From Sphaerodactylus townsendi (Eukaryota): a stretch of 64,000 bases of DNA. Below are positions 1 through 64,000 of the stretch, in pieces; within the stretch, counting starts at the first letter, position 1, and each line of letters begins with the position of its first letter. Position numbers and translations under genes: made by a program. The stretch covers positions 32,860,001 through 32,924,000 of the forward strand of contig NC_059439.1 of assembly GCF_021028975.2 (NCBI RefSeq). The letters are read 5' to 3'. The notes under the pieces are model-generated. The model was not told where the DNA came from, did not search any database, and worked only from the letters and a program-made list of their open reading frames with translations.

Positions 1-624
1 CCTAGAGAAAACTCTATGACAGTAGCTCCCGCTGAGGTCCCTTCCCACCCAGGCTCCAGGAATTCCCCAGACAGGAGTTGGCAGCCATCATGCTAGAATA
101 CCTGCCCCCCCTCTCCTGCATCCACCCCTGCTGCTCCTTCGCCAGTCATGAATGCATGAAGCTGCTTCATGCAGAGTCACATGCCTGATCCATCTTCCTC
201 ACAGTGTCTACAATGACTGGACATGTCCTATTACCCCTTCAGTACTGAGACTCCAGGCTATCATGAACACAAGTGATCCAGTTGCCAACTTTAGGTCAGG
301 AAATTCCTGGATACTTGAAGGTGGAGCCAGGGGGGAGGGAAGGGATTTCACTGAGTTATAATGCACATGGATCCCCCCCACCACACCCAAAGCAGCCATT
401 TTTCTCCAGGGGAAATAATATCTATATTCTAGATATCTCCAGGCTTTACCTGGAGATTGGCAACCCTATGGTATCCTAGTTGTTTCTTCCCAGCCCCACC
501 CAAATCCTGTGTGACTCTTTGCTGCCTCCCATACTGTATAAATCTATATATCTACTGTACAGACATTCGCACTCAGTTCCCTGCTGGTGCAACCCCTTTG
601 GAAATGGGACACGCTTGAGCCGAA

Positions 625-770
625 ACTCACCCACCCTGGCTCTTAATTTTTCTTCTAAGAAAAAGGAGACTGCTAGGAGGATCCTTGTTGATCGACCTTC
701 ATCTTCCCGGGTTCCTGTTATATAAGGCTGGCCAGCGCTTCGTGGTGATGAGGCTTGGGGGGGGGGGTTG
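625..770 (-). promoter_or_regulatory. Candidate TATA promoter and short first exon of a gene lying left of the window
   Basis: ttatataa at 718-725 and minus-strand GG|GTGAGT donor at 630-625; spacing resembles the RNase first exons. Confidence 0.3.
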
Positions 771-3700
771 TCGGAAGAAGTTTCAGCCCTCTAAGTTCCC
801 TCTTTAGTAATCCAGCATGTAGCAACTTTCTGGTAGAGCGTTGCCAGGTTGAAGTGTGGCACAGGGTGGGCTGACTAACATCTAGCGAAAGAAGAACGTT
901 CAGCGCTTGATCTGAAAGAGAGGGTTGCCAACTCAGAATGGATAATTCCCAGAGATTTGAGAGTGGAACTTGGGAGGGGGGAAATCTGGGGAGGAGTTTC
1001 ACCTGGAATCTATGGTATTCCATGGAGTCCACCTTCCCAAGATGCCATTCCTGTTTACCCAGGCCTTTAGTGGTTGAATCCCCAGGATCCTGTCACTGAT
1101 GCCAGCCGCAGGGTGGGGATTTTTAATGGGGTTTTAACTGATTTTAGGTATTGTTTTAGCTATGTTTTTCTTCTGATTTTAACTTTGTGTTTTAACGGGG
1201 GGCCTTTCCCTACTTACCTTAAGCCCCGCGCTACTCTTCTCAAGTAGCGCGGGGTCCCCAGTCACCTCTATGACAGGAGGTGGCGACAAGCCGCCCAGCC
1301 ATACGGCTACGCTGCCACTGTCAGCGCTCAGCTGCATCCCTGGCGCTTGAGAAAACGGGCGCCTTTGATGACCCTACCCGAAGCGATGTCAGGGATGCCG
1401 CGGTAATTGAGAGCAGCGCGCAGCACAGGGGGGATCATGGAGAGTGGGGAAACGCCCGGGGTTTCATCCCCATTTGTTGGCTGCCCTGAGACTATGGTAT
1501 AGGGCAGGATGTAAATTGCAGAAATAAAAATAAATAAATAAATGTTCTCCAAGGGAACTCTTTAGTCTGAAGATCTAGGAGATCCCAAGTCTCTTTTGGA
1601 GGTTGGGAGTCCTACTTAAATATCAGGGCCAAGACTTCCCTTAGACACAAGCCCTCAGAACCTGAAATGAGATCTGTATGCTTTATTTTGGTTGTGCAGA
1701 AAGGGTCACTGAGACTTTTTAACTGGATCTGCTATCACCGTGCTTGTACACCCAAGGTGATGGAATATTTACCTGAAAGGAACACAAGACAACACATATT
1801 TTCACATGGGTGCTGGCAAGAAAAAGAGGGGGCCACCTTAAACTGGCATATAAGTTACAATTCTATATAGTATTTTTTTAATACAATCTTGGCAAAGCAA
1901 AACTTTTCGTGAGGGGGGGGTCATTCCGCGACATTCAGGGTCATCCTCCTCTTTACGAGTTAAAGACAAATTCTTTTGTTTTGGCAAAATAGCACAAGAA
2001 GTAGTGACATGAAGCTAATCTGAGGCTCTTAAAGGCAGAATGCTGTTCTTGGCGAGTCATCTGGCTGTGGGGTCCCCAAAATATCAAGGTTGTAGCTGGA
2101 AACTTCCCCCAGAGGTTGTGTTACAATCCCTGTGGGCTAATTCTTTCATTTTCCTGACCATCCTCTTGAGCAAATCCTCTGAGCTGCTCTTGCAACTTTC
2201 TCTTGTTATGTATCCAAACCACCAACTGACTCTGGTTGGGACACACAAATAGTTTGGAAAATTAGGCATTACAACAGGTGTAGTTCCTCTTCTGTTAGAC
2301 CTTCGGCCAACTGCTTTTGAGGTTTAGGCTCCAATGGCATCAGATCAAGAAGGTCCTTAATTTCTTCTAGCATCAACAGCCCCCGAAGCTCTTATGCTTG
2401 AAAAATAGCTCACAAAGGCAATCTCAGAGCTTGGTTTAGAGGGCTTTTGAAGCAGGCCTTCTTGTTGAAGCTAACCAGGGCTCTGCCTAGAAAGTTGTTG
2501 GGGAATTCCCGCCCTCATTTACTGCCAACTTCAGTGAGGGATCTCCTGGAAGCCCGAGGGCATCTGCCTTCAGATCCATGAGGGAAGAAAGATGGACAAT
2601 AAATGAATATAAATAGTGTAAGAGAGCAGAGTTGGGCAAGGCTACGAGCCGCTGTGGGAAAGAATTCATTGGGGTACTTGATAAAAGGACAGATATATTG
2701 GTGGTGCTGAACAGAAGCATCTGAAAGATTGATTATGTGGTACCAGCACACCTCGAGGGAGAGAAAACTGTAAACCACGGGCCCCCACAAAACATTACAT
2801 TTATGAATCAGTGATATGGACTAGAGCGGAAATCTCAGTTCCCCCCTTGCCATGGAAGCTGGCTGGGTGACCTTGTGCAAGTCACACACCTACCTCACCT
2901 ACCTATCCAAACAGCAGCTTAGAAGCTCCTTTCCCTTCCTCTCCCCACAACAGACACCTTGTGAGGTGGGTGGAGAGAGTTCTGAGAGAACTGTGACTAG
3001 CCCAGGGGTCTACAACCTGCAGCTCTCCAGATGTTCTTGGACTACAAATCCCATCAGCCCCTGCCAGCATGGTCATGGGAATTGTAGTCCATGAACACCT
3101 GATGGGAATTGTAGTCCATGAACACCTGGAGAGTCATAGTTGCAGACCCCTGGACTAGTGCAAGGTCACCCAGCAGGAATGTAGGAGTGCAGGAAACACA
3201 TCTGGTTCACCAGATAAGCCTCCACCATTCAGGTGGAGGAGTGGGGAATCAAACCCAGTTCTTCAGATTAGAATCCACCTGCTCTGAACTACTACACCAT
3301 GCGGGGAGTTGTGGAGAAACAAGCAAGGCAGTGGCCGGTGGGCAAAATGGTGAATCAGCTCAGCTCGGGACACTTGGCAGCAGGGTAATATGGTGAGGAC
3401 AGAAAACCACGGGGAAACCCCACTGCGACGAAGAGATCTATGGGGGTAACCACTGCATGCATAATAGGTCTACCCTATCCAACTGGCCTTCCCTCTTGCT
3501 GTCTCCTTAAGGGTCTTTTTCTCTTCCTTTTTGTACACCAAACCTTTCCTTTTCCAACACTTTGGGTCAATTTCCAGTTGCTTGGACCTTCTGTCATCGA
3601 GGAATATATGCAGCTCCGTTTGCCTCGCTAAATGATCAAATGAAACGGCTTCCTTTTGGTTTGGGTTTTTAATCAAGAGAATAACTTCCAATAAAGGGCA

Positions 3701-5700
3701 TGCTGTTTCCAGGGTACGATTGCAAAATTCCAAATAAATATACACAGCACGCATATTTGTATAAGAAAAAGGAGGGTCGTATTTTTGAAGTGGGTGTTTC
3801 AAATCTGCATGGGTTGAAAGGGCAGAAAGGAATCTGGAAAGCTGAAATGGACTTTATATTAAAACCAATTTGAAAACAATCTGTAGGTTTCTGCCTGGCA
3901 ACTAGTGAGGCGTGTTTTTGCAAACTTTTCATTGGCTCAAAAAGCATAGCTCAAGAAGCAAAAGAAAACTTCAACATCCAGATCTGACGATATCTAACTG
4001 TTTCTTGGCACTAGAAAAGGTGGGTTTCTCTTGATCCCTTTATTATTGTTGCTTTGTTATTGCTCCTTTGTTATTGTTGCTTTTCCTGGCTATCTGGGAG
4101 AGATTTTTTCTTCTTTCTTCTATTCTCCTTTGTGATTATTTTTCAGTAACAGAGGAAACAACCTTTTCCTTTCCTGACACACCCAGTTGACTTTCTGTCC
4201 CAACAGTAACCAAAACAGATTGACTGCCTCAATGCAAGATCATATAAACGTTAGACTTTCAGGGAGTTTCCAGGCAGAAAGGAGAGACAAACAGCGTAAA
4301 TAAAACCCAGATGGCACCTCTTTGCCATGTTAGCAGAAGTGCAGAGTAGGGAGTTGAAGATTTGCAGAAAGTTGTGGAGACGTTTCAAGGCACAATGCTG
4401 GATTTATCACTTCCTCGTCGTTATGGCGGGACTATGATAAAGGGATAGCTGCAGGGACCAGTCCATAATTTGTAACCTTAAGACCTCTTTTCAAGATCCC
4501 AGACTTCCTGTATAGCACCAAGAACACAGTGTTCTTTGACTTAAAGGCAAACCAGATGAGTAACAGGGAACAGATTTCCAGCATGTTTCTTTTTTAAATT
4601 ACTGAATAGCTTCACAGAAAGAGAATTCAAACTGGCTCTGAGATGGCCTGCCTACCTACCTACCTAGAAGAAGAAGAGTTTGGATTTATATCCCCCCTTT
4701 CTCTCCTGCAGGAGACTCAAAGGGGCTCACAATCTCCTTGCCCTTCCCCCCTCACAACAAACACCCTGTGAGGTAGGTGGGGCTGAGAGAGCTCCGGAGA
4801 ACTGTGACTAGCCCAAGGTCACCCAGCTGGCATGTGTGGGAGTGTACAGGCTAATCTGAATTCCCCAGATAAGCCTCCACAACTCAGGCAGCAGAACTGG
4901 GAATCAAACCCTGTTCCTCCAGATTAGATGCACGAGCTCTTAACCNNNNNNNNNNNNNNNNNNNNNNNNNNNNNNNNNNNNNNNNNNNNNNNNNNNNNNN
5001 NNNNNNNNNNNNNNNNNNNNNNNNNNNNNNNNNNNNNNNNNNNNNNNNNNNNNNNNNNNNNNNNNNNNNNNNNNNNNNNNNNNNNNNNNNNNNNNNNNNN
5101 NNNNNNNNNNNNNNGTTGAGAAAATGGTATGCTTCCACATTAGAAAACAGCCCTGAACAAATATGAGAATTGCCATTCATTTTTACACGCTCCCTTTGTC
5201 AAAACCATTATTTTGTGCATTATTGAACATGCTACTTTGACACAAGAGCACTTATTGTTCATTGAAGGACTATCGTCAAACTTTCCAGTGGATGTGGTTG
5301 GGGGAGGGAGCAGGGCCTTAGGACCCGGGCGGAGCATTCTACCACAAAGAAGGTCCGGCATTTTGAGTTCCGTGGCAGAGGAATCTACGAACATCTTTTT
5401 TTTTTAATGAGACAGGATATATCTACCTATCATTTACTTCGTTTATACCCTGCCTTTCTCCCCAGTGGAAATCCAAAGCAGTTTGTGTCGCTCCTCCATT
5501 TTATACACACAACTGCAACCCCTGTGATGTAGGTTTCGGTGGAGAGTGTGTGTCTGGCTCCAAATCACACAGCAAGCTTCCATGAAGTAGTGGGGATTTG
5601 AACTTAGGTCTCATTGACAGGGATGGAGTGAGGGAGAACTGTGCCTGGGGCCCCCGCCCTGCCACACCCCCACTCACCCTGCCCTAGAACCCCCCACACA

Positions 5701-6083
5701 CAGTGGTGGGATCCAAAACTTTTAGTAACAGGTTCCTATGGTGGTGGGATTTAAACAGTGGCGTAGCGCCAATGGGACTGGGTGGGGCACAACGGGGCCG
5801 TGACCGGGCATTCCGGGCAAGCATTGCTGGGTGGGCTGTGACAGACTCCAGCCGCTGCTCGTCCTTGTGGAAAACGAATGCACGCAGGCGCAGGCTGCCA
5901 CGCATGCCGGTGCACCTCCTGCTAGACTGCTTCAAGTTCTGCGCGCTACTGCTGAGAGGAGGGGCGTAACTAAGGCAAAAATCACGTGGCAAAATCACCC
6001 ATTAGTAACCCCCTCTCAGCACACACAAATAATTAGTAACCTACTCTCGGGAACCTGTGAGAACCTGCTGAATCCCACCTCTG
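5701..6083 (+). mobile_element. hAT MITE family A
   Basis: Termini cagtggtgggatcc / aatcccacctctg; closely similar to 7463-7838. Confidence 0.75.
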
Positions 6084-6698
6084 CCCTGGTGCGTCGTTCA
6101 CCTTCCCCCTTGATGCTATGTCACTGCTCATAGACCTTAGTCTAGTATCCTAGATGCTATACCACACTGGTTATTATCTCTCCCACCACAACTGATTGGA
6201 CCTTGCACCCCATACTCACCCCCCCTCCCCACACACTGATATTTAGCCATAAAAAAGCATGCTCAGTTTGCACGTCTTCCATGAGTATTGCAGGCCCTCT
6301 TCTGTTGGTGACATAGAAGAAGAACAGGAGTAGTTAGTAGTAGTTTGGATTTATATCCCCCCTTTCTCTCCTGTCAGAGACTCAAGGGGGCTGACAATCT
6401 CCTTTCTCTTCCCCCGCCCCCCACAACAAACACCCTTTGAGGTGGGTGGGACTGAAAGAGCTCCAAAGAACTGTGACTAGTCCAAGATCACCCAGCTGGT
6501 ATGTGTTGGAGCACACAGGCTAATCTGGTTCCCCAGTTAAGCCTCCGCAGCTCAAGTGGCAGAGCGGAGAATCAAACCCAGTTCTCCAGATTAGAGAGCA
6601 CCTGCTCTTAACCACTGCGCCACTGCTACTCCTTAATAGAGGTATTATAGAGGTATTAACGCCCTGCTCTTTGTGCTTTCCTGTTAGCAGAGGACAGG

Positions 6699-7145
6699 AT
6701 GAGGCCGTCAGAAGGCGCCTGCTGCTTCCTGCTGCTGTTGCTGGTGGCCGAATTGCTGCCCGGATCATCCGGCGGCAACAATCCCCGCTACGAGAAATTC
6801 CTGAGCCAGCACCGGGACGACCCCAGGAGCAGCTTCCACGGGCGCTACTGTGACAGCCTGATGCGCAGCCGGGGCCTCACCAAGCCCGAGTGCAAGGAAG
6901 TGAACACCTTTATCCACGGGTCCAAAAGGCAGATCCGGGCAGTGTGCGACCAAGAGGGGGTTCCCGACGGGGAGCTGCGGCGCAGCCTGCGACCCTTCCG
7001 GGTTACGACCTGCACCCACAGGGGTGGCTCAGTCCGCCCGCCCTGCGAGTACAAAGAGAACACCTCGCCCAGGTACATCGTCATTGGCTGTGAAAACGGC
7101 TGGCCTGTCCACTATGATGAGAGCCAAATCGTGACCACGGTCTGA
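6699..7145 (+). CDS. RNase A superfamily protein R1, angiogenin/RNase-like, 148 aa with signal peptide
   Basis: Hydrophobic leader; FLSQH (His12); CKEVNTF signature (Lys41); PVHYD (His119/Asp121); 6 Cys in the mature chain as in non-mammalian RNases; acceptor ttcctgttagcag just upstream; AATAAA at 7368. Confidence 0.95.
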   Translation: MRPSEGACCFLLLLLVAELLPGSSGGNNPRYEKFLSQHRDDPRSSFHGRYCDSLMRSRGLTKPECKEVNTFIHGSKRQIRAVCDQEGVPDGELRRSLRPFRVTTCTHRGGSVRPPCEYKENTSPRYIVIGCENGWPVHYDESQIVTTV

Positions 7146-7462
7146 AGCCGAGGAGAAGCAACGTGAGGCTGAAGCTGGTGGTGCTCCCTCCTTGAGTCAG
7201 TCAACGTCGCCGGGTTTATTTCGAGCCTTTCTTGGTATCTATGGATGCTTTTCCTCACTGAGGTTCCTTGTAAGCCTTCCTCTTATCTTGTTTTGCTATC
7301 GGAACCTGTTAGCTGTCTTTCACACTTGTGAGGAGAAGGCTGTGTAACCTGTAGAAATCATAAACATAATAAAACGAGCCCAGTAGCAGCTTGGCGGCTA
7401 GCAAGGTTGACACCTTTCGAGAATCAATGCTCCATTTGTTGGATATCTGATGGAGTTTTGAC

Positions 7463-7838
7463 CAGTGGTGGGATCCAAAAATTTTAGTAACAGGTTCCCA
7501 TGGTGGTGGGATTCAAACTGTGGCGTAGCGCCAATGGGGCGGGGCGGGGCACAACGGGGGCGTGCCAGGGCATTCCTGGGTGGGACTGTGGCAAGGACGC
7601 AGCCGCTGCGCCGGTCCTTGGGCGGGAAACGAATGCACGCAGGCGCAGGCTGCCACGCACGCCAGTGCACCTCCTGCTAGACTGCTTCAAGTTCTGCACG
7701 CTACTGCTGAGAGGAGGGGCGCAACTAAGGCAAAAATCACGTGGCAAAATCACCAATTAGTCACCCCCTCTCGGCACACACAAATAATTAGTAACCTACT
7801 CTCGGGAACCTGTGAGAACCTGCTGGATCCCACCTCTG
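7463..7838 (+). mobile_element. hAT MITE family A
   Basis: TIRs and 8-bp TSD gttttgac. Confidence 0.85.
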
Positions 7839-8392
7839 GTTTTGACTGTCAAAAATTCGTACCACGAGAATCTTGTTTGTTTCTAGGGTGCTACGGGGCT
7901 CCCATCTAGTTGTTCTAAAGAGAATCTCATTCTAAGGAGAATCTGAGGAGAATCCCTCAGTACTCGTTTTCCACAAATGATAGTGGTTTTTTTTTTGGGG
8001 GGGGGGGGTTGAGTTCCGTGCAGACCTCTCCATTATAACGTTTTCCCCACACTCCTTAACTCCTTAAAATTTGGCATGTGTGAAATCACTCCAACATTAA
8101 TAATAGTTTTGTAGCATTGGCAACTCCAGGTTGGGAGATTCTTGGTGATCTAGGAAGCCATACCTGGGGCACGGAGGGTTGGGGAGGAACATATTATGCC
8201 ATAATATCCACTCTCCATTTTCTCCATGTCTCTGATCTTTGTAATCTGGAAGTGAGGAACTCTGGGAGATCTCCAAGCCTGACCTGGAGGTTGGCAACCA
8301 TCATTTTCAAATTGTCCTCAGTGCAGAGCTGAGTGACAGTTGACCACAAATACAGAATTCAGAAAAACAACTAGGAGCAATATAGAACCAGG

Positions 8393-8913
8393 CAGAGGTG
8401 GGATCCAGCAGGTTCTCACCAGTTCCCGAGAGTGGGTTACTAATTATTTGTGTGTGCGGAGAGGGGGTTACTAATTGGGTCCGCTTTCCCATCTCCACGC
8501 CCTCGCCTCCCCGAGAGGCATCCTGCCTTTGAACGTGAAGGTTCCCTATAGCAATTGCAACTAATAATGCAACTCCCTGAACTGGGTTAATCCCTTTCAG
8601 GTACTGCAATTCATTGATTCTCAGCCTTTCGTGCCTTTTATCTCACCAGTCTCTATCAAAGAACCTGTGTGTTTCACCATTGCTGTGTTCAGATTTGTGA
8701 GTTGGGGCATTTTCTATAATGTGATGATGATTTAGAAATGACCTGGTGCAAAAAAATTTGGGGGGGTCGTGGTGGGGTGGCTGCCCATGGGGGGGGGGCA
8801 TCCAACTCAGGTTTTGCCCAGGGCTCAGGTTTGCCTAGGTACGCCTCTGCCCCCTTTGCTGAGGAGGGGCTGGCGAGGGAACCTGTTACTAAAATTTTTG
8901 GATCCCACCACTG
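8393..8913 (-). mobile_element. hAT MITE family A, long variant
   Basis: Near-identical to 57466-57978. Confidence 0.8.
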
Positions 8914-9883
8914 GCACCAGCCCAATTCTCAAATGTGCAACAGCACCCCCCAACTCGTAGGAACGGTTATATAGCCATTACACTACATGGATTTTTCCAA
9001 GCCAAGGGATATCAAAATAACAATTGAGTGCATATAATCCTTGTCAATGAAATGTGTCAATTTTCATTCAAATACTTAATTCCGTGATTTGTAACTGTTT
9101 TGTATGGCTCGGTCACTTTCTTACGTGCTTTCTTGATTTCACTAAATTCAATCAGCAAGGTTTGTTTTGTGTCGTTCTCTTAATAGCGCTGCTCTAGTTT
9201 TCTATTTTAATCGACTTTTCGTTGACTTTTTAAATTGCCGATAAACGTTCACTTGTAGCAGAAGTGAAATTTGAACTCGAGGGTTCCAGGTGTTCAATCG
9301 CCTATCCAACACAGCCACTCTCTGGAGATGGGAAAAGAGACTCCACTCAGCCTGGATTGAGGGATTTTTATTTTATGTCCCCAATTCTTGTTGAGATTGA
9401 AAAAAAAAACCCAATTCGAAAGTACGTTGCTACATCTTCCAAGGTACAAGGCCGTTAGATTTCAAAAAAGGTCCTGAGCTGTTTCTCCACAGGGTCCCGG
9501 GATAACTGACAGGAAACCAGCCTTTGCTCAAGTTGAAGGGATGGTGGAAGGGGTGAAGACATCTCCTAATTTCTGAGAAAGGCTTCAAAAAGTGGGCAAC
9601 GGAAGCTGAGTCTTGTGGTTTGTATCACTGGGATGAAGGGGTGATTTAAAACAATATGGAGCCACCAACAGCCTCGTGAAGTGTCAGGGCACACAAACAG
9701 CCCTGCAGAAGAATTTGCCTAAAGCCTTGCGGAAGAATTCGCACTCTGTCTCCAAGCAGAGCCCCTGTGGTGTTGTAGTCGCCGCTTTGAGGTATCTGCC
9801 ACGTCCCCGCTCAGCGTGAAGGCCACTGGGTAGGGCTCAAGACTGCAACCACAGCTTGTCAACCAATAGAGGTGACCATAGCC

Positions 9884-10389
9884 CAGTGGGGGCGAACCTA
9901 TGGCACGGGTGCCAGAGGTGGCACTCAGAGCCCTCTCTGTGGGCACGCACAAACAGAGTCCCCCCCCCTCCCCGCATCTAGGCTGGCCTGGGCTGCTGGG
10001 CTCGATTATTAGCATTAAAACAAATTTTGGGGAAGCAGTGTAGGTAACCCTGTTAAGTGCTGCTAAACCCCACGGATTTTCATGTGAAGAACTTAAGCGT
10101 GATCCTTTACCTGGGAGTAAGCTCGGCTGCTGGTAATGGGGCCTGCTTCTGAGTAAACCCTCCTAGGGTCGTGATTCACCCGTTAGAAGAGTTGCACGGT
10201 TGCTTCAAAGCAAAGCCACCAACTACCACCAAGCTTACTCCCGAGTAACGCACGCCTCGGAGCCAACCATTTTTTCTAAATGAAAACCTCAGTGTTCAGG
10301 TTAAATTGCCGTGTTGGCATTTTGTGATAAATAAGTGGGTTTTGGGTTGCAATTTGGGCACTCGGTCTCGAAAAGGTTCGCCATCATTG
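9884..10389 (+). mobile_element. hAT MITE family B
   Basis: TIR cagtg..ggcgaacc; TSD ccatagcc; empty site at about 18380. Confidence 0.85.
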
Positions 10390-12279
10390 CCATAGCCTGA
10401 GCTGAGCGAAAGGGAACTCCATCCTCTCTAGAATACATGTAGGTCCCAGCCAGGATTTTCCCCCCAAAGACATCCTTTAATATTTGCAAAAAGCAGTTTC
10501 CATTGAATGGATGAGAAATGGTTGGCTACATATTATGGAAGTTTCTGGTTGATCGAAGAAAGACCAGCCACAGGAGGGGGTGGTCTCCCAAATTGGTCGC
10601 CAAACTACGACCCCCTGACTACTGCGCCCAGCTTGGGGAGGGTTGCCCTGTTTACAGGCACTATCCAGAGGATCCTGAGGTGGTCCTGAAAGACCAAATG
10701 TCCCTCTTCGGTCACCTTGGCTGTGAGTGTGGCAGGTTGCTGAGGAGAGGAAGATGGCTACTCATTGCAAGCAAGTACAAATTTATCATCAGGAGCAAAA
10801 GTGGCATAGTGGTTAAGAGCAGGTGCATTCTAATCTGGAGGAACAGGGTTTGATTCCCCGCTCTGCCGCTTGAGCTGTGGAGGCTTATCTGGGGAATTCA
10901 GATTAGCCTGTGCAGTCCCACACACACCAGCTGGGTGACGTTGGGCTAGTCACAGCTTCTTGGAGCTCTCTCAGCCCCACCCACCTCACAGGGTGTTTGT
11001 TGTGAGGGGGGAAGGGCAAGGAGATTGTAAGCCCCTTTGAGTCTCCTACAGGAGAGAANNNNNNNNNNNNNNNNNNNNNNNNNNNNNNNNNNNNNNNNNN
11101 NNNNNNNNNNNNNNNNNNNNNNNNNNNNNNNNNNNNNNNNNNNNNNNNNNNNNNNNNNNNNNNNNNNNNNNNNNNNNNNNNNNNNNNNNNNNNNNNNNNN
11201 NNNNNNNNNNNNNNNNNNNNNNACACTCATTGTAAACTGAACACACATACCCTCCCTGCTTACAGATTAACTTTTATTAGATGCAGCTAGGGTTAGGGTT
11301 AGATCTTTTGCCCACTGTTGATTCAAAAAACCCAAATGGATTTCCTCAGGCGGTGTAACAAATTAAGGAATATAGGACCATTTGAAAGGTTAACAAATAA
11401 GATTAGATTTATTCAGAGGGAGGAAAAGAAAGATGCCTTTAAGATGATTTGGAAAAAGTTTTATGATTTGTTTAATGGAACTTTGAGAGCATAGCTTGTT
11501 AAAGAGTTTTCTTTAACAGTCTCAGGGGCTTAGATGAAAATTCTGAATAAGGTAATAAATAGTCATATCAGATGACGGATGGACAGACAGAAAGACAGAC
11601 AGACAGATAGATTTTGCATCTTATTTGGCCATCTTGGCCATCTTAGAGGGAAGTACATAGACACACCTTTTCTTCTTCTCCCTATTTTTGCTTGGTGAGG
11701 TTTTTTTTCATTATCATAACTTGATGGTGTCATCTTTTATATTGGACATGAGGTTACTATACGGTTCTTTTCTTTGTTTTGTTCAGTGGTTACATTTTGT
11801 TTCTATATGTGTATAATAATTTGTAAAACAACAAATAATCTGTAAAAGTTTCTAAACATGGAGCTAGTCTTTCTCATTGAGTGGCACCAAGAAATCACAG
11901 ACACAACTTGTGAGGAATCCTGGACCAGGGAATGAAATCTGGCCACAGCCTGATGAAATGGGGCTACGACAATTCAAACCGGACCTGGTCAAGTCACCTG
12001 CCAATAGCCATGGTGGATCTTGTCCAGCCGCGTTCCCCATCATCACCTGAACAAGACCCTGAAGCTGAAACACATCCAGGTCAAGATACCTTTGTGAGTT
12101 CGGTCCCAACCTCTCACAAGCAAGTTCTTCATTCTTGTCCTGGACTCCCTCCCAGTTAAGAGGTTTGGGGCAAGATACCATTTCTCAACTTAACTTTTTT
12201 TGAAGTGCAGGAAGTAAATGTCTGTTATTTCAGGGGATCAAGTAGCCATCGGAGAAAATCTCTGTGGAAACCTTCATCC

Positions 12280-12478
12280 CCCCAATTGCGCCATTCTTTC
12301 GCATTCCCGATGTGGCAAGTAGCTGAATGTTCCTCCTTTTTCGACCCTGCCCCTGAACCGACGGAGATCTATATAACAACTCAGAGGGCAGGTAGAGGGA
12401 GAGCCCTTGGTGTGCAAAACCCATCCTTCAGCATCTGCAGGTGTTCATTGAATCAGGCAAGACCAACTGTGGGTAAGT
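12280..12478 (+). promoter_or_regulatory. Promoter and non-coding exon 1 of R2
   Basis: ctatataa at about 12369, G|GTAAGT donor at 12473; homologous module upstream of six other paralogs; matches the canonical two-exon RNase A gene structure. Confidence 0.75.
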
Positions 12479-13104
12479 CAGAGGAGCCAACGATCTGGGC
12501 TTGAATTCTCCTATATGAAACTGCTTCAAGAAGAGACCCTAATTTCAGAGATCGGGGGTGGGTGGGTACCAGGGGCAGGGTCTTTGCAGTGGTGGCACAA
12601 ACACTTCTACCAACACTTCTGAATGGTTGGTAGACCAGTCCTCTGGATAGCTGGTTACCCATGAGTGAAAGTAATGGTAGACCTGGCCACTAGAGAGCTG
12701 GTTCCAAGACCTGTCCATTGGGGGGTGCAATTTCAGGGCTTGCCCTTGGGGCTGTTTTCTGTAGATATGCACCTGTGGGAAGGGAGAGGCCTCAGCATGG
12801 TATAATGTCGTAGAGTTCACCATCCAAAGCTGCAGTTTTCTGTAGGGCAGCTGTTCTCTGTAGTCTGGAGAGCAGGTGCAAATCCAGCCAGTTGTATTAC
12901 CTGGAAGCTGGCAAACTTACACTGGATTGTACCACTTTGTGCTGCAAGTGGAGGTGGAGGCTTTCAATGGAAACCCCCATGCATGTAGCAGAATAGCACC
13001 TCCAAAGAAAAGAGGTAGGTTAAGCTCTGCCTAGCCCTGTGCCTGGAGCTTTTTAATGTTAGGGGTTATTCAGGAAATAAGGCAACATGCCTACACCCTC
13101 CACT

Positions 13105-13908
13105 TGCAATTTCTGGGATGTTCCTGAAGGGGGTGCATTTTTTGATGTATCAACACCAAAATGTCAGGGCATCATCTGGAAACTGTCCTGTTGGGACACC
13201 CCCCCCCAAGTTTGCTGCAGTTTGGTTTAGGGGGTCCAAAGTTATGGACCCTCAAAGGCGGTGCCCCATCTTTGCTAAGGAGATGGGGGCTACCCTTTTG
13301 AGGGTCCATAGCTTTGGCCCCCCTGAACCAAACTGCACCAAACCTTGGGGGTGCCATCATGACCGTCTCCAGATGGTACCCTGAAATGTTGGTGCTGATA
13401 TGTCCAAGAATGCCCTCCCTGCAAGAACATCCCGAAATTTGCCCAAGAATCTTTGTTCTGCATTGAGTTTTCTGCATTGCTGTCAATGGGGGTTGCAGGC
13501 TGGGGGGGGGGACATTTCTGAAGGCACAGTCTCAAAGCTTTCGGGGTCTCATAAGGAGACTGCCCTGATGATACCCCCCAGGTTTGGTGCAGTTTGGTTC
13601 AGGGGAGCCAAAGTTATGGACCCTCAAAACTGTAGCCCCCATCTTCTATTAGCTCCCATTGGAAACAATGGGGGTAGGGGCACCCCCTTTTGGAGTCCAT
13701 AACTTTGGACTCCCCGAACCAAACCTCACCAAACTTGGGGGGCAGCATAAGGACGGTCTCCTGATGATACGCTGAAAACTGCGCCCCCTGCAGGCCAAAA
13801 ATGGAAAACCACTAAAAATACCCAAAAACGAACCCAGCATTTTGATGCCCACCACAAGGTGATGCCCTGGGCAGCTGCCCACCTTGCCCAATGGGCATTA
13901 TGCCAGTG
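13105..13908. mobile_element. DNA-transposon-like repeat with reiterated internal inverted subunits
   Basis: Repeated aaagttatggaccctcaaa / gagggtccatagcttt motifs. Confidence 0.45.
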
Positions 13909-14428
13909 TGGGTGACCTTGGATTAGTCACACACTCTCAGCCTAACCTACCCCAAAGGGTTGTTTTGAATATGAACTGGAGAACAGGAGAATGATATAAG
14001 CAGCCTTGGGTACCCGCTGGGAAGAAAAAACAGGGTATCAATTAAAAAAAAGAAAAGAAAGAAAAATTAAAAGAATAAATATGAATAGTAAATAAATACT
14101 AGTGTTGTGCAGGGGGTTAAGAATGCTGGACTTGTATCTGGAACCCATGGGTTCGAGTCCCAATGCAAGCCAAGGCGGCTGACTGGTTGACCTTGGGTCA
14201 CTCACAATATCTCAGCCTGGCCCACTCCACAGGGTTGTTGTGAGGACGAGATATGCTGCGTTAGGCCCCCATTGGGAGTAAAGGCAGGGTATGAATGACT
14301 GATATAAAATAATGATCAATGGTGGTTTCTGCACAGCACAGTTATAAGGCATGTAATACGTTATTAATGCCCCCGTTTTCCCCTGTTTGCCTTTGTACTG
14401 GAGATTTCACCCCTGCAGGAAGTGAGTG

Positions 14429-14950
14429 TGTAACCTCAGCTTGTGGGGTCTGTGGGGCAGAACTTGGAATGAGTTTGCAACAACAAATTTTAAAAACAAG
14501 ATGGTTTACTTTCTTAACATATAACATCAACATTTAACATCACACTTCAAGGTCCTGTTCAGGTTGCATTTTCAAGTCCTTATATTTACAGTCTACTGAT
14601 ACTGCCAAGTCCAATTCTTCTTTGCAAGTGGGTTGGCTCCTGAAGACTCCAAGGGCTTGGTGAACAGGATTCCACATGATGAAGGCTTCCAGGAGAACTC
14701 TCACCCATTACAACCCCAAAAAGAAACCCTGAAACAATAAACTCCAACATTTACAACAAAGCAAAAATAAACAACTACCTTCCCACTAGTTCCCAACAAC
14801 ATTGCAGTTACCTTAACAAGGTGTTAAGGGCTTATACAACCAAGGTCCGAGTCTGGTAGCCTTGTCTCCAAATTATGAGCTCTGCAGCCTTCTGCTGCTT
14901 TGAGTCTCCACCCCTTTCTGGGTCAACCCATTCTGAGCATGGGAGTTACA
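14429..14950 (-). mobile_element. Solo LTR in the R2 intron
   Basis: TGTAAC...GTTACA termini, 4-bp TSD agtg; minus-strand AGTAAA at about 14505. Confidence 0.7.
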
Positions 14951-15428
14951 AGTGCAAACAGCAGAGGTGTAACTCCAAGGGGACTGGGGTGGGTGGGTGC
15001 GCAACACACCGGGCATGCACCCCTGTGGGGGTTTGGTTAGGGCTTTCCGGGGGCCTGGCAGGGGCATTCTGGAGCCATGGCAAGGGTGTTCTGGGGCGGG
15101 ACGGGGGCGGAGGGCACACCAGTGTACTGGGCACTTCCCCCCCCTTGCTACGACTCAGGCAAACAGTACTGGTTGCTGCAGCTCCTTTGGTTTCTCCAAA
15201 AAGATTGCTAGTTTAGCGATTTTTGTAAAACCCGGATTGAGGGAAATACAACCGGCTGGACCCATTTGGGGGAAGAGCCCTGTGTGAAATTCTTCCCCGA
15301 AACGGGATAAACAGCTTCCTCAGCCCATTATATTTCGGCTGTGCAGAAACCCCCACTGTCACCCTTAAGTTGAGAAGCAGCCCTCATGTTTCCTTTCTTC
15401 TTCTGGGGGTCTCCCAGGTCACGCCAGG

Positions 15429-15845
15429 ATGACTCCGAAAATCTCCTTCTGGTTACTGCTCCGTTTGGCCGTCCTTCTGGCCGCTTTTCTGCTGCAGTCC
15501 AGTGAAGGGTCGAGATACCGGCATTTCCAACGGCAGCACGTTGATCATCCTCGGACCGGAGCCGCCAACGACAACGCCTACTGCAATCTCATGATGCGGC
15601 GGAGAGGCTTGACGAGAGGCCGCTGCAAACCCACCAACACCTTCATCCATAGCAGTCTCAACACCATTCGAAGTGTCTGCCAAGGGAGACGGAATCTGTG
15701 CGACAGCCGTCAGAGTTTCTCTATGACGGTTTGCCGCAACAGAGGTCGTTATCCCAGATGCAATTATGTTGGCCGGCGACACAACAGGAGAATGCGTCTG
15801 GGCTGCAGAAACGGGGTGCCTGTTCACTTCGACAGAATGCTGTAG
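15429..15845 (+). CDS. RNase A superfamily protein R2, very Arg-rich, 138 aa
   Basis: Signal peptide ending SEG; FQRQH, CKPTNTF, PVHFD; 7 Cys; 24 Arg in 111 mature residues. Confidence 0.95.
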   Translation: MTPKISFWLLLRLAVLLAAFLLQSSEGSRYRHFQRQHVDHPRTGAANDNAYCNLMMRRRGLTRGRCKPTNTFIHSSLNTIRSVCQGRRNLCDSRQSFSMTVCRNRGRYPRCNYVGRRHNRRMRLGCRNGVPVHFDRML

Positions 15846-16256
15846 GCCGCAGCCGCCCACGCTGCACCCGCAGGAAGCCAGAAACCGAAGGAAATCTTGC
15901 AGCGGCCGTGACCTAGCTCTGCTTTGCTTAATGCTTTCTCAACGATGGATCTCTGGGGCATTTCCATAGTGCACATTTAAACTCACTTCGCACGTCTTCT
16001 TTCTCCCCCGAGAATCCCAGGACTTGTCGCTGCATAGAACGGAGCTTACAGATCGCTCATGTAGAAAACGGAGATCATAGGATGCTCAGTGTTGTCATCA
16101 AATGAGAAATCCCAGGATTCTCAGGGGGGGGGGACTGAAATGGATGAGGGACTGGTATAAAATCCCCTGTGTCGATATTGAGTTGATGGAATGAATGACC
16201 TGTTATCTCAGTAGAAATAGCGCTTTTCAAGGGTATCAGTTATTATAGGCCTAATC

Positions 16257-16391
16257 AGTGGTGGCGAACCTTTGGCACTCCAGGTGTTATGGACTACAAT
16301 TCCCATCAGCCCCTGCCAATTGGCCATGCTGGCAGGGGCTGATGGGAATTGCAGTCCATAACATCCGGAGTGCCAAAGGTTCGCCACCACG
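16257..16391. mobile_element. Palindromic MITE (relatives at about 3003-3151, 43148-43292, 48180-48327)
   Basis: Whole element is an inverted repeat: ggactacaattcccatcagccc / gggctgatgggaattg(c/t)agtcc. Confidence 0.75.
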
Positions 16392-17513
16392 GGCCTAGTA
16401 CATACACTCCATTGAAGTACTGTCCACTTTACAGTGAGTTGCTACCAGTGGTGTCTTTTCCTCTATTTTTCTCCCAACAGCCCCAGGCGTCAGAAGCCTG
16501 AATGTGTTAACAGGGTTTGGTTCAGAGCTGGGCTTATCGCTGTTTCCCATAGTTTTGAGCAGCGGAAATGTTCGTAAACATTCTACAACACCTCATCAGC
16601 TAAGCAAGTTCAGTCCACCGAAGCTAGAATTCTCACAACCAAGAGCAGTAGAGCAGTGGTGGGATTCAAATAATTTAACAACCGGTTGTTTACAAGCACC
16701 GTTTTAACAACCGGCTCTGCCAAAGTGGTGCGAACCGGCTGAATTCCACCGCTGCAAGAGAGGCTTCAAACACCGCAGGGCATATTTGACTCAAGAGTCA
16801 TCTTACACTGAGGTTATCTAATAGCAAAGTGGTCAAAAGTGTCGGGCACTTAAAAAAAACCCACAGTGCCCTGTTCTTTGTTACTTTCCATGCACTATTT
16901 ACGTCTCTGCAGTCATTCCTGTGTCCCAACCATAAGAGATGCCAACCTCCAGCTGGGACCTGGAGATCATCCAGAATTCCAGCTGTTCTCCAGACAAGAG
17001 ATCAGTCCCTCTGGAGAACATGGCCGTTGGAGGGTGGGTTCTAGGACATTATACTCCTCAGAGCTCCTTCTGCTCCCCAAACTCTGCCTTCCCGAGGCAC
17101 CACCAACAAATCTCTGGGAATCTCCCAACCGTGGAGTTGGCAGCCCCACATGGAATGCCCGTTGACCCAAACAAGGCTTTGCCTTGAAAATATAAGTAAC
17201 CGCAGGCCTCCTGACGTTGTTTCCTCCTGTCCTCTGGGATTCATTAGGAGCATTATAAACCATCTCCTCCGCTCACCCTACAGATGAGCCCGGAACGCTC
17301 CCCTCCCTTCCCCATTCCTCTCCCAGTAATATGGAGGGAACACTGTGTCACCAGGATGAAGAGCGTTTGCTGCTGCCTCGCTTTGTTTTGCTTTACCCAA
17401 TAAATCCTTGCAGCAAATGAAAAAAAACCTAGTGTTTGTGTCTTCTTGTGTGTGTGGGACCTAATCCACTGAGATGTGCTGGGTTTACCGCTCCTTCCTA
17501 GAAGGGTCATAGC

Positions 17514-17892
17514 CAGAGGGGGGATCCAGCAGGTTCTCACAAGTTCCCGTGATAGGTTACTAATTATTTGTGTGTGCCGAGAGGGGGTGACCAATGGGTG
17601 ATTTTGCCACGTGGTTTTTGCCTTAGTTACGCCCCTCCTCTCAGCAGTAGCGCGCAGAACTTGAAGCAGTCTAGCAGGAGGTGCACCGGTGTGCGTGGCA
17701 GCCTGCGCCTGCGTGCATTTGTTTCCCACCCAAGGACCGGTGCAACGGCGGCTGCGTCCTTGCCACAGCCCCGCCCCCGGAATGCCCAACCATGCCCCCA
17801 TCATGCCCCGCCCAGCCCCATTGGCGCTACGCCACAGTTTGAATCCCACCACCATGGGAACCTGTTACTAAAAATTTTGGATCCCACCACTG
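17514..17892 (-). mobile_element. hAT MITE family A
   Basis: 8-bp TSD gtcatagc; empty site in paralogous units. Confidence 0.85.
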
Positions 17893-18526
17893 GTCATAGC
17901 CAGCCTCCGTTGCTTGGTGGGGCTGCCAGATCTTCAGCAGAAAGGGACAGAGAGTGGTCTTAGTGGGGGGGCTGATGTCCAGGGCTTCTCTGAAGAAGAG
18001 GGGGGATGTGTGGAGAAGGACCGAGCTCTGGTCCTCGGTCTGCTTGGTGGGACTTCCAGATCTCCTAGTTGCTGAGTAAGACTTCAAAAAGTGGGCAACA
18101 GAAGCTGAATCTTGTGGTTTTTATTACTAGGATGAAGGGGTGATTATAAAATAGGGGGACGCCAACAGCCTCATGAAGTATCGGGGGCCAGTGCCCACAA
18201 ACAGCCCTGGAGAAGAATTTGCCTAAAACCCTGCAGAAGAATTTGCACTCTGTCTCCACGCAGGGGCCTTGTGGTGTGGTGGTTCCCACTTTGAAGTATC
18301 TGCCACGTCCCTGCTCGGTATGAGGGTCACTGGGTAAGGCTCAAGGCTGCAACCATAGCTTGTTGACCAATAGAGGTGACCATAGCCTGAGCTAAGCGAA
18401 AGGGCACTCCGTCCTCTCTAGAATACCTGTAGGACCCAGCCAGGAATTTCCCCAGAGATGTCCTTGAAAGTTTACAAAAAGCAATTTGCATTTAATGGAT
18501 GAGAAGTAGTTGTCTGCATATGGAAC

Positions 18527-19198
18527 ATAGGAACATAAGAACAAGCCAGCTGGATCAGACCAGAGTCCATCTAGTCCAGCTCTCTGCTACTCACAGTGGC
18601 CCACCAGGTGCCTTTGGGAGCTCACCTGCAGGATGTGAGCACTTAATGGTCTTCTCTTTGAAACATTGCTCTCGAGCACTACCTGGACCTGTTAAGGCAT
18701 TTGTTACAATCTCTCAGATCCAAAAAGAAGTTCAAGATTGGTAGCCATAGAATGCGACTTCTCACTCCCCGCTAAAATCTGTCCAGAAGCCCTTTTTAAA
18801 GCTATCCCAGGTTAGTGGCCCATCACCACCTCCTGCTGGCAGCATATTCCAAACACCAATCCTGCGTTAGCATTGAAGAGGAGTGTTTCGGCTTTTGTGA
18901 GTCCTAATTCTTCCCCAGCATTTTCAATGAATGCCCCCTGGTTCTAGTATTGTGAGAAAGAGAGAAAAATTTCTCTCTGTCAACATTTTCTACCCCATGC
19001 ATAATTTTATAGACTTCAATCATATCCCCCCTCAGACGTCTCCTCTCCAAACTAAAGCGTCCCAAACGCTGCAGCCTCTCCTCATAGGGAAGGTGCTCCA
19101 GTCCCTCAATCATCCTCGTTGCCCTTCTCTGCACTTTTCCTATCTCTTCAATATCCTTTTTGAGATGTGGCGACCAGAACTGAACACAGGACTCCAAG
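18527..19198 (-). mobile_element. CR1 LINE 3' fragment
   Basis: CVQFWSPHLKKDIE..VQRRAT..LPYEERL..SLERRRLRGDMI; (TTCTTATG)n tail. Confidence 0.9.
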
Positions 19199-20480
19199 TT
19201 TTTGGTTAATCAAAGAAGTTTCTGGTTGATCAAAGAAAGACCAGCCACAGGGGGCAGTCTCCCAAACTCGTCACAAAACTATAGTCCCCCGTGCTCAGCT
19301 CAGGCGGCGCTGTTTACAGGTACTATCCAGAGAATGCTGAGGTGGTCCTGAAAACCAAATATCCCTCTTCGGTCACCTTGACTGTGAGTGTAACAGGTTG
19401 TTAAGGAGAGGTAGATGGAGATAGCTGGCTACTCATTACAAGCATGTAAAACTGTGATTATCTATGAAAACATTGTAAGCAGAAAACCCATCACTTAGTT
19501 GCAGATAGTTGGCCTTTTGCCCAATGTTTTCATAGATTTCCTCAGATAGGTGGCGAGCAGTGGCGTAGCGCCCAGGGGTGGGGCGTGATACACCAGGCAT
19601 TTGCCGGTGCGTGGGCGTGCCGTGGGCATGGTGTGAGCGGGTGGGGGAATGGCAAGGGCACGGGGCGAATTCACGCCCTGGGTGCAGTTCCCCCTCGCTT
19701 CGCCCCGGTGGTGTCATAAATTAAGGAACATAGGAGAAGTTGAAAGGTTAGCAAATAAGATTAGATTTATTCAAAGGGAGAAAAAGAAAGATGTCTTTAA
19801 GATGCTTTGGCCATCTTAAGGGAANNNNNNNNNNNNNNNNNNNNNNNNNNNNNNNNNNNNNNNNNNNNNNNNNNNNNNNNNNNNNNNNNNNNNNNNNNNN
19901 NNNNNNNNNNNNNNNNNNNNNNNNNNNNNNNNNNNNNNNNNNNNNNNNNNNNNNNNNNNNNNNNNNNNNNNNNNNNNNNNNNNNNNNNNNNNNNNNNNNN
20001 NNNNNNNNNNNNNNNNNNNNNNNNNNNNNAGGTTTTTCTCTTTCTCCTCAAGAATAGGGGACATAAAATAAAAACAGGCTGAGTAAAGTCTCTTTTCCCA
20101 TCTCCTACAGTGTTTGTGTTGGATAGGAGACTGAATACCTGGAACGCTGCAGTTCAAATTTTACTTCTGCTACAAGCAAACAGCAATTTTAAAAATCTAT
20201 GAAATGTCAATGAAAATCAAAACTAGAGCAGCACTATTAGGAGAACATCATGAAACAAACCTTGCTGATTGTATTTGGTGAAATGTAAGAAAGCACTTAC
20301 GAAAGAAATTGAGCCATACAAAACAAGAAAAAATTAGAATCACGGAATTACGTATTTAAATGAAAAGGCGACACTTTTCATAGAGAAGGATTATGTGCAC
20401 TCAGTTGTTATTTTTATATCCTCTGATGTCCTCTCTCTTGCCTGCCATTGGTGCCTTACTCGGCAATGGTGAGATGTAGC

Positions 20481-21068
20481 CAGTGGTGGGATCCAAAAAT
20501 TTTAGAAACAGGTTCCCATGGTGGTGGGATTCAAACAGTAGCATAGCGCCAATGGGGCTGGGCAGGGCACGATGGGGGCATAGCTGGGCATTCCGGGGGC
20601 AGGGCATTAATAATTTCTCTGTTTCTGTAAAAAACTTTTACTGTAAAAAAAAGTTCCTAATTTCCAGCTGGTATCTTTCTGTCCATAATTTAAACTCATT
20701 ATAGCAAGTCCTATCGTCTACTGCCAACAGAAACAACTACTTCTCCTCTAATTGACTGCCTGTCAAATACTTAATACTTTCAAATACTTAATTTTGTTTC
20801 TAGAAATCAAAAGAAATATACTTTCTTTAAACACGGAACTTTACCATATTTCTAAAACATGTTTTTGAAACAGCCCAACAGGGAGAATTATCCCGTTTTC
20901 TACCTTCGCTAACCAGCCACATAGGAAACAACAGGACTTTATGATTTTTGGACCTAATGGGATTTCTAACGGAAAAGCAGACCCAATTAGTAACCCCCTC
21001 TCGGCACACACAAATAATTAGTAACCCACTCTCGGGAACTGGTGAGAACCTGCTGGATCCCACCTCTG
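20481..21068 (+). mobile_element. hAT MITE family A variant
   Basis: 8-bp TSD gatgtagc; similar to 59321-59882. Confidence 0.85.
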
Positions 21069-21668
21069 GATGTAGCCAACCCTTAGCTTACAGGCCTGGG
21101 GCAGTGGCTGGTTTCCTGTCTCTTTTCCCCTTTTCCTGAGTGGAGAAATCGCTGAGGAATTTGCTTTGCAAGACCCAAAAGCCCTGCCCCATTTGCAGTG
21201 GCACAATGAATTAGGCCTACGGACCCAAGACTGGCATTTTCAAATCCACATAATTCTGAGTGCACAAAAGACGTAGACCTGAGCCCATCAGACTGAGGAC
21301 CAGAGCTCTGTCCTTCTCCGCACATCCCCCCCCCTCTTCTTCAGAGAAGCCCTGGACATCAGCCCCCCCCCCCCACTAAGACCATGCTCTGTCCCTTTCT
21401 ACTGAAGATCTGGCAGCCCCACCAAGCAACGGAGGCTGGCTATGACCCTTCTTGGAAGGAGTGGAACCCCAAGCACATATCGGTGGATTAGAAATTAGGT
21501 GCCACACACACAAGAAAACACAAACACTAGTTTTTTTCATTTGCTGCAAGGATTTATTGGGTAAAGCAAAATAAAGCGAGGCACTAGCAAACACTCTTCA
21601 TCCTGATGACACAATGTTCCCTCCATATTACTGGGAGATGAATGGGGAAGGGAGGGGAATCTGTTGGG

Positions 21669-22167
21669 CAGTGATGGCGAACCTTTTTGAGACCGAGTGC
21701 CCAAATTGCAACCCAAAACCCACTTATTTATTACAAAGTGCCAACACGGCAATTTAACCTAAATACTGAGGTTTTCGTTTAGAAAAAGCGGTTGGCTCAG
21801 AGGTGTGCGTTACTCGGGAGTAAGCTTGGTGGTAGTCAGTGGCTTTGCTTTGAAGCATCCGTGCAACTCTTCCAATGGGTGGATCATGAGCCTAAGAGGG
21901 TTTAATCAGAAGCAAGCCCCATGGCCAGCAACCAAGCTTACTCCCAGGTAAAGGATCATGCTTCAGTTCTTCGCATGAAAATCAGTGAGGTTTAACAGTG
22001 CTTAACAGGGTTACCTACACTGCTTCCCCAAACTATGTCTTAGGTTTAATGCTAATAATTGACGCCAGCGGTCCAGGCCAGCCTAGATGTGTGTGTATGG
22101 GGGGAGTGCGACTCTGTTTGCTCGTGCCCACAGAGAGGGCACCCGTGCCATAGGTTTGCCACCACTG
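21669..22167 (-). mobile_element. hAT MITE family B
   Basis: Same family; TSD ctgt(t/a)ggg. Confidence 0.8.
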
Positions 22168-23392
22168 CTGTAGGGTGACTAGAGGAGAAGGGTTGTAACG
22201 CTTGTAAGGAACCCCAGAGGACAGGAGAAAACAACATCAGGAGGCTTGCGGTTACTTATATCTTTAAGGCAAAGCCTTGTTTGGGTCAATGGGCATTCCA
22301 TGTGGGGCTGCCAACTCCAGGTTGGGAGATTCCCGGAGATTTGTTGGTGGTGCCTCAGGAAGGCAGGGTTTGGGAAGCAGAAGGAGCTCTGAAGGATATA
22401 ACGTCCTAGAATCCACCCTCCAAGCTACCATGTTCTCCAGGGGGACTGATCACTTGCCTGGAGAACAGCTGGGATTCTGGATGATCTCCAGGTCCCAGCT
22501 GGAGGTTGGCATCTCCTATGGGTGGGACACAGGCATGACTGCAGAGACGTAAATAGTGCATGGCAATTAACGAAGAACTGGGCACTATGATTTTTTCAAA
22601 AGTGCCCAACACTTTTGACCACTCTGCTGTTAGTTAAGCTCAGCGGAAGATGACTCTTGAGGCAAATATGCCCTGCGGTGTTTGAAGCCCCTATTGCTCT
22701 TGGTTGTGAGAATTGTAGCTTCGGTGGACTGAAATTGAAGAAGAAGAAGAAGAAGAGTTTGGATTTATATCCCCCCTTTCTCTCCTGCAAGGAGACTCAA
22801 AGGGGCTTACAATCTCCTTGCCCTTCCCCCCTCACAACAAACACCCTGTGAGGTAGGTGGGGCTGAGAGAGCTCCGAGAAGCTGTGACTAGCCCAAGGTC
22901 ACCCAGCTGGCATGTGTGGGAGTGCATAGGCTAATCTGAATTCCCCAGATAAGCCTCCACAGCTCAAGCGGCAGAGCGGGGAATCAAACCCGGTTCCTCC
23001 AGATTAGAGACACGAGCTCTTAACCTCCTACGCCACTGCTGCTGTCAACTGAATATTGACACAGGTGATTTTATACCAGTCCCTCAACCATTTCAGTCCC
23101 CCCACCCCACCCCGGAATCCTGGAATTTCTCATTTGAAGACAGCACTGAGCATTCTTTAAGCTCCGTTTTATACATGAGCGATCTATAAGCTCCATTCTA
23201 TACAGCGACAAGTCCTGGGATTCTCGGGGGGAGAAAGAAGACCTGCTAAGTGAGTTTAAATGTGCTCTATGGAAATGCCCCAGAGATCCATTGTTGAGAA
23301 AGCATTAAGCGAAGCAGAGCTAGGTCGTGGCCGCTGCAGGATTTCCTTCGGTTTCTGGCTTCCTGCGGGTGCATCGTGTGGGCGGCTGCGGC

Positions 23393-23830
23393 CTACCGGA
23401 GTCCAGCGAGGTGAACAGGCATCCTGTTTACACAGGACACCCTAACTCTCCGGTTCTGTCGCCGGCCACGATAATTGCAATTAGGATAACGACCTCTACT
23501 GCGGCAGAGGGTGACACGATAACGCCGTCTGCTGTCATACCGATCCCGAGTGCGAGGCACCTTGGTCCCTCCCCCTCGGCAGATATGCTGAATGCTGCCG
23601 GGACTGCTATGGATGAAGGTGTTGGTGCGTTTGCAGGTGCGTCTCATCATGCCTCTCCGCTGCATCATGAGATTGCAGTAGGCGTTGGCGTTGGCTGCCT
23701 GGGTCTGAGGATGATCAATGTGCTTCCGTGCGAAATCCCGGTATCTGGCCCCTTCGCTGGACTGCAGCAGAAGAACAGCCAGAAGGACGGCCAAACGGAG
23801 CAGCAGCCAGGAGGAGATTTTCGGAGACAT
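23393..23830 (-). CDS. RNase A superfamily protein R3, very Arg-rich, 145 aa (true start MSPKISS inside the listed 230-aa ORF)
   Basis: Leader homologous to R2 and preceded by ctcccag...ccag-gATG acceptor; FARKH, CKRTNTF, PVHL; 6 Cys; 27 Arg. Confidence 0.95.
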   Translation of the reverse strand: MSPKISSWLLLRLAVLLAVLLLQSSEGARYRDFARKHIDHPQTQAANANAYCNLMMQRRGMMRRTCKRTNTFIHSSPGSIQHICRGGGTKVPRTRDRYDSRRRYRVTLCRSRGRYPNCNYRGRRQNRRVRVSCVNRMPVHLAGLR

Positions 23831-24289
23831 CCTGGTGGGACCTGGGAGACCCCCAGAAGAAGACAGGAAACATGAGGGTTGCTTCTCAAGCTTAAGGGTG
23901 ACAATGGGGGTTTCTACACAGCTGAAATATAATGGGCTGAGGAAGCTGGTTATCCCGTTTCGGGGAAGAATTTCACACAGGGCTCTTCCTTCAAAGAATT
24001 TCACACAGGGCTCTTCCAGCCAGTTGTATTTCTCTACCGAAAATAGCCCCGAGGGCAAGCCCTGAAATTGCACCCCCCCCCCCATGGGCAGGTCTTCCCC
24101 ATCTTGGAACCAGCTCTCCAGTGGCCAGGTCTACCATTATTTTCACTCACAGGTAACCAGCTCTCCAGAGGACTGGTCTACCCACCATTAAGAAGTATTG
24201 GTAGATTAGGTTTTCGTGTAGGCCAGGTCTACCCATTACTTTCAAAGGCAGGTAACCAGCTTTCTGGTGGCCTGGTCTACCCACTTTTA

Positions 24290-24291
24290 TT

Positions 24292-24350
<59 letters not shown>

Positions 24351-24352
24351 TA
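24290..24352 (+). repeat. (CAT)n microsatellite
   Basis: Direct reading. Confidence 0.95.
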
Positions 24353-25762
24353 TCATTCTCAATATTGATGATTATCATTATCNNNNNNNNNNNNNNNNNN
24401 NNNNNNNNNNNNNNNNNNNNNNNNNNNNNNNNNNNNNNNNNNNNNNNNNNNNNNNNNNNNNNNNNNNNNNNNNNNNNNNNNNNNNNNNNNNNNNNNNNNN
24501 NNNNNNNNNNNNNNNNNNNNNNNNNNNNNNNNNNNNNNNNNNNNNNNNNNNNNNNNNNNNNNNNNNNNNNNNNNNNNNNNNNNNNNNNNNNNNNNNNNNN
24601 NNNNNNNNNNNNNNNNNNNNNNNNNNNNNNNNNNNNNNNNNNNNNNNNNNNNNNNNNNNNNNNNNNNNNNNNNNNNNNNNNNNNNNNNNNNNNNNNNNNN
24701 NNNNNNNNNNNNNNNNNNNNNNNNNNNNNNNNNNNNNNNNNNNNNNNNNNNNNNNNNNNNNNNNNNNNNNNNNNNNNNNNNNNCCCGAAGGGCTCTGGGC
24801 GGTGTACAACAAAATCACAACTAAAACAATGTGCACAATAAATAAGTGGTAAATAGTTAAAATACATAACTCAGAATAAGCAGCATTCTAAAACCCAGTA
24901 AAACAATATTAATAATACTAATGATGGCTCCCAGTCCCAAGGCCGGGAGGGGACAGACAGTCTACCCATTGTGTCTTAATGGCAGGTAGATCAGCCCTCT
25001 GAGTGACACAGCAGCCTGGGCGCCCCTGGGAAAGTTGTGCCCAGGGCTCACACCTGACTTGCCCCACCCTAAATACGCCACTGTCCTCCCTGGGCTCCAC
25101 ACTCAAAATCCCCAGGAATTCCCCAACCATTCTATTACCCCCACTTTCCCGCCATGTGGCTCTGAAACAGCACAGCTGCATTTTCAGAGCACTCAAAACT
25201 TTATTTCCCTTTCAAACATATCGTGTCAGTTCCCAATTCTGTCCGTTGCTTTCTCTTAGGGGTTTCTGGGTCTCTTTCCCCCATAACAAGAATACCTGAA
25301 AGGACAACCCATCCTTTCCTTCATGTCTGCTGTGTTCATGGGCAGGAATCCTCACAGGGAATCTTTGGAGCTCTTCCACCCTCTGTTGATCCTCACCTGA
25401 GAATGAGTGGGCGCCCCTTGAAAACAGTCAGCTGGTACTTTCCACATCTTAACATGAGAGTTGCTGGCACCTGAACAGCCATTTTGTCCTCTTCAGGACA
25501 CAGTATAGTTTTTGGTCTCCCCAAATATGCTGCATATTGTCAGAGATCAGCTCTGAAGTGAGTTAATTACACAATCCTCTGAAGTGTTGAGCCAGTGAAG
25601 GCTGATTCTACACTTTGTTTATCACGACAACGCCCCACTGAATTTGACTTACTCTGAGGTAAAGATCGTATCCTTATAAAGTGATACCTGGCACATTTAT
25701 CCAGGCTGTCAATCCCACTGAATTTAATGAGATTTACTTCTAGCTACATGGACGAAGGACTG

Positions 25763-26075
25763 CTGTGGCGTAGGAGGTTAAGAGCTCGTGTATCTAATCT
25801 GGAGGAACCGGGTTTGATTCCCAGCTCTGCCGCCTGAGCTGTGGAGGCTTATCTGGGGAATTCAGATTAGCCTGTACACTCCCACGCACGCCAGCTGGGT
25901 GACCTTGGGCTAGTCACAGCTTCTCGGAGCTCTCTCAGCCCCACCTACCTCACAGGGTGTTTGTTGTGAGGGGGGAAGGGCAAGGAGATTATCAGCCCCT
26001 TTGAGTCTCCTGCAGGAGAGAAAGGGGGGATATAAATCCAAACTCCTCCTCCTCCTCCTCCTCTTCTTCTTCTTC
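25763..26075 (+). mobile_element. tRNA-derived SINE, Squam3-like (young copies also at about 4667-4945, 6340-6630, 10790-11058, 22737-23043, 35737-36035, 37709-37971, 47881-48163, 48951-49231, 58858-59140)
   Basis: A-box tggcgtaggagg, B-box ggtttgattccc, about 300 bp, (CTT)n tail, many near-identical copies. Confidence 0.85.
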
Positions 26076-26542
26076 TGGCATACAGTGGAATCCCAAGCAC
26101 ATTTATTGAGAGGAATATTCTTTTTTGTTCTTTTTCCCTGCAGCCAGAGTGGTGGACTCTAATCTGGAGACCCAGTTTTGTTTCCCCACTCCTCCACATG
26201 AAGCCTGCTGGGTGACCTTGGGCCAGTCACAGTTCTCTCAGAACTCTCTCAGGCCCACCTGCCTCACAGGGTATCGGTTGTGGGGAGGGAAAGGGAAGGT
26301 GATTGTAAGCTGTTTTAAGACTCCTTAAAGGTAGAGAATCACAGGGTATGTGACCCAACTCTTGTTCGTCTCGTCAAAATAAAGTCTAGATCTGATAGAA
26401 GTGGTAAAGGTTGCTTCATGGTTTTGTGCCACCACTGCAAAGACCCTGCCTCTGGTATCCGCCGCCCCCTGATCTCTGAAATTAGGAACTCTTGAAGCGA
26501 TTTCATACAGGAGAATTTAAGCCCAGATCATAGGCTCCTCTA

Positions 26543-26740
26543 ACTTACCCACGGTTGGTCTTGCCTGATTTGATGAACACCTGAAGATGCTGAAGGATGG
26601 ATTTTGCACTCCCAGGGCTCTTTCTCAACCTGCCCTCTGAGATTATATAGATTTCTGTCGGTTCAGGGGCAGGGTCAAAAAAGGAGGAACGTTCAGCCAC
26701 TTGCCACATCAGGAATGTGAAAGAATGGCGCAAGGGGGGG
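26543..26740 (-). promoter_or_regulatory. Promoter and non-coding exon 1 of R3
   Basis: Reverse-strand ctatataa at 26643-26650, donor GTAAGT at 26548-26543; inverted together with R3. Confidence 0.75.
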
Positions 26741-26979
26741 ATGAAGGTTTCCACAGATATTTTCTCTGGTGGCTTCTTGGATCCCCGAAATAACAGACAT
26801 TTACTTCCCGCACTTCAAAAAAGCTAAGTTGAGAAATGGTATCTTGCCCAAAACCTCTTAACCGGGAGGGAGTCCAGGACAAGAAAGAAGAACTTGCTTG
26901 TGAGAGGTCGGGACCAGTGATGGGATTCAAATAGTTTAACAACCGGTTCCGTTATGGGATTCAAATAATTTAACTGGTT

Positions 26980-27215
26980 TGTCGAAGGCTTTCATGGCCG
27001 GGATCACTGGGGTGCTGTGTGGTTTCTGGGCTGTATGGCCGTGTTCTAGCAGCATTCTCTCCTGACGTTTCGCCTGCATCTGTGGCTGGCATCTCTGAAG
27101 GTCCTCTGATCCTCTGAAGATCCTCTGAAGATGCCAGCCACAGATGCAGGCGAAACGTCAGGAGAGAATGCTGCTAGAACACGGCCATACAGCCCGGAAA
27201 CCACACAGCACCCCA
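26980..27215. mobile_element. Penelope-like element terminal fragment forming an 87-bp inverted repeat, nested in a small MITE
   Basis: Arms 27008-27094 and 27129-27215 with one mismatch; flanking duplication aatttaactggtt; tcgaaggctttcatggccg terminus recognised as squamate PLE. Confidence 0.75.
27121..27163 (+). ncRNA. Minimal type I hammerhead ribozyme motif
   Basis: UCCU-CUGAAGA-U-GCC(13-nt loop)GGC-GAAAC-GUC-AGGA: both conserved core boxes, stem I UCCU/AGGA, stem II GCC/GGC, palindromic ACGU helix III. Confidence 0.7.
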
Positions 27216-28257
27216 ATTTAACTGGTTGTTTACAAGCACCATTTTAACAACCGGTTCCGCCGAAGCAGTGCGAACCGGCTGAATCCCGCCACTGGTTGGA
27301 ACCAAACTCACAAAGGTATCTTGGCCTGGATGTGTTTCAGCTTCAGGATCTTGCTCAGGTGACGATGGGGAACGTGGCCGGACAAGATCAGCTACGGCAG
27401 GTGGCAGGTGACTTGACCAGGTCTGGTACGAATTGCAGTAGCCCTATTTTCTTTCGGGAGGCTGTGGCCAGATTCCCTTCCCTGGTCCAGGTTTCCCTGG
27501 CTCACATGTATTATTGTGCCTGTGGTTTCTTAGTGTCACTCAGTGCGAAACTCTCTGGCCCCTTCTGCACACGCAAAATAATGCATTTTCAAACCACTTT
27601 CACAACTGTTTGCAAGTGGATTTTGCTATTCCGCACAGCTTTAAAGAGCACTGAAAGCAGTTTGAAAGTGCATTATTCTGCATGTGCGGAATGAGCCTCT
27701 GTTTAGAAACCTTCACCTTCTCCAGGGTTGTTCGTGTGCACTGGCCCCCGATACTTCATGAAGCTGTTGGCGTCCCCCTATTTTATAATCACCCCTTCAT
27801 CCCAGTGATAAAAACTATAAGGCTCCTTCCGCACATGCAGAATAATGCACTCTCAAACTGCTTTCAGTGCTCTTTGAAGCTGTGCGGAATGGCAAAATCC
27901 ACTTGCAAACAGTTGTGAAAGTGGTTTGAAAACGCATTTTGCGTGTGCGGAAGGGGCCTAAGACTCAACTTCTGTTGCCCGCTTTTTGATGTCTTACTCA
28001 GAAATTAGGAGATGTCCTCACCCCTTCACCATCCGTGCCTTGAGCAAAGGCTGGTTTCCTGTCAGTTATCCCGGGACCCCGTGGAGAAACAGCTCAGGGC
28101 CTTTTGCAAACTCTAACAGATTTGTGCCTTGGAAGATGCAGCAACAGTGTAGCAACGAACCTTTGAATTGGGTTTTTGCAATCTCAAGAATAGGGGACAT
28201 GAAATAAAAAAACCTTCAATCCAGGCTGAGTAGAGTCTCTTTTCCCATCTCCTAAAG

Positions 28258-28643
28258 CAGCGGTGGCGAACCTATGGCACGGGTGCCAGAGGTGGCACTC
28301 CGAGCCCTTTCTGTGGGCACACGTGCACAGAGTTCATCATGTGGGGGGGGATGGAAAATCACCCCCACACACACACATTTAGGCTAGCCTGTGGACGATC
28401 CTTTACCTGGGAGTAAGCTCGGTTGCTGGCAATGGGGCTTGCTTCTGAGTAAACCCTCCTAGGGTCGTGATTCACTCATTCGAAGCATTGCATGGTTGCT
28501 TCACCAAGCTTACTCCTGAGTAACATGCGCCTCGGAGCCAACCATTTTTACCTCAGTATTCAGGTTAAATTGCCGTGTTGGCACTTTGCGATAAATAAGT
28601 GGGTTTTGGGTTGCAATTTGGGCACTCGGGTTTGCCATCACTG
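28258..28643 (+). mobile_element. hAT MITE family B, internally deleted
   Basis: TSD tcctaaag. Confidence 0.8.
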
Positions 28644-28825
28644 TCCTAAAGAGAGGGGCTGGGTTGGATAGGAGTTCGAACGCCTGGAATACTCAAGTTC
28701 AAATTTTACTTCTGCTAAAAGCGAAAATTTATCAGCAATTTAAAAAGTCGACGAAAAGTCAACGAAAATCCTAAACTGGAGCAACATATTAAGAGAACAA
28801 CACGAAACAAACCTTGCTGGTCGTA

Positions 28826-29023
28826 TCCCCCCTTGCGCCATTCTTTCACATTCCTGATGTGGTAAATGGCTGAATGTTCCTCCTTTTTCAACCCTGCCCC
28901 TTAACCGACAGAGATCTATATATAACTCAGAGGGCAGGTTGAGGGAGAGACTTGAGCGGGCAAAACCCATCCCTCAGAATCTGCAAGAGTCCATCGCTCA
29001 GGCAAGACCAACCGTGGGTAAGT
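28826..29023 (+). promoter_or_regulatory. Promoter and non-coding exon 1 of R4
   Basis: ctatatataa at about 28916, GTAAGT donor at 29018. Confidence 0.75.
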
Positions 29024-29218
29024 CAGAGGAGCCCGTGATCTGGGCTTGAATTCTCCTGTATGAAAATGCTCCAAAAAGAGTCCCTAATTTCAGAGATCAG
29101 GGGGGTGGGTACCAGAGGCAGGGTCTTTGCAGTGGTGGCACAAAACCACGAAACAACCTTTACCACTTCTCTGAAATCTAGACTTTATTCTGACAAGACA
29201 AAGAAGAGTTGGGTTACA

Positions 29219-29461
29219 TAAGAACATAAGAACAAGCCAGCTGGATCAGACCAGAGTCCATCTAGTCCAGCTCTCTGCTACTCGCAGTGGCCCACCAGGT
29301 GCCTTTGGGAGCTCACAGGCAGGATGTGAAAGCAATGGCCTTAAGAACATAAGAACTAGCCTGCTGGATCAGACCAGAGTCCATCTAGTCCAGCTCTCTG
29401 CTACTCGCAGTGGCCCACCAGGTGCCTTTGGAAGTTCACATGCAGGATGTGAAAGCAATGG
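29219..29461 (-). mobile_element. Two tandem CR1 3' tips
   Basis: Two copies of about 120 bp, each starting agaacataagaac. Confidence 0.8.
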
Positions 29462-30087
29462 CATACATACCCTGCCATTCTCTACCTTTAAGGAGTCTCC
29501 AAGTAGCTTACAATCACCTTCCCTTTCCCTCCCCACAACAGATACCCTGTGAGGTAGGTGGGGCTTAGAGAGTTCTGAGAGAACTGTGACTGGTCCAAGG
29601 TCACCCAGCAGGCTTCATGTGGAGGAGAGGAGAAACAAACCTTGGACTCCGGCTTGGAGTCTCCAGATTAGAGAATGCTAGCGTTGCCAGGTGCAGGCTG
29701 GGAAATTCCTGGAGATGTTGAGGGTGGAGCCTAGTGAGGACTGAGTTTGATAAGGCAGTGGCGTATTTAGGGTGGGGCAAGTCAGGTGTGAGCCCTGGGC
29801 ACGACTTGCCTAGCGGCGCCCAGGCTGCGCTGCCACTCAGAGGGCTGATCTACCTGCCACTGAGACACAATGGGTAGAATGTTCACCAATTCTGCTTCAT
29901 TGGGTTGACCAGCCCTCCAGAGAGCTGGTTACCTGCTTTTGAAAGTGATGGGTTGACCTGACCTACATGAAGACCTGGTCTACCAACACTTCTGAATGGT
30001 GGGTAGACGTCCTCTGGAGAGCTGGTTACCCATGAGTGAAAGTAATGGTAGACCTGGCCACTAGAGAGCTGGTTCCAGGATGGGGAA

Positions 30088-30675
30088 GACAACAACAACA
30101 AGCCTTTATTGGCATACAAAACAGGACAAAATTTCAAAGTAAAACAAGATTAAAAAACACAGTTAAAATTACTAATTTCCAGTATAAAATTTGCAACAGT
30201 CAAAAGAGCACATCAGAGCTGTTCAGGAGGTTGGGTATCTTGTAACACTCTTGCCCCTGAGAACATTGCAAGAAAATAGAATTCATATATTTCATGCGTA
30301 TCTTATCATATTTAGGGCATAAAAACAGAGAATGGTCAAGTGTTTCAACTGTAACCAGATCACAAGAACAAACCCTTTTAGGACGTTCCATATTCTTAAA
30401 TCTTCCCTCCAGGAGAGCTGATGGCAGCACGTTACATCTTGCAGTAGCCAAAGCTCTCCTCTGGGTGGGATTAATCAGCAGCCGAAGATATGTTGCCATA
30501 ATTCCACGCTCGCATGGGATTAATAAGATAGTCGGGGAGCAGGTTGTCTTGGCTGCAAGAGTCAAATAATGAAAATCAAGATCCAAGAGCCTATTCTTAA
30601 CTAGTCTGAAGGCTGCCACCTTTGTGAGCATAAGGAGTGATTCCAAAGGGAAACCAATAGCTTCAACCTTTTGAA
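30088..30675 (-). mobile_element. RTE-X-like LINE 3' fragment in the R4 intron
   Basis: ARCNVLPSALLEGRF..RVCSC..VETLDH.LFLCPKY zinc-knuckle C-terminus; AATAAA plus (TTG)n tail; gatgg(g/a)gaagac at both flanks. Confidence 0.75.
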
Positions 30676-31621
30676 GATGGAGAAGACCTGTTCATTGGGT
30701 GTGTGTATGTGTGTGTGTGCGCAATTTCAGGGCTTGCCCTCGGTGCTATTTTCTGTAGCTATGCATCTGTGGGAAGGGAGAGACCTCAGCGTGGTATGAC
30801 GTCATAGAGTCCACCATCCAAACCAACAGTTTTCTCCAGGGGAGCTCATCTCTGTAGTCTGGAGAGTAGGGGCAAATACAGCCAATTGTAATTCCCGGAA
30901 GCTGGCATGGGATAGGACCACTTTGTGCTGCAAGCAGTGGCGTACCACCCATTGGGCAAACTAGACGTGGGATCCCCGGGTGCCCACCAGGTGCAAGTGG
31001 AATCCTAATTATTTGTGTGTCCAAGTGGAAGTACTAGTGGGCCTGGTTTTCCATTAGAAATCCCATTAGATTTAAAAATCATAAAAGTCCTGCTCTTTCC
31101 TATCAGTGGCTGGTTGGCAAAGAAAGGTGGGACAAGCAAGGAGTTTCCTGCCATCATGGAGGCCGTTTAAAAACATGTTTTAGAAATATGGTAATGTTCC
31201 TTGTTTAAGGAAAGTATCCGCCCCGATGCCCAGAGCAACCCAATCCCCGGAGGATTTGACCAGAGCAACTTCAGTATCTGACAGACGTGCAATCAGAGCA
31301 ACCCCCAAGTTGTTTCTGTTGGCAGTAGAGCGATGGGCTACCCTCTGCCTATTTGGGGGGGAGTGCCGGCATCAAGCCCCCCAGGTTTTGCCCACCCAGC
31401 GCCATTGGATTCGCCACTGTTTGAGTGCATGCCACTGGCTGCAAGTGGAACCTGTTAGAAGCTTTTTGGATCCACCGCACAATGGAAACCTTCATGCATG
31501 TAGCAAAACAGCACCTCTGAAGAAAAGAAATAGTTTTAAGACCTTCTTAGTCACCCTTAAACTTGAGAGGCAGCCCTCATGTTTCCTTTCTTCTTCCGGT
31601 GGTCTCCCAGGCGCCGCTAGG

Positions 31622-32047
31622 ATGTCTCCGAAAATCTCCTTCCATCTGGCCGTCCTTCTGGGAGCGGTTCTACTGCAGTCCGGCGAAGGAACCAGATACC
31701 GGGATTTCGCAAACAGCCACATCGAACCTCTGGGACCCAGGAACGAAAAACTCAGCGCCTACTGCTACCGCATGATGCGGGAGAGAGGCCTGAGCAGACG
31801 CACGTGCAAACCCTCCAACGCCTTCATCCACAGTAGTGCCAACAGTATTCAGCTAATCTGCCGTGGGGCAGGGACCCGGGTGCACCCCTGGCGGAATATG
31901 TACGACAGCAGGCAGAGTTTCCGTGTCACCACCTGCCACAGTAGAGGCCGTTTCCCTAGATGCCATTATCAAGGTGAGCAACGGAACGGGAGAGTTCGTG
32001 TGGGCTGCAGAAACGGGGCGCCTGTTCAGTTCTACAGACTCCGGTAG
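31622..32047 (+). CDS. RNase A-like protein R4, predicted catalytically inactive, 141 aa (true start MSPKISF inside the listed 273-aa ORF)
   Basis: Signal peptide with a 4-codon in-frame deletion relative to R2; 6 Cys; FANSH, CKPSNAF, PVQFY (His119 to Gln, CAG at 32027-32029); ORF intact. Confidence 0.9.
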   Translation: MSPKISFHLAVLLGAVLLQSGEGTRYRDFANSHIEPLGPRNEKLSAYCYRMMRERGLSRRTCKPSNAFIHSSANSIQLICRGAGTRVHPWRNMYDSRQSFRVTTCHSRGRFPRCHYQGEQRNGRVRVGCRNGAPVQFYRLR

Positions 32048-32140
32048 GGCGTAGCCATGAACGACGCCAGAAACTGCAGGAAGCCAAAAACCGAATTAGG
32101 CTGTTGTGTGCAGCGGTTATAGTTTATTGTAGTTTTAGTA

Positions 32141-32372
32141 CCGTGTTTCCCCGAAAATAAGACAGTGTCTTATATTAATTTTTGCTCCCAAAGATGCGCT
32201 ATGTCTTATTTTCAGGGGATGTCTTATATTTCTGTGTTCTGTTCGTCGGGCATGCTTCCAAACAAAAACTTTGCTATGTCTTACTTTTGGGGGATGCCTT
32301 ATATTTCGCACTTCAGCAAAACCTCTACGACGTCTTATTTTCCGGGGATGTCTTATATTCGGGGAAACTGGG
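32141..32372 (-). mobile_element. Tc1/mariner-type MITE (copies at 40714-40945 and 49777-50009)
   Basis: TIR cc(g/c)tgtttcccc.aa.ataagac; TA flanks. Confidence 0.8.
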
Positions 32373-32882
32373 TATTTATCAAGGTTGTAGCTTTTGTTTC
32401 ATTGTAAATGTTATCGAGTTAAGTATTACTGTTAATGTTATGGAATTATGTAGTGATAACGTTAATGTTACGTAGTATGTATTGGTACATTGGAAACGTA
32501 TGTTGTGAATGTACTGATATATCACTATTTGGTATGGATATATTGATGTTCTGATATGCTGGTGACTATGCTGTTAATATACTGGTTTTGCTGATAATGT
32601 ATTTGGTAGTCTAGATCTAGTTTGTTGTACGTTGTTATGTATTAATATAGTGCTGTTGTTATTATTATTAGTATATTGTTAGGTTTGTAGTGTTGGCACC
32701 ATCTTTATTTTAGTCTTATGTATTTACTAGTCATAATGTTATAATGTATTTTATTTACTTGTGTTGGTACCGCCCTGAGCCAAGTTAGTGCTAGAATAGA
32801 AAGTTGTTCTTTGTTTTCTTCCATGTAAACTCTCCCTAATAGTTAGTAAATCTCTTTTATAAAAACCAGCAACTCTGCCTTA

Positions 32883-33023
32883 GGCTCCTTCCGCACATGC
32901 AGAATAATGCACTTTCAAACTGCTTTCAGTGCTCTTTGAAGCTGTGCGGAATGGCAAAATCCACTTGCAAACAGTTGTGAAACTGGTTTGAAAACGCATT
33001 ATTTGGCGTGTGCGGAAGGGGCC
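32883..33023 (+). mobile_element. PIF/Harbinger-like MITE of about 140 bp (other copies near 27557-27697, 27820-27958, 45222-45372, partial 62789)
   Basis: TIR ggc(t/c)ccttccgcac; 3-bp TTA/CTA TSDs. Confidence 0.75.
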
Positions 33024-33297
33024 TTAGTCTCCTTTTTGCTACTCTGCTAAGTATATTAAGTTAAACAGTCCAACATGTTATGTTCTTATGTTCTTAACAA
33101 TCCCTGCCTTCCTAAGGCACCACCTCCAAATTTCTGGGAATCTCGCAACCTGGAGTTGGCAGCCCCACTTGGAGTGCCCATTGATCCCAACAATTTTAAG
33201 TATTTGCCTAAAAAATAACTAGCCTCAAGCCTCCTGATGTTGTTTTCTCCTGCCCTCTGGTGTTCGTTACAACCCTTCTCCACCGCTCACCCAAGAG

Positions 33298-33954
33298 CAG
33301 TGGTGGCGAACCTATGGCACAGGTGCCAGAGGTGGCACTCAGAGCCCTCTCTGTGGGCACATGCAAACAGAGTCCCCCCCCTCCCCGCATCTAGGCTGGC
33401 CTGGGCTGCTGGGCTCGATTATTAGCATTAAACCTAAGACCTAGGCTCCTTCCGCACATGCCGAATAATGCACTTTCAAACTGCTTTCAGTACTCTTTAA
33501 AGCTGTGCGGAATAGCAAAATCCACTTGCAAACAGTTGTGAAAGTGGTTTGAAAACGCATTATTTTGCGTGTGCGGAAGGGGCTCTAGTTTTGGGGAAGC
33601 AGTGTAGGTAACCCTGTTAACCGCTTTTAAACCCCACTGATTTTCATGCGAAGAACTAAAACGCAATTCTTTACCTGGGAGTATGCTCGGTTGCTGGCAA
33701 TGGGGTTTGCTTCTGAGTAAACCATCCTAGGGTCGTGATTCACCCGTTGGAAGAGTTGCACGGTTGCTTCAAAGCAAAGCCACTGACTACCACCAAGCTT
33801 ACGCCTGAGTAACGCATGCCTCAGAGAGCCAACTGTTTTTTCTAAACTGAAACCTCAGTATTCAGGTTAAATTGCCGTGTGGGCACTTTGCGATAAATAA
33901 GTGGGTTTGGGTTGCAATTTGGGCACTCGGTCTCGAAAAGGTTAGCCATCTGTG
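33298..33954 (+). mobile_element. hAT MITE family B with nested Harbinger-like MITE (about 33444-33585)
   Basis: Family similarity; nested element flanked by CTA. Confidence 0.8.
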
Positions 33955-34637
33955 CCTTAGAGATTCCCCTCCCTTCCTCATTCATCTCCCAGGAACACGA
34001 AGGGAACACTGTGTCAGGATGAAAAGTGTTTGCTAGTGCCTTGCTTTATTTTGCTTTATCCAATAAATCCTTGCAGCAAATGCAAAAACGAGTGTTTGTG
34101 TTTTCTTGTGTGTGTGGCACCTAATTTCTAATCCACCGAGATGTGCTGGTCTTTCCGTTCCTTCCGAGAAGGGTCGTAGCCAGCCTCCGTTGCTTGGTGG
34201 GGTTGCCAGATCTTCAGCAGAAAGGGACAGAGAGTGGTCTCAGAGGGGGGCTGATGTCCAGGGCTTCTCTGAAGAGGGGGATGTGTGGAGCTCTGGTCTT
34301 CAGGCTGATGGGCTCAGTTCTACGTCCTTTCAACTCTAAGAACTATGAGCATTGCAAAATGCCAAATGTAGGTTTGTAGGCCCGATTGTGCCCCTGGGAA
34401 CATGGAGGGAACAGGGCTTTTGGGTCTCACAAAGCAAATCCCTCAGCGATTTCTCTACTCTGACAGGGGGGGAAAGACAGGAAACCAGCCGCTGCCCCAG
34501 GCCTGTCAGCTAAGGGGTGTAGAACATGTCACAATTGCTGAGTAAGATGCCAAAGCCAGGCAAGAGAGAGGACATTGCACAATCTGGATGGTAGAGAAGG
34601 CAGAGAACCCCTCAAGTGGCAACTGCACCCACAACCA

Positions 34638-35135
34638 TTTTATTTATTTATTTATTTATAATTGGTTTTATATACCGCCCCTCCCCCGAAGGGCTCTGGG
34701 CGGTGAACAACACAATAAAACAATAGTTACAATAAAACCCCATTAAAACAGCAATCAATAATGGTATATTGGCATCCAATCGTAAAAACAGAACTTCATA
34801 GATCCACCCTGGAAAATAAAACAGAGAAGCGGAGAACCCAGAATGTAAGGGAAAGGAGGGGGAAAGGGGAGGGGGCATCAGCGGCCGGCCCCTCCAAACG
34901 CCCGGTGGAACAATTCGGTCTTACAGGCCCTGCGGAACTCTCCAAGATCCCGCAGGGCCCGGAGAGTTGGTGGTAGCGTGTTCCACCAGGCAGGGGCCAG
35001 GGCTGTAAAAGCCCTGGCCCAGGTAGAGGCCAGCCGCATCATTGAGGGGCCAGGGACCACCAGTAAATTGGCCTCTAACGAACGTAGAGGCCGTGTAGGG
35101 ACATATGGGGTAAGACGGTCCCGAAGGTACGAAGG
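34638..35135 (-). mobile_element. L2 LINE 3' fragment
   Basis: YLRDRL.PY.PTRPLRS..RAF..AP..WN.LP..F...KT.LF motifs; (TAAA)n tail. Confidence 0.85.
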
Positions 35136-35429
35136 TGAGAATAAGTACCCAACCTGAGGTACCATGAGAATAAGCCCCCCACCTGAGCTCAACCCCAAAT
35201 GTTGTGATCCAGGAAGAGGTCTTTGCAGAGTTAAGATGGCGGGCATCCACCTCAGCTGACTGCTGTAGGAAAGTCCAGCACTCTTAAGGTGAACACAACA
35301 GCTGCTGGGGAAACACAGAATGAACACAATTCTGGGGAAACATTTCAACAAACACATTTCAACAAACACACTTCAACAAACACATTTCAGTGGAAATCTG
35401 CAAAAAAAATTAAACACAAAAAAGCATCC

Positions 35430-35595
35430 TGTATGTTGAAACCACCTGACACTTCCTCTTTTTTTTTAAATCCTGCCCCTGCACCATCTGAGATCTATAT
35501 AATACTTCAGAGTCCAGGCTGAGGGAGAGACTGGGACGGGCAAGATCCATCCCTCAGCATCTCCAGCGCTCACACAGGTCGAAACTTGGGTAAGT
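35430..35595 (+). promoter_or_regulatory. Promoter and non-coding exon 1 of R5
   Basis: cacttcctcttt (PU.1 consensus, reverse) at 35450, tatataa at 35496, GTAAGT at 35590. Confidence 0.75.
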
Positions 35596-36311
35596 CTGAG
35601 AAGGCCGTGACCTGGCTTTCATCTCTTCTCCCACACGAAGCTGTGCCAGTCAGTAACTTTGAAGAATGGTTCTGTAGACATGCAGGAGGCAAACTCTTGC
35701 AACCCAACCAGGCAACAAATGCCAGCATTGAAAGCAACAGTGGCATAGTGGTTAAGAGCAGGTGCACTCTAATATGGAGAAACAGGTTTGATTACCCCGC
35801 TCTGCCAATTCAGCTTATCTGGAGGCTTATCTGGGGAACTAGATAACTTATCTGGGGAGGCTTATCTGGGGAACTAGATTAGCCTGTGCAATCCAAAACG
35901 CGCCAGCTGGGTGACCTTGGGCTAGTCACAGTTCTTCGGAACTCTCTCAGCCCCATTCACCTCACAGGGTGTTTGTTGTGGGGGGAGGGGGGGGAGATTG
36001 TAATCTCTGAGTCTCCTAAAGGAGAGAAAGGGGGTANNNNNNNNNNNNNNNNNNNNNNNNNNNNNNNNNNNNNNNNNNNNNNNNNNNNNNNNNNNNNNNN
36101 NNNNNNNNNNNNNNNNNNNNNNNNNNNNNNNNNNNNNNNNNNNNNNNNNNNNNNNNNNNNNNNNNNNNNNNNNNNNNNNNNNNNNNNNNNNNNNNNNNNN
36201 NNNNNNNNNNNNNNNNNNNNNNNTCATCATCTTCATTGTTCCAGAGTGGCCACTAGAACCCGTGCTCAGCCAAGGACTAAGGGAGGATAAGAGAGTTCAA
36301 AAGACCCCATT

Positions 36312-36386
<75 letters not shown>
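36312..36386 (+). repeat. Compound (GT)n(GA)n microsatellite in the R5 intron
   Basis: Direct reading. Confidence 0.95.
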
Positions 36387-36388
<2 letters not shown>

Positions 36389-36996
36389 TTCGTTGCCATG
36401 AACACACAACAGATATGGAGGAAGAGTTCAAAATCCTTTCAGTTCTTATTAGGGGGGAAAGAGATCCAGAAAACCCCAACAGAAAAGAAAGTAAAAGAAA
36501 GACTCAGGAACTACAATCTAGACATATTGGGTGTGAAAAAGTATTTTTTTGTAAGTCTGAATCTTCAGGTTTCCACACATTCTGTTTCAGAGGAGTTCTG
36601 CACATTATGATGAATTGGGAGGGGGGCTGGAATGCTGGACTGGACCACTTTATGTTGCAGGTGGGGGGTATCTGTGGAAACAAATGGGAAAAGCTACAGC
36701 GCATGCCGTCAAGTTGGTTTGGCTCCTGTGGGAAAGACGTAGCCTAGCCTTGCATCGTCCTGTCCAAGGGGCTTTTTCCTATTTGAGGAGAATATTTCAA
36801 AACAATCACATAGGCACACCCCACCTTCATTCTGAAGTGGTACAGTCTGGCATGCCTGTATCTTCTCCCTCTGGAGCCAAAGCATTGTCCTTTACAGATA
36901 ATAAATGCAAAAAATAAATCAACAAATAATGTCACCATAAAGAGAAGCGATAGTTTTCACATTTCCTTCTTCCGTTTTCTCCCAGACCCTCCCAGG

Positions 36997-37422
36997 ATGT
37001 TTCTGAAAATCTCCTCCTGGCTGCCGCTCTGCTATTTTGCTGTCCTTCTGGTGGCTTTCCTGGGACAGTCCAGTGATGGGGCCACCTACGCGGATTTCGC
37101 ACAGAGGCACATCGATTACCCCCGAACCCCAGCCTCCAACCCCAACGCCTACTGCAATCACATGATGGCGCGGAGAGGCATGACCAACGGCAGCTGCAAA
37201 GCGAAAAACACCTTCATCCATGACGATCCCAGCAACGTTCAGAATATCTGCAGCGGGAAAGAGTCTGGGAAGCTTTGTGACAGCAATCAAAGCTTCTTCC
37301 TCACTTTCTGCAGCAATAGAGGTCGTTATCCTAACTGTAATTATGTCGGCACACAAATGACCAAGAGAGTTCAAGTGGGCTGTGTCGGCGACCTGCCTGT
37401 TCACTTCCAAACTGACCTGTAG
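36997..37422 (+). CDS. RNase A superfamily protein R5, 141 aa
   Basis: Signal peptide ending SDG; FAQRH, CKAKNTF, PVHFQ; 7 Cys; NGS and NQS sequons. Confidence 0.95.
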   Translation: MFLKISSWLPLCYFAVLLVAFLGQSSDGATYADFAQRHIDYPRTPASNPNAYCNHMMARRGMTNGSCKAKNTFIHDDPSNVQNICSGKESGKLCDSNQSFFLTFCSNRGRYPNCNYVGTQMTKRVQVGCVGDLPVHFQTDL

Positions 37423-38791
37423 GCCGAAGCAAGCTGAAGGAAATATTGCGGCAGTGATGACCTAGCTCTGCTTTCCTTAATGCTTTCTCAATGACGGATC
37501 TCTGGGACATCTCTGTAGTGCACCTTAACCTCGTTTAGCAGGTCTTCCTTCTCCCCCCGANNNNNNNNNNNNNNNNNNNNNNNNNNNNNNNNNNNNNNNN
37601 NNNNNNNNNNNNNNNNNNNNNNNNNNNNNNNNNNNNNNNNNNNNNNNNNNNNNNNNNNNNNNNNNNNNNNNNNNNNNNNNNNNNNNNNNNNNNNNNNNNN
37701 NNNNNNNNCTCCCTTTCTCTCCTGCAGGAGACTCCAAGGGGCTTACAATCTCCTTGCCCTTCCCCCCTCACAACACAAATCTGTGAGGTAGGTGGGGCTG
37801 AGAGAGCTCTGAGAAGCTGTGACTAGCCCAAGGTCACCCAGCTGGCGTGTGTGGGAGTGCACAGGCTAATCTGAATTCCCCAGATAAGCCTCCACAGCAG
37901 AGCTGGGAATCAAACCCGGTTCCTCCAGATTAGATACACGAGCTCTTAACCTCCTATGCCACTGCTGCTCCTCCAAAGAAAGGGTTACACGTGTGAACCA
38001 GGCCTTTAATAACTGACACCTTTGAAAAGCTCTATTAAGCTCACCCTTTGCTTTTTCCCCTGTGATAGCTCATTCATTCAATCAAACCCGGTTCCTCCAG
38101 ATTAGATACACGAGCTCTTAACCTCCTACGCCACTGCTGCTCCACTGACAGGGCTTATAGATCGCTCGTGTAGGATGCTGAGTACTGTCAGCAAACTAGA
38201 AGTCCCAGGATTCTTGGGGGGGGGGGGGCGGGCGGGCGGGGGGGGGGCGGGGAAGCTATAACAGTTGAGGGCGTGGAATAAAATCATCTGTGTGGACAGA
38301 GGCTGGAAAACCTGGTTCACAAGCACCCATTCAGCAGGGGATGGAACGAGTGAGCTGCTATCACAGGGGAAAGGACAAAGGGTGAGCTTAATCGAGCTTT
38401 TCAAGGGTGTCAGTTGTTAAAGGCCTGATTCACACGTGTAAATGCATCTCTTGGGGTTTCTCTTCCCCTCCTGACTGTCTCTGCCCCTCTGACTAGGAGG
38501 AGACCGCAAGGACGGACTGTACTCCCTTGAAAAGAATTGTGCCTGAGGTTCAAGGCTGGGGGTGTCCCATCTGTGAACTCGCCCTTAAAACTGATCACTT
38601 AATGCTGCTCCTGTTTTTTCTTTTTCATATCATAGACCGCATGTGGAGACCTGAATTCAAGCCCACGAGCAACTTAAAGACCCATAAATTCCCCCAGCAT
38701 GTGAATACCCTCTTTGTGTATACCACAGACGACATATCACCCTTGATCTGTGTTTCTAGTGTTCTCTTTCTCGTACACATATAGTCTATGC

Positions 38792-39430
38792 CAGGGGTCC
38801 CCAAACTACGGCCCGGGGGCCAAATGTGGCCCCTGAAGGCATTTATCCGGCCCGCCAGGCATGGCAGCGATGGCTCCATTCATGTGCAGTGGGGGCTCGA
38901 GGGAGAGGAGGAACCGGCCCCAACGGCCATTGATTGCAGTTACATGATGGCACCCCCAAATCTCCATGCATTTTCTGACCCAGAATTGGAAACCTTACAT
39001 GTGGCAACGCCTGCTCCGCCCTTCCCTCTCGGCTACTCCATGTGTTGCTCTCAGGCTTTCTGTTCCGCCTCACTCCCATTGGCATCAGCCAGGCTGGTGA
39101 ATCGCTCGCTGGCTGCTAGGGAGGAAAGAACCCAGGAAGATACCTGATCCTGGGTTAGATGGAATGCTTCATTGGGAAAGTTCTGCTTTTTTTTTTAACA
39201 GGGGAAGGTATTCCACAGCCTCCCCAACAATATTTGGAGCCCACCCTGTACTTGACATACTTTGGTCACTGTTCTAAAAATAGACCATGACAGAAAGGCT
39301 GAAAGGTGAAATCAAACATTTTACAATCATTTGTACATAGGAATTTGTTCATAGTTTTTTTTAGTCCGGCCCTCCAACAGTCTGAGGGACAGTGAACTGG
39401 CCCCCTGTTTAAAAAGTTTGGGGACCCCTG
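38792..39430 (+). mobile_element. Non-autonomous hAT element, OC1/OposCharlie-like ends
   Basis: TIR caggggtccccaaact; 8-bp TSD gtctatgc. Confidence 0.8.
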
Positions 39431-40232
39431 GTCTATGCTAACGGTACTGTGAAATTGATGTACTTTTGTTCTGTTGTACTGGCCATTAACTGTAAATAAA
39501 TGATTGATTGATTGAAGTCAAAGCTCATGTTGTTTGATATCTGGGGTGTCTTGCTGGTTTTTAAAAAGCTTCTGAATTTGAATCAAATTCTGCTTGTACA
39601 GACCAACACAGCTACCCTGAAATGTGATCTATTTGATTCACAGGTTTTTACATTTGAATGACGTCATTTTTTACCACTCAGCACTCAACATGTTGCACAC
39701 ATACAAACACACATAAATGCTTCTCTCTCACCCCGCCCTTTCATATGTTCTCCCACATACAGACATCTAACCATATTCCTGCTGCTTTTTAATCCTCGCA
39801 CGTCATTCAAATACTACCCTCTTTCATGCGCCACCAGCCACTCCTGTAGTTCACAAACCCGAATGACATAAAATCCACTTTACACTCCGTTGTCTGCAGA
39901 TTGGGCCTCCTCTTCTCTTTGGCTCCCAACAATCCCGAGGCGTCCGAAGCCTGTGTGTGCTGACAGGCTTTGGGCGGAAGCTGGGCTTATCATTTCCCCC
40001 CATAGTTCTGAGGAGTTGAAATGTCCCTGAACATTCTATAGCACCTCATCCACTAAGCAGTTTCACTCCACTGAGACTAGAATTTGCACAACCAAGAACA
40101 AAAGAAACTTCATACACTGCAGGGCATATTTAGTCCAAGCGGTATCTAATCTGGAGTTGGCAACCCCACTGGCAGTGTCAATTGAGCCCAACAAGATTTT
40201 CCCTTGTATAGGTAGCCGCAAGCCTCCTGATC

Positions 40233-40345
40233 TTGGGGTGCTGTGCGGTTTCCGGGCTGTATGGCCGTGTTCTAGCAGCCATACAGCCCGGAAACCACAC
40301 AGCACCCCAGTGATTCCGGCCGTGAAAGCCTTCGACAATACATCT
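40233..40345. mobile_element. Short Penelope-like hairpin fragment without ribozyme core
   Basis: Same family as 26980-27215; inverted arms; tcctgatctt duplicated at the flanks. Confidence 0.7.
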
Positions 40346-41324
40346 TCCTGATCTTGTTTTCTCCTGCCCTCTGGTGTTCATTACAAGTGTGATAGCCCTT
40401 CTCCTCAGCACACCTTACAGATCAGCTTGGAACGGCTCCCTTCATTCCTCATTCATCTCCCAGCAATACAGAGGGAACGTTGTGTCAGGATTCTGGGCGG
40501 AAGAACCAAAAACTCCCATTCTTTGGTCTAACTGTACATTCTTTGGTCTAACTATGCATTATGAAATAGAGGCAGTAAGTTTGTAAAAAGGTTTTAGTAG
40601 GTATTAATAAAATAGAATAGGTAGGCATTACATTATATAGAATTCAAGGTTAAGATGGCTCAGTTAGAAATAGTAAGAATTAATTGGTTCTTGCTAAAGA
40701 AGTTTAGAATATACCCTGTTTCCCCTAATATAAGACATCCCCCAAAAATAAGACATAGTAGAGGTTTTGCTGAAGTGCTAAATATAAGGCATCCCCCGAA
40801 AGTAAGACATAGCAAAGTTTTTATTTGGAAGCATGCCTGACGAACAGAATACAGAAATATAAGACATCCCCTGAAAATAAGACATAGAGTATCTTTGGGA
40901 GCAAAAATTAATATAAGACACTGTCTTATATTCGGGGAAACACGGTATGTACTTTGGTTCATAAACTCTGGATCACTCAAACTTAGAAAGAGGCCTCAGT
41001 TGCACCCTGCCCTGCAAATGTGCAGACAGGAAAATAAGGAAAAAGGATAAAAATTAAGTTAAGGGAATTTCAAGTGTCAGACAAACCTCCGCACAAATCT
41101 CTCGCTTAGTAACTTACACCAGACTTACACCACTGTAGATACAGGAAAGAAATATAACAAACAGGTAACAAATACCAGGAGGCCTTGATAATTAAACAAG
41201 GCCGAAAGCCAAATGTAGAATTCTATGTCTGAACTCAAATAGAGGGAAAGAAATGTTATGCAGGACATTCAGAAACGCAGAAAACAATTGTTAGATTTAA
41301 GAAGACATTTAGAAAGATAGTTCC

Positions 41325-42091
41325 ATGGGAATGTCAACTCAATGCATGGCAGCTGTGAAAAAGGCAAACTCTATGCTGGGGATAATTAGGAAAGGAATTG
41401 AGAATAAAACTGCAAAGATTGTCATGCCCTTACATAAAGCAGTGGTGCGACCGCACTTGGAGTACTGTGTTCAGTTTCGGTCGCCACATCTCAAAAAGGA
41501 TATTGAAGGGATAGAAAAAGTGCAGAGAAGGGCAACGAGGATTATTGAGGGACTGGAGCACCTTCCTTATGAGGAAAGGCTGCAGCGTTTGGGACTCCTT
41601 AGTTTGGAGAGGAGACGTCTGAGGGGGGATATGATTGAAGTCTATAAAATTATGCATAGGGTAGAAAATGTTGACAGGGAGAAATTTTTCTCTCTTTCTC
41701 ACAATACCAGAACCAGGGGGCATCCATTGAAAATGCTGGGGGGAAGAATTAGGACTAATAAAAGGAAACACTTCTTACGCAACGTGTGATTGGTGTTTGG
41801 AATATGCTGCCATAGGAGGTGGTGATGGCCACTAACCTAGATAGCTTTAAAAGGGGCTTGGACAGATTTATGGAGGAGAAGTCGATTCATGGCTACCAAT
41901 CTTGATCCTCTTTGATCTGAGATTGCAAATGCCTTAACAGTCCAGGTGCTCGGGAGCAACAGCCGCAGAAGGCCATTGCTTTCACATCCTGCTTGTGAGC
42001 TCCCAGTGGCACCTGGTGGGCCACTGCGAGTAGCAGAGTGCTGGACTAGATGGACTCTGGTCTGGTCCAGCTGGCTTGTTCTTATGTTCTT
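41325..42091 (+). mobile_element. CR1 LINE 3' fragment
   Basis: KKANSMLGII..VRPHLEYCVQF..YEERL motifs; ttcttatg tail. Confidence 0.9.
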
Positions 42092-42699
42092 AACCACCAG
42101 ATGGCCTAGAAGATGAGCATTATTTTTTGTTATTCCAACTAGCCATAAAATAGAAACATTCAGGATTGCAGAGATAAGGATGGCCAGGAAGTTCGAAGTG
42201 TGAAAATTCCATGGTGCCATCAAGTCTCACAGAGAAACCCTGATGGGATTGAGTGACACATATTTTCCTTTTGTAATGTGTAAATTTTGCCTTTGATGTA
42301 CTTATGACCCAACCCCTGAAAACTGTATAAAGACCCTGGATTTTGCTCTGTTCGTTGGTTCCTTCCCAAAGCTGAAAGAACCCTAGTCAGTTTCAATGAA
42401 ATGATTTATTTTAATTATTATTAATTTTATTGCTATTCTAAAGAATCAAAACATTTTTTCAATGTACACAATAGACAGATTACATATTATATTATATTTC
42501 TCTTGACACGGGGCAAGAAACTGCAGCTGAGACAGGAGTCCAGAGCTCTTGGCTTCTCCGCCCCCCCCCCCTCCAATCCCGCTGTCCTCCATATTGACTT
42601 TTAAGAGTTCTGGAAGTTCAGGGTTCAAAGAACACATTTCTGCGGAACACATTTCAATCAAAACATTTCTGTGGAAACCCACAAAAAACCCCAACATTG

Positions 42700-42879
42700 T
42701 TTGTTTCACATCCTGTATGTAGAAACCATCGGACTCTTCCTCTTTCTTTTTTGATCCTGCCCTTGCCCCACCTGAGATACATATAATACTTCAGAGTCCA
42801 GGCTGAGAGAGAGACTTGGATGGGCAAGATTCATCCCTCAGCATCTCCAGGGCTCAGGCAGGACGAAACTTGGGTAAGT
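42700..42879 (+). promoter_or_regulatory. Promoter and non-coding exon 1 of R6
   Basis: Variant catataa at 42780, GTAAGT at 42874. Confidence 0.7.
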
Positions 42880-43871
42880 CTGAGAAGGCCATGAACTGGC
42901 TTTCATCTCTTGTCCCACACGAACCAGCTTTGCAGAATGGTTCTGCAGAATGAATGCCAACATTGAGAGCAGCAGGGGCATAGTGGTTAAGAGCAAGTGC
43001 ACTCTAATCTGGAGAACTGGGTTTGATTCCCCGCTTTGCCACTTGAGCTGTGGAGGCTGCCTTTGGTGCCTTACTCAGCAATTGTGAGATGTTCCCACCT
43101 TTTATCTTCCAGGCATGGGGCAGCAGCTGCCCCCGGTCAGAGTAGAGCAGTGGTGGCGAACCTTTGGCACTCCAGATGTTATGGACTACAATTCCCATCA
43201 GCCCTTGCCAGCATGACCAATTGGCCATGCTGGCAGGGGCTGATGGGAATTGTAGTCCATAACATCTGGAGTGCCAAAGGTTCGCCACCACGGGAGTGGA
43301 GAAATCACTTAACCAGCCGCTGCCCCAGGCCTGTCAGCTAAGGGGTGGGGAACATGTCACAATTGCTGAGTAAGATGCCAAAGCCAGGCACGAGAGAGGA
43401 CATTGCCCAATCTGGATGGTAGAGAAGGCATTCTGAATTTTCATGCTTCCATATGTTCTGTTTCAGAGGTGTTTTGCCCATTATGCAGAATTGGGTGGGG
43501 TTTTGGAATGCTGGACTGTACCACTTTATGTTGCAGGTGGGGGTATCTGTGGAAAAGAATGGGAAAAGCTACAGCGCGTGCCGTCAAGTAGCACAGCTGT
43601 GGGAAAGATGTCGCCTAGCCATGCATCATCCTTTACAAGGAGCTTTTTCCTATTTGAGGAGAATATTTCAAAAAAAAAAATCACATAGGCACACCCCACC
43701 TTCCTTCTGAAGTGGTACAGTCCCGCATGCCTGTATCTTCTCCCACAGGAGCCAAAGGATTGTCCTTTACAGATCATAAATGCAAAAAATAAATCAACAA
43801 ATAATGACACAGTAAAGGGAAGCGATAGTTTTCACACTTCCTTCTTCTCTTTTCTCCCAGACCCTTCCAGG

Positions 43872-44306
43872 ATGTTTTCGAAAACCTCCTCCTGGCTGCT
43901 GCTCTGCTATTTTGCTGTCCTTCTGGTGGCTTTCCTGGGACAGCCCAGTGATGGGGCCAACTACGCGGATTTCGCACGTAAGCACATCGGTTATCCGAAA
44001 ACCGCAGCTGACAACCCCAACGCCTACTGCAAAGTCATGATGAAGGACAGAGGCATGACCGACGGCAGCTGCAAAGCGAACAATACCTTCATCCATGACG
44101 AGCCCAGCAACATTCAGAATATCTGCAGCGGGGGAGGTACCAGGTGGTCTGGGAATCTCTATGACAGCAGACAAAGTTTCCCTCTCACTTTCTGCCGCAA
44201 TAGAGGTCGTTATCCTAAGTGCAATTACATCGGCACGGAAATGACCAAGAGAGTCCGTGTGGGCTGTGTGAAGGGGTTGCCTGTTCACTTCCAAACCGAC
44301 CTGTAG
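43872..44306 (+). CDS. RNase A superfamily protein R6, 144 aa
   Basis: Signal peptide; FARKH, CKANNTF, PVHFQ; 6 Cys; closest to R5. Confidence 0.95.
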   Translation: MFSKTSSWLLLCYFAVLLVAFLGQPSDGANYADFARKHIGYPKTAADNPNAYCKVMMKDRGMTDGSCKANNTFIHDEPSNIQNICSGGGTRWSGNLYDSRQSFPLTFCRNRGRYPKCNYIGTEMTKRVRVGCVKGLPVHFQTDL

Positions 44307-44430
44307 GCCGAAGCAAGCCGAAGGAAATATTTCAGCAGCGACGACCTAGCTCTGCTTTGCTTAATGCTTTCTCAACGACGGATCTCTGGGACATCTCTGT
44401 AGTGCACCTTAACCTCGTTTAGCAGGTCTT

Positions 44431-44662
44431 AAGAACATAAGAACATAAGAACTAGCCTGCTGGATCAAACCAGAGTCCATCTAGTCCAGCACTCTGCTAC
44501 TCGCAGTGGCCCACCAGGTGCCTTTGGGAGCTCACATGCAGGAGGTGAAAGCAATGGCCTTCTGCTGCTGCTGCTGCTCCTGAGCACCTGGTCTGCTAAG
44601 GCATTTGCAATCTGAGATCAAGGAGGATCAAGATTGGTAGCCATAGATCGACTTCTCCTCCA
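44431..44662 (-). mobile_element. CR1 3' end inserted in the R6 3' UTR
   Basis: (aagaacat)n start; aggtctt TSD. Confidence 0.85.
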
Positions 44663-45653
44663 TAGGTCTTCCTTCTCCCCCCGAGAAACCCAGGACTTGT
44701 CCTTGCATAGGACAGGGCTTATAGATCGCTCATGTAGGATGCTGAGCGCAATCATCAAACTAGAAATCCCAGGATTCTTTGGATGGGGGAGCTATAACAG
44801 TGGAGGGAGTAGAATAAAATCGTCTGTGTGGACAGAGGCTGGAAAACCTGGTTCACAGATACGCTTCCAGCTGTTGATCGAATGAATGAGCTGCTATCGC
44901 AGGGGAAAGGCCAACGGGTGAGCTTAATAGAGCTTTTCATGTGTGTCAGTTATTAAAGGCCTGGATGTTCACACCTGTTAGTGCATCTCTTGGGGTTTCT
45001 TTTCCCTTCTTGACTTTCCCCAGCCTTGTGAATGGGAGACCAGCGGAACTGACTGCACTCCCTTGAAAAGAATTGTGCTTGCAGTGATATCGGAGTTGAA
45101 GACTGGAGGGTCTCATCTGCGAACTCACCTCTAAAACAGATCACTCGATGCTGCTTTTGTTTTTCTATTTTATATCACAGTTTACATGTGGAGACCTGAA
45201 TCTGAGTCCATTAGCCACTTAGGCCTTTTCCACACATGCAGGATAATGCGCTTTCAATCCCCTTCCAATGCACTTTGCAGCTGGATTTGACTGTGCGGAA
45301 TAGCAAAATCCGCTTGCAAACAATTGTGAAAGCGGACTGAAAGTGTATTATTCTGCATGTGCGGAAGGGGCCTTAAAGAACCATAAATTTTCCCACCATG
45401 TAAGATTTCACAAGTCAAAGGTCACTTTGTTCGATACCTGGGGAGTTTTTCTGGTTTTTAAAAAGCTGCTGAAGTTGAATCAAGTGCTCCTTGCACAGAC
45501 TAACTCAGCTACCCTGAAATGTGATCTATTTGATTCACAGGTTTTTGGATTTGAATGGCCTCATTTTTACCATTCAGCACTCAACATTATGCACACATAC
45601 AAACAAACATAGATGCTTCTCACTCACCCCTTTCATATGTTCTCCCACACTAA

Positions 45654-45923
45654 GGCCCTTTCCCCACTTACCTTAAGCCCCGCGCTACTCTCCTAAAGTA
45701 GCGCGGGGTCCAGCTGCACTCCCCACTTCAGGGGCGGCGAGAACGCAGCCGCCCCGACGCTGCCTCTCTCACGCCCCCTCAGCGTGCGTAATTCCTGGCG
45801 CCTTTTCAAATGGCGCCTTTTGATGACCCCGCGTCGTGGGGAAGCCGGGGCGCGCACCAGGAATTGCGCGTGCTGGTAATTGCGCGCAGCAACCCTCCGA
45901 CAAAGGTAAGTGGGGAAAGGGCC
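45654..45923 (+). mobile_element. GC-rich Harbinger-like MITE with internal hairpin (related copy at about 1201-1450)
   Basis: TIR ggccctttccccacttacctt; hairpin ccccgcgctact/agtagcgcgggg. Confidence 0.65.
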
Positions 45924-47559
45924 ATAGACATCTAAGCATATTCCTGCTGCTTCTTAATTCTCGCACATCATTCAAATACTACTCTGTTTCATGTGCAACC
46001 AGCCACTCTTGTAGTTCATAAACTCGACTGACTCGAAATCCACTTTACAGTCAGTTGTCTACCGATCGGGCCTCCTCCCAACAACCCGAGGCGTCCGAAG
46101 CCTGTGTGTGCTGCCAGACTTTAAGTGGAACTGGGCTTATAGTTTTTTCCCCATATTTTGGAGCAGCTGAGATGTTCCCAAACATTCTATAGCACCTCAT
46201 GAGCTAAGCAGTTTCAGCCCACTGAAGCTAGAATTTGCACAACCAAGAGGAAATGAAGCTTCAAACACTGCAAGACATATTTAGCCCAAGAGTTGTCCAC
46301 CTGGAGTTGGCAACCCCACTGGGAGTGCCCATTGATCCAAACAAGACTTTGCCTTAGAAAAATAACTCGCCTCAAGCCTCCTGATGTTGTTTGCTCCTGC
46401 CCTCTGGTGTTCATTACAAGCGTTACAACCCTTCTCCTCCGCTCTCCCTAGAGATTCCCCTCCCTTCTCCATTCATTTCCCAGGAACACGGAGGGAACGC
46501 TGTGTCAGGATGAAGAGCGATTGCTGTTGCCTTGCTTTATTTTGCTTTACCCAATAAATCCTTGCAGCAAAAAGAAAAACGAGTGTTTGTGTTTTCTTGT
46601 GTGTGTGGCACCTAATTTCTAATCCACCGAGATGGGCTGGTCTTTCCGCTCCTTCCGAGAAGGGTCATAGCCAGCCTCTGTTGCTTGGTCAGGCTGCCAG
46701 ATCTTCAGCAGAAAGGGACAGAGAGTGGTCTTAGAGGGGGGCTGATGTCCGGGGCTTCTCTGAAGAAGTGGGGGATGTGGGGAGAAGGACAGAGCTCTGG
46801 TCTTCAGGCTGATGGGCTCCGTTCTATGTCTTTTGCGCACTCAGAATTATGTGGATTGCAAAATGCCCACCGTGGGTTCGTAGGCCTGATTCATTGCGCC
46901 GCTTAAAAGGGACGGGGCTTTTGGGCCTCGCAAAGCAAATCCCAAAGCGATTTCTGGACCCTGACAGGATAAAGGGGACAGGAAACCAGTTGTGGCCTGA
47001 GGCCTGTCAGCTAAAGGGTGGGAACACTCAGAATTGCTGAGTAAGATACCAAAGTCAGGCAAGAGAGAGAGGACATCTCACAATCTGTATGGTAGAGAAG
47101 GCAGAGAACCTCTCAGGCTTATGGGCTTGGGAACAGCTCCCACAACCATGAGAATAAGCCCCCAACCTGAGCTCAATCCCAAAGGTCAGGAAGTCTGCAA
47201 AGAGCTCTTTTCAGTGTAAGATGGCGGACATCCACCTCTGTTGACTGCTATAGGAAAGCCCAGAGCTCTTAAGGTGAACACAACATTTGCTGAAGTTAGA
47301 GAGGCCTGCCTTTGAACCCCTGCCCAAGATCTCTCTCCATGTTTCCCTCAGGTGTTCCACCTCCATATTTATTTCCCCAGGCATCCACATTTCTCTTGAC
47401 ACCTGGCAAGAACCAACAGCTGAGACAGGAGTCCAAAGCTCTTGGCTTCTCCCTCCCCACCCCCTCCAATCCCCCTGTGTATTGGCTTTTAAAAGTTCAA
47501 GGAAGTTCAGGGTTCAAAGACAGAAATGAACACTTTTCTGTGAGAAGCAAACCCACACT

Positions 47560-47768
47560 GTTTGTTTCGCTTCCTGTATATAGAAACCACCTGACTCTTC
47601 CTCTTTTTCTTGATCTTGTCCCTGACCCACCTGAGATCTATATAATACTTCAGGGTCCAGGCTGAGGGAGAGACTGGTACGGGCAAGATCCATCCCTCAG
47701 CATCTCCAGACTTGGACGGGCAAGATCCATCCCTCAGCATCTCCAGACAGGGCGAAACTTGGGTAAGT
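47560..47768 (+). promoter_or_regulatory. Promoter and non-coding exon 1 of R7, with internal 37-bp duplication
   Basis: tatataa at 47639, GTAAGT at 47763. Confidence 0.75.
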
Positions 47769-50116
47769 CAGAGAAGGCCGTCACCTGGCTTTCATCAAGA
47801 ACTTTGCAGAATGGTTCTGTAGACATGCAGTAAGGAAACACTTGCCACCTAACCAGGCAACAAATGCCAACATCTTCATCAGCAGTGGCGTAGGAGGCTA
47901 AGAGCTCGTGTAGCTAATCTGGAGGAACCAGGTTTGATTCCCAGCTCTGCCGCCTGAGCTGTGGAGGCTTATCTGGGGAATTCAGATTAGCCTGTGCACT
48001 CCCACACACACCAGCTGGGTGACCTTGGGCTAATCACACCTTCTCGGAGCTCTCTCAGCCCCACCTACCTCACAGGGTGTTTGTTGTGAGGGGGGAAGGG
48101 CAAGGAGATTGAAAGCCCCTTTGAGTCTCCTAGGGGGGATATAAATCCAAACTCTTCTTCTTCTATGATTCTCCTAGGCCAGGGGTAGGGAACCTGCGGC
48201 TCTCCAGATGTTCAGGAACTACAATTCCCATCAGCCTCTGTCAGCATGGCCAATTGGCCATGCTGGTAGGGGCTGATGGGAATTGTAGTTCCTGAACATC
48301 TGGAGAGCCACAGGTTCCCTACCCCTGTCCTAGGCAGTTAGTTTTCTCCCTAGAAGTCTTCTGTATGTGTGAAACAGCATTGACTCCCCCGACAGTGGCT
48401 GAGTGGTCAGAAAATAAGAGAACGCATTGCACACCAGCTGTTCAACCTATTTTAATATGTGAATAGCGGCCGACTGGTGCCAAGGGGCCGGACAGCGGGA
48501 GGAGCAAGATGAGTTGCCCGGATGGCACAGCTGTGGTGAGGTGGCAGGTAGACAGGGATGGTGCCCCCTTTCAAATGGCGCCCAGGGCACATGCCATACC
48601 TGCCATACTTTAGATGCATCACTGGCTGTCACCTACAATGGCTGGATAGTGCTCCATGACGTACAAACAAGTCCCTTGTTATCATGTACAAAATGGCTGG
48701 CGGCTTTCCAGAGTGGCCACCAGAACCCATGCTCAGTGAGGNNNNNNNNNNNNNNNNNNNNNNNNNNNNNNNNNNNNNNNNNNNNNNNNNNNNNNNNNNN
48801 NNNNNNNNNNNNNNNNNNNNNNNNNNNNNNNNNNNNNNNNNNNNNNNNNNNNNNNNNNNNNNNNNNNNNNNNNNNNNNNNNNNNNNNNNNNNNNNNNNNN
48901 NNNNNNNNNNNNNNNNNNNNNNNNNNNNNNNNNNNNNNNNNNNNNNNNNNCCCCTTTCTCTCCTGCAGGAGACTCAAAGGGGCTTACAATCTCCTTGCCC
49001 TTCCCCCCTCACAACAAACACCCTGTGAGGTAGGTGGGGCTGAGAGAGCTCTGAGAAGCTGTGACTAGCCCAAGGTCACCCAGCTGGTGTGTGTGGGAGT
49101 GCACAGGCTAATCTGAATTCCCCAGATAAGCCTCCACAGCTCAGGCGGCAGAGCTGGGAATCAAACCCGGTTCCTCCAGATTAGATACACGAGCTCTTAA
49201 CCTCCTGTGCCACTGCTGCTCCTACGCCACTGAAGCTCAAAAGACCCTCGGGGGCGGGGGAGGGGATTCATTGCCATGAACGCACAACAGATATGGAGGA
49301 AGAATTCAAAATCCCTCCAGATCTTTTTATTAGGGGGTGGGGGAAGAGATCCAGAAAACCCCAACAGAAAAGAAAGGAAAAGAAAGGCTTAGGAACTGCA
49401 AACCCAGAAATATTTGGAGTGAAAAAGTATGTTTTAATAAGTCTGAACATTCCTGCTTCCACACGTTCTGTTTCAGAGGTGTTCTGCACATGCTGGTGAA
49501 TTGGGGTTTGGGTTGGAATGCTGGACTGTACCACTTTATGTTGCAGGTGGGGGCATCTATGGAAAATAATAGAAAAGGCTGCAGGACATGCCGTCAAGTA
49601 GCGCAGCTGTGGGAAAGATGTCGCCTAGCCATGCATCATCCTGTCCAAGGGGCTTTTTCCTATTTGAGGAGAATATTTTTAAAAATCACATATGCACACC
49701 CCAGCTTCATTCTGAAGTGGTACAGTCTGGCATGCCTGTATCTTCTGTCTCAGGAGCCAAAGGCTTGTCCTTTGTACCCTGTTTCCCCTAATATAAGACA
49801 CCCCCGAAAAATAAGACATAGTAGAGGTTTTGCTGAAGTACGAAATATAAGGCATCCCCCAAAAGTAAGACATAGCAAAGTTTTTGTTTGGAAGCATGCG
49901 CGACGAACAGAACACAGGAAAAATAAGACATCCCCTGAAAATAAGACACAGCGCATCTTTGGGAGCAAAAATTAATATAAGACACTGTCTTATATTCGGG
50001 GAAACACGGTAGATAATAAATGCAAAAAAACCCATCAACAAATAATGTCATCGTAAAGAGAAAGCGACAGTTTTCACATTTCCTTCTTCTTCCATAGTCT
50101 CCAAGACCCCACCAGG

Positions 50117-50551
50117 ATGTCTCTGAAAATCTCTTCTTTGCTGTTGCTCTGCTCTTTTGCTGTCCTTCTGGTGGCTTTCCTGGGACAGTCCAGCGATGGG
50201 GCCACCTACGCGGATTTCGCACGGCAGCACATAGAACCTTCAGGACCCGGGAACAGCAACCCGAACGCCTACTGCAACCGCATGATGAGGCAGAGAGGCA
50301 TGACCACAGGAGCCTGCAAAACCTACAACACCTTCATCCATAGCGATCCCGACAGCATTCAGAATATCTGCTGCAGGCACTGGATCTGTACCTCCGGCAA
50401 TTTTTACAACAGCAGACAGCGCTTCCGTGTCACCGCCTGCTTCAATATCGGTCTTTATCCTAATTGCAATTATGTCGGCACACGAATGACCAAGAAAATT
50501 TGTGTGGCCTGTGTAAACGGGCTGCCTGTTCACTTTGAGAAATTCCTGTAG
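50117..50551 (+). CDS. RNase A superfamily protein R7, Cys-rich, 144 aa
   Basis: Signal peptide; FARQH, CKTYNTF, PVHFE; 9 Cys in the mature chain. Confidence 0.95.
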   Translation: MSLKISSLLLLCSFAVLLVAFLGQSSDGATYADFARQHIEPSGPGNSNPNAYCNRMMRQRGMTTGACKTYNTFIHSDPDSIQNICCRHWICTSGNFYNSRQRFRVTACFNIGLYPNCNYVGTRMTKKICVACVNGLPVHFEKFL

Positions 50552-50930
50552 GCTGAAGCAACTTGCGACACGCTGCCAGGAAGCCGGAAGCCGAATGAAA
50601 TATTGCAGCGACGCCGACCTAGCTCCGCTTTGCTTAATGCTTTCTCAGCGATGGATCTCTGGGACATACCTGTAGTGCATCTGAAACTCATTTAGATGGT
50701 CTTCCTTCTCCTGCGAGTATCACCAGGACTTGTCGCTGTATAGGGTGGAGTTTGTTGATCACTCACGTAGGATACTCAGTCAGTGCTGTCAACAAACTAG
50801 AAATCTCAGGATTCTTGGAGTGGAGGTGGGGGAAGCTATAACAGTTGAGGGAGTGGAATAAAATCACCTGTGTGGACAGAGGCAGAAAAGCCTGGTTCAC
50901 AAGCATATATTCAGTGGTTGATGGAACGAA

Positions 50931-51551
50931 TCGCCATATCTCAAAAAGGATATCGAAGAGATAGAAAAAGTGCAGAGAAGGGCAACAAGGATGATTGAGG
51001 GACTGGAGCACCTTCCTTACGAGGAGAGGCTGCAGCGTTTGGGACTCTTTAGTTTGGAGAGGAGACGTCTGAGGGGGGATGTGATTGAAGTCTATAAAAT
51101 TATGCATGGGGTAGAAAATGTGGACAGAGAGAAATTTTTCTCTCTTTCTCACAATACTAGAACCAGGGGGCATCCATTGAAAATGCTGGGGGGGGGGGGA
51201 GAGAATTAGGACTAATAAAAGGAAACACTTCTTCATGCAACATGTGATTGGTGTTTGGAATATGCTGCCACAGGAGGTGGTGATGGCCACTAACCTGGAT
51301 AGCTTTAAAAGGGGCTTGGATAGATTTATGAAGGAGAAGTCCATCTATGGCTACCAATCTTGATCCTCCTTGATCTGAGATTGCAAAGGCCTTAGCAGAC
51401 CAGGTGCTCAGGAGCAGCAGCCGCAGAAGGCCATTGCTTTCACCTCCTGCATGTGATCTCCCAAAGGCACCTGGTGGGCCACTGCGAGTAGCAGAGTGCT
51501 GGACTAGATGGACTCTGGTCTGTTCCAGCTGGCTAGTTCTTATGTTCTTAT
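50931..51551 (+). mobile_element. CR1 LINE 3' fragment
   Basis: Same ORF2 C-terminus and tail as other copies. Confidence 0.9.
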
Positions 51552-52675
51552 GAATGAGCTGCTATCACTGCGCAAAGGGTGAGCCTAATAGAGCTTTTCA
51601 AAGGTGTTGGTTATTAAAGGCCTGGTTCACTCATGTAAGTGCATCTCTTTGGATTTCTCTTCCCTTCGTGACTGTCTCTACCCCTCTGACTGGGAGGAGA
51701 TCATGAGAACTGACTGCACTCCCTTGAAAAGAATTGAGCAGGAGGTGATATCGGAGTTTGAGGCCGGGGTGTCTCATCTACAAACTCACCGTTAAAACTG
51801 ATGATTCGATGCTGCTTCTGTTTTTCTGCTTTATATCCCACAGTACATGTGGAGACTTGAATTCGAGTCCACTAGCAACTCAGAGACCCATAAATTTTCC
51901 CACCATGTGAGATTTCATAAGTCAAAGCTCATTTTGTTCGATATCTGGAGAGTTTTTCTGGTTTTTAAAAAGCGGCTGAACTTGAATCAGGACCCACTTC
52001 TACAGACCAACACAGCTACCCTGAAATCTGATCTATTTGATTCACAGGTTTTTACATTTGAATGATTTCATTCTTACCACTCAGTCCACTGAAGCTAGAA
52101 TTCGCACAACCAAGAGCAATAGAGGCTTCCGACACTGCAGGTCATATTTAGCCCAGGAGGTATCCAACTTGCAGTTGGCAAGCCCACTGGGAGTGCCCAT
52201 GGATCCAAACAAGACTTTGCCTTAACTATATAAGTAGCCGCAAGCCTCCTGATGTTGTTTTCTGTGGCCCTCTGGTGGAGTGAGCGGGAAACTGCACCCG
52301 GGGCGTGCATTTGCCCTGCTCCTTGCCACACACCCCTCCTGCCACGCCCATGCCACGCCCAAGCACGAGCCCGGAGCATCGCGCCCCACCTGGCCCCTTG
52401 GGCCCCATGCCACTGGTTACAACCCTACAGATGAGCCAGTAAGTCTTCCCACCCTTCCTCATTCATCCCCCAGCAATGCGGAGGGAACATTGTGTCAGGA
52501 TGGAGAGCAATTGCTTCTGCCTCGCTTTATTTTGCTTTACCGCTTACCCAATAAATCCTTGCAGCAAAAAGAAAAAAGGAGTGTTTGTGTTTTCTTGTGT
52601 GTGTGTCACTTAACTTCTAATCCACCGAGATGCGCTGGGCTTACCGCTCCTTCCGAGAAGGGTCATAGCCAGCCT

Positions 52676-53280
52676 CAAAAAGAATATTAAAGAGAAAAAG
52701 TGCAGAGAAGGGCAACGAGGATGATTGGAGCACCTTCCTTACGAGGAGAGGCTGCAGCGTTTGGGACTCTTTAGTTTGGAGAGGAGATGGCTGAGGGGGG
52801 ATATGATTGAAGTCTATAAAATTATGCATGGGGTAGAAAATGTTGACAGAGAGAAATTTTTCTCTCTTTCTCACAATACCAGAACCAGGGGGCATCCATT
52901 GAAAATGCTGGGGGGAAGAATTAGGACTAATAAAAGGAAACACTTCTTCACGCAACGTGTGATTGGTGTTTGGAATATGCTGCCACAGGAGGTGGTGATG
53001 GCCACTAACCTGGATAGCTTTAAAAGGGGCTTGGACAGATTTATGGAGGAGAAGTCGATCTATGGCTACCAATCTTGATCCTCTTTGATCTGAGATTGCA
53101 AAGGCCTTAGCAGACCAGGTGCTCGGGAGCAGCAACAGCCGCAGAAGGCCATTGCTTTCACATCCTGCCTGTGAGCTCCCAAAGGAACCTGGTGGGCCAC
53201 TGCGAGTAGCAGAGAGCTGGACTAGATGGACTCTGGTCTGATCCAGCTGGCTTGTTCTTATGTTCTTATGTTCTATGTTC
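52676..53280 (+). mobile_element. CR1 LINE 3' fragment
   Basis: 117-aa CR1 C-terminal ORF and ttcttatg tail. Confidence 0.9.
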
Positions 53281-54149
53281 TCCCTTGCTTGGTGGGGCTT
53301 CCAGATCTTCAGCAGAAAGGGACAGAGAGTGGTCTTAGAGGGGGGTTGATGTCCAGGGCTTCTCTGAAGAAGAGGGGGGATGTGTGGAGAAGGACAGAGC
53401 TCTGGTCTTCAGGCTGACGGGCTCAGGTCTATGTCTTTTGCACACTCAGAATGATGGGAATTGCAAAATGCCAACCGTGGGTTCGTAGACCTAATTGTGT
53501 CACTGCAGGAGGGACAGGCATTTTGAGTCTCACAAAGCAATCTCTCAGTGAATTCTCCACTCTGACGGGGGAAAGGGACAGGAAACCAGCCGCTGCCCCA
53601 GGCCTGTCAGCTAAGGGGTGGGACCATCTCACAATTGCTGAGTAAGACACCAAATCTGTATGTGAGAGAATCTGTATGGTAGAGAAGGCGGAGAACCCCC
53701 TCACGTGTAAAGGCACTAGCACCCACAACCATGAGAATAAGCCCCCAACGAGCTCATTCCCAAATATTGTGAGCCAGGAAGTCTTCAAAGAGCTCTTTGG
53801 CGGGCATCCACCTCAGTTGACTGGTGTAGGAAAGTCCAGCACTCTTAAGGAGAACACAACAGCTGCTTAAGTTGGAGATGCTGGCCTTTGAACCCCTGCC
53901 CAAGATCTCACTCCTGGTTTCTCTCAGGTGTTCCACCTCCACATTTATTTCCCCAGGCGTTCGGCCCATGCGTCCACATTTCTCTTGACACCTGGCAAGG
54001 ACCAACAGGAGTCCAGAGCTCTTGGCTTCTCCCCCACCCCACTCCAATTCCTCTGTCATCTATCCTGGCTTTGAAAAGTTCAAGGAAGTTCAGGATTCAA
54101 AGAAATAAATTAATCCATTTCCATGGAAACACCCCAAAAATCACTTTTT

Positions 54150-54324
54150 GTTTCGCATCTTGTATAAAGAAACCATCTGATTCTTCCTCTTTTTTTTGAT
54201 CCTGCCCCTGCACCAAATGAGATCTATATAATACTTCAGAGTCCAGGCTGAGGGAGAGACTTGGACGGGCAAGATCCATCCCTCAGCGTCTCCAGGGCTC
54301 AGGCAGGACGAAACTTGGGTAAGT
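54150..54324 (+). promoter_or_regulatory. Promoter and non-coding exon 1 of R8
   Basis: tatataa at 54225, GTAAGT at 54319. Confidence 0.75.
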
Positions 54325-54773
54325 CAGAGAAGGCCGTGACCTGGCTTTCATCTCTTCTCCCACACGAATCCGTGCCAGTCAGTAACTTTGCAGAATGGTT
54401 CTGTAGACATGCAGGAGGCAAACTCTTGTAGCCAGTGGTGGGATTCAAATAATTTAACAACTGGTTCCGGTGGTGGGATTCACATAATTTAACAACTGAT
54501 CGTATACAAGCACCATTTTAACAACCGGTTCTGCCGAAGTGGCGCCAATTTGCTGAATCCCCTGCTTGTAGCCGGACCAGGCAACAAATGCCAACATCTT
54601 CATAGTTCCCAATATGTCATCGAAAGTTAGATTCTTGCTAATCAAAAAGCGTCTTGGAGGAACTTGGAATGTATCGTCTTTCTTCATGGAGCCTGAGGGC
54701 TGTTTGCCATTGTGGCTTATACCGGTTGATAGAGATCTCTGCGACCACCCCCATAGTGGTGTAGGGTGTAGGG

Positions 54774-55312
54774 CAGTGATGACGAACCTTTTCGAGGCCG
54801 AGTGCCCAAATTGCAACCCAAAACACACTTATTTATCACAAAGTGCCAACATGGCAATTTAACCTGAATACTGAGGTTTTAGTTTAGAAAAAAACGGTTG
54901 GCTCTGAGACGTGCGTTACTGAGGAGTAAGCTTGGCGGTAGTCGGTGGCTTTGCTTTGAAGCAACCGTGCAACTCTTCAAACAGGTGACTCACGACCCTA
55001 GGAGGGTATACACAGAAGCAAGCCCCATTGCCAGCAACCGAGCTTACTCCCAGGTAAAGGATCGCGCTTAAGTTCTTCGCATGAAAATCAGTGGGGTTTA
55101 ACAGCACTTAACAGGGTTACCTACACTGCTTCCCCAAAACTAGGTCTTAGGTTTAATGCTAATAATCGAGCCCAGCGGCCTAAGCCAGCCTAGATGTGTG
55201 TGCGTGGGGGGGGGCAATTTCCCCCCCACATGATGAACTCTGTTTGCGTGTGCCCACAGAGAGGGCTCTGAGTGCCACCTCTGGCACCCGTGCCATAGGT
55301 TCGCCACCACTG
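54774..55312 (-). mobile_element. hAT MITE family B
   Basis: TSD gtgtaggg. Confidence 0.85.
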
Positions 55313-55810
55313 GTGTAGGGTGAAACCCCCAATGCTCTGGTGCCCACGAGTGTACTTTTGACTCTCATATAAATGGTGGATTCCCCTTCACAACAATAAA
55401 TCAAGCCACTCTGTCCATTACCAGGTTGAGGTAATGAAACCACAGTGCTGGATTCTGAAAACCAGATGTTTGGCAGGACAATATAGCTCAGAGACTGTGA
55501 CATACAACGGTCTTCAGTGTATGGCCATATTTGTGATGTACAACGGTCTTCACTGTCCAAAGTTGGTCACATTTGAGAGTCAACAAGTTTTCTTTTGATG
55601 CCTAGTGTCAGATATCCCATTTTTCCTATCTGACTTGTGTTGAATTTGATCTTTAGTATTTGCTTACAGAGATCCTGAGACAGCTGAAGTTAGGTTGTGT
55701 CTCCCCTGAGATGGTAAAGTTGGGCCCGGACTGTACCATTTCACATGGCAGGTGGGGGCTTACATGTTCAAATGGTTGTAAACAGAAAACTGGACGGGAA
55801 GGGGAAAGCT

Positions 55811-56105
55811 TGCAGGATTTGTAATTGGTTGACTGGCCGAACACAAAGAGTGCTCATCGATGGCTCATTTTCATCCTGGAGAGAAGTGAGTAGTGGGGTG
55901 CCACAGGGCTCTGTCCTGGGCCCAGTGCTATTCAATATTTTTATCAATGACTTAAATAATTAAATAGAGGGCACACTGATCAAATTTGCAGATGATATCA
56001 AATTAGGAGGGGTAGCTAATACCACAGAGGACAGGGGGAGGATTCAAAATGCTCTGGGCAGAATAGAGAGCTTGGCCAAAACAATTTCAACAGAGATAAA
56101 TGTAA
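55811..56105 (+). mobile_element. Older CR1 RT fragment in the R8 intron
   Basis: [21 protein letters not shown] and KFADD motifs. Confidence 0.85.
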
Positions 56106-56717
56106 GGGAGAGTTTGAAATCCAGTTCATCGACTGTCGTAAGATCAAGAATCCAGTTCCAGTTCTTTTTGTTAGGGGAAAAAGAGATCCAGAAAACCACA
56201 ACAGAAAAGAAAGGAAAAGAAAGACTCAGAAACTACAACCCAGAAATATTTGTAGTGAAAAAGTATTTTTTATAATCTAAATATTCCTGTTTCCACAAGT
56301 TCTGTTTCAAAGGTGTTCTGTACATTACAGAGAAAGGTGTGTGTGTATTGCAACGCTGGACTGTACCACTTTATGTTGCAGGTGGGGGTATCTATGGAAA
56401 AAAATGGAAAAGGCTATAGAGCATGCCATCAAGTAGCACAGCTGTGGGAAGGATATAGCCTAGCCCTGAATCATCCTGCCCAAGGGTGTTTTTTCCTATT
56501 TGAGGAGAATATTTTTAAAAATCATATATGCACACCTCACCTTCATTCTAAAGTGGTACAGTCTGGCATGCCGGTATCTTCTCCCTCAGGACTGAAAGGA
56601 CTGTCCCTGACAGATAATAAATGCAAAAAAATAAATCAACAAATAATGTCGCCGTGAGGAGAAAGCGACAGTTTTCACATTTCCTTCTTCTTTTGTAGTC
56701 TCCCAGACCCCACCAGG

Positions 56718-57158
56718 ATGTCTCTGAAAATCTCTTCCTGGCTGCTGCTTTGTTATTTTGCTGTCCTTCTGGTGGCTTTTCTGGGACAGCGCAGTGATGG
56801 GGCCACCTACGAGGATTTTGCACGGCAGCACATCGATTATCCCGAAACCGCAGCCGGCGACCCCAACGCCTACTGCAATCTCATGATGAGGCGGAGACAA
56901 ATGACCACACACAGCTGCAAAGCCCTCAACACCTTCATCCATGGCGATCCCGACAGCATTCAGAATATCTGCCCTTCGAAAAGAACTTTGTGCTCTTCGA
57001 ATTTTTACAACAGCATCTTGTCTTTCCGTCTCACTCTCTGCAGCAATAGAGGTCGGTTTCCCAATTGCGATTATACTGGCACTCGAAAGACCAGCAGAGT
57101 TCGAGTGGCCTGTGTGAACGGGTGGCCTGTTCATTTCGCAACCGACCTCGACCTGTAG
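56718..57158 (+). CDS. RNase A superfamily protein R8, 146 aa
   Basis: Signal peptide; FARQH, CKALNTF, PVHFA; 7 Cys. Confidence 0.95.
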   Translation: MSLKISSWLLLCYFAVLLVAFLGQRSDGATYEDFARQHIDYPETAAGDPNAYCNLMMRRRQMTTHSCKALNTFIHGDPDSIQNICPSKRTLCSSNFYNSILSFRLTLCSNRGRFPNCDYTGTRKTSRVRVACVNGWPVHFATDLDL

Positions 57159-57465
57159 GCCACACCGCCAGGAAGCTAGAAACCGAATGAAATATTACAG
57201 CGGCGGTGACCTAGCTCTGCTTTGCTAAATGCTTTCTCAGCTTTGGATCCCTGGGCCATATCTCGAGTGCATCTGAAACTCTTTTAGCGGGTCTTTCTTC
57301 TCCCCCGAGAATCCCAGGACGTTATTGTATGGGCTTGGTAACAGCACCCGTGATGGGATTTGGCAAGTGCCAGTAACACAATCCAGTAATGAAGGAGTTA
57401 ATTGTTGCATGCTAATACCTATTGGTTGGGTGGGCTACATGCAGGTCTGCACGTAGGCTTTAGAT

Positions 57466-57978
57466 CAGAGGTGGGATCCAGCAGGTTCTCACCGGTTCCC
57501 GAGACTGGGTTACTAATTATTTGTGTGTGCCGAGAGGGGGTTACTAATTGGGTCCGCTTTTCCATCTCCACGCCCTCGCCTCCCCGAGAGGCATCCTGCC
57601 TTTGAACGTGAAGGTTCCATATAGCAATTGCGACTAATAATGTAACTCCCTGAACTGGGTTAATCCCTTTCAGGTACCGCAATTCATTGATTCTCAGCCT
57701 TTCGTACCTTTTATCTCACCAGTCTCTATCAAAGAACCTGTGTGTTTCACCATTGCTGTGTTCAGATTTGTGAGTTGGGGCATTTTCTATAATGTGATGA
57801 TGATTTAGAAATGGTGCAAAAAAATTTTGGGGGGTCATGGTGGGGTGGCTGCCCATGGGGGGGCATCCAACTCAGGTTTTGCCCAGGGCTCAGGTTTGCC
57901 TAGGTACGCCTCTGCCCCCTTTGCTGAGGGGGGGCTGGCGAGGGAACCTGTTACTAAAAATTTTGGATCCCACCACTG
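57466..57978 (-). mobile_element. hAT MITE family A, long variant
   Basis: 8-bp TSD ctttagat. Confidence 0.85.
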
Positions 57979-58231
57979 CTTTAGATATATCTTCTTTGTG
58001 TTGCACTCTGCACGTGTTCAGTTCAGTTCACTCTATCCATAGCTTAGTAGCCATGTAATAGTCTAAGCAGCAAGCTGGCTGTTGGTGCTAGCTAGTAAGA
58101 AAGATGTTTATTGTTTTTCTTCCAAGTTTCCCTTCCCTGTAGTAAGTAAACTTTATTTCAGTAAAGCAACTGGTCTCTGCCTCATTATTGCATTAACTCT
58201 GCTAATTAAGTATTTGTCCACCCAACAACCC

Positions 58232-58748
58232 GCAACCATGAGAATAAGCCCCCAACCTGAGTTCAACCCCAAAAGCTATTGTGAGTCAGGAAACCTTCAA
58301 GGAGCTCTTTTCAGAGTAAGATGGTGGGCACCCACCTCAGTGGACTGCTATACGAAAGCTAGATGAACACAATAGCTGCTGAAGTTAGAGAGGCCTGCCT
58401 TTGAACCCCTGCCCAAGATCTCGCTCCTCAGGTGTTCCACCTCCACATTCATTTCCCCAGGCATTCGACACATGCGTCCACATTTCTCTTGACACCTGGC
58501 GAGAACCAACACCTGAGACAGGAATCCAGAGCTCTCGGCTTCTCCCACCACCCCACTCTGGTCCCTCTGTCCTCTATACTGGCTTTCAAAAGTTCAAGGA
58601 AGTTCAGGGTTCAAAGAAAGAAAGGAATACATTTCTGTGGAAACACGCAAACAAGCACTGTTTGTTTCGCATCCTGTATGTAGAAACCAGCTGACTCTTC
58701 CTTATTTTTTCTATTCTTTCCCTGCCCCAACTGAGATCTACATAATAA
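58232..58748 (+). pseudogene. Orphan truncated RNase upstream/promoter module
   Basis: Colinear with 47140-47650; TATA altered to ctacataa; homology stops before exon 1; no CDS follows. Confidence 0.7.
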
Positions 58749-59320
58749 TTTTGCTGAGACAAGCTTTTGAACTGTTGATGACATGCTGTGCAATGAATTA
58801 GGTCCTTAAATATATATTTATATCATCAGTTGCTTGTTTCACCACAGACTTTCCTCCAGCAGTGGTGTAGCAGCAGTGGTGTAGGAGGTGAAGAGCTCGT
58901 GTATCTAATCTGGAGGAACCGGGTTTGATTCCCAGCTCTGCCGCCTGAGCTGTGGAGGCTTATCTAGGGAATTCAGATTAGCCTGTACACTCCCACACAC
59001 GCCAGCTGGGTGACCTTGGGCTAGTCACAGCTTCTGGGAGTTCTCTCAGCCCCACCTACCTCACAGGGTGTTTGTTGTGAGGGGGGAAGGGCAAGGAGAT
59101 TGTAAGCCCCTTTGAGTCTCCTGCAGGAGAGAAAGGGGGGNNNNNNNNNNNNNNNNNNNNNNNNNNNNNNNNNNNNNNNNNNNNNNNNNNNNNNNNNNNN
59201 NNNNNNNNNNNNNNNNNNNNNNNNNNNNNNNNNNNNNNNNNNNNNNNNNNNNNNNNNNNNNNNNNNNNNNNNNNNNNNNNNNNNNNNNNNNNNNNNNNNN
59301 NNNNNNNNNNNNNNNNNNNN

Positions 59321-59882
59321 TGGGATCCATAAATTGTAGTAATAGGTTCCCATGGTGGTGGGATTCAAACAGTGGCATAGCGCCAATGGGGCTGGGCGGG
59401 GCATTCCAGGGGCGGGGCATTAATAATTTCTCTGTTACTGTAAAAAAACTCTCACTGTTAAAAAAAGTTCCTAATTTCCAGCTGGTATCTTTCTGTCCAT
59501 AATTTAAACCCATTATAGCAAGTCCTATCGTCTCCTGCCAACAGAAACAACTACTTCTCCTCTAATTGACTGTCTGTCAAATACTTAATACTTTCAAATA
59601 CCTAATTTTGTTTCTAGAAATCAAAAGAAGGAGACTTTCCTTAAACAAGGAACTTTGCCATATTTCTAAAACATGTCTTTAAAACAGCCCAACAGGGAGA
59701 ATTATCCCGTTTTCTACCTTCGCTAACCAGCCACATAGGAAACAACAGGACTTTATGATTTTTGGACCTAATGGAATTTCTAACAGAAAAGCAGACCCAA
59801 TTAGTAACCCCCTCTCGGCACACACAAATAATTAGTAACCCACTCTCGGGAACTGGTGAGAACCTGCTGGATCCCACCTCTG
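59321..59882 (+). mobile_element. hAT MITE family A variant, 5' end in gap
   Basis: Colinear with 20481-21068. Confidence 0.75.
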
Positions 59883-59969
59883 ATTTGGACCCTGCAGCTG
59901 AGAACTCAAGAGCATTCGGGTGCAGATCAGTTGCAACTGAAAGACCAATAAATTTTCCCACCCTGTAAG

Positions 59970-61150
59970 TCAAAGTCAAAGCTCATGTTGTTCGATATCT
60001 GGGAAGATTTGCTGTTTTTTAAAAAAAGCTACTGAACTTGAACCAGGTCCTACTTGGACAGGCTAACGCAGGTTGAGAGTTAGGAAGTCTCCAAAGAGCT
60101 CTTTTCAGAGCAAGATGGCGGGCATCCAACTCTGTTGACTGCTATAGGAAAGCCCAGAGCTCTTCAGGTGAACACAACAGCTGCTTAAGTTAGAGCGACC
60201 TGGCTTTGTTTTAAATTTCTGGGCGTTATGATTAAAGAGGACTTGACCTGGGGCGTACAGACTGCCGTGGTGGTTAAGAAAGCCCAGCAAAGACTGTACT
60301 TTCTGAGACTTTTAAGGAAGCAACAACTAGATGGAAAACTTCTGGTGTCCTTTTACCGCTGTGCTATAGAGAGTGTCCTAACCTACTGCATCTGTGTATG
60401 GTTCTCCAGTTGCACAGTGGCGAATAGGAAGGCGCTCCAAAGGGTGATCACTACTGCACAAAGGATTATCGGCTGCCCTCTTCCCTCCTTGGAAGAAATC
60501 TATAATTCCCGAAGCCTAAATAAAGCCCAAAATATTCTGAGGGACCCGTCTCATCCAGCACACTCTCTTTTTGAACTGTTACCATCTGGCAGACGATACA
60601 GGGCCCTCAGAACTAGGACAAAGAGGCTTAGAGACAGCTTCTACTCTAGAGCTGTGGCTATGCTAAACTCCGCTGCTTCATATTGATGTATTTGGGGCTG
60701 TGTAGGGATGGGTGGAGGAAGGGGAAAGTGAGGATGATGTATGAGTCTGAAATTGTGTGCATCGAGGAATGCTGCTGTAAATTTCGTTGTGCGTGCACAA
60801 TGACAATAAAATGCTTATGCTTATGCTTTGAAGCCCTGTCCAAGATCTCGCTCCTTGCTTCCCTCAGACATTTCATCTCTACGTTCATTCCCACAGATAT
60901 TCTGCCCACCCTTCCACATTTCTCTTGAAATTTCCCTACATGACATCTGGCAAGAGACGGAACTCTCGGATTCTTCCCCACCGCCGTGCTCTGGCAATCC
61001 CCCTGTCCTCCATGTTGCTTCTTTAAGCGCGAGATGATATTCAGGGGCCAAAAGAAATAGTTCAGCAATTTTCTGTGGAAACACACACAAACAAGCAGCA
61101 TTTCTTTTGTGCTCTACACATGGCAACTGGCTGAATGTTCCTCCTTTTCT
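59970..61150 (+). pseudogene. Second orphan RNase upstream module, interrupted by a Rex1-like LINE
   Basis: 60090-60207 and 60827-61110 match the R5-R8 upstream module; ends in tggcaactggctgaatgttcctcctttt, like the R2-R4 proximal promoters, before any TATA. Confidence 0.6.
60208..60827 (+). mobile_element. Rex1/Babar LINE 3' fragment
   Basis: Open 152-aa frame with KKAQQRLYFLR..IESVLTY..DPSHP..LPSGRRYR motifs; AATAAA then (TGCTTA)n tail; gctttg at both flanks. Confidence 0.85.
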
Positions 61151-61297
61151 TTTTGAGGAAATGAAATATGCAAGCTGTTTTGCAAGCGAAAGGGTGACAT
61201 TGTTTGGTCATTTACGTGGTTTAACAGTTCAAGTTTGTTTTGTTCCCTTCCTCACATTTAGTGCGCAGTGTGTGAAAAGTAGCTTGTTTCAGTTGAC

Positions 61298-61910
61298 AAG
61301 GCAAATGCTGCTCCAGAAATTTGCTTGCGTGTCAACCCACACTAACCCCAATAATAAAGCTGATTCTTGCAAATACAGATATGGTGTGTTTTTGTGTGTA
61401 TGTGAAAAAGACCTAACTTCTAATCCAAGAGAAGAAGAAGGGTTTGGATTTATATCCTGCCCTTCTCTCCTGTGAGGAGACTCCAAGGGGCTTACAAACT
61501 CCTTTCCCTTCCTCTCCCCACAACAGACCCTTTGTGAGGCAGGTGGGGCTGAGAGAGTTCTGAGAGAACTGTGACTGGCCCAAGGTCACCCAGCAGGCTT
61601 CATGTGTAGGAGTGGGAAACAAGGCAAATGCTGCTCCAGAAATGCGCCTGCATGTCAACCCACGCTAACCCCAGTAATAAAGTTGATTCTTGCAAATATA
61701 GATATGGTGTGTTTTTGTGTGTATGTGAAAAAGACCTAATTTCTAATCAGAGAGAAGAAGGAGGGTTTGGATTTATATCCTGTCTTCCTCTCCTGTAAGG
61801 AGACTCAAGGTGGCTTACAAGCTCCTTTCCCTTCCTCTCCCCACAACAGACACATTGTGAGGCAGGTGGGGCTGAGAGAGTTCCAAGAGAACTGTGATTT
61901 GTCCAAGGTC
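61298..61910 (+). repeat. Tandem duplication of about 323 bp containing an old SINE
   Basis: aaggcaaatgctgctccagaaat at 61298 and 61621 with colinear downstream sequence. Confidence 0.8.
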
Positions 61911-62829
61911 CACAGGATGAGCCAAAGATAGTATCTAGCTTACGGAAAGGAAAAAAAGAATCTGTTTGACTCTAGTGTGAAGTTAAAAACTATTGTTAAT
62001 GACAATAACTAAAGCATTCATACAACAGACCCACAACTCGTGTGAAGTTAAAAACTATTGTTAATGGCAATAACTAAAGCATTCATACAACAGACCCACA
62101 ATCAACAATAAAGTATACCTATTATAGATAACACCAACAAAGCAATGAATAATACAAATACAGTGGATCCAAAAGACAATACTAAGATATCAAGTCTCTG
62201 CAATAAAGGTGCAGCTTTTGAAGAGATCCGCTAGTGGTATAGAGGCGAAGGATACCAAGTGTCTGATGCCAGTAAGTATTCAACTTCAGCAGATGAGCTT
62301 CATGTGCTCATAGGTCCAAAGTCCCCCAGCAGGCTTCATGTGGCGGAGCGGGGAAACAAATCCAGTTCACCAGATCAGAGTCTGGTGCTTTTGTGGAGGA
62401 GTGGGGAATCAAACTCGCTGGGCTGCACAACGAAGCAACAGGCCACCAACTAGCTCTGAGGCTGGAAACAGACTAGAGAACAGGATAAGATGAGCACATC
62501 CAGTGACCGATAAGTGGTTTGTAGCCTAAAAGATCAGGGCTGTCTTAACTTGCTGGGCATAACCCTCGAGCACAGGGGCCCCATCATGTTAATCTACGTA
62601 GCAAGCAAAACAAAGCAAGACAGTTGCTGCCCTCCCATCCTGTTTGGGAAGCTGCCAAAGGCAACAGGCTGCCCACTTCAAGATATGAGAGACTGAATCT
62701 TTAATCTGTATTATCCAGTTGTCAGATTGCTTGTAGTAGTTGGACATCTGCCATGATGGTATAAAAGGGCCATCTTATGAAGCAGACTGGCCCCTTCCGC
62801 ACATGCAGAATAATGCACTTTCAATATAA

Positions 62830-63560
62830 CAAGAGCATGGCTGAATACATTCAAGTATTGGATCAAATTATGTTTTAACTCTGATGTGCGCAGTTTAATA
62901 TACACTTTCTTGGCATGAAGACCTATTTGCCTCGAATGGGTATCCAACTTCTCAAATCAAAAAATTTACTCAATAGGTTTTATTACTGGAAGATCTCTGT
63001 ATGCTGACACCCAGAGATTTTCCAAACCTTGAAAAGTAGACTTCTAGAACAGGAATATCATATCTTGTTGGGGCAAACAAATAAATCATGCTCTAAGCCT
63101 CTCACAATGAATAATATCGGAACAGGGCACATAGCCAAAATATCTTGAATTATTAACTGAACCCCCTAACAGAGATGGATTATCACACAAGCGGGCCAGA
63201 TCCAATACCTTCCCATGCGGCCATTACAAAGGAGTCGTTACTTTATCCGGTCCCTCTCCAGGATCGAGGGTTTGTCCACACCTGTAAAAAATCAAAGTGG
63301 AGACTCTTGCTCACATTATTCTTGACTGTGTCCGAGATATGTGGGCATTAGAGAATTTCTCTCCCAGAGCTGGCCTCTTTAGACAAATCTGAAAGTGACT
63401 CTACGAGCTGTTCTTGTTGTGGAGCTTCTGTTAAACAACACAGAATGTCTAAATGCTCTTGGAAAAAAGCCTTAGCAAAATGTCTTTTACAAGTGACAGA
63501 ACTTTCTAAGTAGTAATGCTACTACCGCTATATAGTCTCCTGCCTCCCCTGTCTGGCGCT
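62830..63560 (+). mobile_element. Degenerate RTE-X-like LINE fragment
   Basis: Frameshifted remnants resembling the ORF2 C-terminus at 30200-30646 (VETLAHIILDC-like). Confidence 0.4.
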
Positions 63561-63629
63561 TTGAATGTACTCTTGGATTTGTATTTCCAAAAATGTCCTG
63601 GCAATGCTCCGGTAGAACTGGGGGGTAGG

Positions 63630-64000
63630 GAACCTGCGGCTCAAGAGCAGCGATCGCGCTCTTCTTGCCCGCTTACTTTCTTGACGTCTTACATGGAGCC
63701 GAGTCACTGGTAGTTTCATCCAGCACTTGCTACGCCCTGCTGCTAATCGCAGTGTCTGCCATTGGCCCTCTTCCCCTTCGCCGCCCACGTTGGAGCCGTG
63801 GGCGTGGCGCTTCCGGTTCCCGCGCCAGCAAAGGCAAACGCCCGGCTTCATCCTTGCGCCTTACCCACAGGCAGCAGGGCAGAAGCCCCAGTTCACCGTA
63901 CGCTGACCCAGCTGGGCAAGCGCCATGGAGTTTTCCCCTCTCACCCGCGCCTGTTCGAAATAGGCTGGCGCTTTCCCCGTGGGTCGGGCAAGGCCGAGGA
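63630..64000. promoter_or_regulatory. CpG-island promoter of a neighbouring gene
   Basis: Abrupt CpG/GC enrichment; tgacgt at about 63682, reverse CCAAT at about 63761, ccgccc at 63781, ETS-type cttccgg at 63810. Confidence 0.55.

What the first reader, a model, noticed from the sequence alone, without database searches (positions are those of the whole stretch)
6699..57158. Lineage-expanded cluster of eight RNase A genes with three divergent subtypes
Seen: eight intact secreted RNase ORFs in 50 kb. R1 is an outgroup. R2-R4 share an M(T/S)PKIS..LQS.EG leader; R5-R8 share M..K.SS..LC.FAVLLVAFLGQ.SDG. Leaders and flanking non-coding DNA stay readily alignable while the mature chains differ heavily. 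Established: RNase A genes undergo birth-and-death expansion under positive selection in host defence (rodent eosinophil-associated RNases, primate ECP/EDN, chicken leukocyte RNases A-1/A-2), and sauropsids are usually described with few members. Inference: this is an independent squamate radiation of innate-immune RNases with divided labour, possibly uncharacterised.
Basis: partly seen in the sequence, partly recalled or inferred. Interest (0 to 1): 0.8.

Follow-up and report, generated by a model that had tools for sequence, protein, structure and literature searches.

The report
Gecko tandem array of RNase A genes
A dwarf gecko chromosome carries eight intact secreted RNase A genes in 50 kb, seven of them from lineage-specific duplications whose mature proteins evolve unusually fast; the pattern is familiar from mammalian host-defence RNases but undescribed in geckos.

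Summary
Eight uninterrupted RNase A ORFs (PF00074) lie at the stated coordinates. None touches an N run, and no ninth copy or fragment is in the window. The genome is Sphaerodactylus townsendi.

R1 is the conserved squamate angiogenin-like gene (dN/dS 0.09-0.20). R2-R8 belong to a gecko-only clade. No window gene has a one-to-one ortholog in Eublepharis, Gekko or Heteronotia, each of which carries its own duplicates. R5-R8 form a clade with no member in any other genome searched.

The mature-coding DNA is more diverged than the adjacent non-coding flanks and the signal-peptide codons. My own M2a-versus-M1a test supports about 18% of codons at omega about 2.8 (p 2e-4).

One correction: extreme arginine richness (pI 11-12) is ancestral to the whole clade. 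The novelty is R5-R8, which lost about 15 arginines along a fast-evolving stem. R4 has lost the His119 equivalent, and a Heteronotia paralog lost Lys41 and His119 independently.

Expression and host-defence function remain untested because no RNA runs exist. This is a new member of a known kind. Three sibling notes on this same window (R4 active site, arginine loading, odd cysteines) were checked and hold.

The parts
6699..7145 (+). R1: angiogenin-like RNase, 148 aa, 6 Cys in the mature chain, mature pI 9.0. Conserved single-copy-type gene.
   Evidence: PF00074 E 2.9e-31. 72-89% identical to angiogenin-like proteins of the other geckos (Heteronotia 89, Eublepharis 85, Paroedura 84, Euleptes 72) and 78% to a tuatara protein. 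Sits in that clade. dN/dS 0.09-0.20 against the Heteronotia and Eublepharis orthologs.
15429..15845 (+). R2: arginine-rich RNase, 138 aa, mature pI 11.7, net charge +21, 7 Cys, catalytic H/K/H present.
23393..23830 (-). R3: arginine-rich RNase, 145 aa, mature pI 11.8, net charge +26, 6 Cys, catalytic H/K/H present. The only minus-strand copy, on a 4.35-kb block bounded by N runs.
   Evidence: Inverted 951-bp homology with the R2 unit at 84%.
31622..32047 (+). R4: cationic RNase-fold protein, 141 aa, pI 11.3. The His119 equivalent is Gln (PVQF) and the Thr45 equivalent is Ala (CKPSNAF). His12, Lys41 and six Cys are kept.
   Evidence: Tip-branch omega about 1.0. P(ORF stays open under neutrality) about 0.07. 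Present in DNA contigs of three organisms, with no stop or indel among the listed differences.
36997..37422 (+). R5: low-charge RNase, 141 aa, pI 8.75, net +4, 7 Cys, catalytic residues present. On a 1.3-kb block between N runs.
   Evidence: DNA contigs of organisms A, B and C cover it.
43872..44306 (+). R6: low-charge RNase, 144 aa, pI 9.4, 6 Cys. Sister of R5.
   Evidence: R5+R6 support 98/87 (protein tree) and 97/95 (DNA tree).
50117..50551 (+). R7: low-charge RNase, 144 aa, pI 9.2, 9 Cys.
56718..57158 (+). R8: low-charge RNase, 146 aa, pI 8.8, 7 Cys. Its model has the RNase A fold.
   Evidence: AlphaFold2 mean pLDDT 90.3. Foldseek top hit is green turtle egg-white RNase 2ZPO, TM 0.92, rmsd 1.2 A.
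15265..16186 (+). R2 duplication unit, paired with the inverted unit 23045-23995 around R3. The non-coding flanks are 92-94% identical while the mature-coding part is 78% identical.
36388..57320 (+). Head-to-tail array of four units of about 6.2-6.9 kb carrying R5-R8. Homologous blocks around the genes are 36388-37557, 43432-44430, 49266-50729 and 56141-57320, with further colinear intergenic blocks.
   Evidence: Self-BLAST. Gene spacing 6875, 6245 and 6601 bp.
31724..31744 (+). Short tract in R4 (EPLGPRN) that shares derived codons with R7 at 50234-50254 (EPSGPGN), against the D(H/Y)P.T.A of the other copies. Likely a micro gene-conversion tract.
   Evidence: Codon alignment, coordinates. The E-to-D variant at 31726 among related organisms lies in it.
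15385..15428 (+). Example of the polypyrimidine tract plus AG, acceptor-like, found within about 15 nt upstream of the ATG of every copy. It fits the family's usual non-coding first exon plus a single coding exon.
   Evidence: Upstream 90 nt of all eight genes. The motif is seen; splicing is inferred.

Best explanation
The window holds the core of the RNase A locus of the dwarf gecko Sphaerodactylus townsendi. It has one conserved angiogenin-like gene (R1) followed by seven paralogs (R2-R8). These arose by repeated tandem, and one inverted, segmental duplication of a single cationic 'pancreatic-like' RNase gene that geckos share with lacertids and snakes.

Each gene encodes a pre-protein of about 140 residues in one coding exon: a signal peptide of about 25-28 residues and a mature chain of 111-123 residues (111-119 in R2-R8). 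The mature chain has the RNase A fold, three conserved disulfides and, in seven of the eight, the His-Lys-His catalytic triad.

The array evolves by birth-and-death. Diversifying selection is concentrated in surface loops of the mature chain. The leader, the 3' end of the intron and the 3' flank stay similar, partly through gene conversion.

The ancestral state is an extremely arginine-rich protein (pI 11-12), kept in R2-R4. By analogy with ECP and RNase 7, such a protein most likely kills microbes by binding and disrupting their envelopes, independently of catalysis. That would explain how R4 can keep fold, cysteines and charge after losing the His119 equivalent. R5-R8 are a younger Sphaerodactylus-specific subfamily. 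They shed about 15 arginines along a fast-evolving stem but kept the active site, so they most likely act as true secreted ribonucleases with a different target or compartment.

Shown: gene content, family membership, fold, lineage-specific duplication, rate patterns and charge shift. Inferred: secretion, splicing, host-defence role and division of labour.
For: Family and integrity. PF00074 for all eight. Invariant catalytic and Cys columns. R8 model pLDDT 90.3, matching turtle RNase 2ZPO at TM 0.92.

Lineage-specific origin.
- A gecko-only clade (82/93) contains R2-R8 plus all other gecko sequences, with Zootoca and snakes outside. R5-R8 have 100/99 support.
- In the CDS tree the Eublepharis, Gekko and Heteronotia genes form a clade (96/99; 98/98 on third positions) that mirrors the species tree and has species-specific duplicates.
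- dS within the window is 0.23-0.58, against 0.56-1.05 to other geckos.
- No relative of R8 closer than 56% exists outside this genome.
- Heteronotia has only three such genes, spaced 16-17 kb, in 70 kb of syntenic sequence.

Selection.
- Mature-coding DNA is more diverged than the flanks (p 1e-9 to 6e-3 in five of six pairs) and than the signal codons.
- M2a vs M1a: LRT 16.7, p 2.4e-4 for the seven window genes; LRT 11.8, p 0.003 for 14 gecko-clade genes. Both hold after removing the conversion tract.
- 24 null simulations gave a maximum LRT of 4.2.
- Window branches have omega 0.77 against 0.43 elsewhere (p 0.002). The R5-R8 stem omega exceeds background (p 0.007).

Charge. All clade members outside R5-R8 for which pI was computed have pI 11.1-11.9; R5-R8 have 8.8-9.4.

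Catalysis-independent killing by ECP and RNase 7: review PMC6313885.
Against: No expression data exist. No run on record as RNA holds the locus, so any copy could be silent.

Pairwise dN/dS of the mature chains is 0.56-1.26 and never significantly above 1. The signal-versus-mature omega difference across the whole clade is not significant (p 0.16). The R5-R8 stem is not significantly above omega = 1 (p 0.074).

The site tests come from my own M1a/M2a implementation, not codeml or HyPhy. Gene conversion among paralogs, of which one tract was seen, can inflate such tests.

Synonymous divergence in the mature part (R2/R3 dS 0.26) is far above flank divergence (0.08). Conversion of the flanks therefore explains part of the contrast.

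Monophyly of the seven window genes is not rejected but also not shown (AU p 0.15-0.37). The rooted CDS tree places them outside Eublepharis+Gekkonidae, which conflicts with the species tree, although the species-tree arrangement is not rejected (p 0.235).

R4's tip omega of about 1 also fits a decaying gene.
Confidence: 0.62

Rival explanations
1. Concerted evolution rather than recent duplication. The array is old and shared by geckos. Gene conversion and unequal crossing-over homogenise paralogs within each species, making them look species-specific. Selection keeps only the mature-chain differences.
For: Flanks and leaders are much more alike than synonymous sites of the mature part (R2/R3 flanks 0.078 against dS 0.26). 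R4 and R7 share a short tract. The rooted CDS tree conflicts with the species tree.
Against: Copy number differs between species: seven here, three in 70 kb of Heteronotia, one in 20 kb of Gekko. R5-R8 share a whole unit of about 6.5 kb including intergenic blocks. Third-position trees and dS group paralogs by species over the whole mature part as well. No R5-R8-like protein exists in any other annotated gecko.
Confidence: 0.2
2. Relaxed constraint on redundant copies. The extra genes are drifting towards pseudogenes, and the high dN/dS is neutral decay rather than adaptation.
For: Mean omega is 0.55-0.77, and about 45% of codons are in the omega = 1 class. R4 lost the His119 and Thr45 equivalents and has tip omega of about 1. 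Heteronotia HetC lost Lys41 and His119 with omega of about 1.2. Four copies carry an odd number of cysteines.
Against: All eight ORFs are open, and none of the seven has lost a core cysteine. About 37% of codons have omega of about 0.1. M2a beats M1a, which already allows neutral sites. The mature part diverges faster than non-coding flanks, which neutrality does not predict. P(no stop) for a neutral R4 is about 0.07.
Confidence: 0.12
3. The function is not host defence. R5-R8, and perhaps all copies, are digestive (pancreatic) or glandular or egg RNases. The loss of charge would tune pH optimum or substrate, as in colobine RNASE1B (established knowledge: Zhang, Zhang and Rosenberg 2002).
For: The characterised iguana RNase is mostly pancreatic with high activity (PMC6794472). 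The closest solved structure is a turtle egg-white RNase. R5-R8 keep every catalytic residue and have a moderate pI. An angiogenin-type peptide was reported from lizard femoral gland secretion (PMC6557888).
Against: Four fast-diverging copies, with positive selection in surface loops, are more typical of defence RNases than of a digestive enzyme. The parent lineage has pI 11-12, typical of bactericidal members. No tissue data favour either view.
Confidence: 0.25
4. Assembly artefact. Some copies are haplotigs or mis-scaffolded duplicates created around the eight N runs.
For: R1-R6 each sit on a separate block between N runs, and the R5 block is only 1.3 kb. Organism A shows two contig versions over part of R4.
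Against: The closest pair, R5/R6, differs at 13% of nucleotides over 1 kb, and the others differ by 20-30%. That is far beyond allelic divergence. Independent DNA runs of three organisms carry contigs matching R4 and R5 specifically.
Confidence: 0.03

Closest known systems
'Ribonuclease pancreatic-like' genes of other geckos (Heteronotia binoei x3, Eublepharis macularius x2, Gekko japonicus, Euleptes europaea)
   Same: Same gecko-only clade. Same leader type as R2-R4, six cysteines, pI 11.4-11.9 in those computed. Same position downstream of the angiogenin-like gene in Heteronotia and Eublepharis, and species-specific duplicates in those two.
   Different: One to three copies against seven here. 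None belongs to the low-charge R5-R8 group. Best identity to any window protein is 56-70%.
Primate EDN (RNase 2) / ECP (RNase 3) pair and rodent eosinophil-associated RNases
   Same: Tandem lineage-specific duplicates, fast amino-acid change in the mature chain, and a high-pI, arginine-rich partner beside a partner with pI of about 9. ECP's antibacterial action does not need catalysis (PMC6313885).
   Different: Not orthologous: the window genes sit among sauropsid RNases. The direction is reversed. In primates arginines were gained after duplication (established knowledge: Zhang, Rosenberg and Nei 1998). Here the arginine-rich state is ancestral and the new subfamily lost charge. Three disulfides here against four in EDN/ECP. 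Cell type unknown.
Chicken leukocyte RNases A-1 / A-2 (solved as 4PER chain B)
   Same: Sauropsid, angiogenin-type RNases with three disulfides, tandem paralogs, one strongly cationic and bactericidal (established knowledge: Nitto et al. 2006). Sequence match E about 1e-22.
   Different: Birds have about three genes (PMC3845642). The gecko array has seven plus R1 and includes a low-charge subfamily and a copy without the His119 equivalent.
Green turtle egg-white ribonuclease (PDB 2ZPO)
   Same: Closest solved structure. 46% identity to R8 over 116 columns, TM 0.92, rmsd 1.2 A. E 1e-27 to 7e-29.
   Different: A turtle protein from a separate clade. It gives no information on expansion or function in geckos.
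Colobine monkey RNASE1B
   Same: A duplicate RNase that lost positive charge under positive selection while keeping its catalytic residues (established knowledge: Zhang et al. 2002). This resembles the R5-R8 stem.
   Different: That is a mammalian pancreatic-type gene with a known digestive context. The gecko case has four descendants and no known tissue.

Membership tests
RNase A superfamily (Pfam PF00074) | Profile match above the curated threshold | tested here: met
   All eight score 85-109 bits against a cut-off of 23.1.
RNase A superfamily (Pfam PF00074) | Catalytic triad equivalent to His12, Lys41, His119, and the CKxxNTF signature | tested here: met
   Present in R1-R3 and R5-R8. R4 is the exception, with Gln for His119 and CKPSNAF. 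R4 is a member by descent but is probably not an active enzyme.
RNase A superfamily (Pfam PF00074) | Six conserved cysteines forming the three core disulfides | tested here: met
   Six invariant Cys columns in all eight. Extra Cys in R2, R5, R8 (7) and R7 (9). Disulfide pairing itself was not tested.
RNase A superfamily (Pfam PF00074) | Alpha+beta RNase A fold | tested here: met
   Tested for R8 only. AlphaFold2 pLDDT 90.3; top 49 PDB matches shown are all RNase A-family members (mostly angiogenins); best is 2ZPO at TM 0.92.
RNase A superfamily (Pfam PF00074) | Cleavable N-terminal signal peptide (secreted protein) | tested here: inconclusive
   Hydrophobic leader of about 22-28 residues ending in small residues, modelled as a helix. 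No signal-peptide predictor was available.
RNase A superfamily (Pfam PF00074) | Whole coding region in one exon behind a 5'-UTR intron | tested here: inconclusive
   Uninterrupted ORFs, with a polypyrimidine-AG motif within about 15 nt of each ATG. No RNA reads were available to show the joint.
Squamate angiogenin-like ortholog group (R1 only) | Groups with angiogenin-like genes of other squamates, at a syntenic position, under purifying selection | tested here: met
   72-89% identity to the gecko orthologs. Clade with tuatara at SH-aLRT 95. First gene of the array in Heteronotia and Eublepharis too. dN/dS 0.09-0.20.
Rapidly evolving host-defence RNases (functional class: EDN/ECP, mouse Ears, chicken A-2) | Lineage-specific tandem duplication | tested here: met
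Rapidly evolving host-defence RNases (functional class: EDN/ECP, mouse Ears, chicken A-2) | Codons with dN/dS above 1 in the mature chain | tested here: met
   M2a vs M1a p 2.4e-4 (window genes) and 0.003 (gecko clade), with null simulations. This is my own implementation and recombination is only partly controlled.
Rapidly evolving host-defence RNases (functional class: EDN/ECP, mouse Ears, chicken A-2) | Very high net positive charge | tested here: met
   R2-R4 have pI 11.3-11.8 and net charge +18 to +26. Not met by R5-R8 (pI 8.8-9.4, net +4 to +8).
Rapidly evolving host-defence RNases (functional class: EDN/ECP, mouse Ears, chicken A-2) | Orthology to mammalian RNase 2/3 | tested here: not met
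   R2-R8 sit in a squamate clade next to turtle RNases. The mammalian sequences sampled (angiogenin, RNase 4) are elsewhere in the tree. The resemblance is convergent, not membership.
Rapidly evolving host-defence RNases (functional class: EDN/ECP, mouse Ears, chicken A-2) | Expression in leukocyte granules or epithelia; antimicrobial or antiviral activity | not testable with these tools
   No RNA run holds the locus.

The most novel reading that the evidence does not exclude
In Sphaerodactylus an ancestral ECP-like, arginine-rich bactericidal RNase gave rise, under positive selection, to a four-gene de-cationised but catalytically intact subfamily (R5-R8). This is the reverse of the primate EDN-to-ECP trajectory. 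In parallel, two gecko lineages independently retained a cationic, catalytically dead 'pseudo-RNase' (R4 here, HetC in Heteronotia) as a non-enzymatic antimicrobial protein. Together these would be a natural experiment that separates charge-based killing from RNA cleavage within one array.
Probability: 0.3. Interest if true: 0.6.

Novelty: new member of a known kind. Interest (0 to 1): 0.45.

Why it matters
RNase A genes are a textbook case of birth-and-death evolution under host-pathogen pressure, but almost all evidence comes from mammals, with a little from chicken and fish. The standard statement is that non-mammals have 3-5 genes (PMC3845642).

This array has eight genes in 50 kb. Synteny with two other geckos suggests at least one more lies just upstream of the window. 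Independent smaller expansions occur in other geckos. The same evolutionary mode therefore operates in squamates.

The array also offers paired natural variants in one genome: arginine-rich and charge-depleted, catalytic and non-catalytic. That is convenient material for asking which properties of these proteins kill microbes. The finding extends a known pattern and does not overturn anything.

Tried and rejected
- Expression: the look-up of sequencing runs (kind rna) found no run on record as RNA. The six holders are DNA-like. Their contigs show only presence and variants, not transcription.
I did not attempt it by any other route. The charge-loss claim rests on extant sequences only.
- Pairwise dN/dS with bootstrap: no pair is significantly above 1, so no claim of gene-wide positive selection is made.
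- Signal-versus-mature omega across 14 genes: not significant (p 0.16). The contrast is clear only in raw divergence within subgroups.
- R5-R8 stem omega above 1: not significant (p 0.074).
- Ninth copy: none in the window and none in the 3.1 kb beyond its end. Weak tblastn hits there (E 0.02-0.9) are not RNase on inspection.
- Downstream anchor gene for synteny: only the Protobothrops locus shows one, an olfactory receptor. None was found in the window.
- Same-genome look-up: the look-up of R8 returned the public record of this same genome, where the stretches written N in the window carry letters. One ORF listing displayed translations across such a stretch. I did not read further, use or report those letters, and nothing here rests on them.
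- Not run: the costly exhaustive protein search (its 50% clusters would merge R2-R8) and complex prediction (no binding claim is made).
- Not run: a second structure job for R4.

Full report
**1. What is in the window**

The ORF listing and a script recover eight open reading frames at the coordinates given. They are R1 6699-7145 (+), R2 15429-15845 (+), R3 23393-23830 (-), R4 31622-32047 (+), R5 36997-37422 (+), R6 43872-44306 (+), R7 50117-50551 (+) and R8 56718-57158 (+).

All eight match Pfam RnaseA (PF00074) over the full domain, at E 7e-24 to 3e-31 and 85-109 bits against a cut-off of 23.1. tblastn with all eight proteins finds exactly eight places in the window and no fragment or pseudogene.

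The alignment has invariant columns for the His12 and Lys41 equivalents, the six core cysteines and Pro-Val before the last catalytic His. Seven genes have the full H/K/H triad and CKxxNTF. R4 has Gln at the His119 position and Ala at the Thr45 position.

An AlphaFold2 model of R8 has mean pLDDT 90.3. Its best PDB match is green turtle egg-white RNase 2ZPO (TM 0.92, rmsd 1.2 A, 46% identity), followed by many angiogenins. Sequence search of the PDB agrees.

**2. The N runs**

None of the eight ORFs overlaps or abuts an N run, so the frames are safe. What is not safe is the scaffold. R1-R6 each lie on a separate block between N runs. R5 is on a block of only 1.3 kb. R3, the only minus-strand gene, is on a 4.35-kb block, so its inversion cannot be verified from the window.

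Six of the eight N runs begin or end exactly at the end of a copy of one interspersed repeat of about 270 bp. This suggests short unresolved repeat tails rather than large missing segments.

The copies are not haplotigs. The closest pair (R5/R6) differs at 13% of positions over 1 kb. Contigs from DNA runs of three organisms match R4 and R5 specifically.

**3. Whose genome**

Looking up the R8 protein returned record CM037628.2 of assembly GCA_021028975.2, placing the window at about 32,860,001-32,924,000. A paper in the library states that this accession is Sphaerodactylus townsendi (PMC11797025).

That record spells out letters where the window has N. I did not use or report them.

**4. Relatives and gene trees**

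R1 is 72-89% identical to 'angiogenin-like' proteins of the other geckos (Heteronotia 89, Eublepharis 85, Paroedura 84, Euleptes 72). It is 77-84% identical to those of other squamates and 78% to a tuatara protein. It falls inside that clade. Against its Heteronotia and Eublepharis orthologs dN/dS is 0.09-0.20. It is an ordinary conserved gene.

R2-R8 fall in a separate squamate clade (SH-aLRT 99). A focused protein tree shows a gecko-only clade (82/93) containing R2-R8 and every other gecko sequence found (Gekko, Euleptes, three from Heteronotia, two from Eublepharis). Zootoca and snake proteins are outside. R5-R8 have 100/99 support.

I fetched the coding DNA of the other geckos' genes. In the CDS tree those six genes form one clade (96/99; 98/98 on third codon positions alone). 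It mirrors the species tree and contains species-specific duplicates: EubA+EubB 100/99, and HetA+B+C 89/91.

No window gene therefore has a one-to-one ortholog among them. Synonymous distances say the same: 0.23-0.58 among R2-R8 and 0.56-1.05 between window genes and the others. Within-species pairs are 0.14 in Heteronotia and 0.24 in Eublepharis.

A search with R8 alone finds nothing closer than 56% outside this genome.

Synteny agrees. In Heteronotia, 70 kb of contiguous sequence holds an upstream RNase on the other strand, the angiogenin-like gene and three cationic genes at 16-17 kb spacing, with no uncalled copy. Gekko has one copy in 20 kb.

Limits of the trees:
- Monophyly of the seven window genes is neither shown nor rejected (AU p 0.15-0.37).
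- The rooted tree puts them outside Eublepharis+Gekkonidae, contrary to the species tree. The species-tree arrangement is not rejected (p 0.235).
- The root is a long snake branch.

**5. Rates**

Within subgroups the signal-peptide codons have dN 0.07-0.13 and the mature codons 0.17-0.35. Pairwise mature dN/dS is 0.56-1.26 and is never significantly above 1.

At the nucleotide level, the mature-coding part is the most diverged segment of each duplication unit. It exceeds the 3' end of the intron and the 3' flank:
- R2/R3: 22.4% against 7.4%, p 1.3e-9.
- R5/R6: 16.5% against 9.8%, p 0.005.
- R7/R8: 26.7% against 13.6%, p 1e-4.

It also exceeds the signal codons (p 0.002-0.03).

Synonymous divergence in the mature part is also above flank divergence. 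Part of the contrast must therefore come from homogenisation of the flanks. One short tract shared by R4 and R7 (31724-31744 and 50234-50254) shows that conversion does occur.

**6. Codon models**

No PAML or HyPhy was available, so I wrote a GY94/F3x4 likelihood with full branch-length optimisation. Results:
- M0 omega is 0.55 for 14 gecko-clade genes and 0.71 for the seven window genes.
- M2a beats M1a for the 14 genes: LRT 11.8, p 0.003, 16% of codons at omega 2.1.
- M2a beats M1a for the seven window genes: LRT 16.7, p 2.4e-4, 18% of codons at omega 2.8.
- Removing the conversion tract leaves LRT 10.3 and 15.4.
- Twenty-four data sets simulated under the fitted M1a gave LRT of at most 4.2.

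The sites with high posterior lie in the loop after helix 1, in helix 2, in the indel-rich loop equivalent to RNase A 65-72, and in a late strand.

Branch models:
- Window-only branches have omega 0.77 against 0.43 on the other geckos' branches (p 0.002).
- The R5-R8 stem has omega far above background (p 0.007), but not significantly above 1 (p 0.074).
- The R4 tip has omega of about 1.0.
- The tip of the Heteronotia copy HetC has omega of about 1.2.

**7. Charge**

Mature R2-R4 have 22-27 arginines, net charge +18 to +26 and pI 11.3-11.8. R5-R8 have 7-11 arginines, net charge +4 to +8 and pI 8.8-9.4.

Every other clade member for which I computed pI (six gecko genes and one pit viper gene) has pI 11.1-11.9. 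The arginine-rich state is therefore ancestral, and R5-R8 are the derived, de-cationised group.

**8. R4 and a parallel case**

R4 keeps His12, Lys41, six cysteines and high charge, but lacks the His119 and Thr45 equivalents.

HetC of Heteronotia groups with HetA/B and is not orthologous to R4. It has Met for Lys41 and Arg for His119. These are two independent losses in intact, cationic ORFs.

Under strict neutrality along its tip, R4 would stay free of stop codons with probability of about 0.07. Among the differences listed for three related organisms there are six non-synonymous and three synonymous changes, with no stop and no indel in the CDS.

This favours retention as a non-catalytic protein but does not exclude early decay.

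**9. Gene structure**

Every copy has a polypyrimidine tract and AG within about 15 nt upstream of the ATG. This is the arrangement expected for the family: a non-coding first exon and a single coding exon. No RNA data exist to show the joint.

**10. Literature**

Goo and Cho 2013 state that fish, reptiles and birds have 3-5 RNase genes (PMC3845642). The only characterised reptile RNases mentioned are turtle and iguana (PMC6794472).

Searches combining RNase A terms with squamate, lizard, gecko or Sphaerodactylus found no study of such an expansion.

The annotated proteomes already show 5-6 RNase genes in several squamates, so the '3-5' figure is out of date in general.

The independence of ECP and RNase 7 antibacterial action from catalysis is taken from PMC6313885.

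**11. Verdict**

- It is a lineage-specific birth-and-death expansion of secreted RNase A genes.
- Diversifying selection acts on the mature chain.
- The array sits next to a conserved angiogenin-like gene.

It is a Sphaerodactylus-lineage expansion, not a squamate-wide one. Its real peculiarities are the charge-depleted R5-R8 subfamily and the catalytically disabled R4.

The host-defence role and division of labour are reasonable by analogy but wholly untested. The pattern is a known one in a new lineage, so interest is moderate.

Noticed in passing
window 4665-4945, 10791-11058, 35738-36034, 37711-37972, 48951-49232, 58860-59140 (and further copies at 6309-6634, 22730-23044, 25742-26070, 47877-48165): An interspersed repeat of about 270 bp (SINE-like; copies mostly 80-96% alike, one about 72%). 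Six of the eight N runs start or stop exactly at an end of one of its copies, so the N runs probably sit in the repeat's tail rather than marking large missing segments.
   Followed up: partly
L009:10001-10444 (Heteronotia binoei CM063339.1, about 19.603 Mb): The third Heteronotia paralog (P0118, 'HetC') has Met for the Lys41 equivalent and Arg for the His119 equivalent, plus a 4-residue insertion. It keeps six Cys and pI 11.4. This is an independent parallel to R4.
   Followed up: partly
window 31724-31744 and 50234-50254: R4 and R7 share derived codons (GAA CCT ... GGA CCC .GG AAC) not found in the other copies or other geckos. This is probably a micro gene-conversion tract. A variant at 31726 in related organisms restores the common Asp.
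   Followed up: partly
window 15429-15845, 36997-37422, 50117-50551, 56718-57158: The extra cysteines fall in the loop that carries the Cys65-Cys72 disulfide in bovine RNase A. The extra Cys of R8 aligns with Cys65. That of R2 and R5 aligns at or next to Cys72, as in turtle RNases. R7 has three extra Cys in total, two in this loop and one near the C-terminus. Odd counts leave a free thiol or allow dimers.
   Followed up: partly
window 31569-31772: In runs of organism A the listed differences over R4 cluster in the 5' 200 bp (12 of 16 in one contig), and two contig versions coexist. This may be a divergent allele or a conversion tract within the species.
   Followed up: no
window 41325-41789, 52725-53078, 60228-60686; also 50763-51344 and 52641-53135 on the minus strand: ORF fragments that resemble the C-terminal part of LINE reverse transcriptases, by eye only and not scanned against any family library. 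They are repeated between the R6/R7/R8 units. The array is densely packed with transposon debris, which may have mediated unequal crossing-over.
   Followed up: no
L004:1-2956 and L006:1-400: In Heteronotia and Eublepharis another RNase gene lies on the opposite strand about 7-10 kb upstream of the angiogenin-like gene. I did not place these two genes in a tree. In the window the equivalent position falls just before base 1, so this genome probably has at least nine RNase A genes at the locus.
   Followed up: no
L008:14375-20423: In Protobothrops the cationic RNase is followed 4 kb downstream by an olfactory receptor gene. This recalls the RNase-OR neighbourhood on human 14q11 (from memory) and could mark the end of the cluster.
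   Followed up: no

Follow-up and report, generated by a model that had tools for sequence, protein, structure and literature searches.

The eight RNase A-family genes (R1-R8) in the window, a 64,000-nucleotide stretch of gecko DNA, raise the question of why the proteins encoded by R2, R3 and R4 are loaded with Arg while those of R5-R8 are weakly cationic, and of which of the two states is the older one. The first-pass annotation had read the difference as an Arg gain in R2 and R3. By position in the window, the genes and their parts are:

6699..7145, plus strand: R1, an angiogenin-like RNase of a separate deep lineage (dS >1.3 or saturated against all others)
12330..12472, plus strand: R2 promoter and non-coding exon 1, which ends at 12472 (arrangement conserved upstream of 7/7 genes R2-R8)
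12330-12335, minus strand: purine-rich GGAA box of the R2 promoter, on the opposite strand (conserved in 7/7 promoters R2-R8)
12370-12376, plus strand: TATA-like element of the R2 promoter (conserved upstream of R2-R8)
12473..15417, plus strand: R2 intron, GT...AG, repeat-containing (donor and acceptor present)
15429..15845, plus strand: R2 coding sequence for a 138 aa precursor of the RNase A family (PF00074, E 7.5e-28)
15771..15797, plus strand: R2 C-terminal Arg cluster, GRRHNRRMR, from the sequence
15846..16186, plus strand: R2 3' untranslated region (92% identity to its R3 counterpart, about 23045-23392, minus strand)
23393..23830, minus strand: R3 coding sequence, 145 aa precursor (PF00074, E 1e-26; triad intact)
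23441..23470, minus strand: R3 C-terminal Arg cluster, RGRRQNRRVR (on strands E93-100 and E102-107 of the R3 model)
23842..26700, minus strand: R3 exon 1/promoter (donor match 26550), then the intron, 26548 to 23842, which includes an assembly gap
31622..32047, plus strand: R4, third Arg-rich paralogue (22 Arg, +18; exon-1 donor 29016)
36997..37422, plus strand: R5, low-Arg paralogue (7 Arg, +4; exon-1 donor 35588)
43872..44306, plus strand: R6, low-Arg paralogue (9 Arg, +8; donor 42872)
50117..50551, plus strand: R7, low-Arg paralogue whose mature chain has 9 Arg and 9 Cys (+8; donor 47761)
56718..57158, plus strand: R8, low-Arg paralogue (11 Arg, +4; donor 54317)

All eight open reading frames exceeded the Pfam cut-off for PF00074, and the six conserved Cys were invariant across the eight in the alignment. 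R2 and R3 are both intact two-exon genes, R3 being an inverted duplicate of R2 in convergent orientation, and exon-1 donors in 7/7 genes R2-R8 place a single coding exon behind a non-coding one. The N-termini are hydrophobic, as judged by eye on the alignment. His12, Lys41 and His119 equivalents and the CKxxNTF motif were found in R1, R2, R3 and R5-R8, with R2 additionally displaying a 7-residue loop deletion and a seventh Cys; the R3 model reached a pLDDT of 97. R4 deviates, with Gln standing in for His119 and Ala for Thr45, and is predicted to be catalytically impaired. An Arg-rich protein with no His119, as R4 is, fits catalysis-independent action. The GGAA box resembles a PU.1 site.

R2 is transcribed. 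Its RNA was present in one of the two RNA runs mapped, the mapping covering R2 only: reads from run X7 fell in the bin at 12386-12566, which holds R2 exon 1, and left the unique R2 intron bins nearly empty, while run X6 gave zero reads on the R2 exons in about 6% of the run, a result that is uninformative on silence. A contig from run X4 starts at 15417, the acceptor end of the R2 intron, and no intron-spanning joint for R2 appeared among the matches listed.

All charge counts, including those listed above, refer to mature chains of R1-R8 whose signal cleavage was placed by eye on the alignment. R2 has 24 Arg, 1 Lys and 4 Asp/Glu in 111 aa (net +21, computed pI 11.7), R3 has 27 Arg, 3 Lys and 4 Asp/Glu in 118 aa (net +26, pI 11.8), and R4 has a pI of 11.3; R1, with 15 Arg and a net charge of +5, falls with R5-R8 at 8.8-9.4. 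The net charges and Arg counts reported in the first-pass annotation proved exact on recount, and the computed pI, which it had proposed as a check, separated R2-R4 from the remainder. Its statement that the contrast is almost wholly a matter of Arg also held, with a mean of 24 Arg in R2-R4 vs 9 in R5-R8 and fewer Lys in the former. It had further placed the Arg in the C-terminal strands, and here both of the motifs it quoted exist and map to the final beta strands of the R3 model; the concentration itself, however, was non-significant, the last 40 residues holding 11 of 24 Arg in R2 (p=0.20) and 11 of 26 in R3 (p=0.22; this R3 row lacks the terminal Arg). Counted by thirds of the mature chain, Arg is distributed 8/5/11 in R2 and 7/9/11 in R3, and the excess over R5-R8 peaks at the C-terminus, yet is seen in all three regions. 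R1 is unfit as a baseline for R2-R8.

To polarize the change, we turned to relatives outside the window. Mature chains contained 20-29 Arg in eight gecko orthologues (median 23.5), 11-21 in nine other squamates (median 18) and 12-24 in 17 turtle and crocodilian proteins (median 20), vs 7-11 in R5-R8. Since relatives from other lizards, from snakes, turtles and crocodilians are loaded in this way too, the high charge probably dates far back and was probably lost in the four neighbouring copies. We built a tree of 56 rows and repeated it with R and K masked; amphibian outgroups, whose long branches made the root unusable, were left out, and the trees built afterwards had angiogenin-like or other low-Arg rows as their root. 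R5-R8 formed a clade (support 100/99; 100/99 when masked) nested within a 26-row squamate clade (100/100; masked 99/97), which was in turn nested within a 44-row clade that also takes in the turtle and crocodilian rows (98/91; masked 98/97); the base of the squamate clade was poorly resolved. The AU test rejected (p=0.018) a single clade of 37 mostly Arg-rich rows from which R5-R8 and three squamate rows low in Arg are left out. Three other groupings were not rejected, namely a single R2-R8 clade (p=0.27), all gecko rows together (p=0.47) and R2+R3 (p=0.098), non-rejections that establish none of them.

Individual alignment columns pointed the same way. At 13 columns that are mostly Arg in geckos and in turtles/crocodilians, R2 kept 11 and R3 kept 10, vs 1-5 in R5-R8, and 15 of the 29 gecko majority-Arg columns had no Arg in any of R5-R8. 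R2 and R3 have 16 Arg columns in common, with 8 private to R2 and 10 to R3. Changes of charge class relative to the gecko orthologues cancelled out in R2 (8 down, 8 up) and in R3 (7 and 7), vs 13 down and 2 up in R5-R8. We concluded that R2 and R3 likely kept the old state and R5-R8 likely lost it, because the orthologues are Arg-rich, R5-R8 are nested among them and the AU test rejects a placement outside. The gain first proposed for R2 and R3 over R5-R8 is thus reversed by the outgroups, the nesting, the AU test and the shared columns. Ancestral reconstruction agreed: a Brownian estimate of Arg count put the R2-R8 ancestor at 20.9 +/- 2.7, the 44-row node at 19 and the node two steps deeper at 13, mapping the gain to the stem of a sauropsid-wide clade. 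This corrects the direction of the proposed change: in this clade of reptile RNases, high cationic charge is the older condition. R3, with 26-27 Arg vs about 21, stands some 5 above the ancestral estimate, and may therefore have made a small recent gain.

We also considered how the load was kept. Between R2 and R3, zero-fold sites differ at 49 of 196 positions (25%) vs 137 of 1526 non-coding positions (9%; p=1e-9), with dN/dS at 1.06 (P=0.39); none of the 21 pairs among R2-R8 was significantly above 1. Compared with four-fold sites (5/36), the zero-fold excess gave p=0.105, so the selection signal depends on the non-coding comparison. The latter could be biased by constraint or gene conversion. 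When CpG mutability was set to 8x in drift simulations, no more than 1 of 200 runs retained at least 20 Arg after 30% residue change, vs 31-66% of runs at the same change without CpG hypermutability. The Arg load looks to be maintained by selection. CpG decay may have been a route of Arg loss in R5-R8: the simulated counts fit, but Arg was replaced chiefly by T, G, K, N, S and D, with Gln the main replacement in only 1 of 15 lost columns.

The explanation that we favor, and think probable without being assured of it, is that R2 and R3 are intact RNase A genes with a shared, old Arg load that likely encode secreted host-defence proteins, and that R5-R8 likely lost their charge after a later duplication. 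Arg would have been gained once, on the stem of the sauropsid clade, after which selection would keep total charge near +20 while single Arg positions turn over, and the mature domain would have diverged fast following the R2/R3 duplication. On the model of ECP and chicken leukocyte RNase A-2, R2 and R3 would be released from leukocyte (heterophil) granules or epithelia, and their surface Arg would bind anionic microbial surfaces and destabilize membranes largely without need of catalysis. Arg loss in R5-R8 may reflect relaxed selection or a shift of role, which the data do not tell apart. A cationic host-defence role is thus the one we rate likeliest, while the cytotoxicity, cell penetration and cryptic C-terminal peptides suggested at first are hypothetical. 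A bolder form of this account, which we regard as rather unlikely, is that R2-R4 represent a very old sauropsid lineage of Arg-saturated RNases, a reptile counterpart of ECP whose charge stayed constant despite Arg turnover, and that R5-R8 were selected within one gecko lineage to shed charge for a new role, mirroring colobine RNASE1B. If so, the cluster would be a natural matched set of charged and active, charged and catalytically dead, and discharged and active proteins that separates charge from catalysis.

Cationic RNases have been linked to the binding of double-stranded RNA or heparan, and the old Arg load might instead serve a non-microbicidal role, such as binding or degradation of structured extracellular RNA, glycosaminoglycan binding for uptake, or a function in egg, skin or reproductive secretions. 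We regard this as doubtful. It would suit the intact catalytic triad of R2 and R3, a turtle egg-white RNase as the closest solved structure (TM 0.95), and an iguana RNase reported as active and not antimicrobial (PMC5964141). It sits poorly, however, with an R4 that remains at +18 without His119, with a clade that includes leukocyte-type bird RNases, and with rapid post-duplication replacement change, a usual feature of host-defence genes (PMC12602997).

It is improbable that R5-R8 share with iguanians, teiids, pythons or birds a low-Arg sublineage of greater age, in which Arg was lost once, early, and not within geckos. A grouping of R5-R8 with low-Arg iguanian, teiid and python rows was not rejected (AU p=0.50), a low-Arg group of nine rows does exist (87/98), and bird rows fall nearest R5 in the masked tree; but dS between R2-R4 and R5-R8 (0.32-0.57) resembles that within the groups (0.26-0.51) and is far below that to R1, promoters still align at 66-75%, and no R5-R8-like protein of another gecko ranked high in a profile search. 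Still harder to sustain is the view that R2, R3 and R4 descend from a weakly cationic, R5-R8-like ancestor, took on their Arg recently and converged on ECP as RNases that kill or penetrate cells: the difference in charge is genuine, R2/R3 replacement sites diverge fast and R3 exceeds its ancestral estimate, but the Arg-rich gecko orthologues, the retained Arg columns, the AU rejection and the balanced gains and losses in R2 and R3 all oppose it. That GC-biased substitution inflated CGN codons in R2 and R3 without functional meaning is scarcely credible: mature-chain GC is slightly higher in R2-R4 than in R5-R8 (0.56-0.58 vs 0.51-0.52), which speaks for it, but GC at four-fold non-Arg sites, the synonymous signal by which the first-pass annotation proposed to judge its claim, is not raised (76/109 vs 112/166), AGA is the commonest Arg codon in R2-R4 (23/73), and R1 has the highest synonymous GC (39/45) at a net charge of just +5.

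R2 and R3 are, by analogy, most likely cationic host-defence RNases. If they are, leukocyte-type RNases, studied in chicken, would extend to squamates, and R2, R3, R4 and R5-R8 would form a natural panel for charge vs catalysis in antimicrobial action. Charge shifts among RNase paralogues are already known in both directions (ECP, bat RNase4, colobine RNASE1B), and the gecko case is therefore interesting, and not surprising, to a specialist. A literature search with subscription journals mostly outside its scope turned up nothing about RNase clusters in squamates or how much Arg these contain.

Among known systems, the chicken leukocyte RNases A-1/A-2 (RSFR; PDB 4per chain B) are secreted RNase A-family proteins, as R2 and R3 likely are. 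In searches of solved structures, 4per_B ranked above single-domain mammalian chains for R3 and an alligator relative, and was not in the top 60 matches when the query was R1 or a gecko RNase from a different clade. Quail and turkey RNases, putatively of A-1/A-2 type by their likeness to 4per_B, joined the squamate clade of R2-R8 (99/95; masked 99/99) on a long stem, in trees without the chicken proteins themselves. They differ in carrying 10-12 Arg, vs 24-27 in R2/R3. Chicken A-2 has been described as bactericidal and as present in granulocytes (PMC7597696, PMC5964141, PMC5473982). The green turtle egg-white RNase (PDB 2zpo) was the best match of R3, in sequence and in fold, among single-domain solved structures (E 1.8e-27, TM 0.95, rmsd 1.2), but at 42% identity, and P0030, a sea-turtle protein closely related to it, has 10 Arg and falls outside the Arg-rich clade.

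Human ECP (RNase 3) and EDN (RNase 2) likewise pair an Arg-rich, high-pI paralogue with a weaker one (pI 10.47 vs 9.20; PMC3845642), and R2 and R3, as ECP does, exceed pI 10 through Arg. The surface-binding mechanism outlined for ECP (PMC5964141) is likely shared by R2/R3, and the main antimicrobial region of ECP is N-terminal, residues 1-45 (PMC9515509). An extended L4 loop with a fourth disulfide occurs in all mammalian RNases except RNase 5 (PMC6794472); unlike ECP and EDN, neither R2 (7 Cys) nor R3 (6 Cys, no mammalian-type L4 disulfide) has this feature. ECP was not among the best 60 PDB matches of R3, and trees that did not include ECP place R2/R3 in a sauropsid-only clade. The parallel drawn at first, in which one copy takes on Arg once it has split from a weakly cationic sister, runs the other way here: in ECP the Arg was gained post-duplication, whereas in the gecko cluster it is the charged form that is ancestral and the weakly charged copies that are derived. 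The little brown bat's RNase4 paralogues are likewise a lineage-specific expansion with charge divergence, but in the mammalian RNase4 lineage and reported as a charge gain in four copies (PMC3845642). In colobine RNASE1B and sifaka RNASE1, many Arg were lost, the same direction as in R5-R8, and the colobine loss is placed after duplication (PMC8064638); those losses are tied to leaf-eater digestion, whereas in R5-R8 drift with CpG decay can give the same counts. The case of R2/R3 vs R5-R8 resembles that of colobine RNASE1B more than that of ECP vs EDN.

Eight RNase A-family ORFs (R1–R8), each contained in one coding exon, lie in the window; all eight passed the Pfam cut-off, and a tblastn scan of the window returned no RNase copy beyond these. 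R1 represents a distinct angiogenin-like lineage. R2 and R3 form an inverted duplicate in which the genes face each other, with flanks that are 90–94% identical (15260–17290 vs. 22160–24000, and 12100–12610 vs. 26420–26920) and mature coding regions that share 77% identity, the mismatches being concentrated in the latter half of that exon. Among the homologue-search matches, the closest named relatives of R3 were gecko proteins (65–69% identity). Upstream of every gene from R2 to R8 (7/7) lie a promoter, which contains a TATA-like element, and a non-coding exon 1 bearing a GT donor. A GGAA box, which may resemble a PU.1 site, is conserved in the promoters (7/7). The non-coding exon 1 of R7 (~47690–47750) contains a tandem duplication of ~30 bases.

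12473–15417, + strand, R2 intron, from the exon 1 donor to the acceptor
15429–15845, + strand, R2 coding sequence
23393–23830, − strand, R3 coding sequence
31622–32047, R4, catalytic His119 replaced by Gln and Thr45 by Ala, ORF otherwise intact, net charge +18

Reads from RNA run X7 covered the exon 1 bin and exon 2 bins of R2 and left the unique intron bins almost empty, and at position 15990 all 53 X7 reads shared a variant that the X5 contig of R2 also has. A contig from run X4 (run kind unrecorded) starts at the R2 acceptor and matches with zero mismatches, while run X6, of which ~6% was read, gave no reads over the R2 exons. The X4 contig omits repeat-like sequence at 16249–16382 in the R2 3′ region, which suggests a polymorphic insertion there.

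Recounting the predicted mature chains reproduced exactly the charges reported in the first-pass annotation, both for the Arg-rich genes (R2, +21 with 24 Arg in 111 residues; R3, +26 with 27 in 118; R4, +18) and for the weakly cationic ones (R1, +5; R5, +4; R6, +8; R7, +8; R8, +4), and Arg accounts for almost all of the gap between R2–R4 and the others. The C-terminal concentration of Arg also described there proved weak, with 8/5/11 Arg in successive thirds of R2 and 7/9/11 in R3, and no significant enrichment in the last 40 residues (p = 0.20 and p = 0.22, respectively). GC-biased substitution, which the annotation had named as the explanation that would undo its reading, is contradicted as the source of the Arg load by GC at four-fold non-Arg sites (76/109 in R2–R4, 112/166 in R5–R8), by AGA being the most frequent Arg codon (23/73), and by R1, the most GC-rich gene, yet hardly cationic.

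The direction of the change was examined with sequences from three homologue searches (one contributing 120 of 251 matches) and an exhaustive search (150 of 362), from which we built a first tree of 124 rows and a focused tree of 56 rows hand-chosen from the same matches. In both, R5–R8 formed a clade (branch supports 100/99 in the 56-row tree) nested, alongside R2–R4, in a squamate clade (100/100), which in turn fell within a larger clade that includes turtles and crocodilians (98/91). Because the same groups persisted when all Arg and Lys were masked (100/99, 99/97, and 98/97), the nesting of R5–R8 is not owed to composition. Within the larger clade, Arg counts were 20–29 in eight gecko orthologues, 11–21 in nine other squamates, 12–24 in 17 turtles and crocodilians, 4–9 in three low-Arg squamate rows, and 7–11 in R5–R8. 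Thirteen columns are mostly Arg in geckos and in turtles and crocodilians; R2 keeps 11 of these, R3 10, R4 8, and R5–R8 1–5. A Brownian estimate placed 20.9 ± 2.7 Arg at the R2–R8 ancestor and 19 at the sauropsid node; two nodes closer to the root the value was 13. Squamates branched off before turtles and archosaurs separated. The latter split is dated to ~268–248 million years (PMC4000948). As reconstructed from these sequences, the Arg gain lies on the stem of a clade predating the turtle–squamate split, and the recent event in the cluster is Arg loss in R5–R8.

Three observations count against this reading, namely the poor resolution at the base of the squamate clade, a possible grouping of R5–R8 with the other low-Arg rows (AU p = 0.50), and the position of bird rows nearest R5 in the masked tree. 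The AU test did reject a grouping of 37 mostly Arg-rich rows that leaves out R5–R8 and the three low-Arg rows (p = 0.018), a group defined after the first tree had been inspected. Since synonymous distances between R2–R4 and R5–R8 are 0.32–0.57 and their promoters align at 66–75%, a split between the two sets inside geckos is favoured. Low-Arg members within the Arg-rich clade include iguanian, teiid, python, king cobra, and alligator paralogues (P0022, P0043, P0142, P0214, P0008, P0131, and P0134), a distribution that suggests repeated loss of charge in reptiles. A second reptile RNase group (P0225, P0232, P0241, P0159, and P0160), whose net charge reaches +17 to +26, is rich in Lys in addition to Arg and seems to have become highly charged by its own route. 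The predicted protein of one gecko record, P0130 (271 aa), contains two RNase domains and may be a gene-model fusion of adjacent genes.

R2 and R3 share 16 Arg columns, with 8 private to R2 and 10 to R3, and charge gains equalled losses relative to gecko orthologues (8/8 and 7/7), compared with 13 losses and 2 gains in R5–R8, where some excess of losses is expected from a highly charged start. In drift simulations with 8-fold CpG mutability, 24–27 Arg fell to ~10–13 after 30–40% residue change, matching R5–R8, and at least 20 Arg were kept in at most 1/200 runs; without the CpG term, keeping at least 20 was unremarkable (31–66% of runs after 30% change), and totals in the low range of R5–R8 seldom arose. 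Between R2 and R3, zero-fold sites differed at 49/196 positions vs. 137/1526 in four non-coding segments (p = 1e-9; 6–10% in each segment) and the signal peptide at 4/50, which suggests that the mature domain changed faster after the duplication. Positive selection is only suggested, because four-fold sites (5/36) differed significantly from neither the zero-fold nor the non-coding class and dN/dS was 1.06.

The R3 model adopts a three-disulfide RNase fold (pLDDT 97; TM 0.95 to turtle egg-white RNase), and His12, Lys41, and His119 are retained in R2 and R3. At the R3 C-terminus (23393–23410), Leu and Ala occupy the positions of RNase A Phe120 and Asp121, kept as Phe-Asp in R2; these residues presumably matter to catalysis, and their replacement may reduce efficiency. 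R4, whose promoter and splice sites are intact, is likely a catalytically dead cationic RNase. Extra L4-loop cysteines occur in R2 (Cys91, 15699–15701) and in the same loop of R5, R7, and R8; mature chains have seven Cys in R2, R5, and R8 and nine in R7, and an unpaired Cys could permit covalent dimers. In several turtle relatives this loop contains two Cys.

ECP is described as binding and destabilising microbial envelopes (PMC5964141, PMC12602997). By analogy, a secreted protein of the R2/R3 type, with a pI near 11.7, would bind anionic microbial envelopes and then destabilise them, and R4, at +18 without His119, fits a role of charge separate from catalysis. Quail and turkey proteins similar to chicken leukocyte RNase (PDB 4per, chain B) fall in the R2–R8 clade; chicken RNase A-2/RSFR is described as a bactericidal heterophil granule protein (PMC7597696, PMC5473982). 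The iguana RNase, the one squamate RNase in the cited passages, is reported as not antimicrobial (PMC5964141).

Arg-rich orthologues are already in public database annotation, and charge shifts among RNase paralogues have been reported (PMC3845642). Our literature search, with most subscription journals outside its reach, found no study of the Arg-rich reptile clade; the supplement of PMC6794472 has reptile alignments that may affect how new it is. Both R2 and R3 belong to the canonical RNase A family and are probably not eosinophil RNases. The first-pass annotation had read their Arg load as a gain convergent with that of primate ECP over EDN; its observation is partly confirmed and its interpretation is supported in part, the direction of change being the opposite one: recent loss in R5–R8 is likelier than recent gain in R2 and R3. 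The pattern in R5–R8 resembles that described for colobine RNASE1B, which lost Arg (PMC8064638). R2 and R3 probably resemble ECP in mode of action but differ from it in origin.

Follow-up and report, generated by a model that had tools for sequence, protein, structure and literature searches.

The RNase A gene cluster

The DNA analyzed here, a 64-kb window from the dwarf gecko Sphaerodactylus townsendi, harbors eight ORFs of the RNase A family, named R1–R8. A tblastn search with all eight ORFs against the 64-kb window yielded no ninth RNase A copy; the window contains eight assembly gaps.

6699–7145, + strand: R1, RNase A-family ORF
15429–15845, + strand: R2, paralogue with intact triad, mature net charge +21
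23393–23830, − strand: R3, paralogue head-to-head with R4, intact triad, mature net charge +26
31622–32047, + strand: R4, RNase A-family ORF of 141 aa
36997–37422, + strand: R5, RNase A-family ORF
43872–44306, + strand: R6, RNase A-family ORF
50117–50551, + strand: R7, RNase A-family ORF
56718–57158, + strand: R8, RNase A-family ORF

Here, R1 represents a conserved angiogenin-like gene, which groups with proteins of Gekko, Heteronotia and Euleptes. R2–R8 are fast-evolving duplicates, which in a tree of 61 rows fall into a starred clade together with other squamate proteins termed 'ribonuclease pancreatic-like'. R2 and R3 are extremely Arg-rich (pI 11.7–11.8) with intact triads, R3 having the top charge among the listed set. 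The mature chains of R2, R5 and R8 (seven Cys each) and R7 (nine) display odd numbers of Cys, which may form extra disulfides or covalent dimers. Furthermore, exon 1 of R7 (near 47659–47749) contains a tandem duplication of about 30 nt that the paralogues lack.

About 2.4 kb separate the first exons of R3 and R4 (26564 and 29002), which are in inverted orientation inside a region of 87–90% inverted similarity. This head-to-head arrangement suggests an inverted duplication and possibly a shared control of both genes. The promoter/exon-1 blocks of R2, R3 and R4 (three blocks, window positions 12287–29077) are 87–90% identical, compared to 73–79% for the coding regions; as far as such identities go, a conserved promoter with a diverged coding region is the pattern of fast-evolving defence genes.

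The public gene models P0003 (R4+R5, 31622–37422) and P0009 (R6+R7, 43872–50551) are wrong fusions. P0003 lacks the C-terminus of R4 and therefore hides the change at His119 described below. Short ORFs at 30200–30631, 41325–41789 and 60228–60686 presumably are fragments of LINE reverse transcriptases, which they resemble.

The R4 gene and its protein

In the RNase A superfamily, the coding sequence is located in one exon behind a non-coding exon. R4 has this layout, with the following features:

28917..28925, + strand: TATA box, aligning with a motif upstream of exon 1 of R2, R3 and R5–R8
28945..29017, + strand: non-coding exon 1, from the alignment of six paralogues; start approximate, placed from the TATA box
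29018–29019, + strand: GT donor, aligned with six paralogues; the junction agrees with the public model P0003
31609..31610, + strand: AG acceptor, from the sequence and paralogue comparison; exon 2 begins at 31611
31622..32047, + strand: coding sequence, RNase A family; coding indel listed in none of four sequencing runs
31622..31690, + strand: signal peptide, residues 1–23, cleavage placed by alignment
31715–31717, + strand: Gln11 equivalent, changed to Ser (alignment)
31718..31720, + strand: His12 equivalent, kept (alignment)
31808..31810, + strand: Lys41 equivalent, kept (alignment)
31820..31822, + strand: Thr45 equivalent, changed to Ala (GCC), unique among the eight genes; motif CKPSNAF
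32027..32029, + strand: His119 equivalent, changed to Gln (CAG), unique among the eight genes; runs X1 and X3
32033–32035, + strand: Asp121 equivalent, changed to Tyr (alignment)
32048..32095, + strand: leftover of the ancestral 3′ UTR; beyond it, unrelated AT-rich sequence takes the place of the remaining UTR and its poly(A) signal
32139..32375, no strand assigned: short repeat with inverted ends, 94–95% alike to copies at 40711–40947 and 49775–50011

An earlier note on this DNA had described an intact ORF with signal peptide, six Cys, TATA box, exon 1 and splice sites, all of which were found and aligned with the paralogues. The block of promoter and exon 1 is intact and shares 87% identity with its counterparts in R2 and R3, the hydrophobic leader aligns with the paralogues and the six Cys occupy conserved columns. 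Compared to R2 and R3, to which R4 is 57% identical, its signal peptide carries an in-frame deletion of four residues.

R4 belongs to the Pfam family PF00074 (E 6.7e-24). An AlphaFold2 model, built from an alignment of the eight genes (pLDDT 87.9), matches best the turtle egg-white RNase 2zpo, with an rmsd of 1.3 Å over 119 columns and a TM score of 0.92 by target, and also matches angiogenins. Thus, domain, predicted fold, signal peptide and Cys number (6–8 structural Cys in the superfamily) are those of an RNase A protein. The mature chain (from residue 24) contains 22 Arg and 2 Lys versus 2 Asp and 4 Glu, which reproduces the previous count of six acidic residues, and has a net charge of +18 and a pI of 11.3.

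Two lesions in the active site

Residue equivalences were taken from a sequence alignment of R4 to RNase A and the paralogues. The His12, Lys41 and Asn44 equivalents are kept, whereas the His12-Lys41-His119 triad is incomplete and the CKxxNTF motif is absent. The earlier note had counted four coinciding active-site changes, at His119, Thr45, Gln11 and Asp121. The roles it had assigned to these residues agree with the literature (PMC2582337; PMC6794472), and all four changes are present in the DNA. Nevertheless, four is an overcount, since Gln11 and Asp121 are variable among homologues and only two of the four changes affect conserved positions. Gln11 is Gln in 120 of 204 homologues and in four of the seven other cluster genes, Asp121 is Asp in 79 of 204 and in two of seven, and intact cluster neighbors bear Lys or Arg at position 11 and Ala, Gln or Glu at position 121. 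An Asp121 counterpart has likewise been described in few reptile sequences (PMC6794472). Ser11 and Tyr121 were therefore rejected as signs of a dismantled site.

The two remaining changes stand out. Of the mature chain, 21 columns are conserved in at least 80% of 200 homologues; the only ones lost in R4 are Thr45 and His119, and the same two are lost out of the 26 columns invariant in the other seven cluster genes; in an alignment of 13 subfamily proteins, four of 27 conserved columns are lost. Each other cluster gene has lost zero to three otherwise invariant columns, none of them catalytic. The chance that both losses would fall within the five catalytic or substrate columns is 10 in 210, calculated post hoc. 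As judged from these residues, a loss of catalysis in R4 is well supported.

An inherited cationic surface

The earlier note had further regarded R4 as a repurposed pseudoenzyme. The predicted loss of catalysis is well supported by the sequence, but repurposing is unsupported, since the Arg-rich surface is ancestral. Proteins with His119 present reach a mature net charge of +21 (R2), +26 (R3), +22 (Euleptes), +21 (Heteronotia) and +20/+22 (lacertids), and His119 is likewise in place in cationic orthologues from a snake and a turtle (+19 each) and from a crocodile (+17). A net charge of +18 or above is found in 18 of 201 homologues, and R4, with +18, lies at the low end of its Arg-rich subfamily. 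Because neighbors and orthologues with intact catalytic residues are equally or more cationic (+17 to +26), the Arg-rich surface is, on this comparison, the ancestral state of the subfamily, inherited and not gained, and a gain of charge after the loss of catalysis was rejected. If anything, R4 seems to have shed some charge; being less positive than R2 and R3, it displays no sign of selection for more. Across the homologues, those without His119 have a median net charge of +12 versus +7 for the others (P 0.027, rows not independent).

A proposed role for R4

Taken together, we consider it somewhat more probable than the contrary that R4 is an RNase-dead duplicate of an Arg-rich lizard RNase A, which is likely still secreted and would act via its inherited cationic surface. 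The duplicate has exchanged His119 for Gln and Thr45 for Ala and has kept the frame, the six Cys and the other conserved residues. Without the general acid His119, it would presumably be unable to cleave RNA at a useful rate. Catalysis would be supplied by the intact neighbors R2 and R3, thereby freeing R4 from it, which would represent subfunctionalization and not invention. The 22 Arg would bind anionic bacterial envelopes and permeabilize them, as catalytically dead mutants of RNase 7 and Ang4 do, or R4 could bind RNA or heparan sulfate via the kept His12/Lys41 groove. This putative antimicrobial or nucleic acid-binding activity is deduced from the charge and from mammalian RNases: RNase 7 H123A, described as ribonuclease-deficient, keeps killing bacteria (PMC4813274), as does H12A of mouse Ang4 (PMC9207454). 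That RNases lacking His119 can persist is suggested by a turtle clade with Arg119 (see below).

Decay or continued selection

Less probably, R4 would be a duplicate that was disabled only recently in the course of birth-and-death turnover. Over the greater part of its history it would have worked as an RNase, before the loss of His119 and of the 3′ UTR with the poly(A) site, and it would now be drifting, with no stop acquired so far. The lost 3′ end is the main support for this reading. A 3′ UTR is common to R2, R3 and R5–R8, and the similarity of R4 to it stops about 50–70 nt after the stop codon; the remainder was not found within the 64-kb window. Due to this, R4 is left without the ancestral poly(A) signal, which is located at +306 to +318 in R2, R3 and R7. 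The nearest AATAAA of R4 lies at 34062, with weaker hexamers at 32576–33427. The repeat at 32139..32375 appears to be MITE-like (our own label).

Four of the seven sequencing runs covering this stretch were compared (X1, X3, X4 from organism B and X5 from organism C; X2, X6 and X7 lie outside the comparison). All four share the shortened signal peptide, no coding indel being listed, so the contigs represent R4 and not R2 or R3. The replaced 3′ tail is common to X1, X3 and X4, whereas the X5 contig continues into the ancestral UTR after 32056. Hence, the replacement, and with it the damage, is recent. Decay would further fit the deletion in the signal peptide and the long branch of R4. For this whole branch, a distance split gives dN of about 0.21, dS of about 0.25 and an omega of about 0.8, indistinguishable from near-neutral evolution or from other paralogue pairs; pairwise dN/dS among R2–R8 ranges from 0.6 to 1.2 and does not set R4 apart from its neighbors.

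On the contrary, no structural residue is lost, the promoter and splice sites are intact, and 19 of the 21 conserved residues are kept over that distance, which shows that the fold was constrained during most of the R4 branch. The variants among the runs point in the same direction. Of 52 rows of differences 40 are listed, and 21 of these lie in the R4 coding sequence: 12 synonymous, 9 replacement, none nonsense and no indel, with an omega of about 0.3. Two matched nulls predict 6.1 or 7.5 synonymous changes among the listed rows instead of 12 (P 0.006 and 0.031). Without the single row found only in X5, 11 of 20 listed changes are synonymous (P 0.010), which places the excess inside the lineage in which Gln is present or probable. 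If unlisted rows are counted as replacements, P rises to 0.035 (4 rows), 0.11 (8) and 0.24 (12). The lack of nonsense changes is weak evidence, since only 45 of 1260 possible single changes are nonsense; from the variation observed, only about 1.4 nonsense hits are to be expected, so the open frame proves little. Overall, these data provide moderate evidence that the R4 protein is under continued selection.

The Gln codon among the sequencing runs

The His119 to Gln change, given in the earlier note as CAG at 32027–32029 and to be confirmed in reads, recurs in two runs: contig 5 of X1 has no difference over 31950–32083 and hence carries the codon, and contig 9 of X3, which spans 31480–32140, has 16 differences, all listed and none in the Gln codon. 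Gln119 is also probable in X4, for which 26 of 27 differing places are listed, none in the His119 codon, one G>C being unlisted. For the second haplotype of X1 and for X5, whose differences are listed in part, either Gln or His may be encoded here. The companion change, Thr45 to Ala (GCC at 31820–31822), lies in a conserved column and is unique to R4 in the cluster.

Improbably, Gln119 would be a null allele segregating beside His119 alleles, with the selection signal stemming from active copies. Such an allele would find room in the second haplotype of X1 (contig 6), of whose seven differences in 31950–32083 four are unlisted (for X1, two G>C places are also missing from the list), and in X5, which retains the ancestral 3′ end and has 14 of 30 differences unlisted; in addition, contigs drop rare variants. 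Nevertheless, the unlisted G>C could be any of 28 G's in 31980–32053 or lie further 3′, X3 displays Gln outright, the listed places of X4 spare the codon, and Thr45Ala is reverted in no listed row.

X1 is heterozygous in 31950–32083. Letters of its second haplotype recur in organisms B and C, which hints at introgression, gene conversion or balanced alleles of old date. The window sequence itself resembles a mosaic of the two X1 haplotypes at 31726/31730.

Very improbably, His12 and Lys41 would leave R4 with a weak or altered RNase activity, its B1 pocket being opened by Thr45Ala, sufficient to nick tRNA-like substrates as angiogenin does. In RNase A, Thr45Ala broadens rather than abolishes specificity; a literature search on this substitution found nothing. 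His12, Lys41 and Asn44 are kept in R4, and 16 of 26 homologues without His119 keep both His12 and Lys41. Angiogenin functions at an activity 10^5–10^6 lower compared to RNase 1 (PMC11383283). However, Gln is unable to act as a general acid, and RNase 7 H123A is described as ribonuclease-deficient (PMC4813274).

Finally, a sequencing or assembly error, for which one could invoke the eight gaps and the mosaic look at 31726/31730, was rejected and is practically negligible, as contig 5 of X1 and contig 9 of X3 both carry the codon.

Loss of His119 among RNase A homologues

The homologue set comprises 204 well-formed rows, after 14 of 258 were dropped as duplicates or longer than 260 aa and 40 of 244 because they were fragments or aligned poorly; R4 served as the seed of the searches, and the distant mammalian RNases 9–13 were not specifically sought. 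His119 is replaced in 26 of the 204 (Arg 13, Gln 8, Tyr 3, Phe 1, Val 1), as opposed to only two for His12, and single losses amount to 25 for His119 versus one for His12 (rows not independent). This bias could come solely from the hydrogen bond between His12 and Thr45, which would make His12 structurally needed; such a structural bond has been described (PMC2582337). Within the 26, Thr or Ser45 is kept in 23.

Arg119 in tortoises, Carettochelys and Pelodiscus belongs to one clade, Gln119 also occurs in Pelodiscus, Chelonoidis, Sphenodon (tuatara) and perch, and further losses are present in four Heteronotia genes (P0075, P0123, P0144, P0177), Euleptes, reedfish, turkey and a marsupial; those of Heteronotia and Euleptes carry Arg119. 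In the 61-row tree of a chosen subset, rows without His119 are scattered over about ten positions; several of these are at forks that do not resolve or belong to long branches. As far as this tree resolves, the loss in R4 appears separate from the others. The turtle Arg119 clade (Carettochelys, Gopherus, Chelonoidis) is starred (100/98), with Pelodiscus P0119 as sister, and is near-identical across Gopherus and Chelonoidis; it is therefore probably an old, maintained pseudoenzyme. Its rows (P0115, P0119, P0125, P0218–P0222) generally keep His12 and Lys41.

As to whether orthologues share the substitutions, a check proposed in the earlier note, no orthologue of R4 was found outside the genus, and the other homologues without His119 stand at separate places in the tree. 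A single-sequence search returned only R4 among 14 candidates, two profile searches yielded 58 and 47 proteins, and a representative search 228, of which 150 were listed; none of those listed exceeded 57% identity to R4, considering normal-length, unfused forms.

His119 loss is thus not unusual among RNase A homologues, and the broader His119-biased pattern is a more interesting lead than R4 itself. A rather doubtful reading of it would make R4 one case among RNase A pseudoenzymes with a 'half-site', a class present in reptiles and further vertebrates, which would repeatedly have dropped His119 and kept His12. Such cationic proteins might attach to RNA or to microbial polyanions, leave them uncut and serve as carriers, opsonins or decoys beside active paralogues. 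As part of that doubtful reading, the class would be so far unrecognized; a literature search, for which most subscription papers were beyond reach, found no report on gecko RNase clusters or on reptile RNases lacking His119.

Comparison with known systems

The closest relatives of R4 are the Arg-rich squamate 'ribonuclease pancreatic-like' proteins, which form with it a starred clade (99/99, rows in tree) and share 49–57% identity, the same charge and six Cys (Euleptes P0020, Heteronotia P0019/P0224, Gekko P0223, Eublepharis P0226, lacertids P0021/P0022, snakes P0038/P0227). In contrast to R4, they keep CKxxNTF and His119, with the exception of Heteronotia P0075, which separately has Arg119 and Met41. 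The other homologues without His119 resemble R4 in keeping His12 and six Cys and are often cationic; they differ in mostly keeping Thr/Ser45 and in their tree places, and are known here as database predictions alone.

The nearest concept is that of the 'functional pseudogenes' of primate RNase 8 (PMC3295680), in which, as in R4, a crucial catalytic residue is replaced in a full-length frame, raising the same question of decay versus a non-catalytic role. RNase 8 loses the first His (His to Asp in tamarin) or a Cys, whereas R4 loses the second His and Thr45. According to that study, the pattern is apparently unique to RNase 8 among the lineages studied. R4 combines frame and catalytic replacement in the same way; as to constraint, it has a synonymous excess (P 0.006–0.03, 40 of 52 rows listed) and a lost 3′ UTR.

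The mammalian RNases 9–13 also keep a signal peptide and three disulfides and are, by prediction, without catalytic activity, and human RNase 9 has been reported to be antimicrobial (PMC11383283; PMC12602997). As described in these papers, they are epididymal, 15–30% identical to canonical RNases and devoid of active-site motifs. R4 is unlike them a young duplicate, 57% identical to its intact neighbors, with His12 and Lys41 kept; membership in this group was rejected, since R4 nests among intact squamate RNases in a tree built without RNases 9–13.

With a net charge of +18 and a pI of 11.3, R4 has a high positive charge, as do cationic antimicrobial RNases. Like ECP/RNase 3, RNase 7 and mouse Ang4 (PMC4813274; PMC9207454), it is strongly cationic and presumably secreted. 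Unlike R4, which is not orthologous to them and whose killing is putative, these proteins have a complete triad in nature, and bacterial killing without catalysis has been obtained with engineered mutants of the RNase 7/Ang4 type (PMC4813274; PMC9207454).

Meaning for the RNase A family

According to a long-standing idea, RNase A proteins serve in the first place as scaffolds for host defence, with catalysis as an option. Engineered mutants, together with a small number of RNase 8 genes of primates, provide most of the evidence so far. Within the homologues compared, His119 loss of this kind is recurrent in reptile ribonucleases, and R4 beside R2 and R3 represents a natural matched set from the same subfamily, similar in charge and differing in the presence of His119. 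If R4 is silent, it would be a case of ordinary gene-family turnover. If it is expressed and kills bacteria, it would be a clean natural test of the defence idea, with the turtle Arg119 clade as an older test of this kind.
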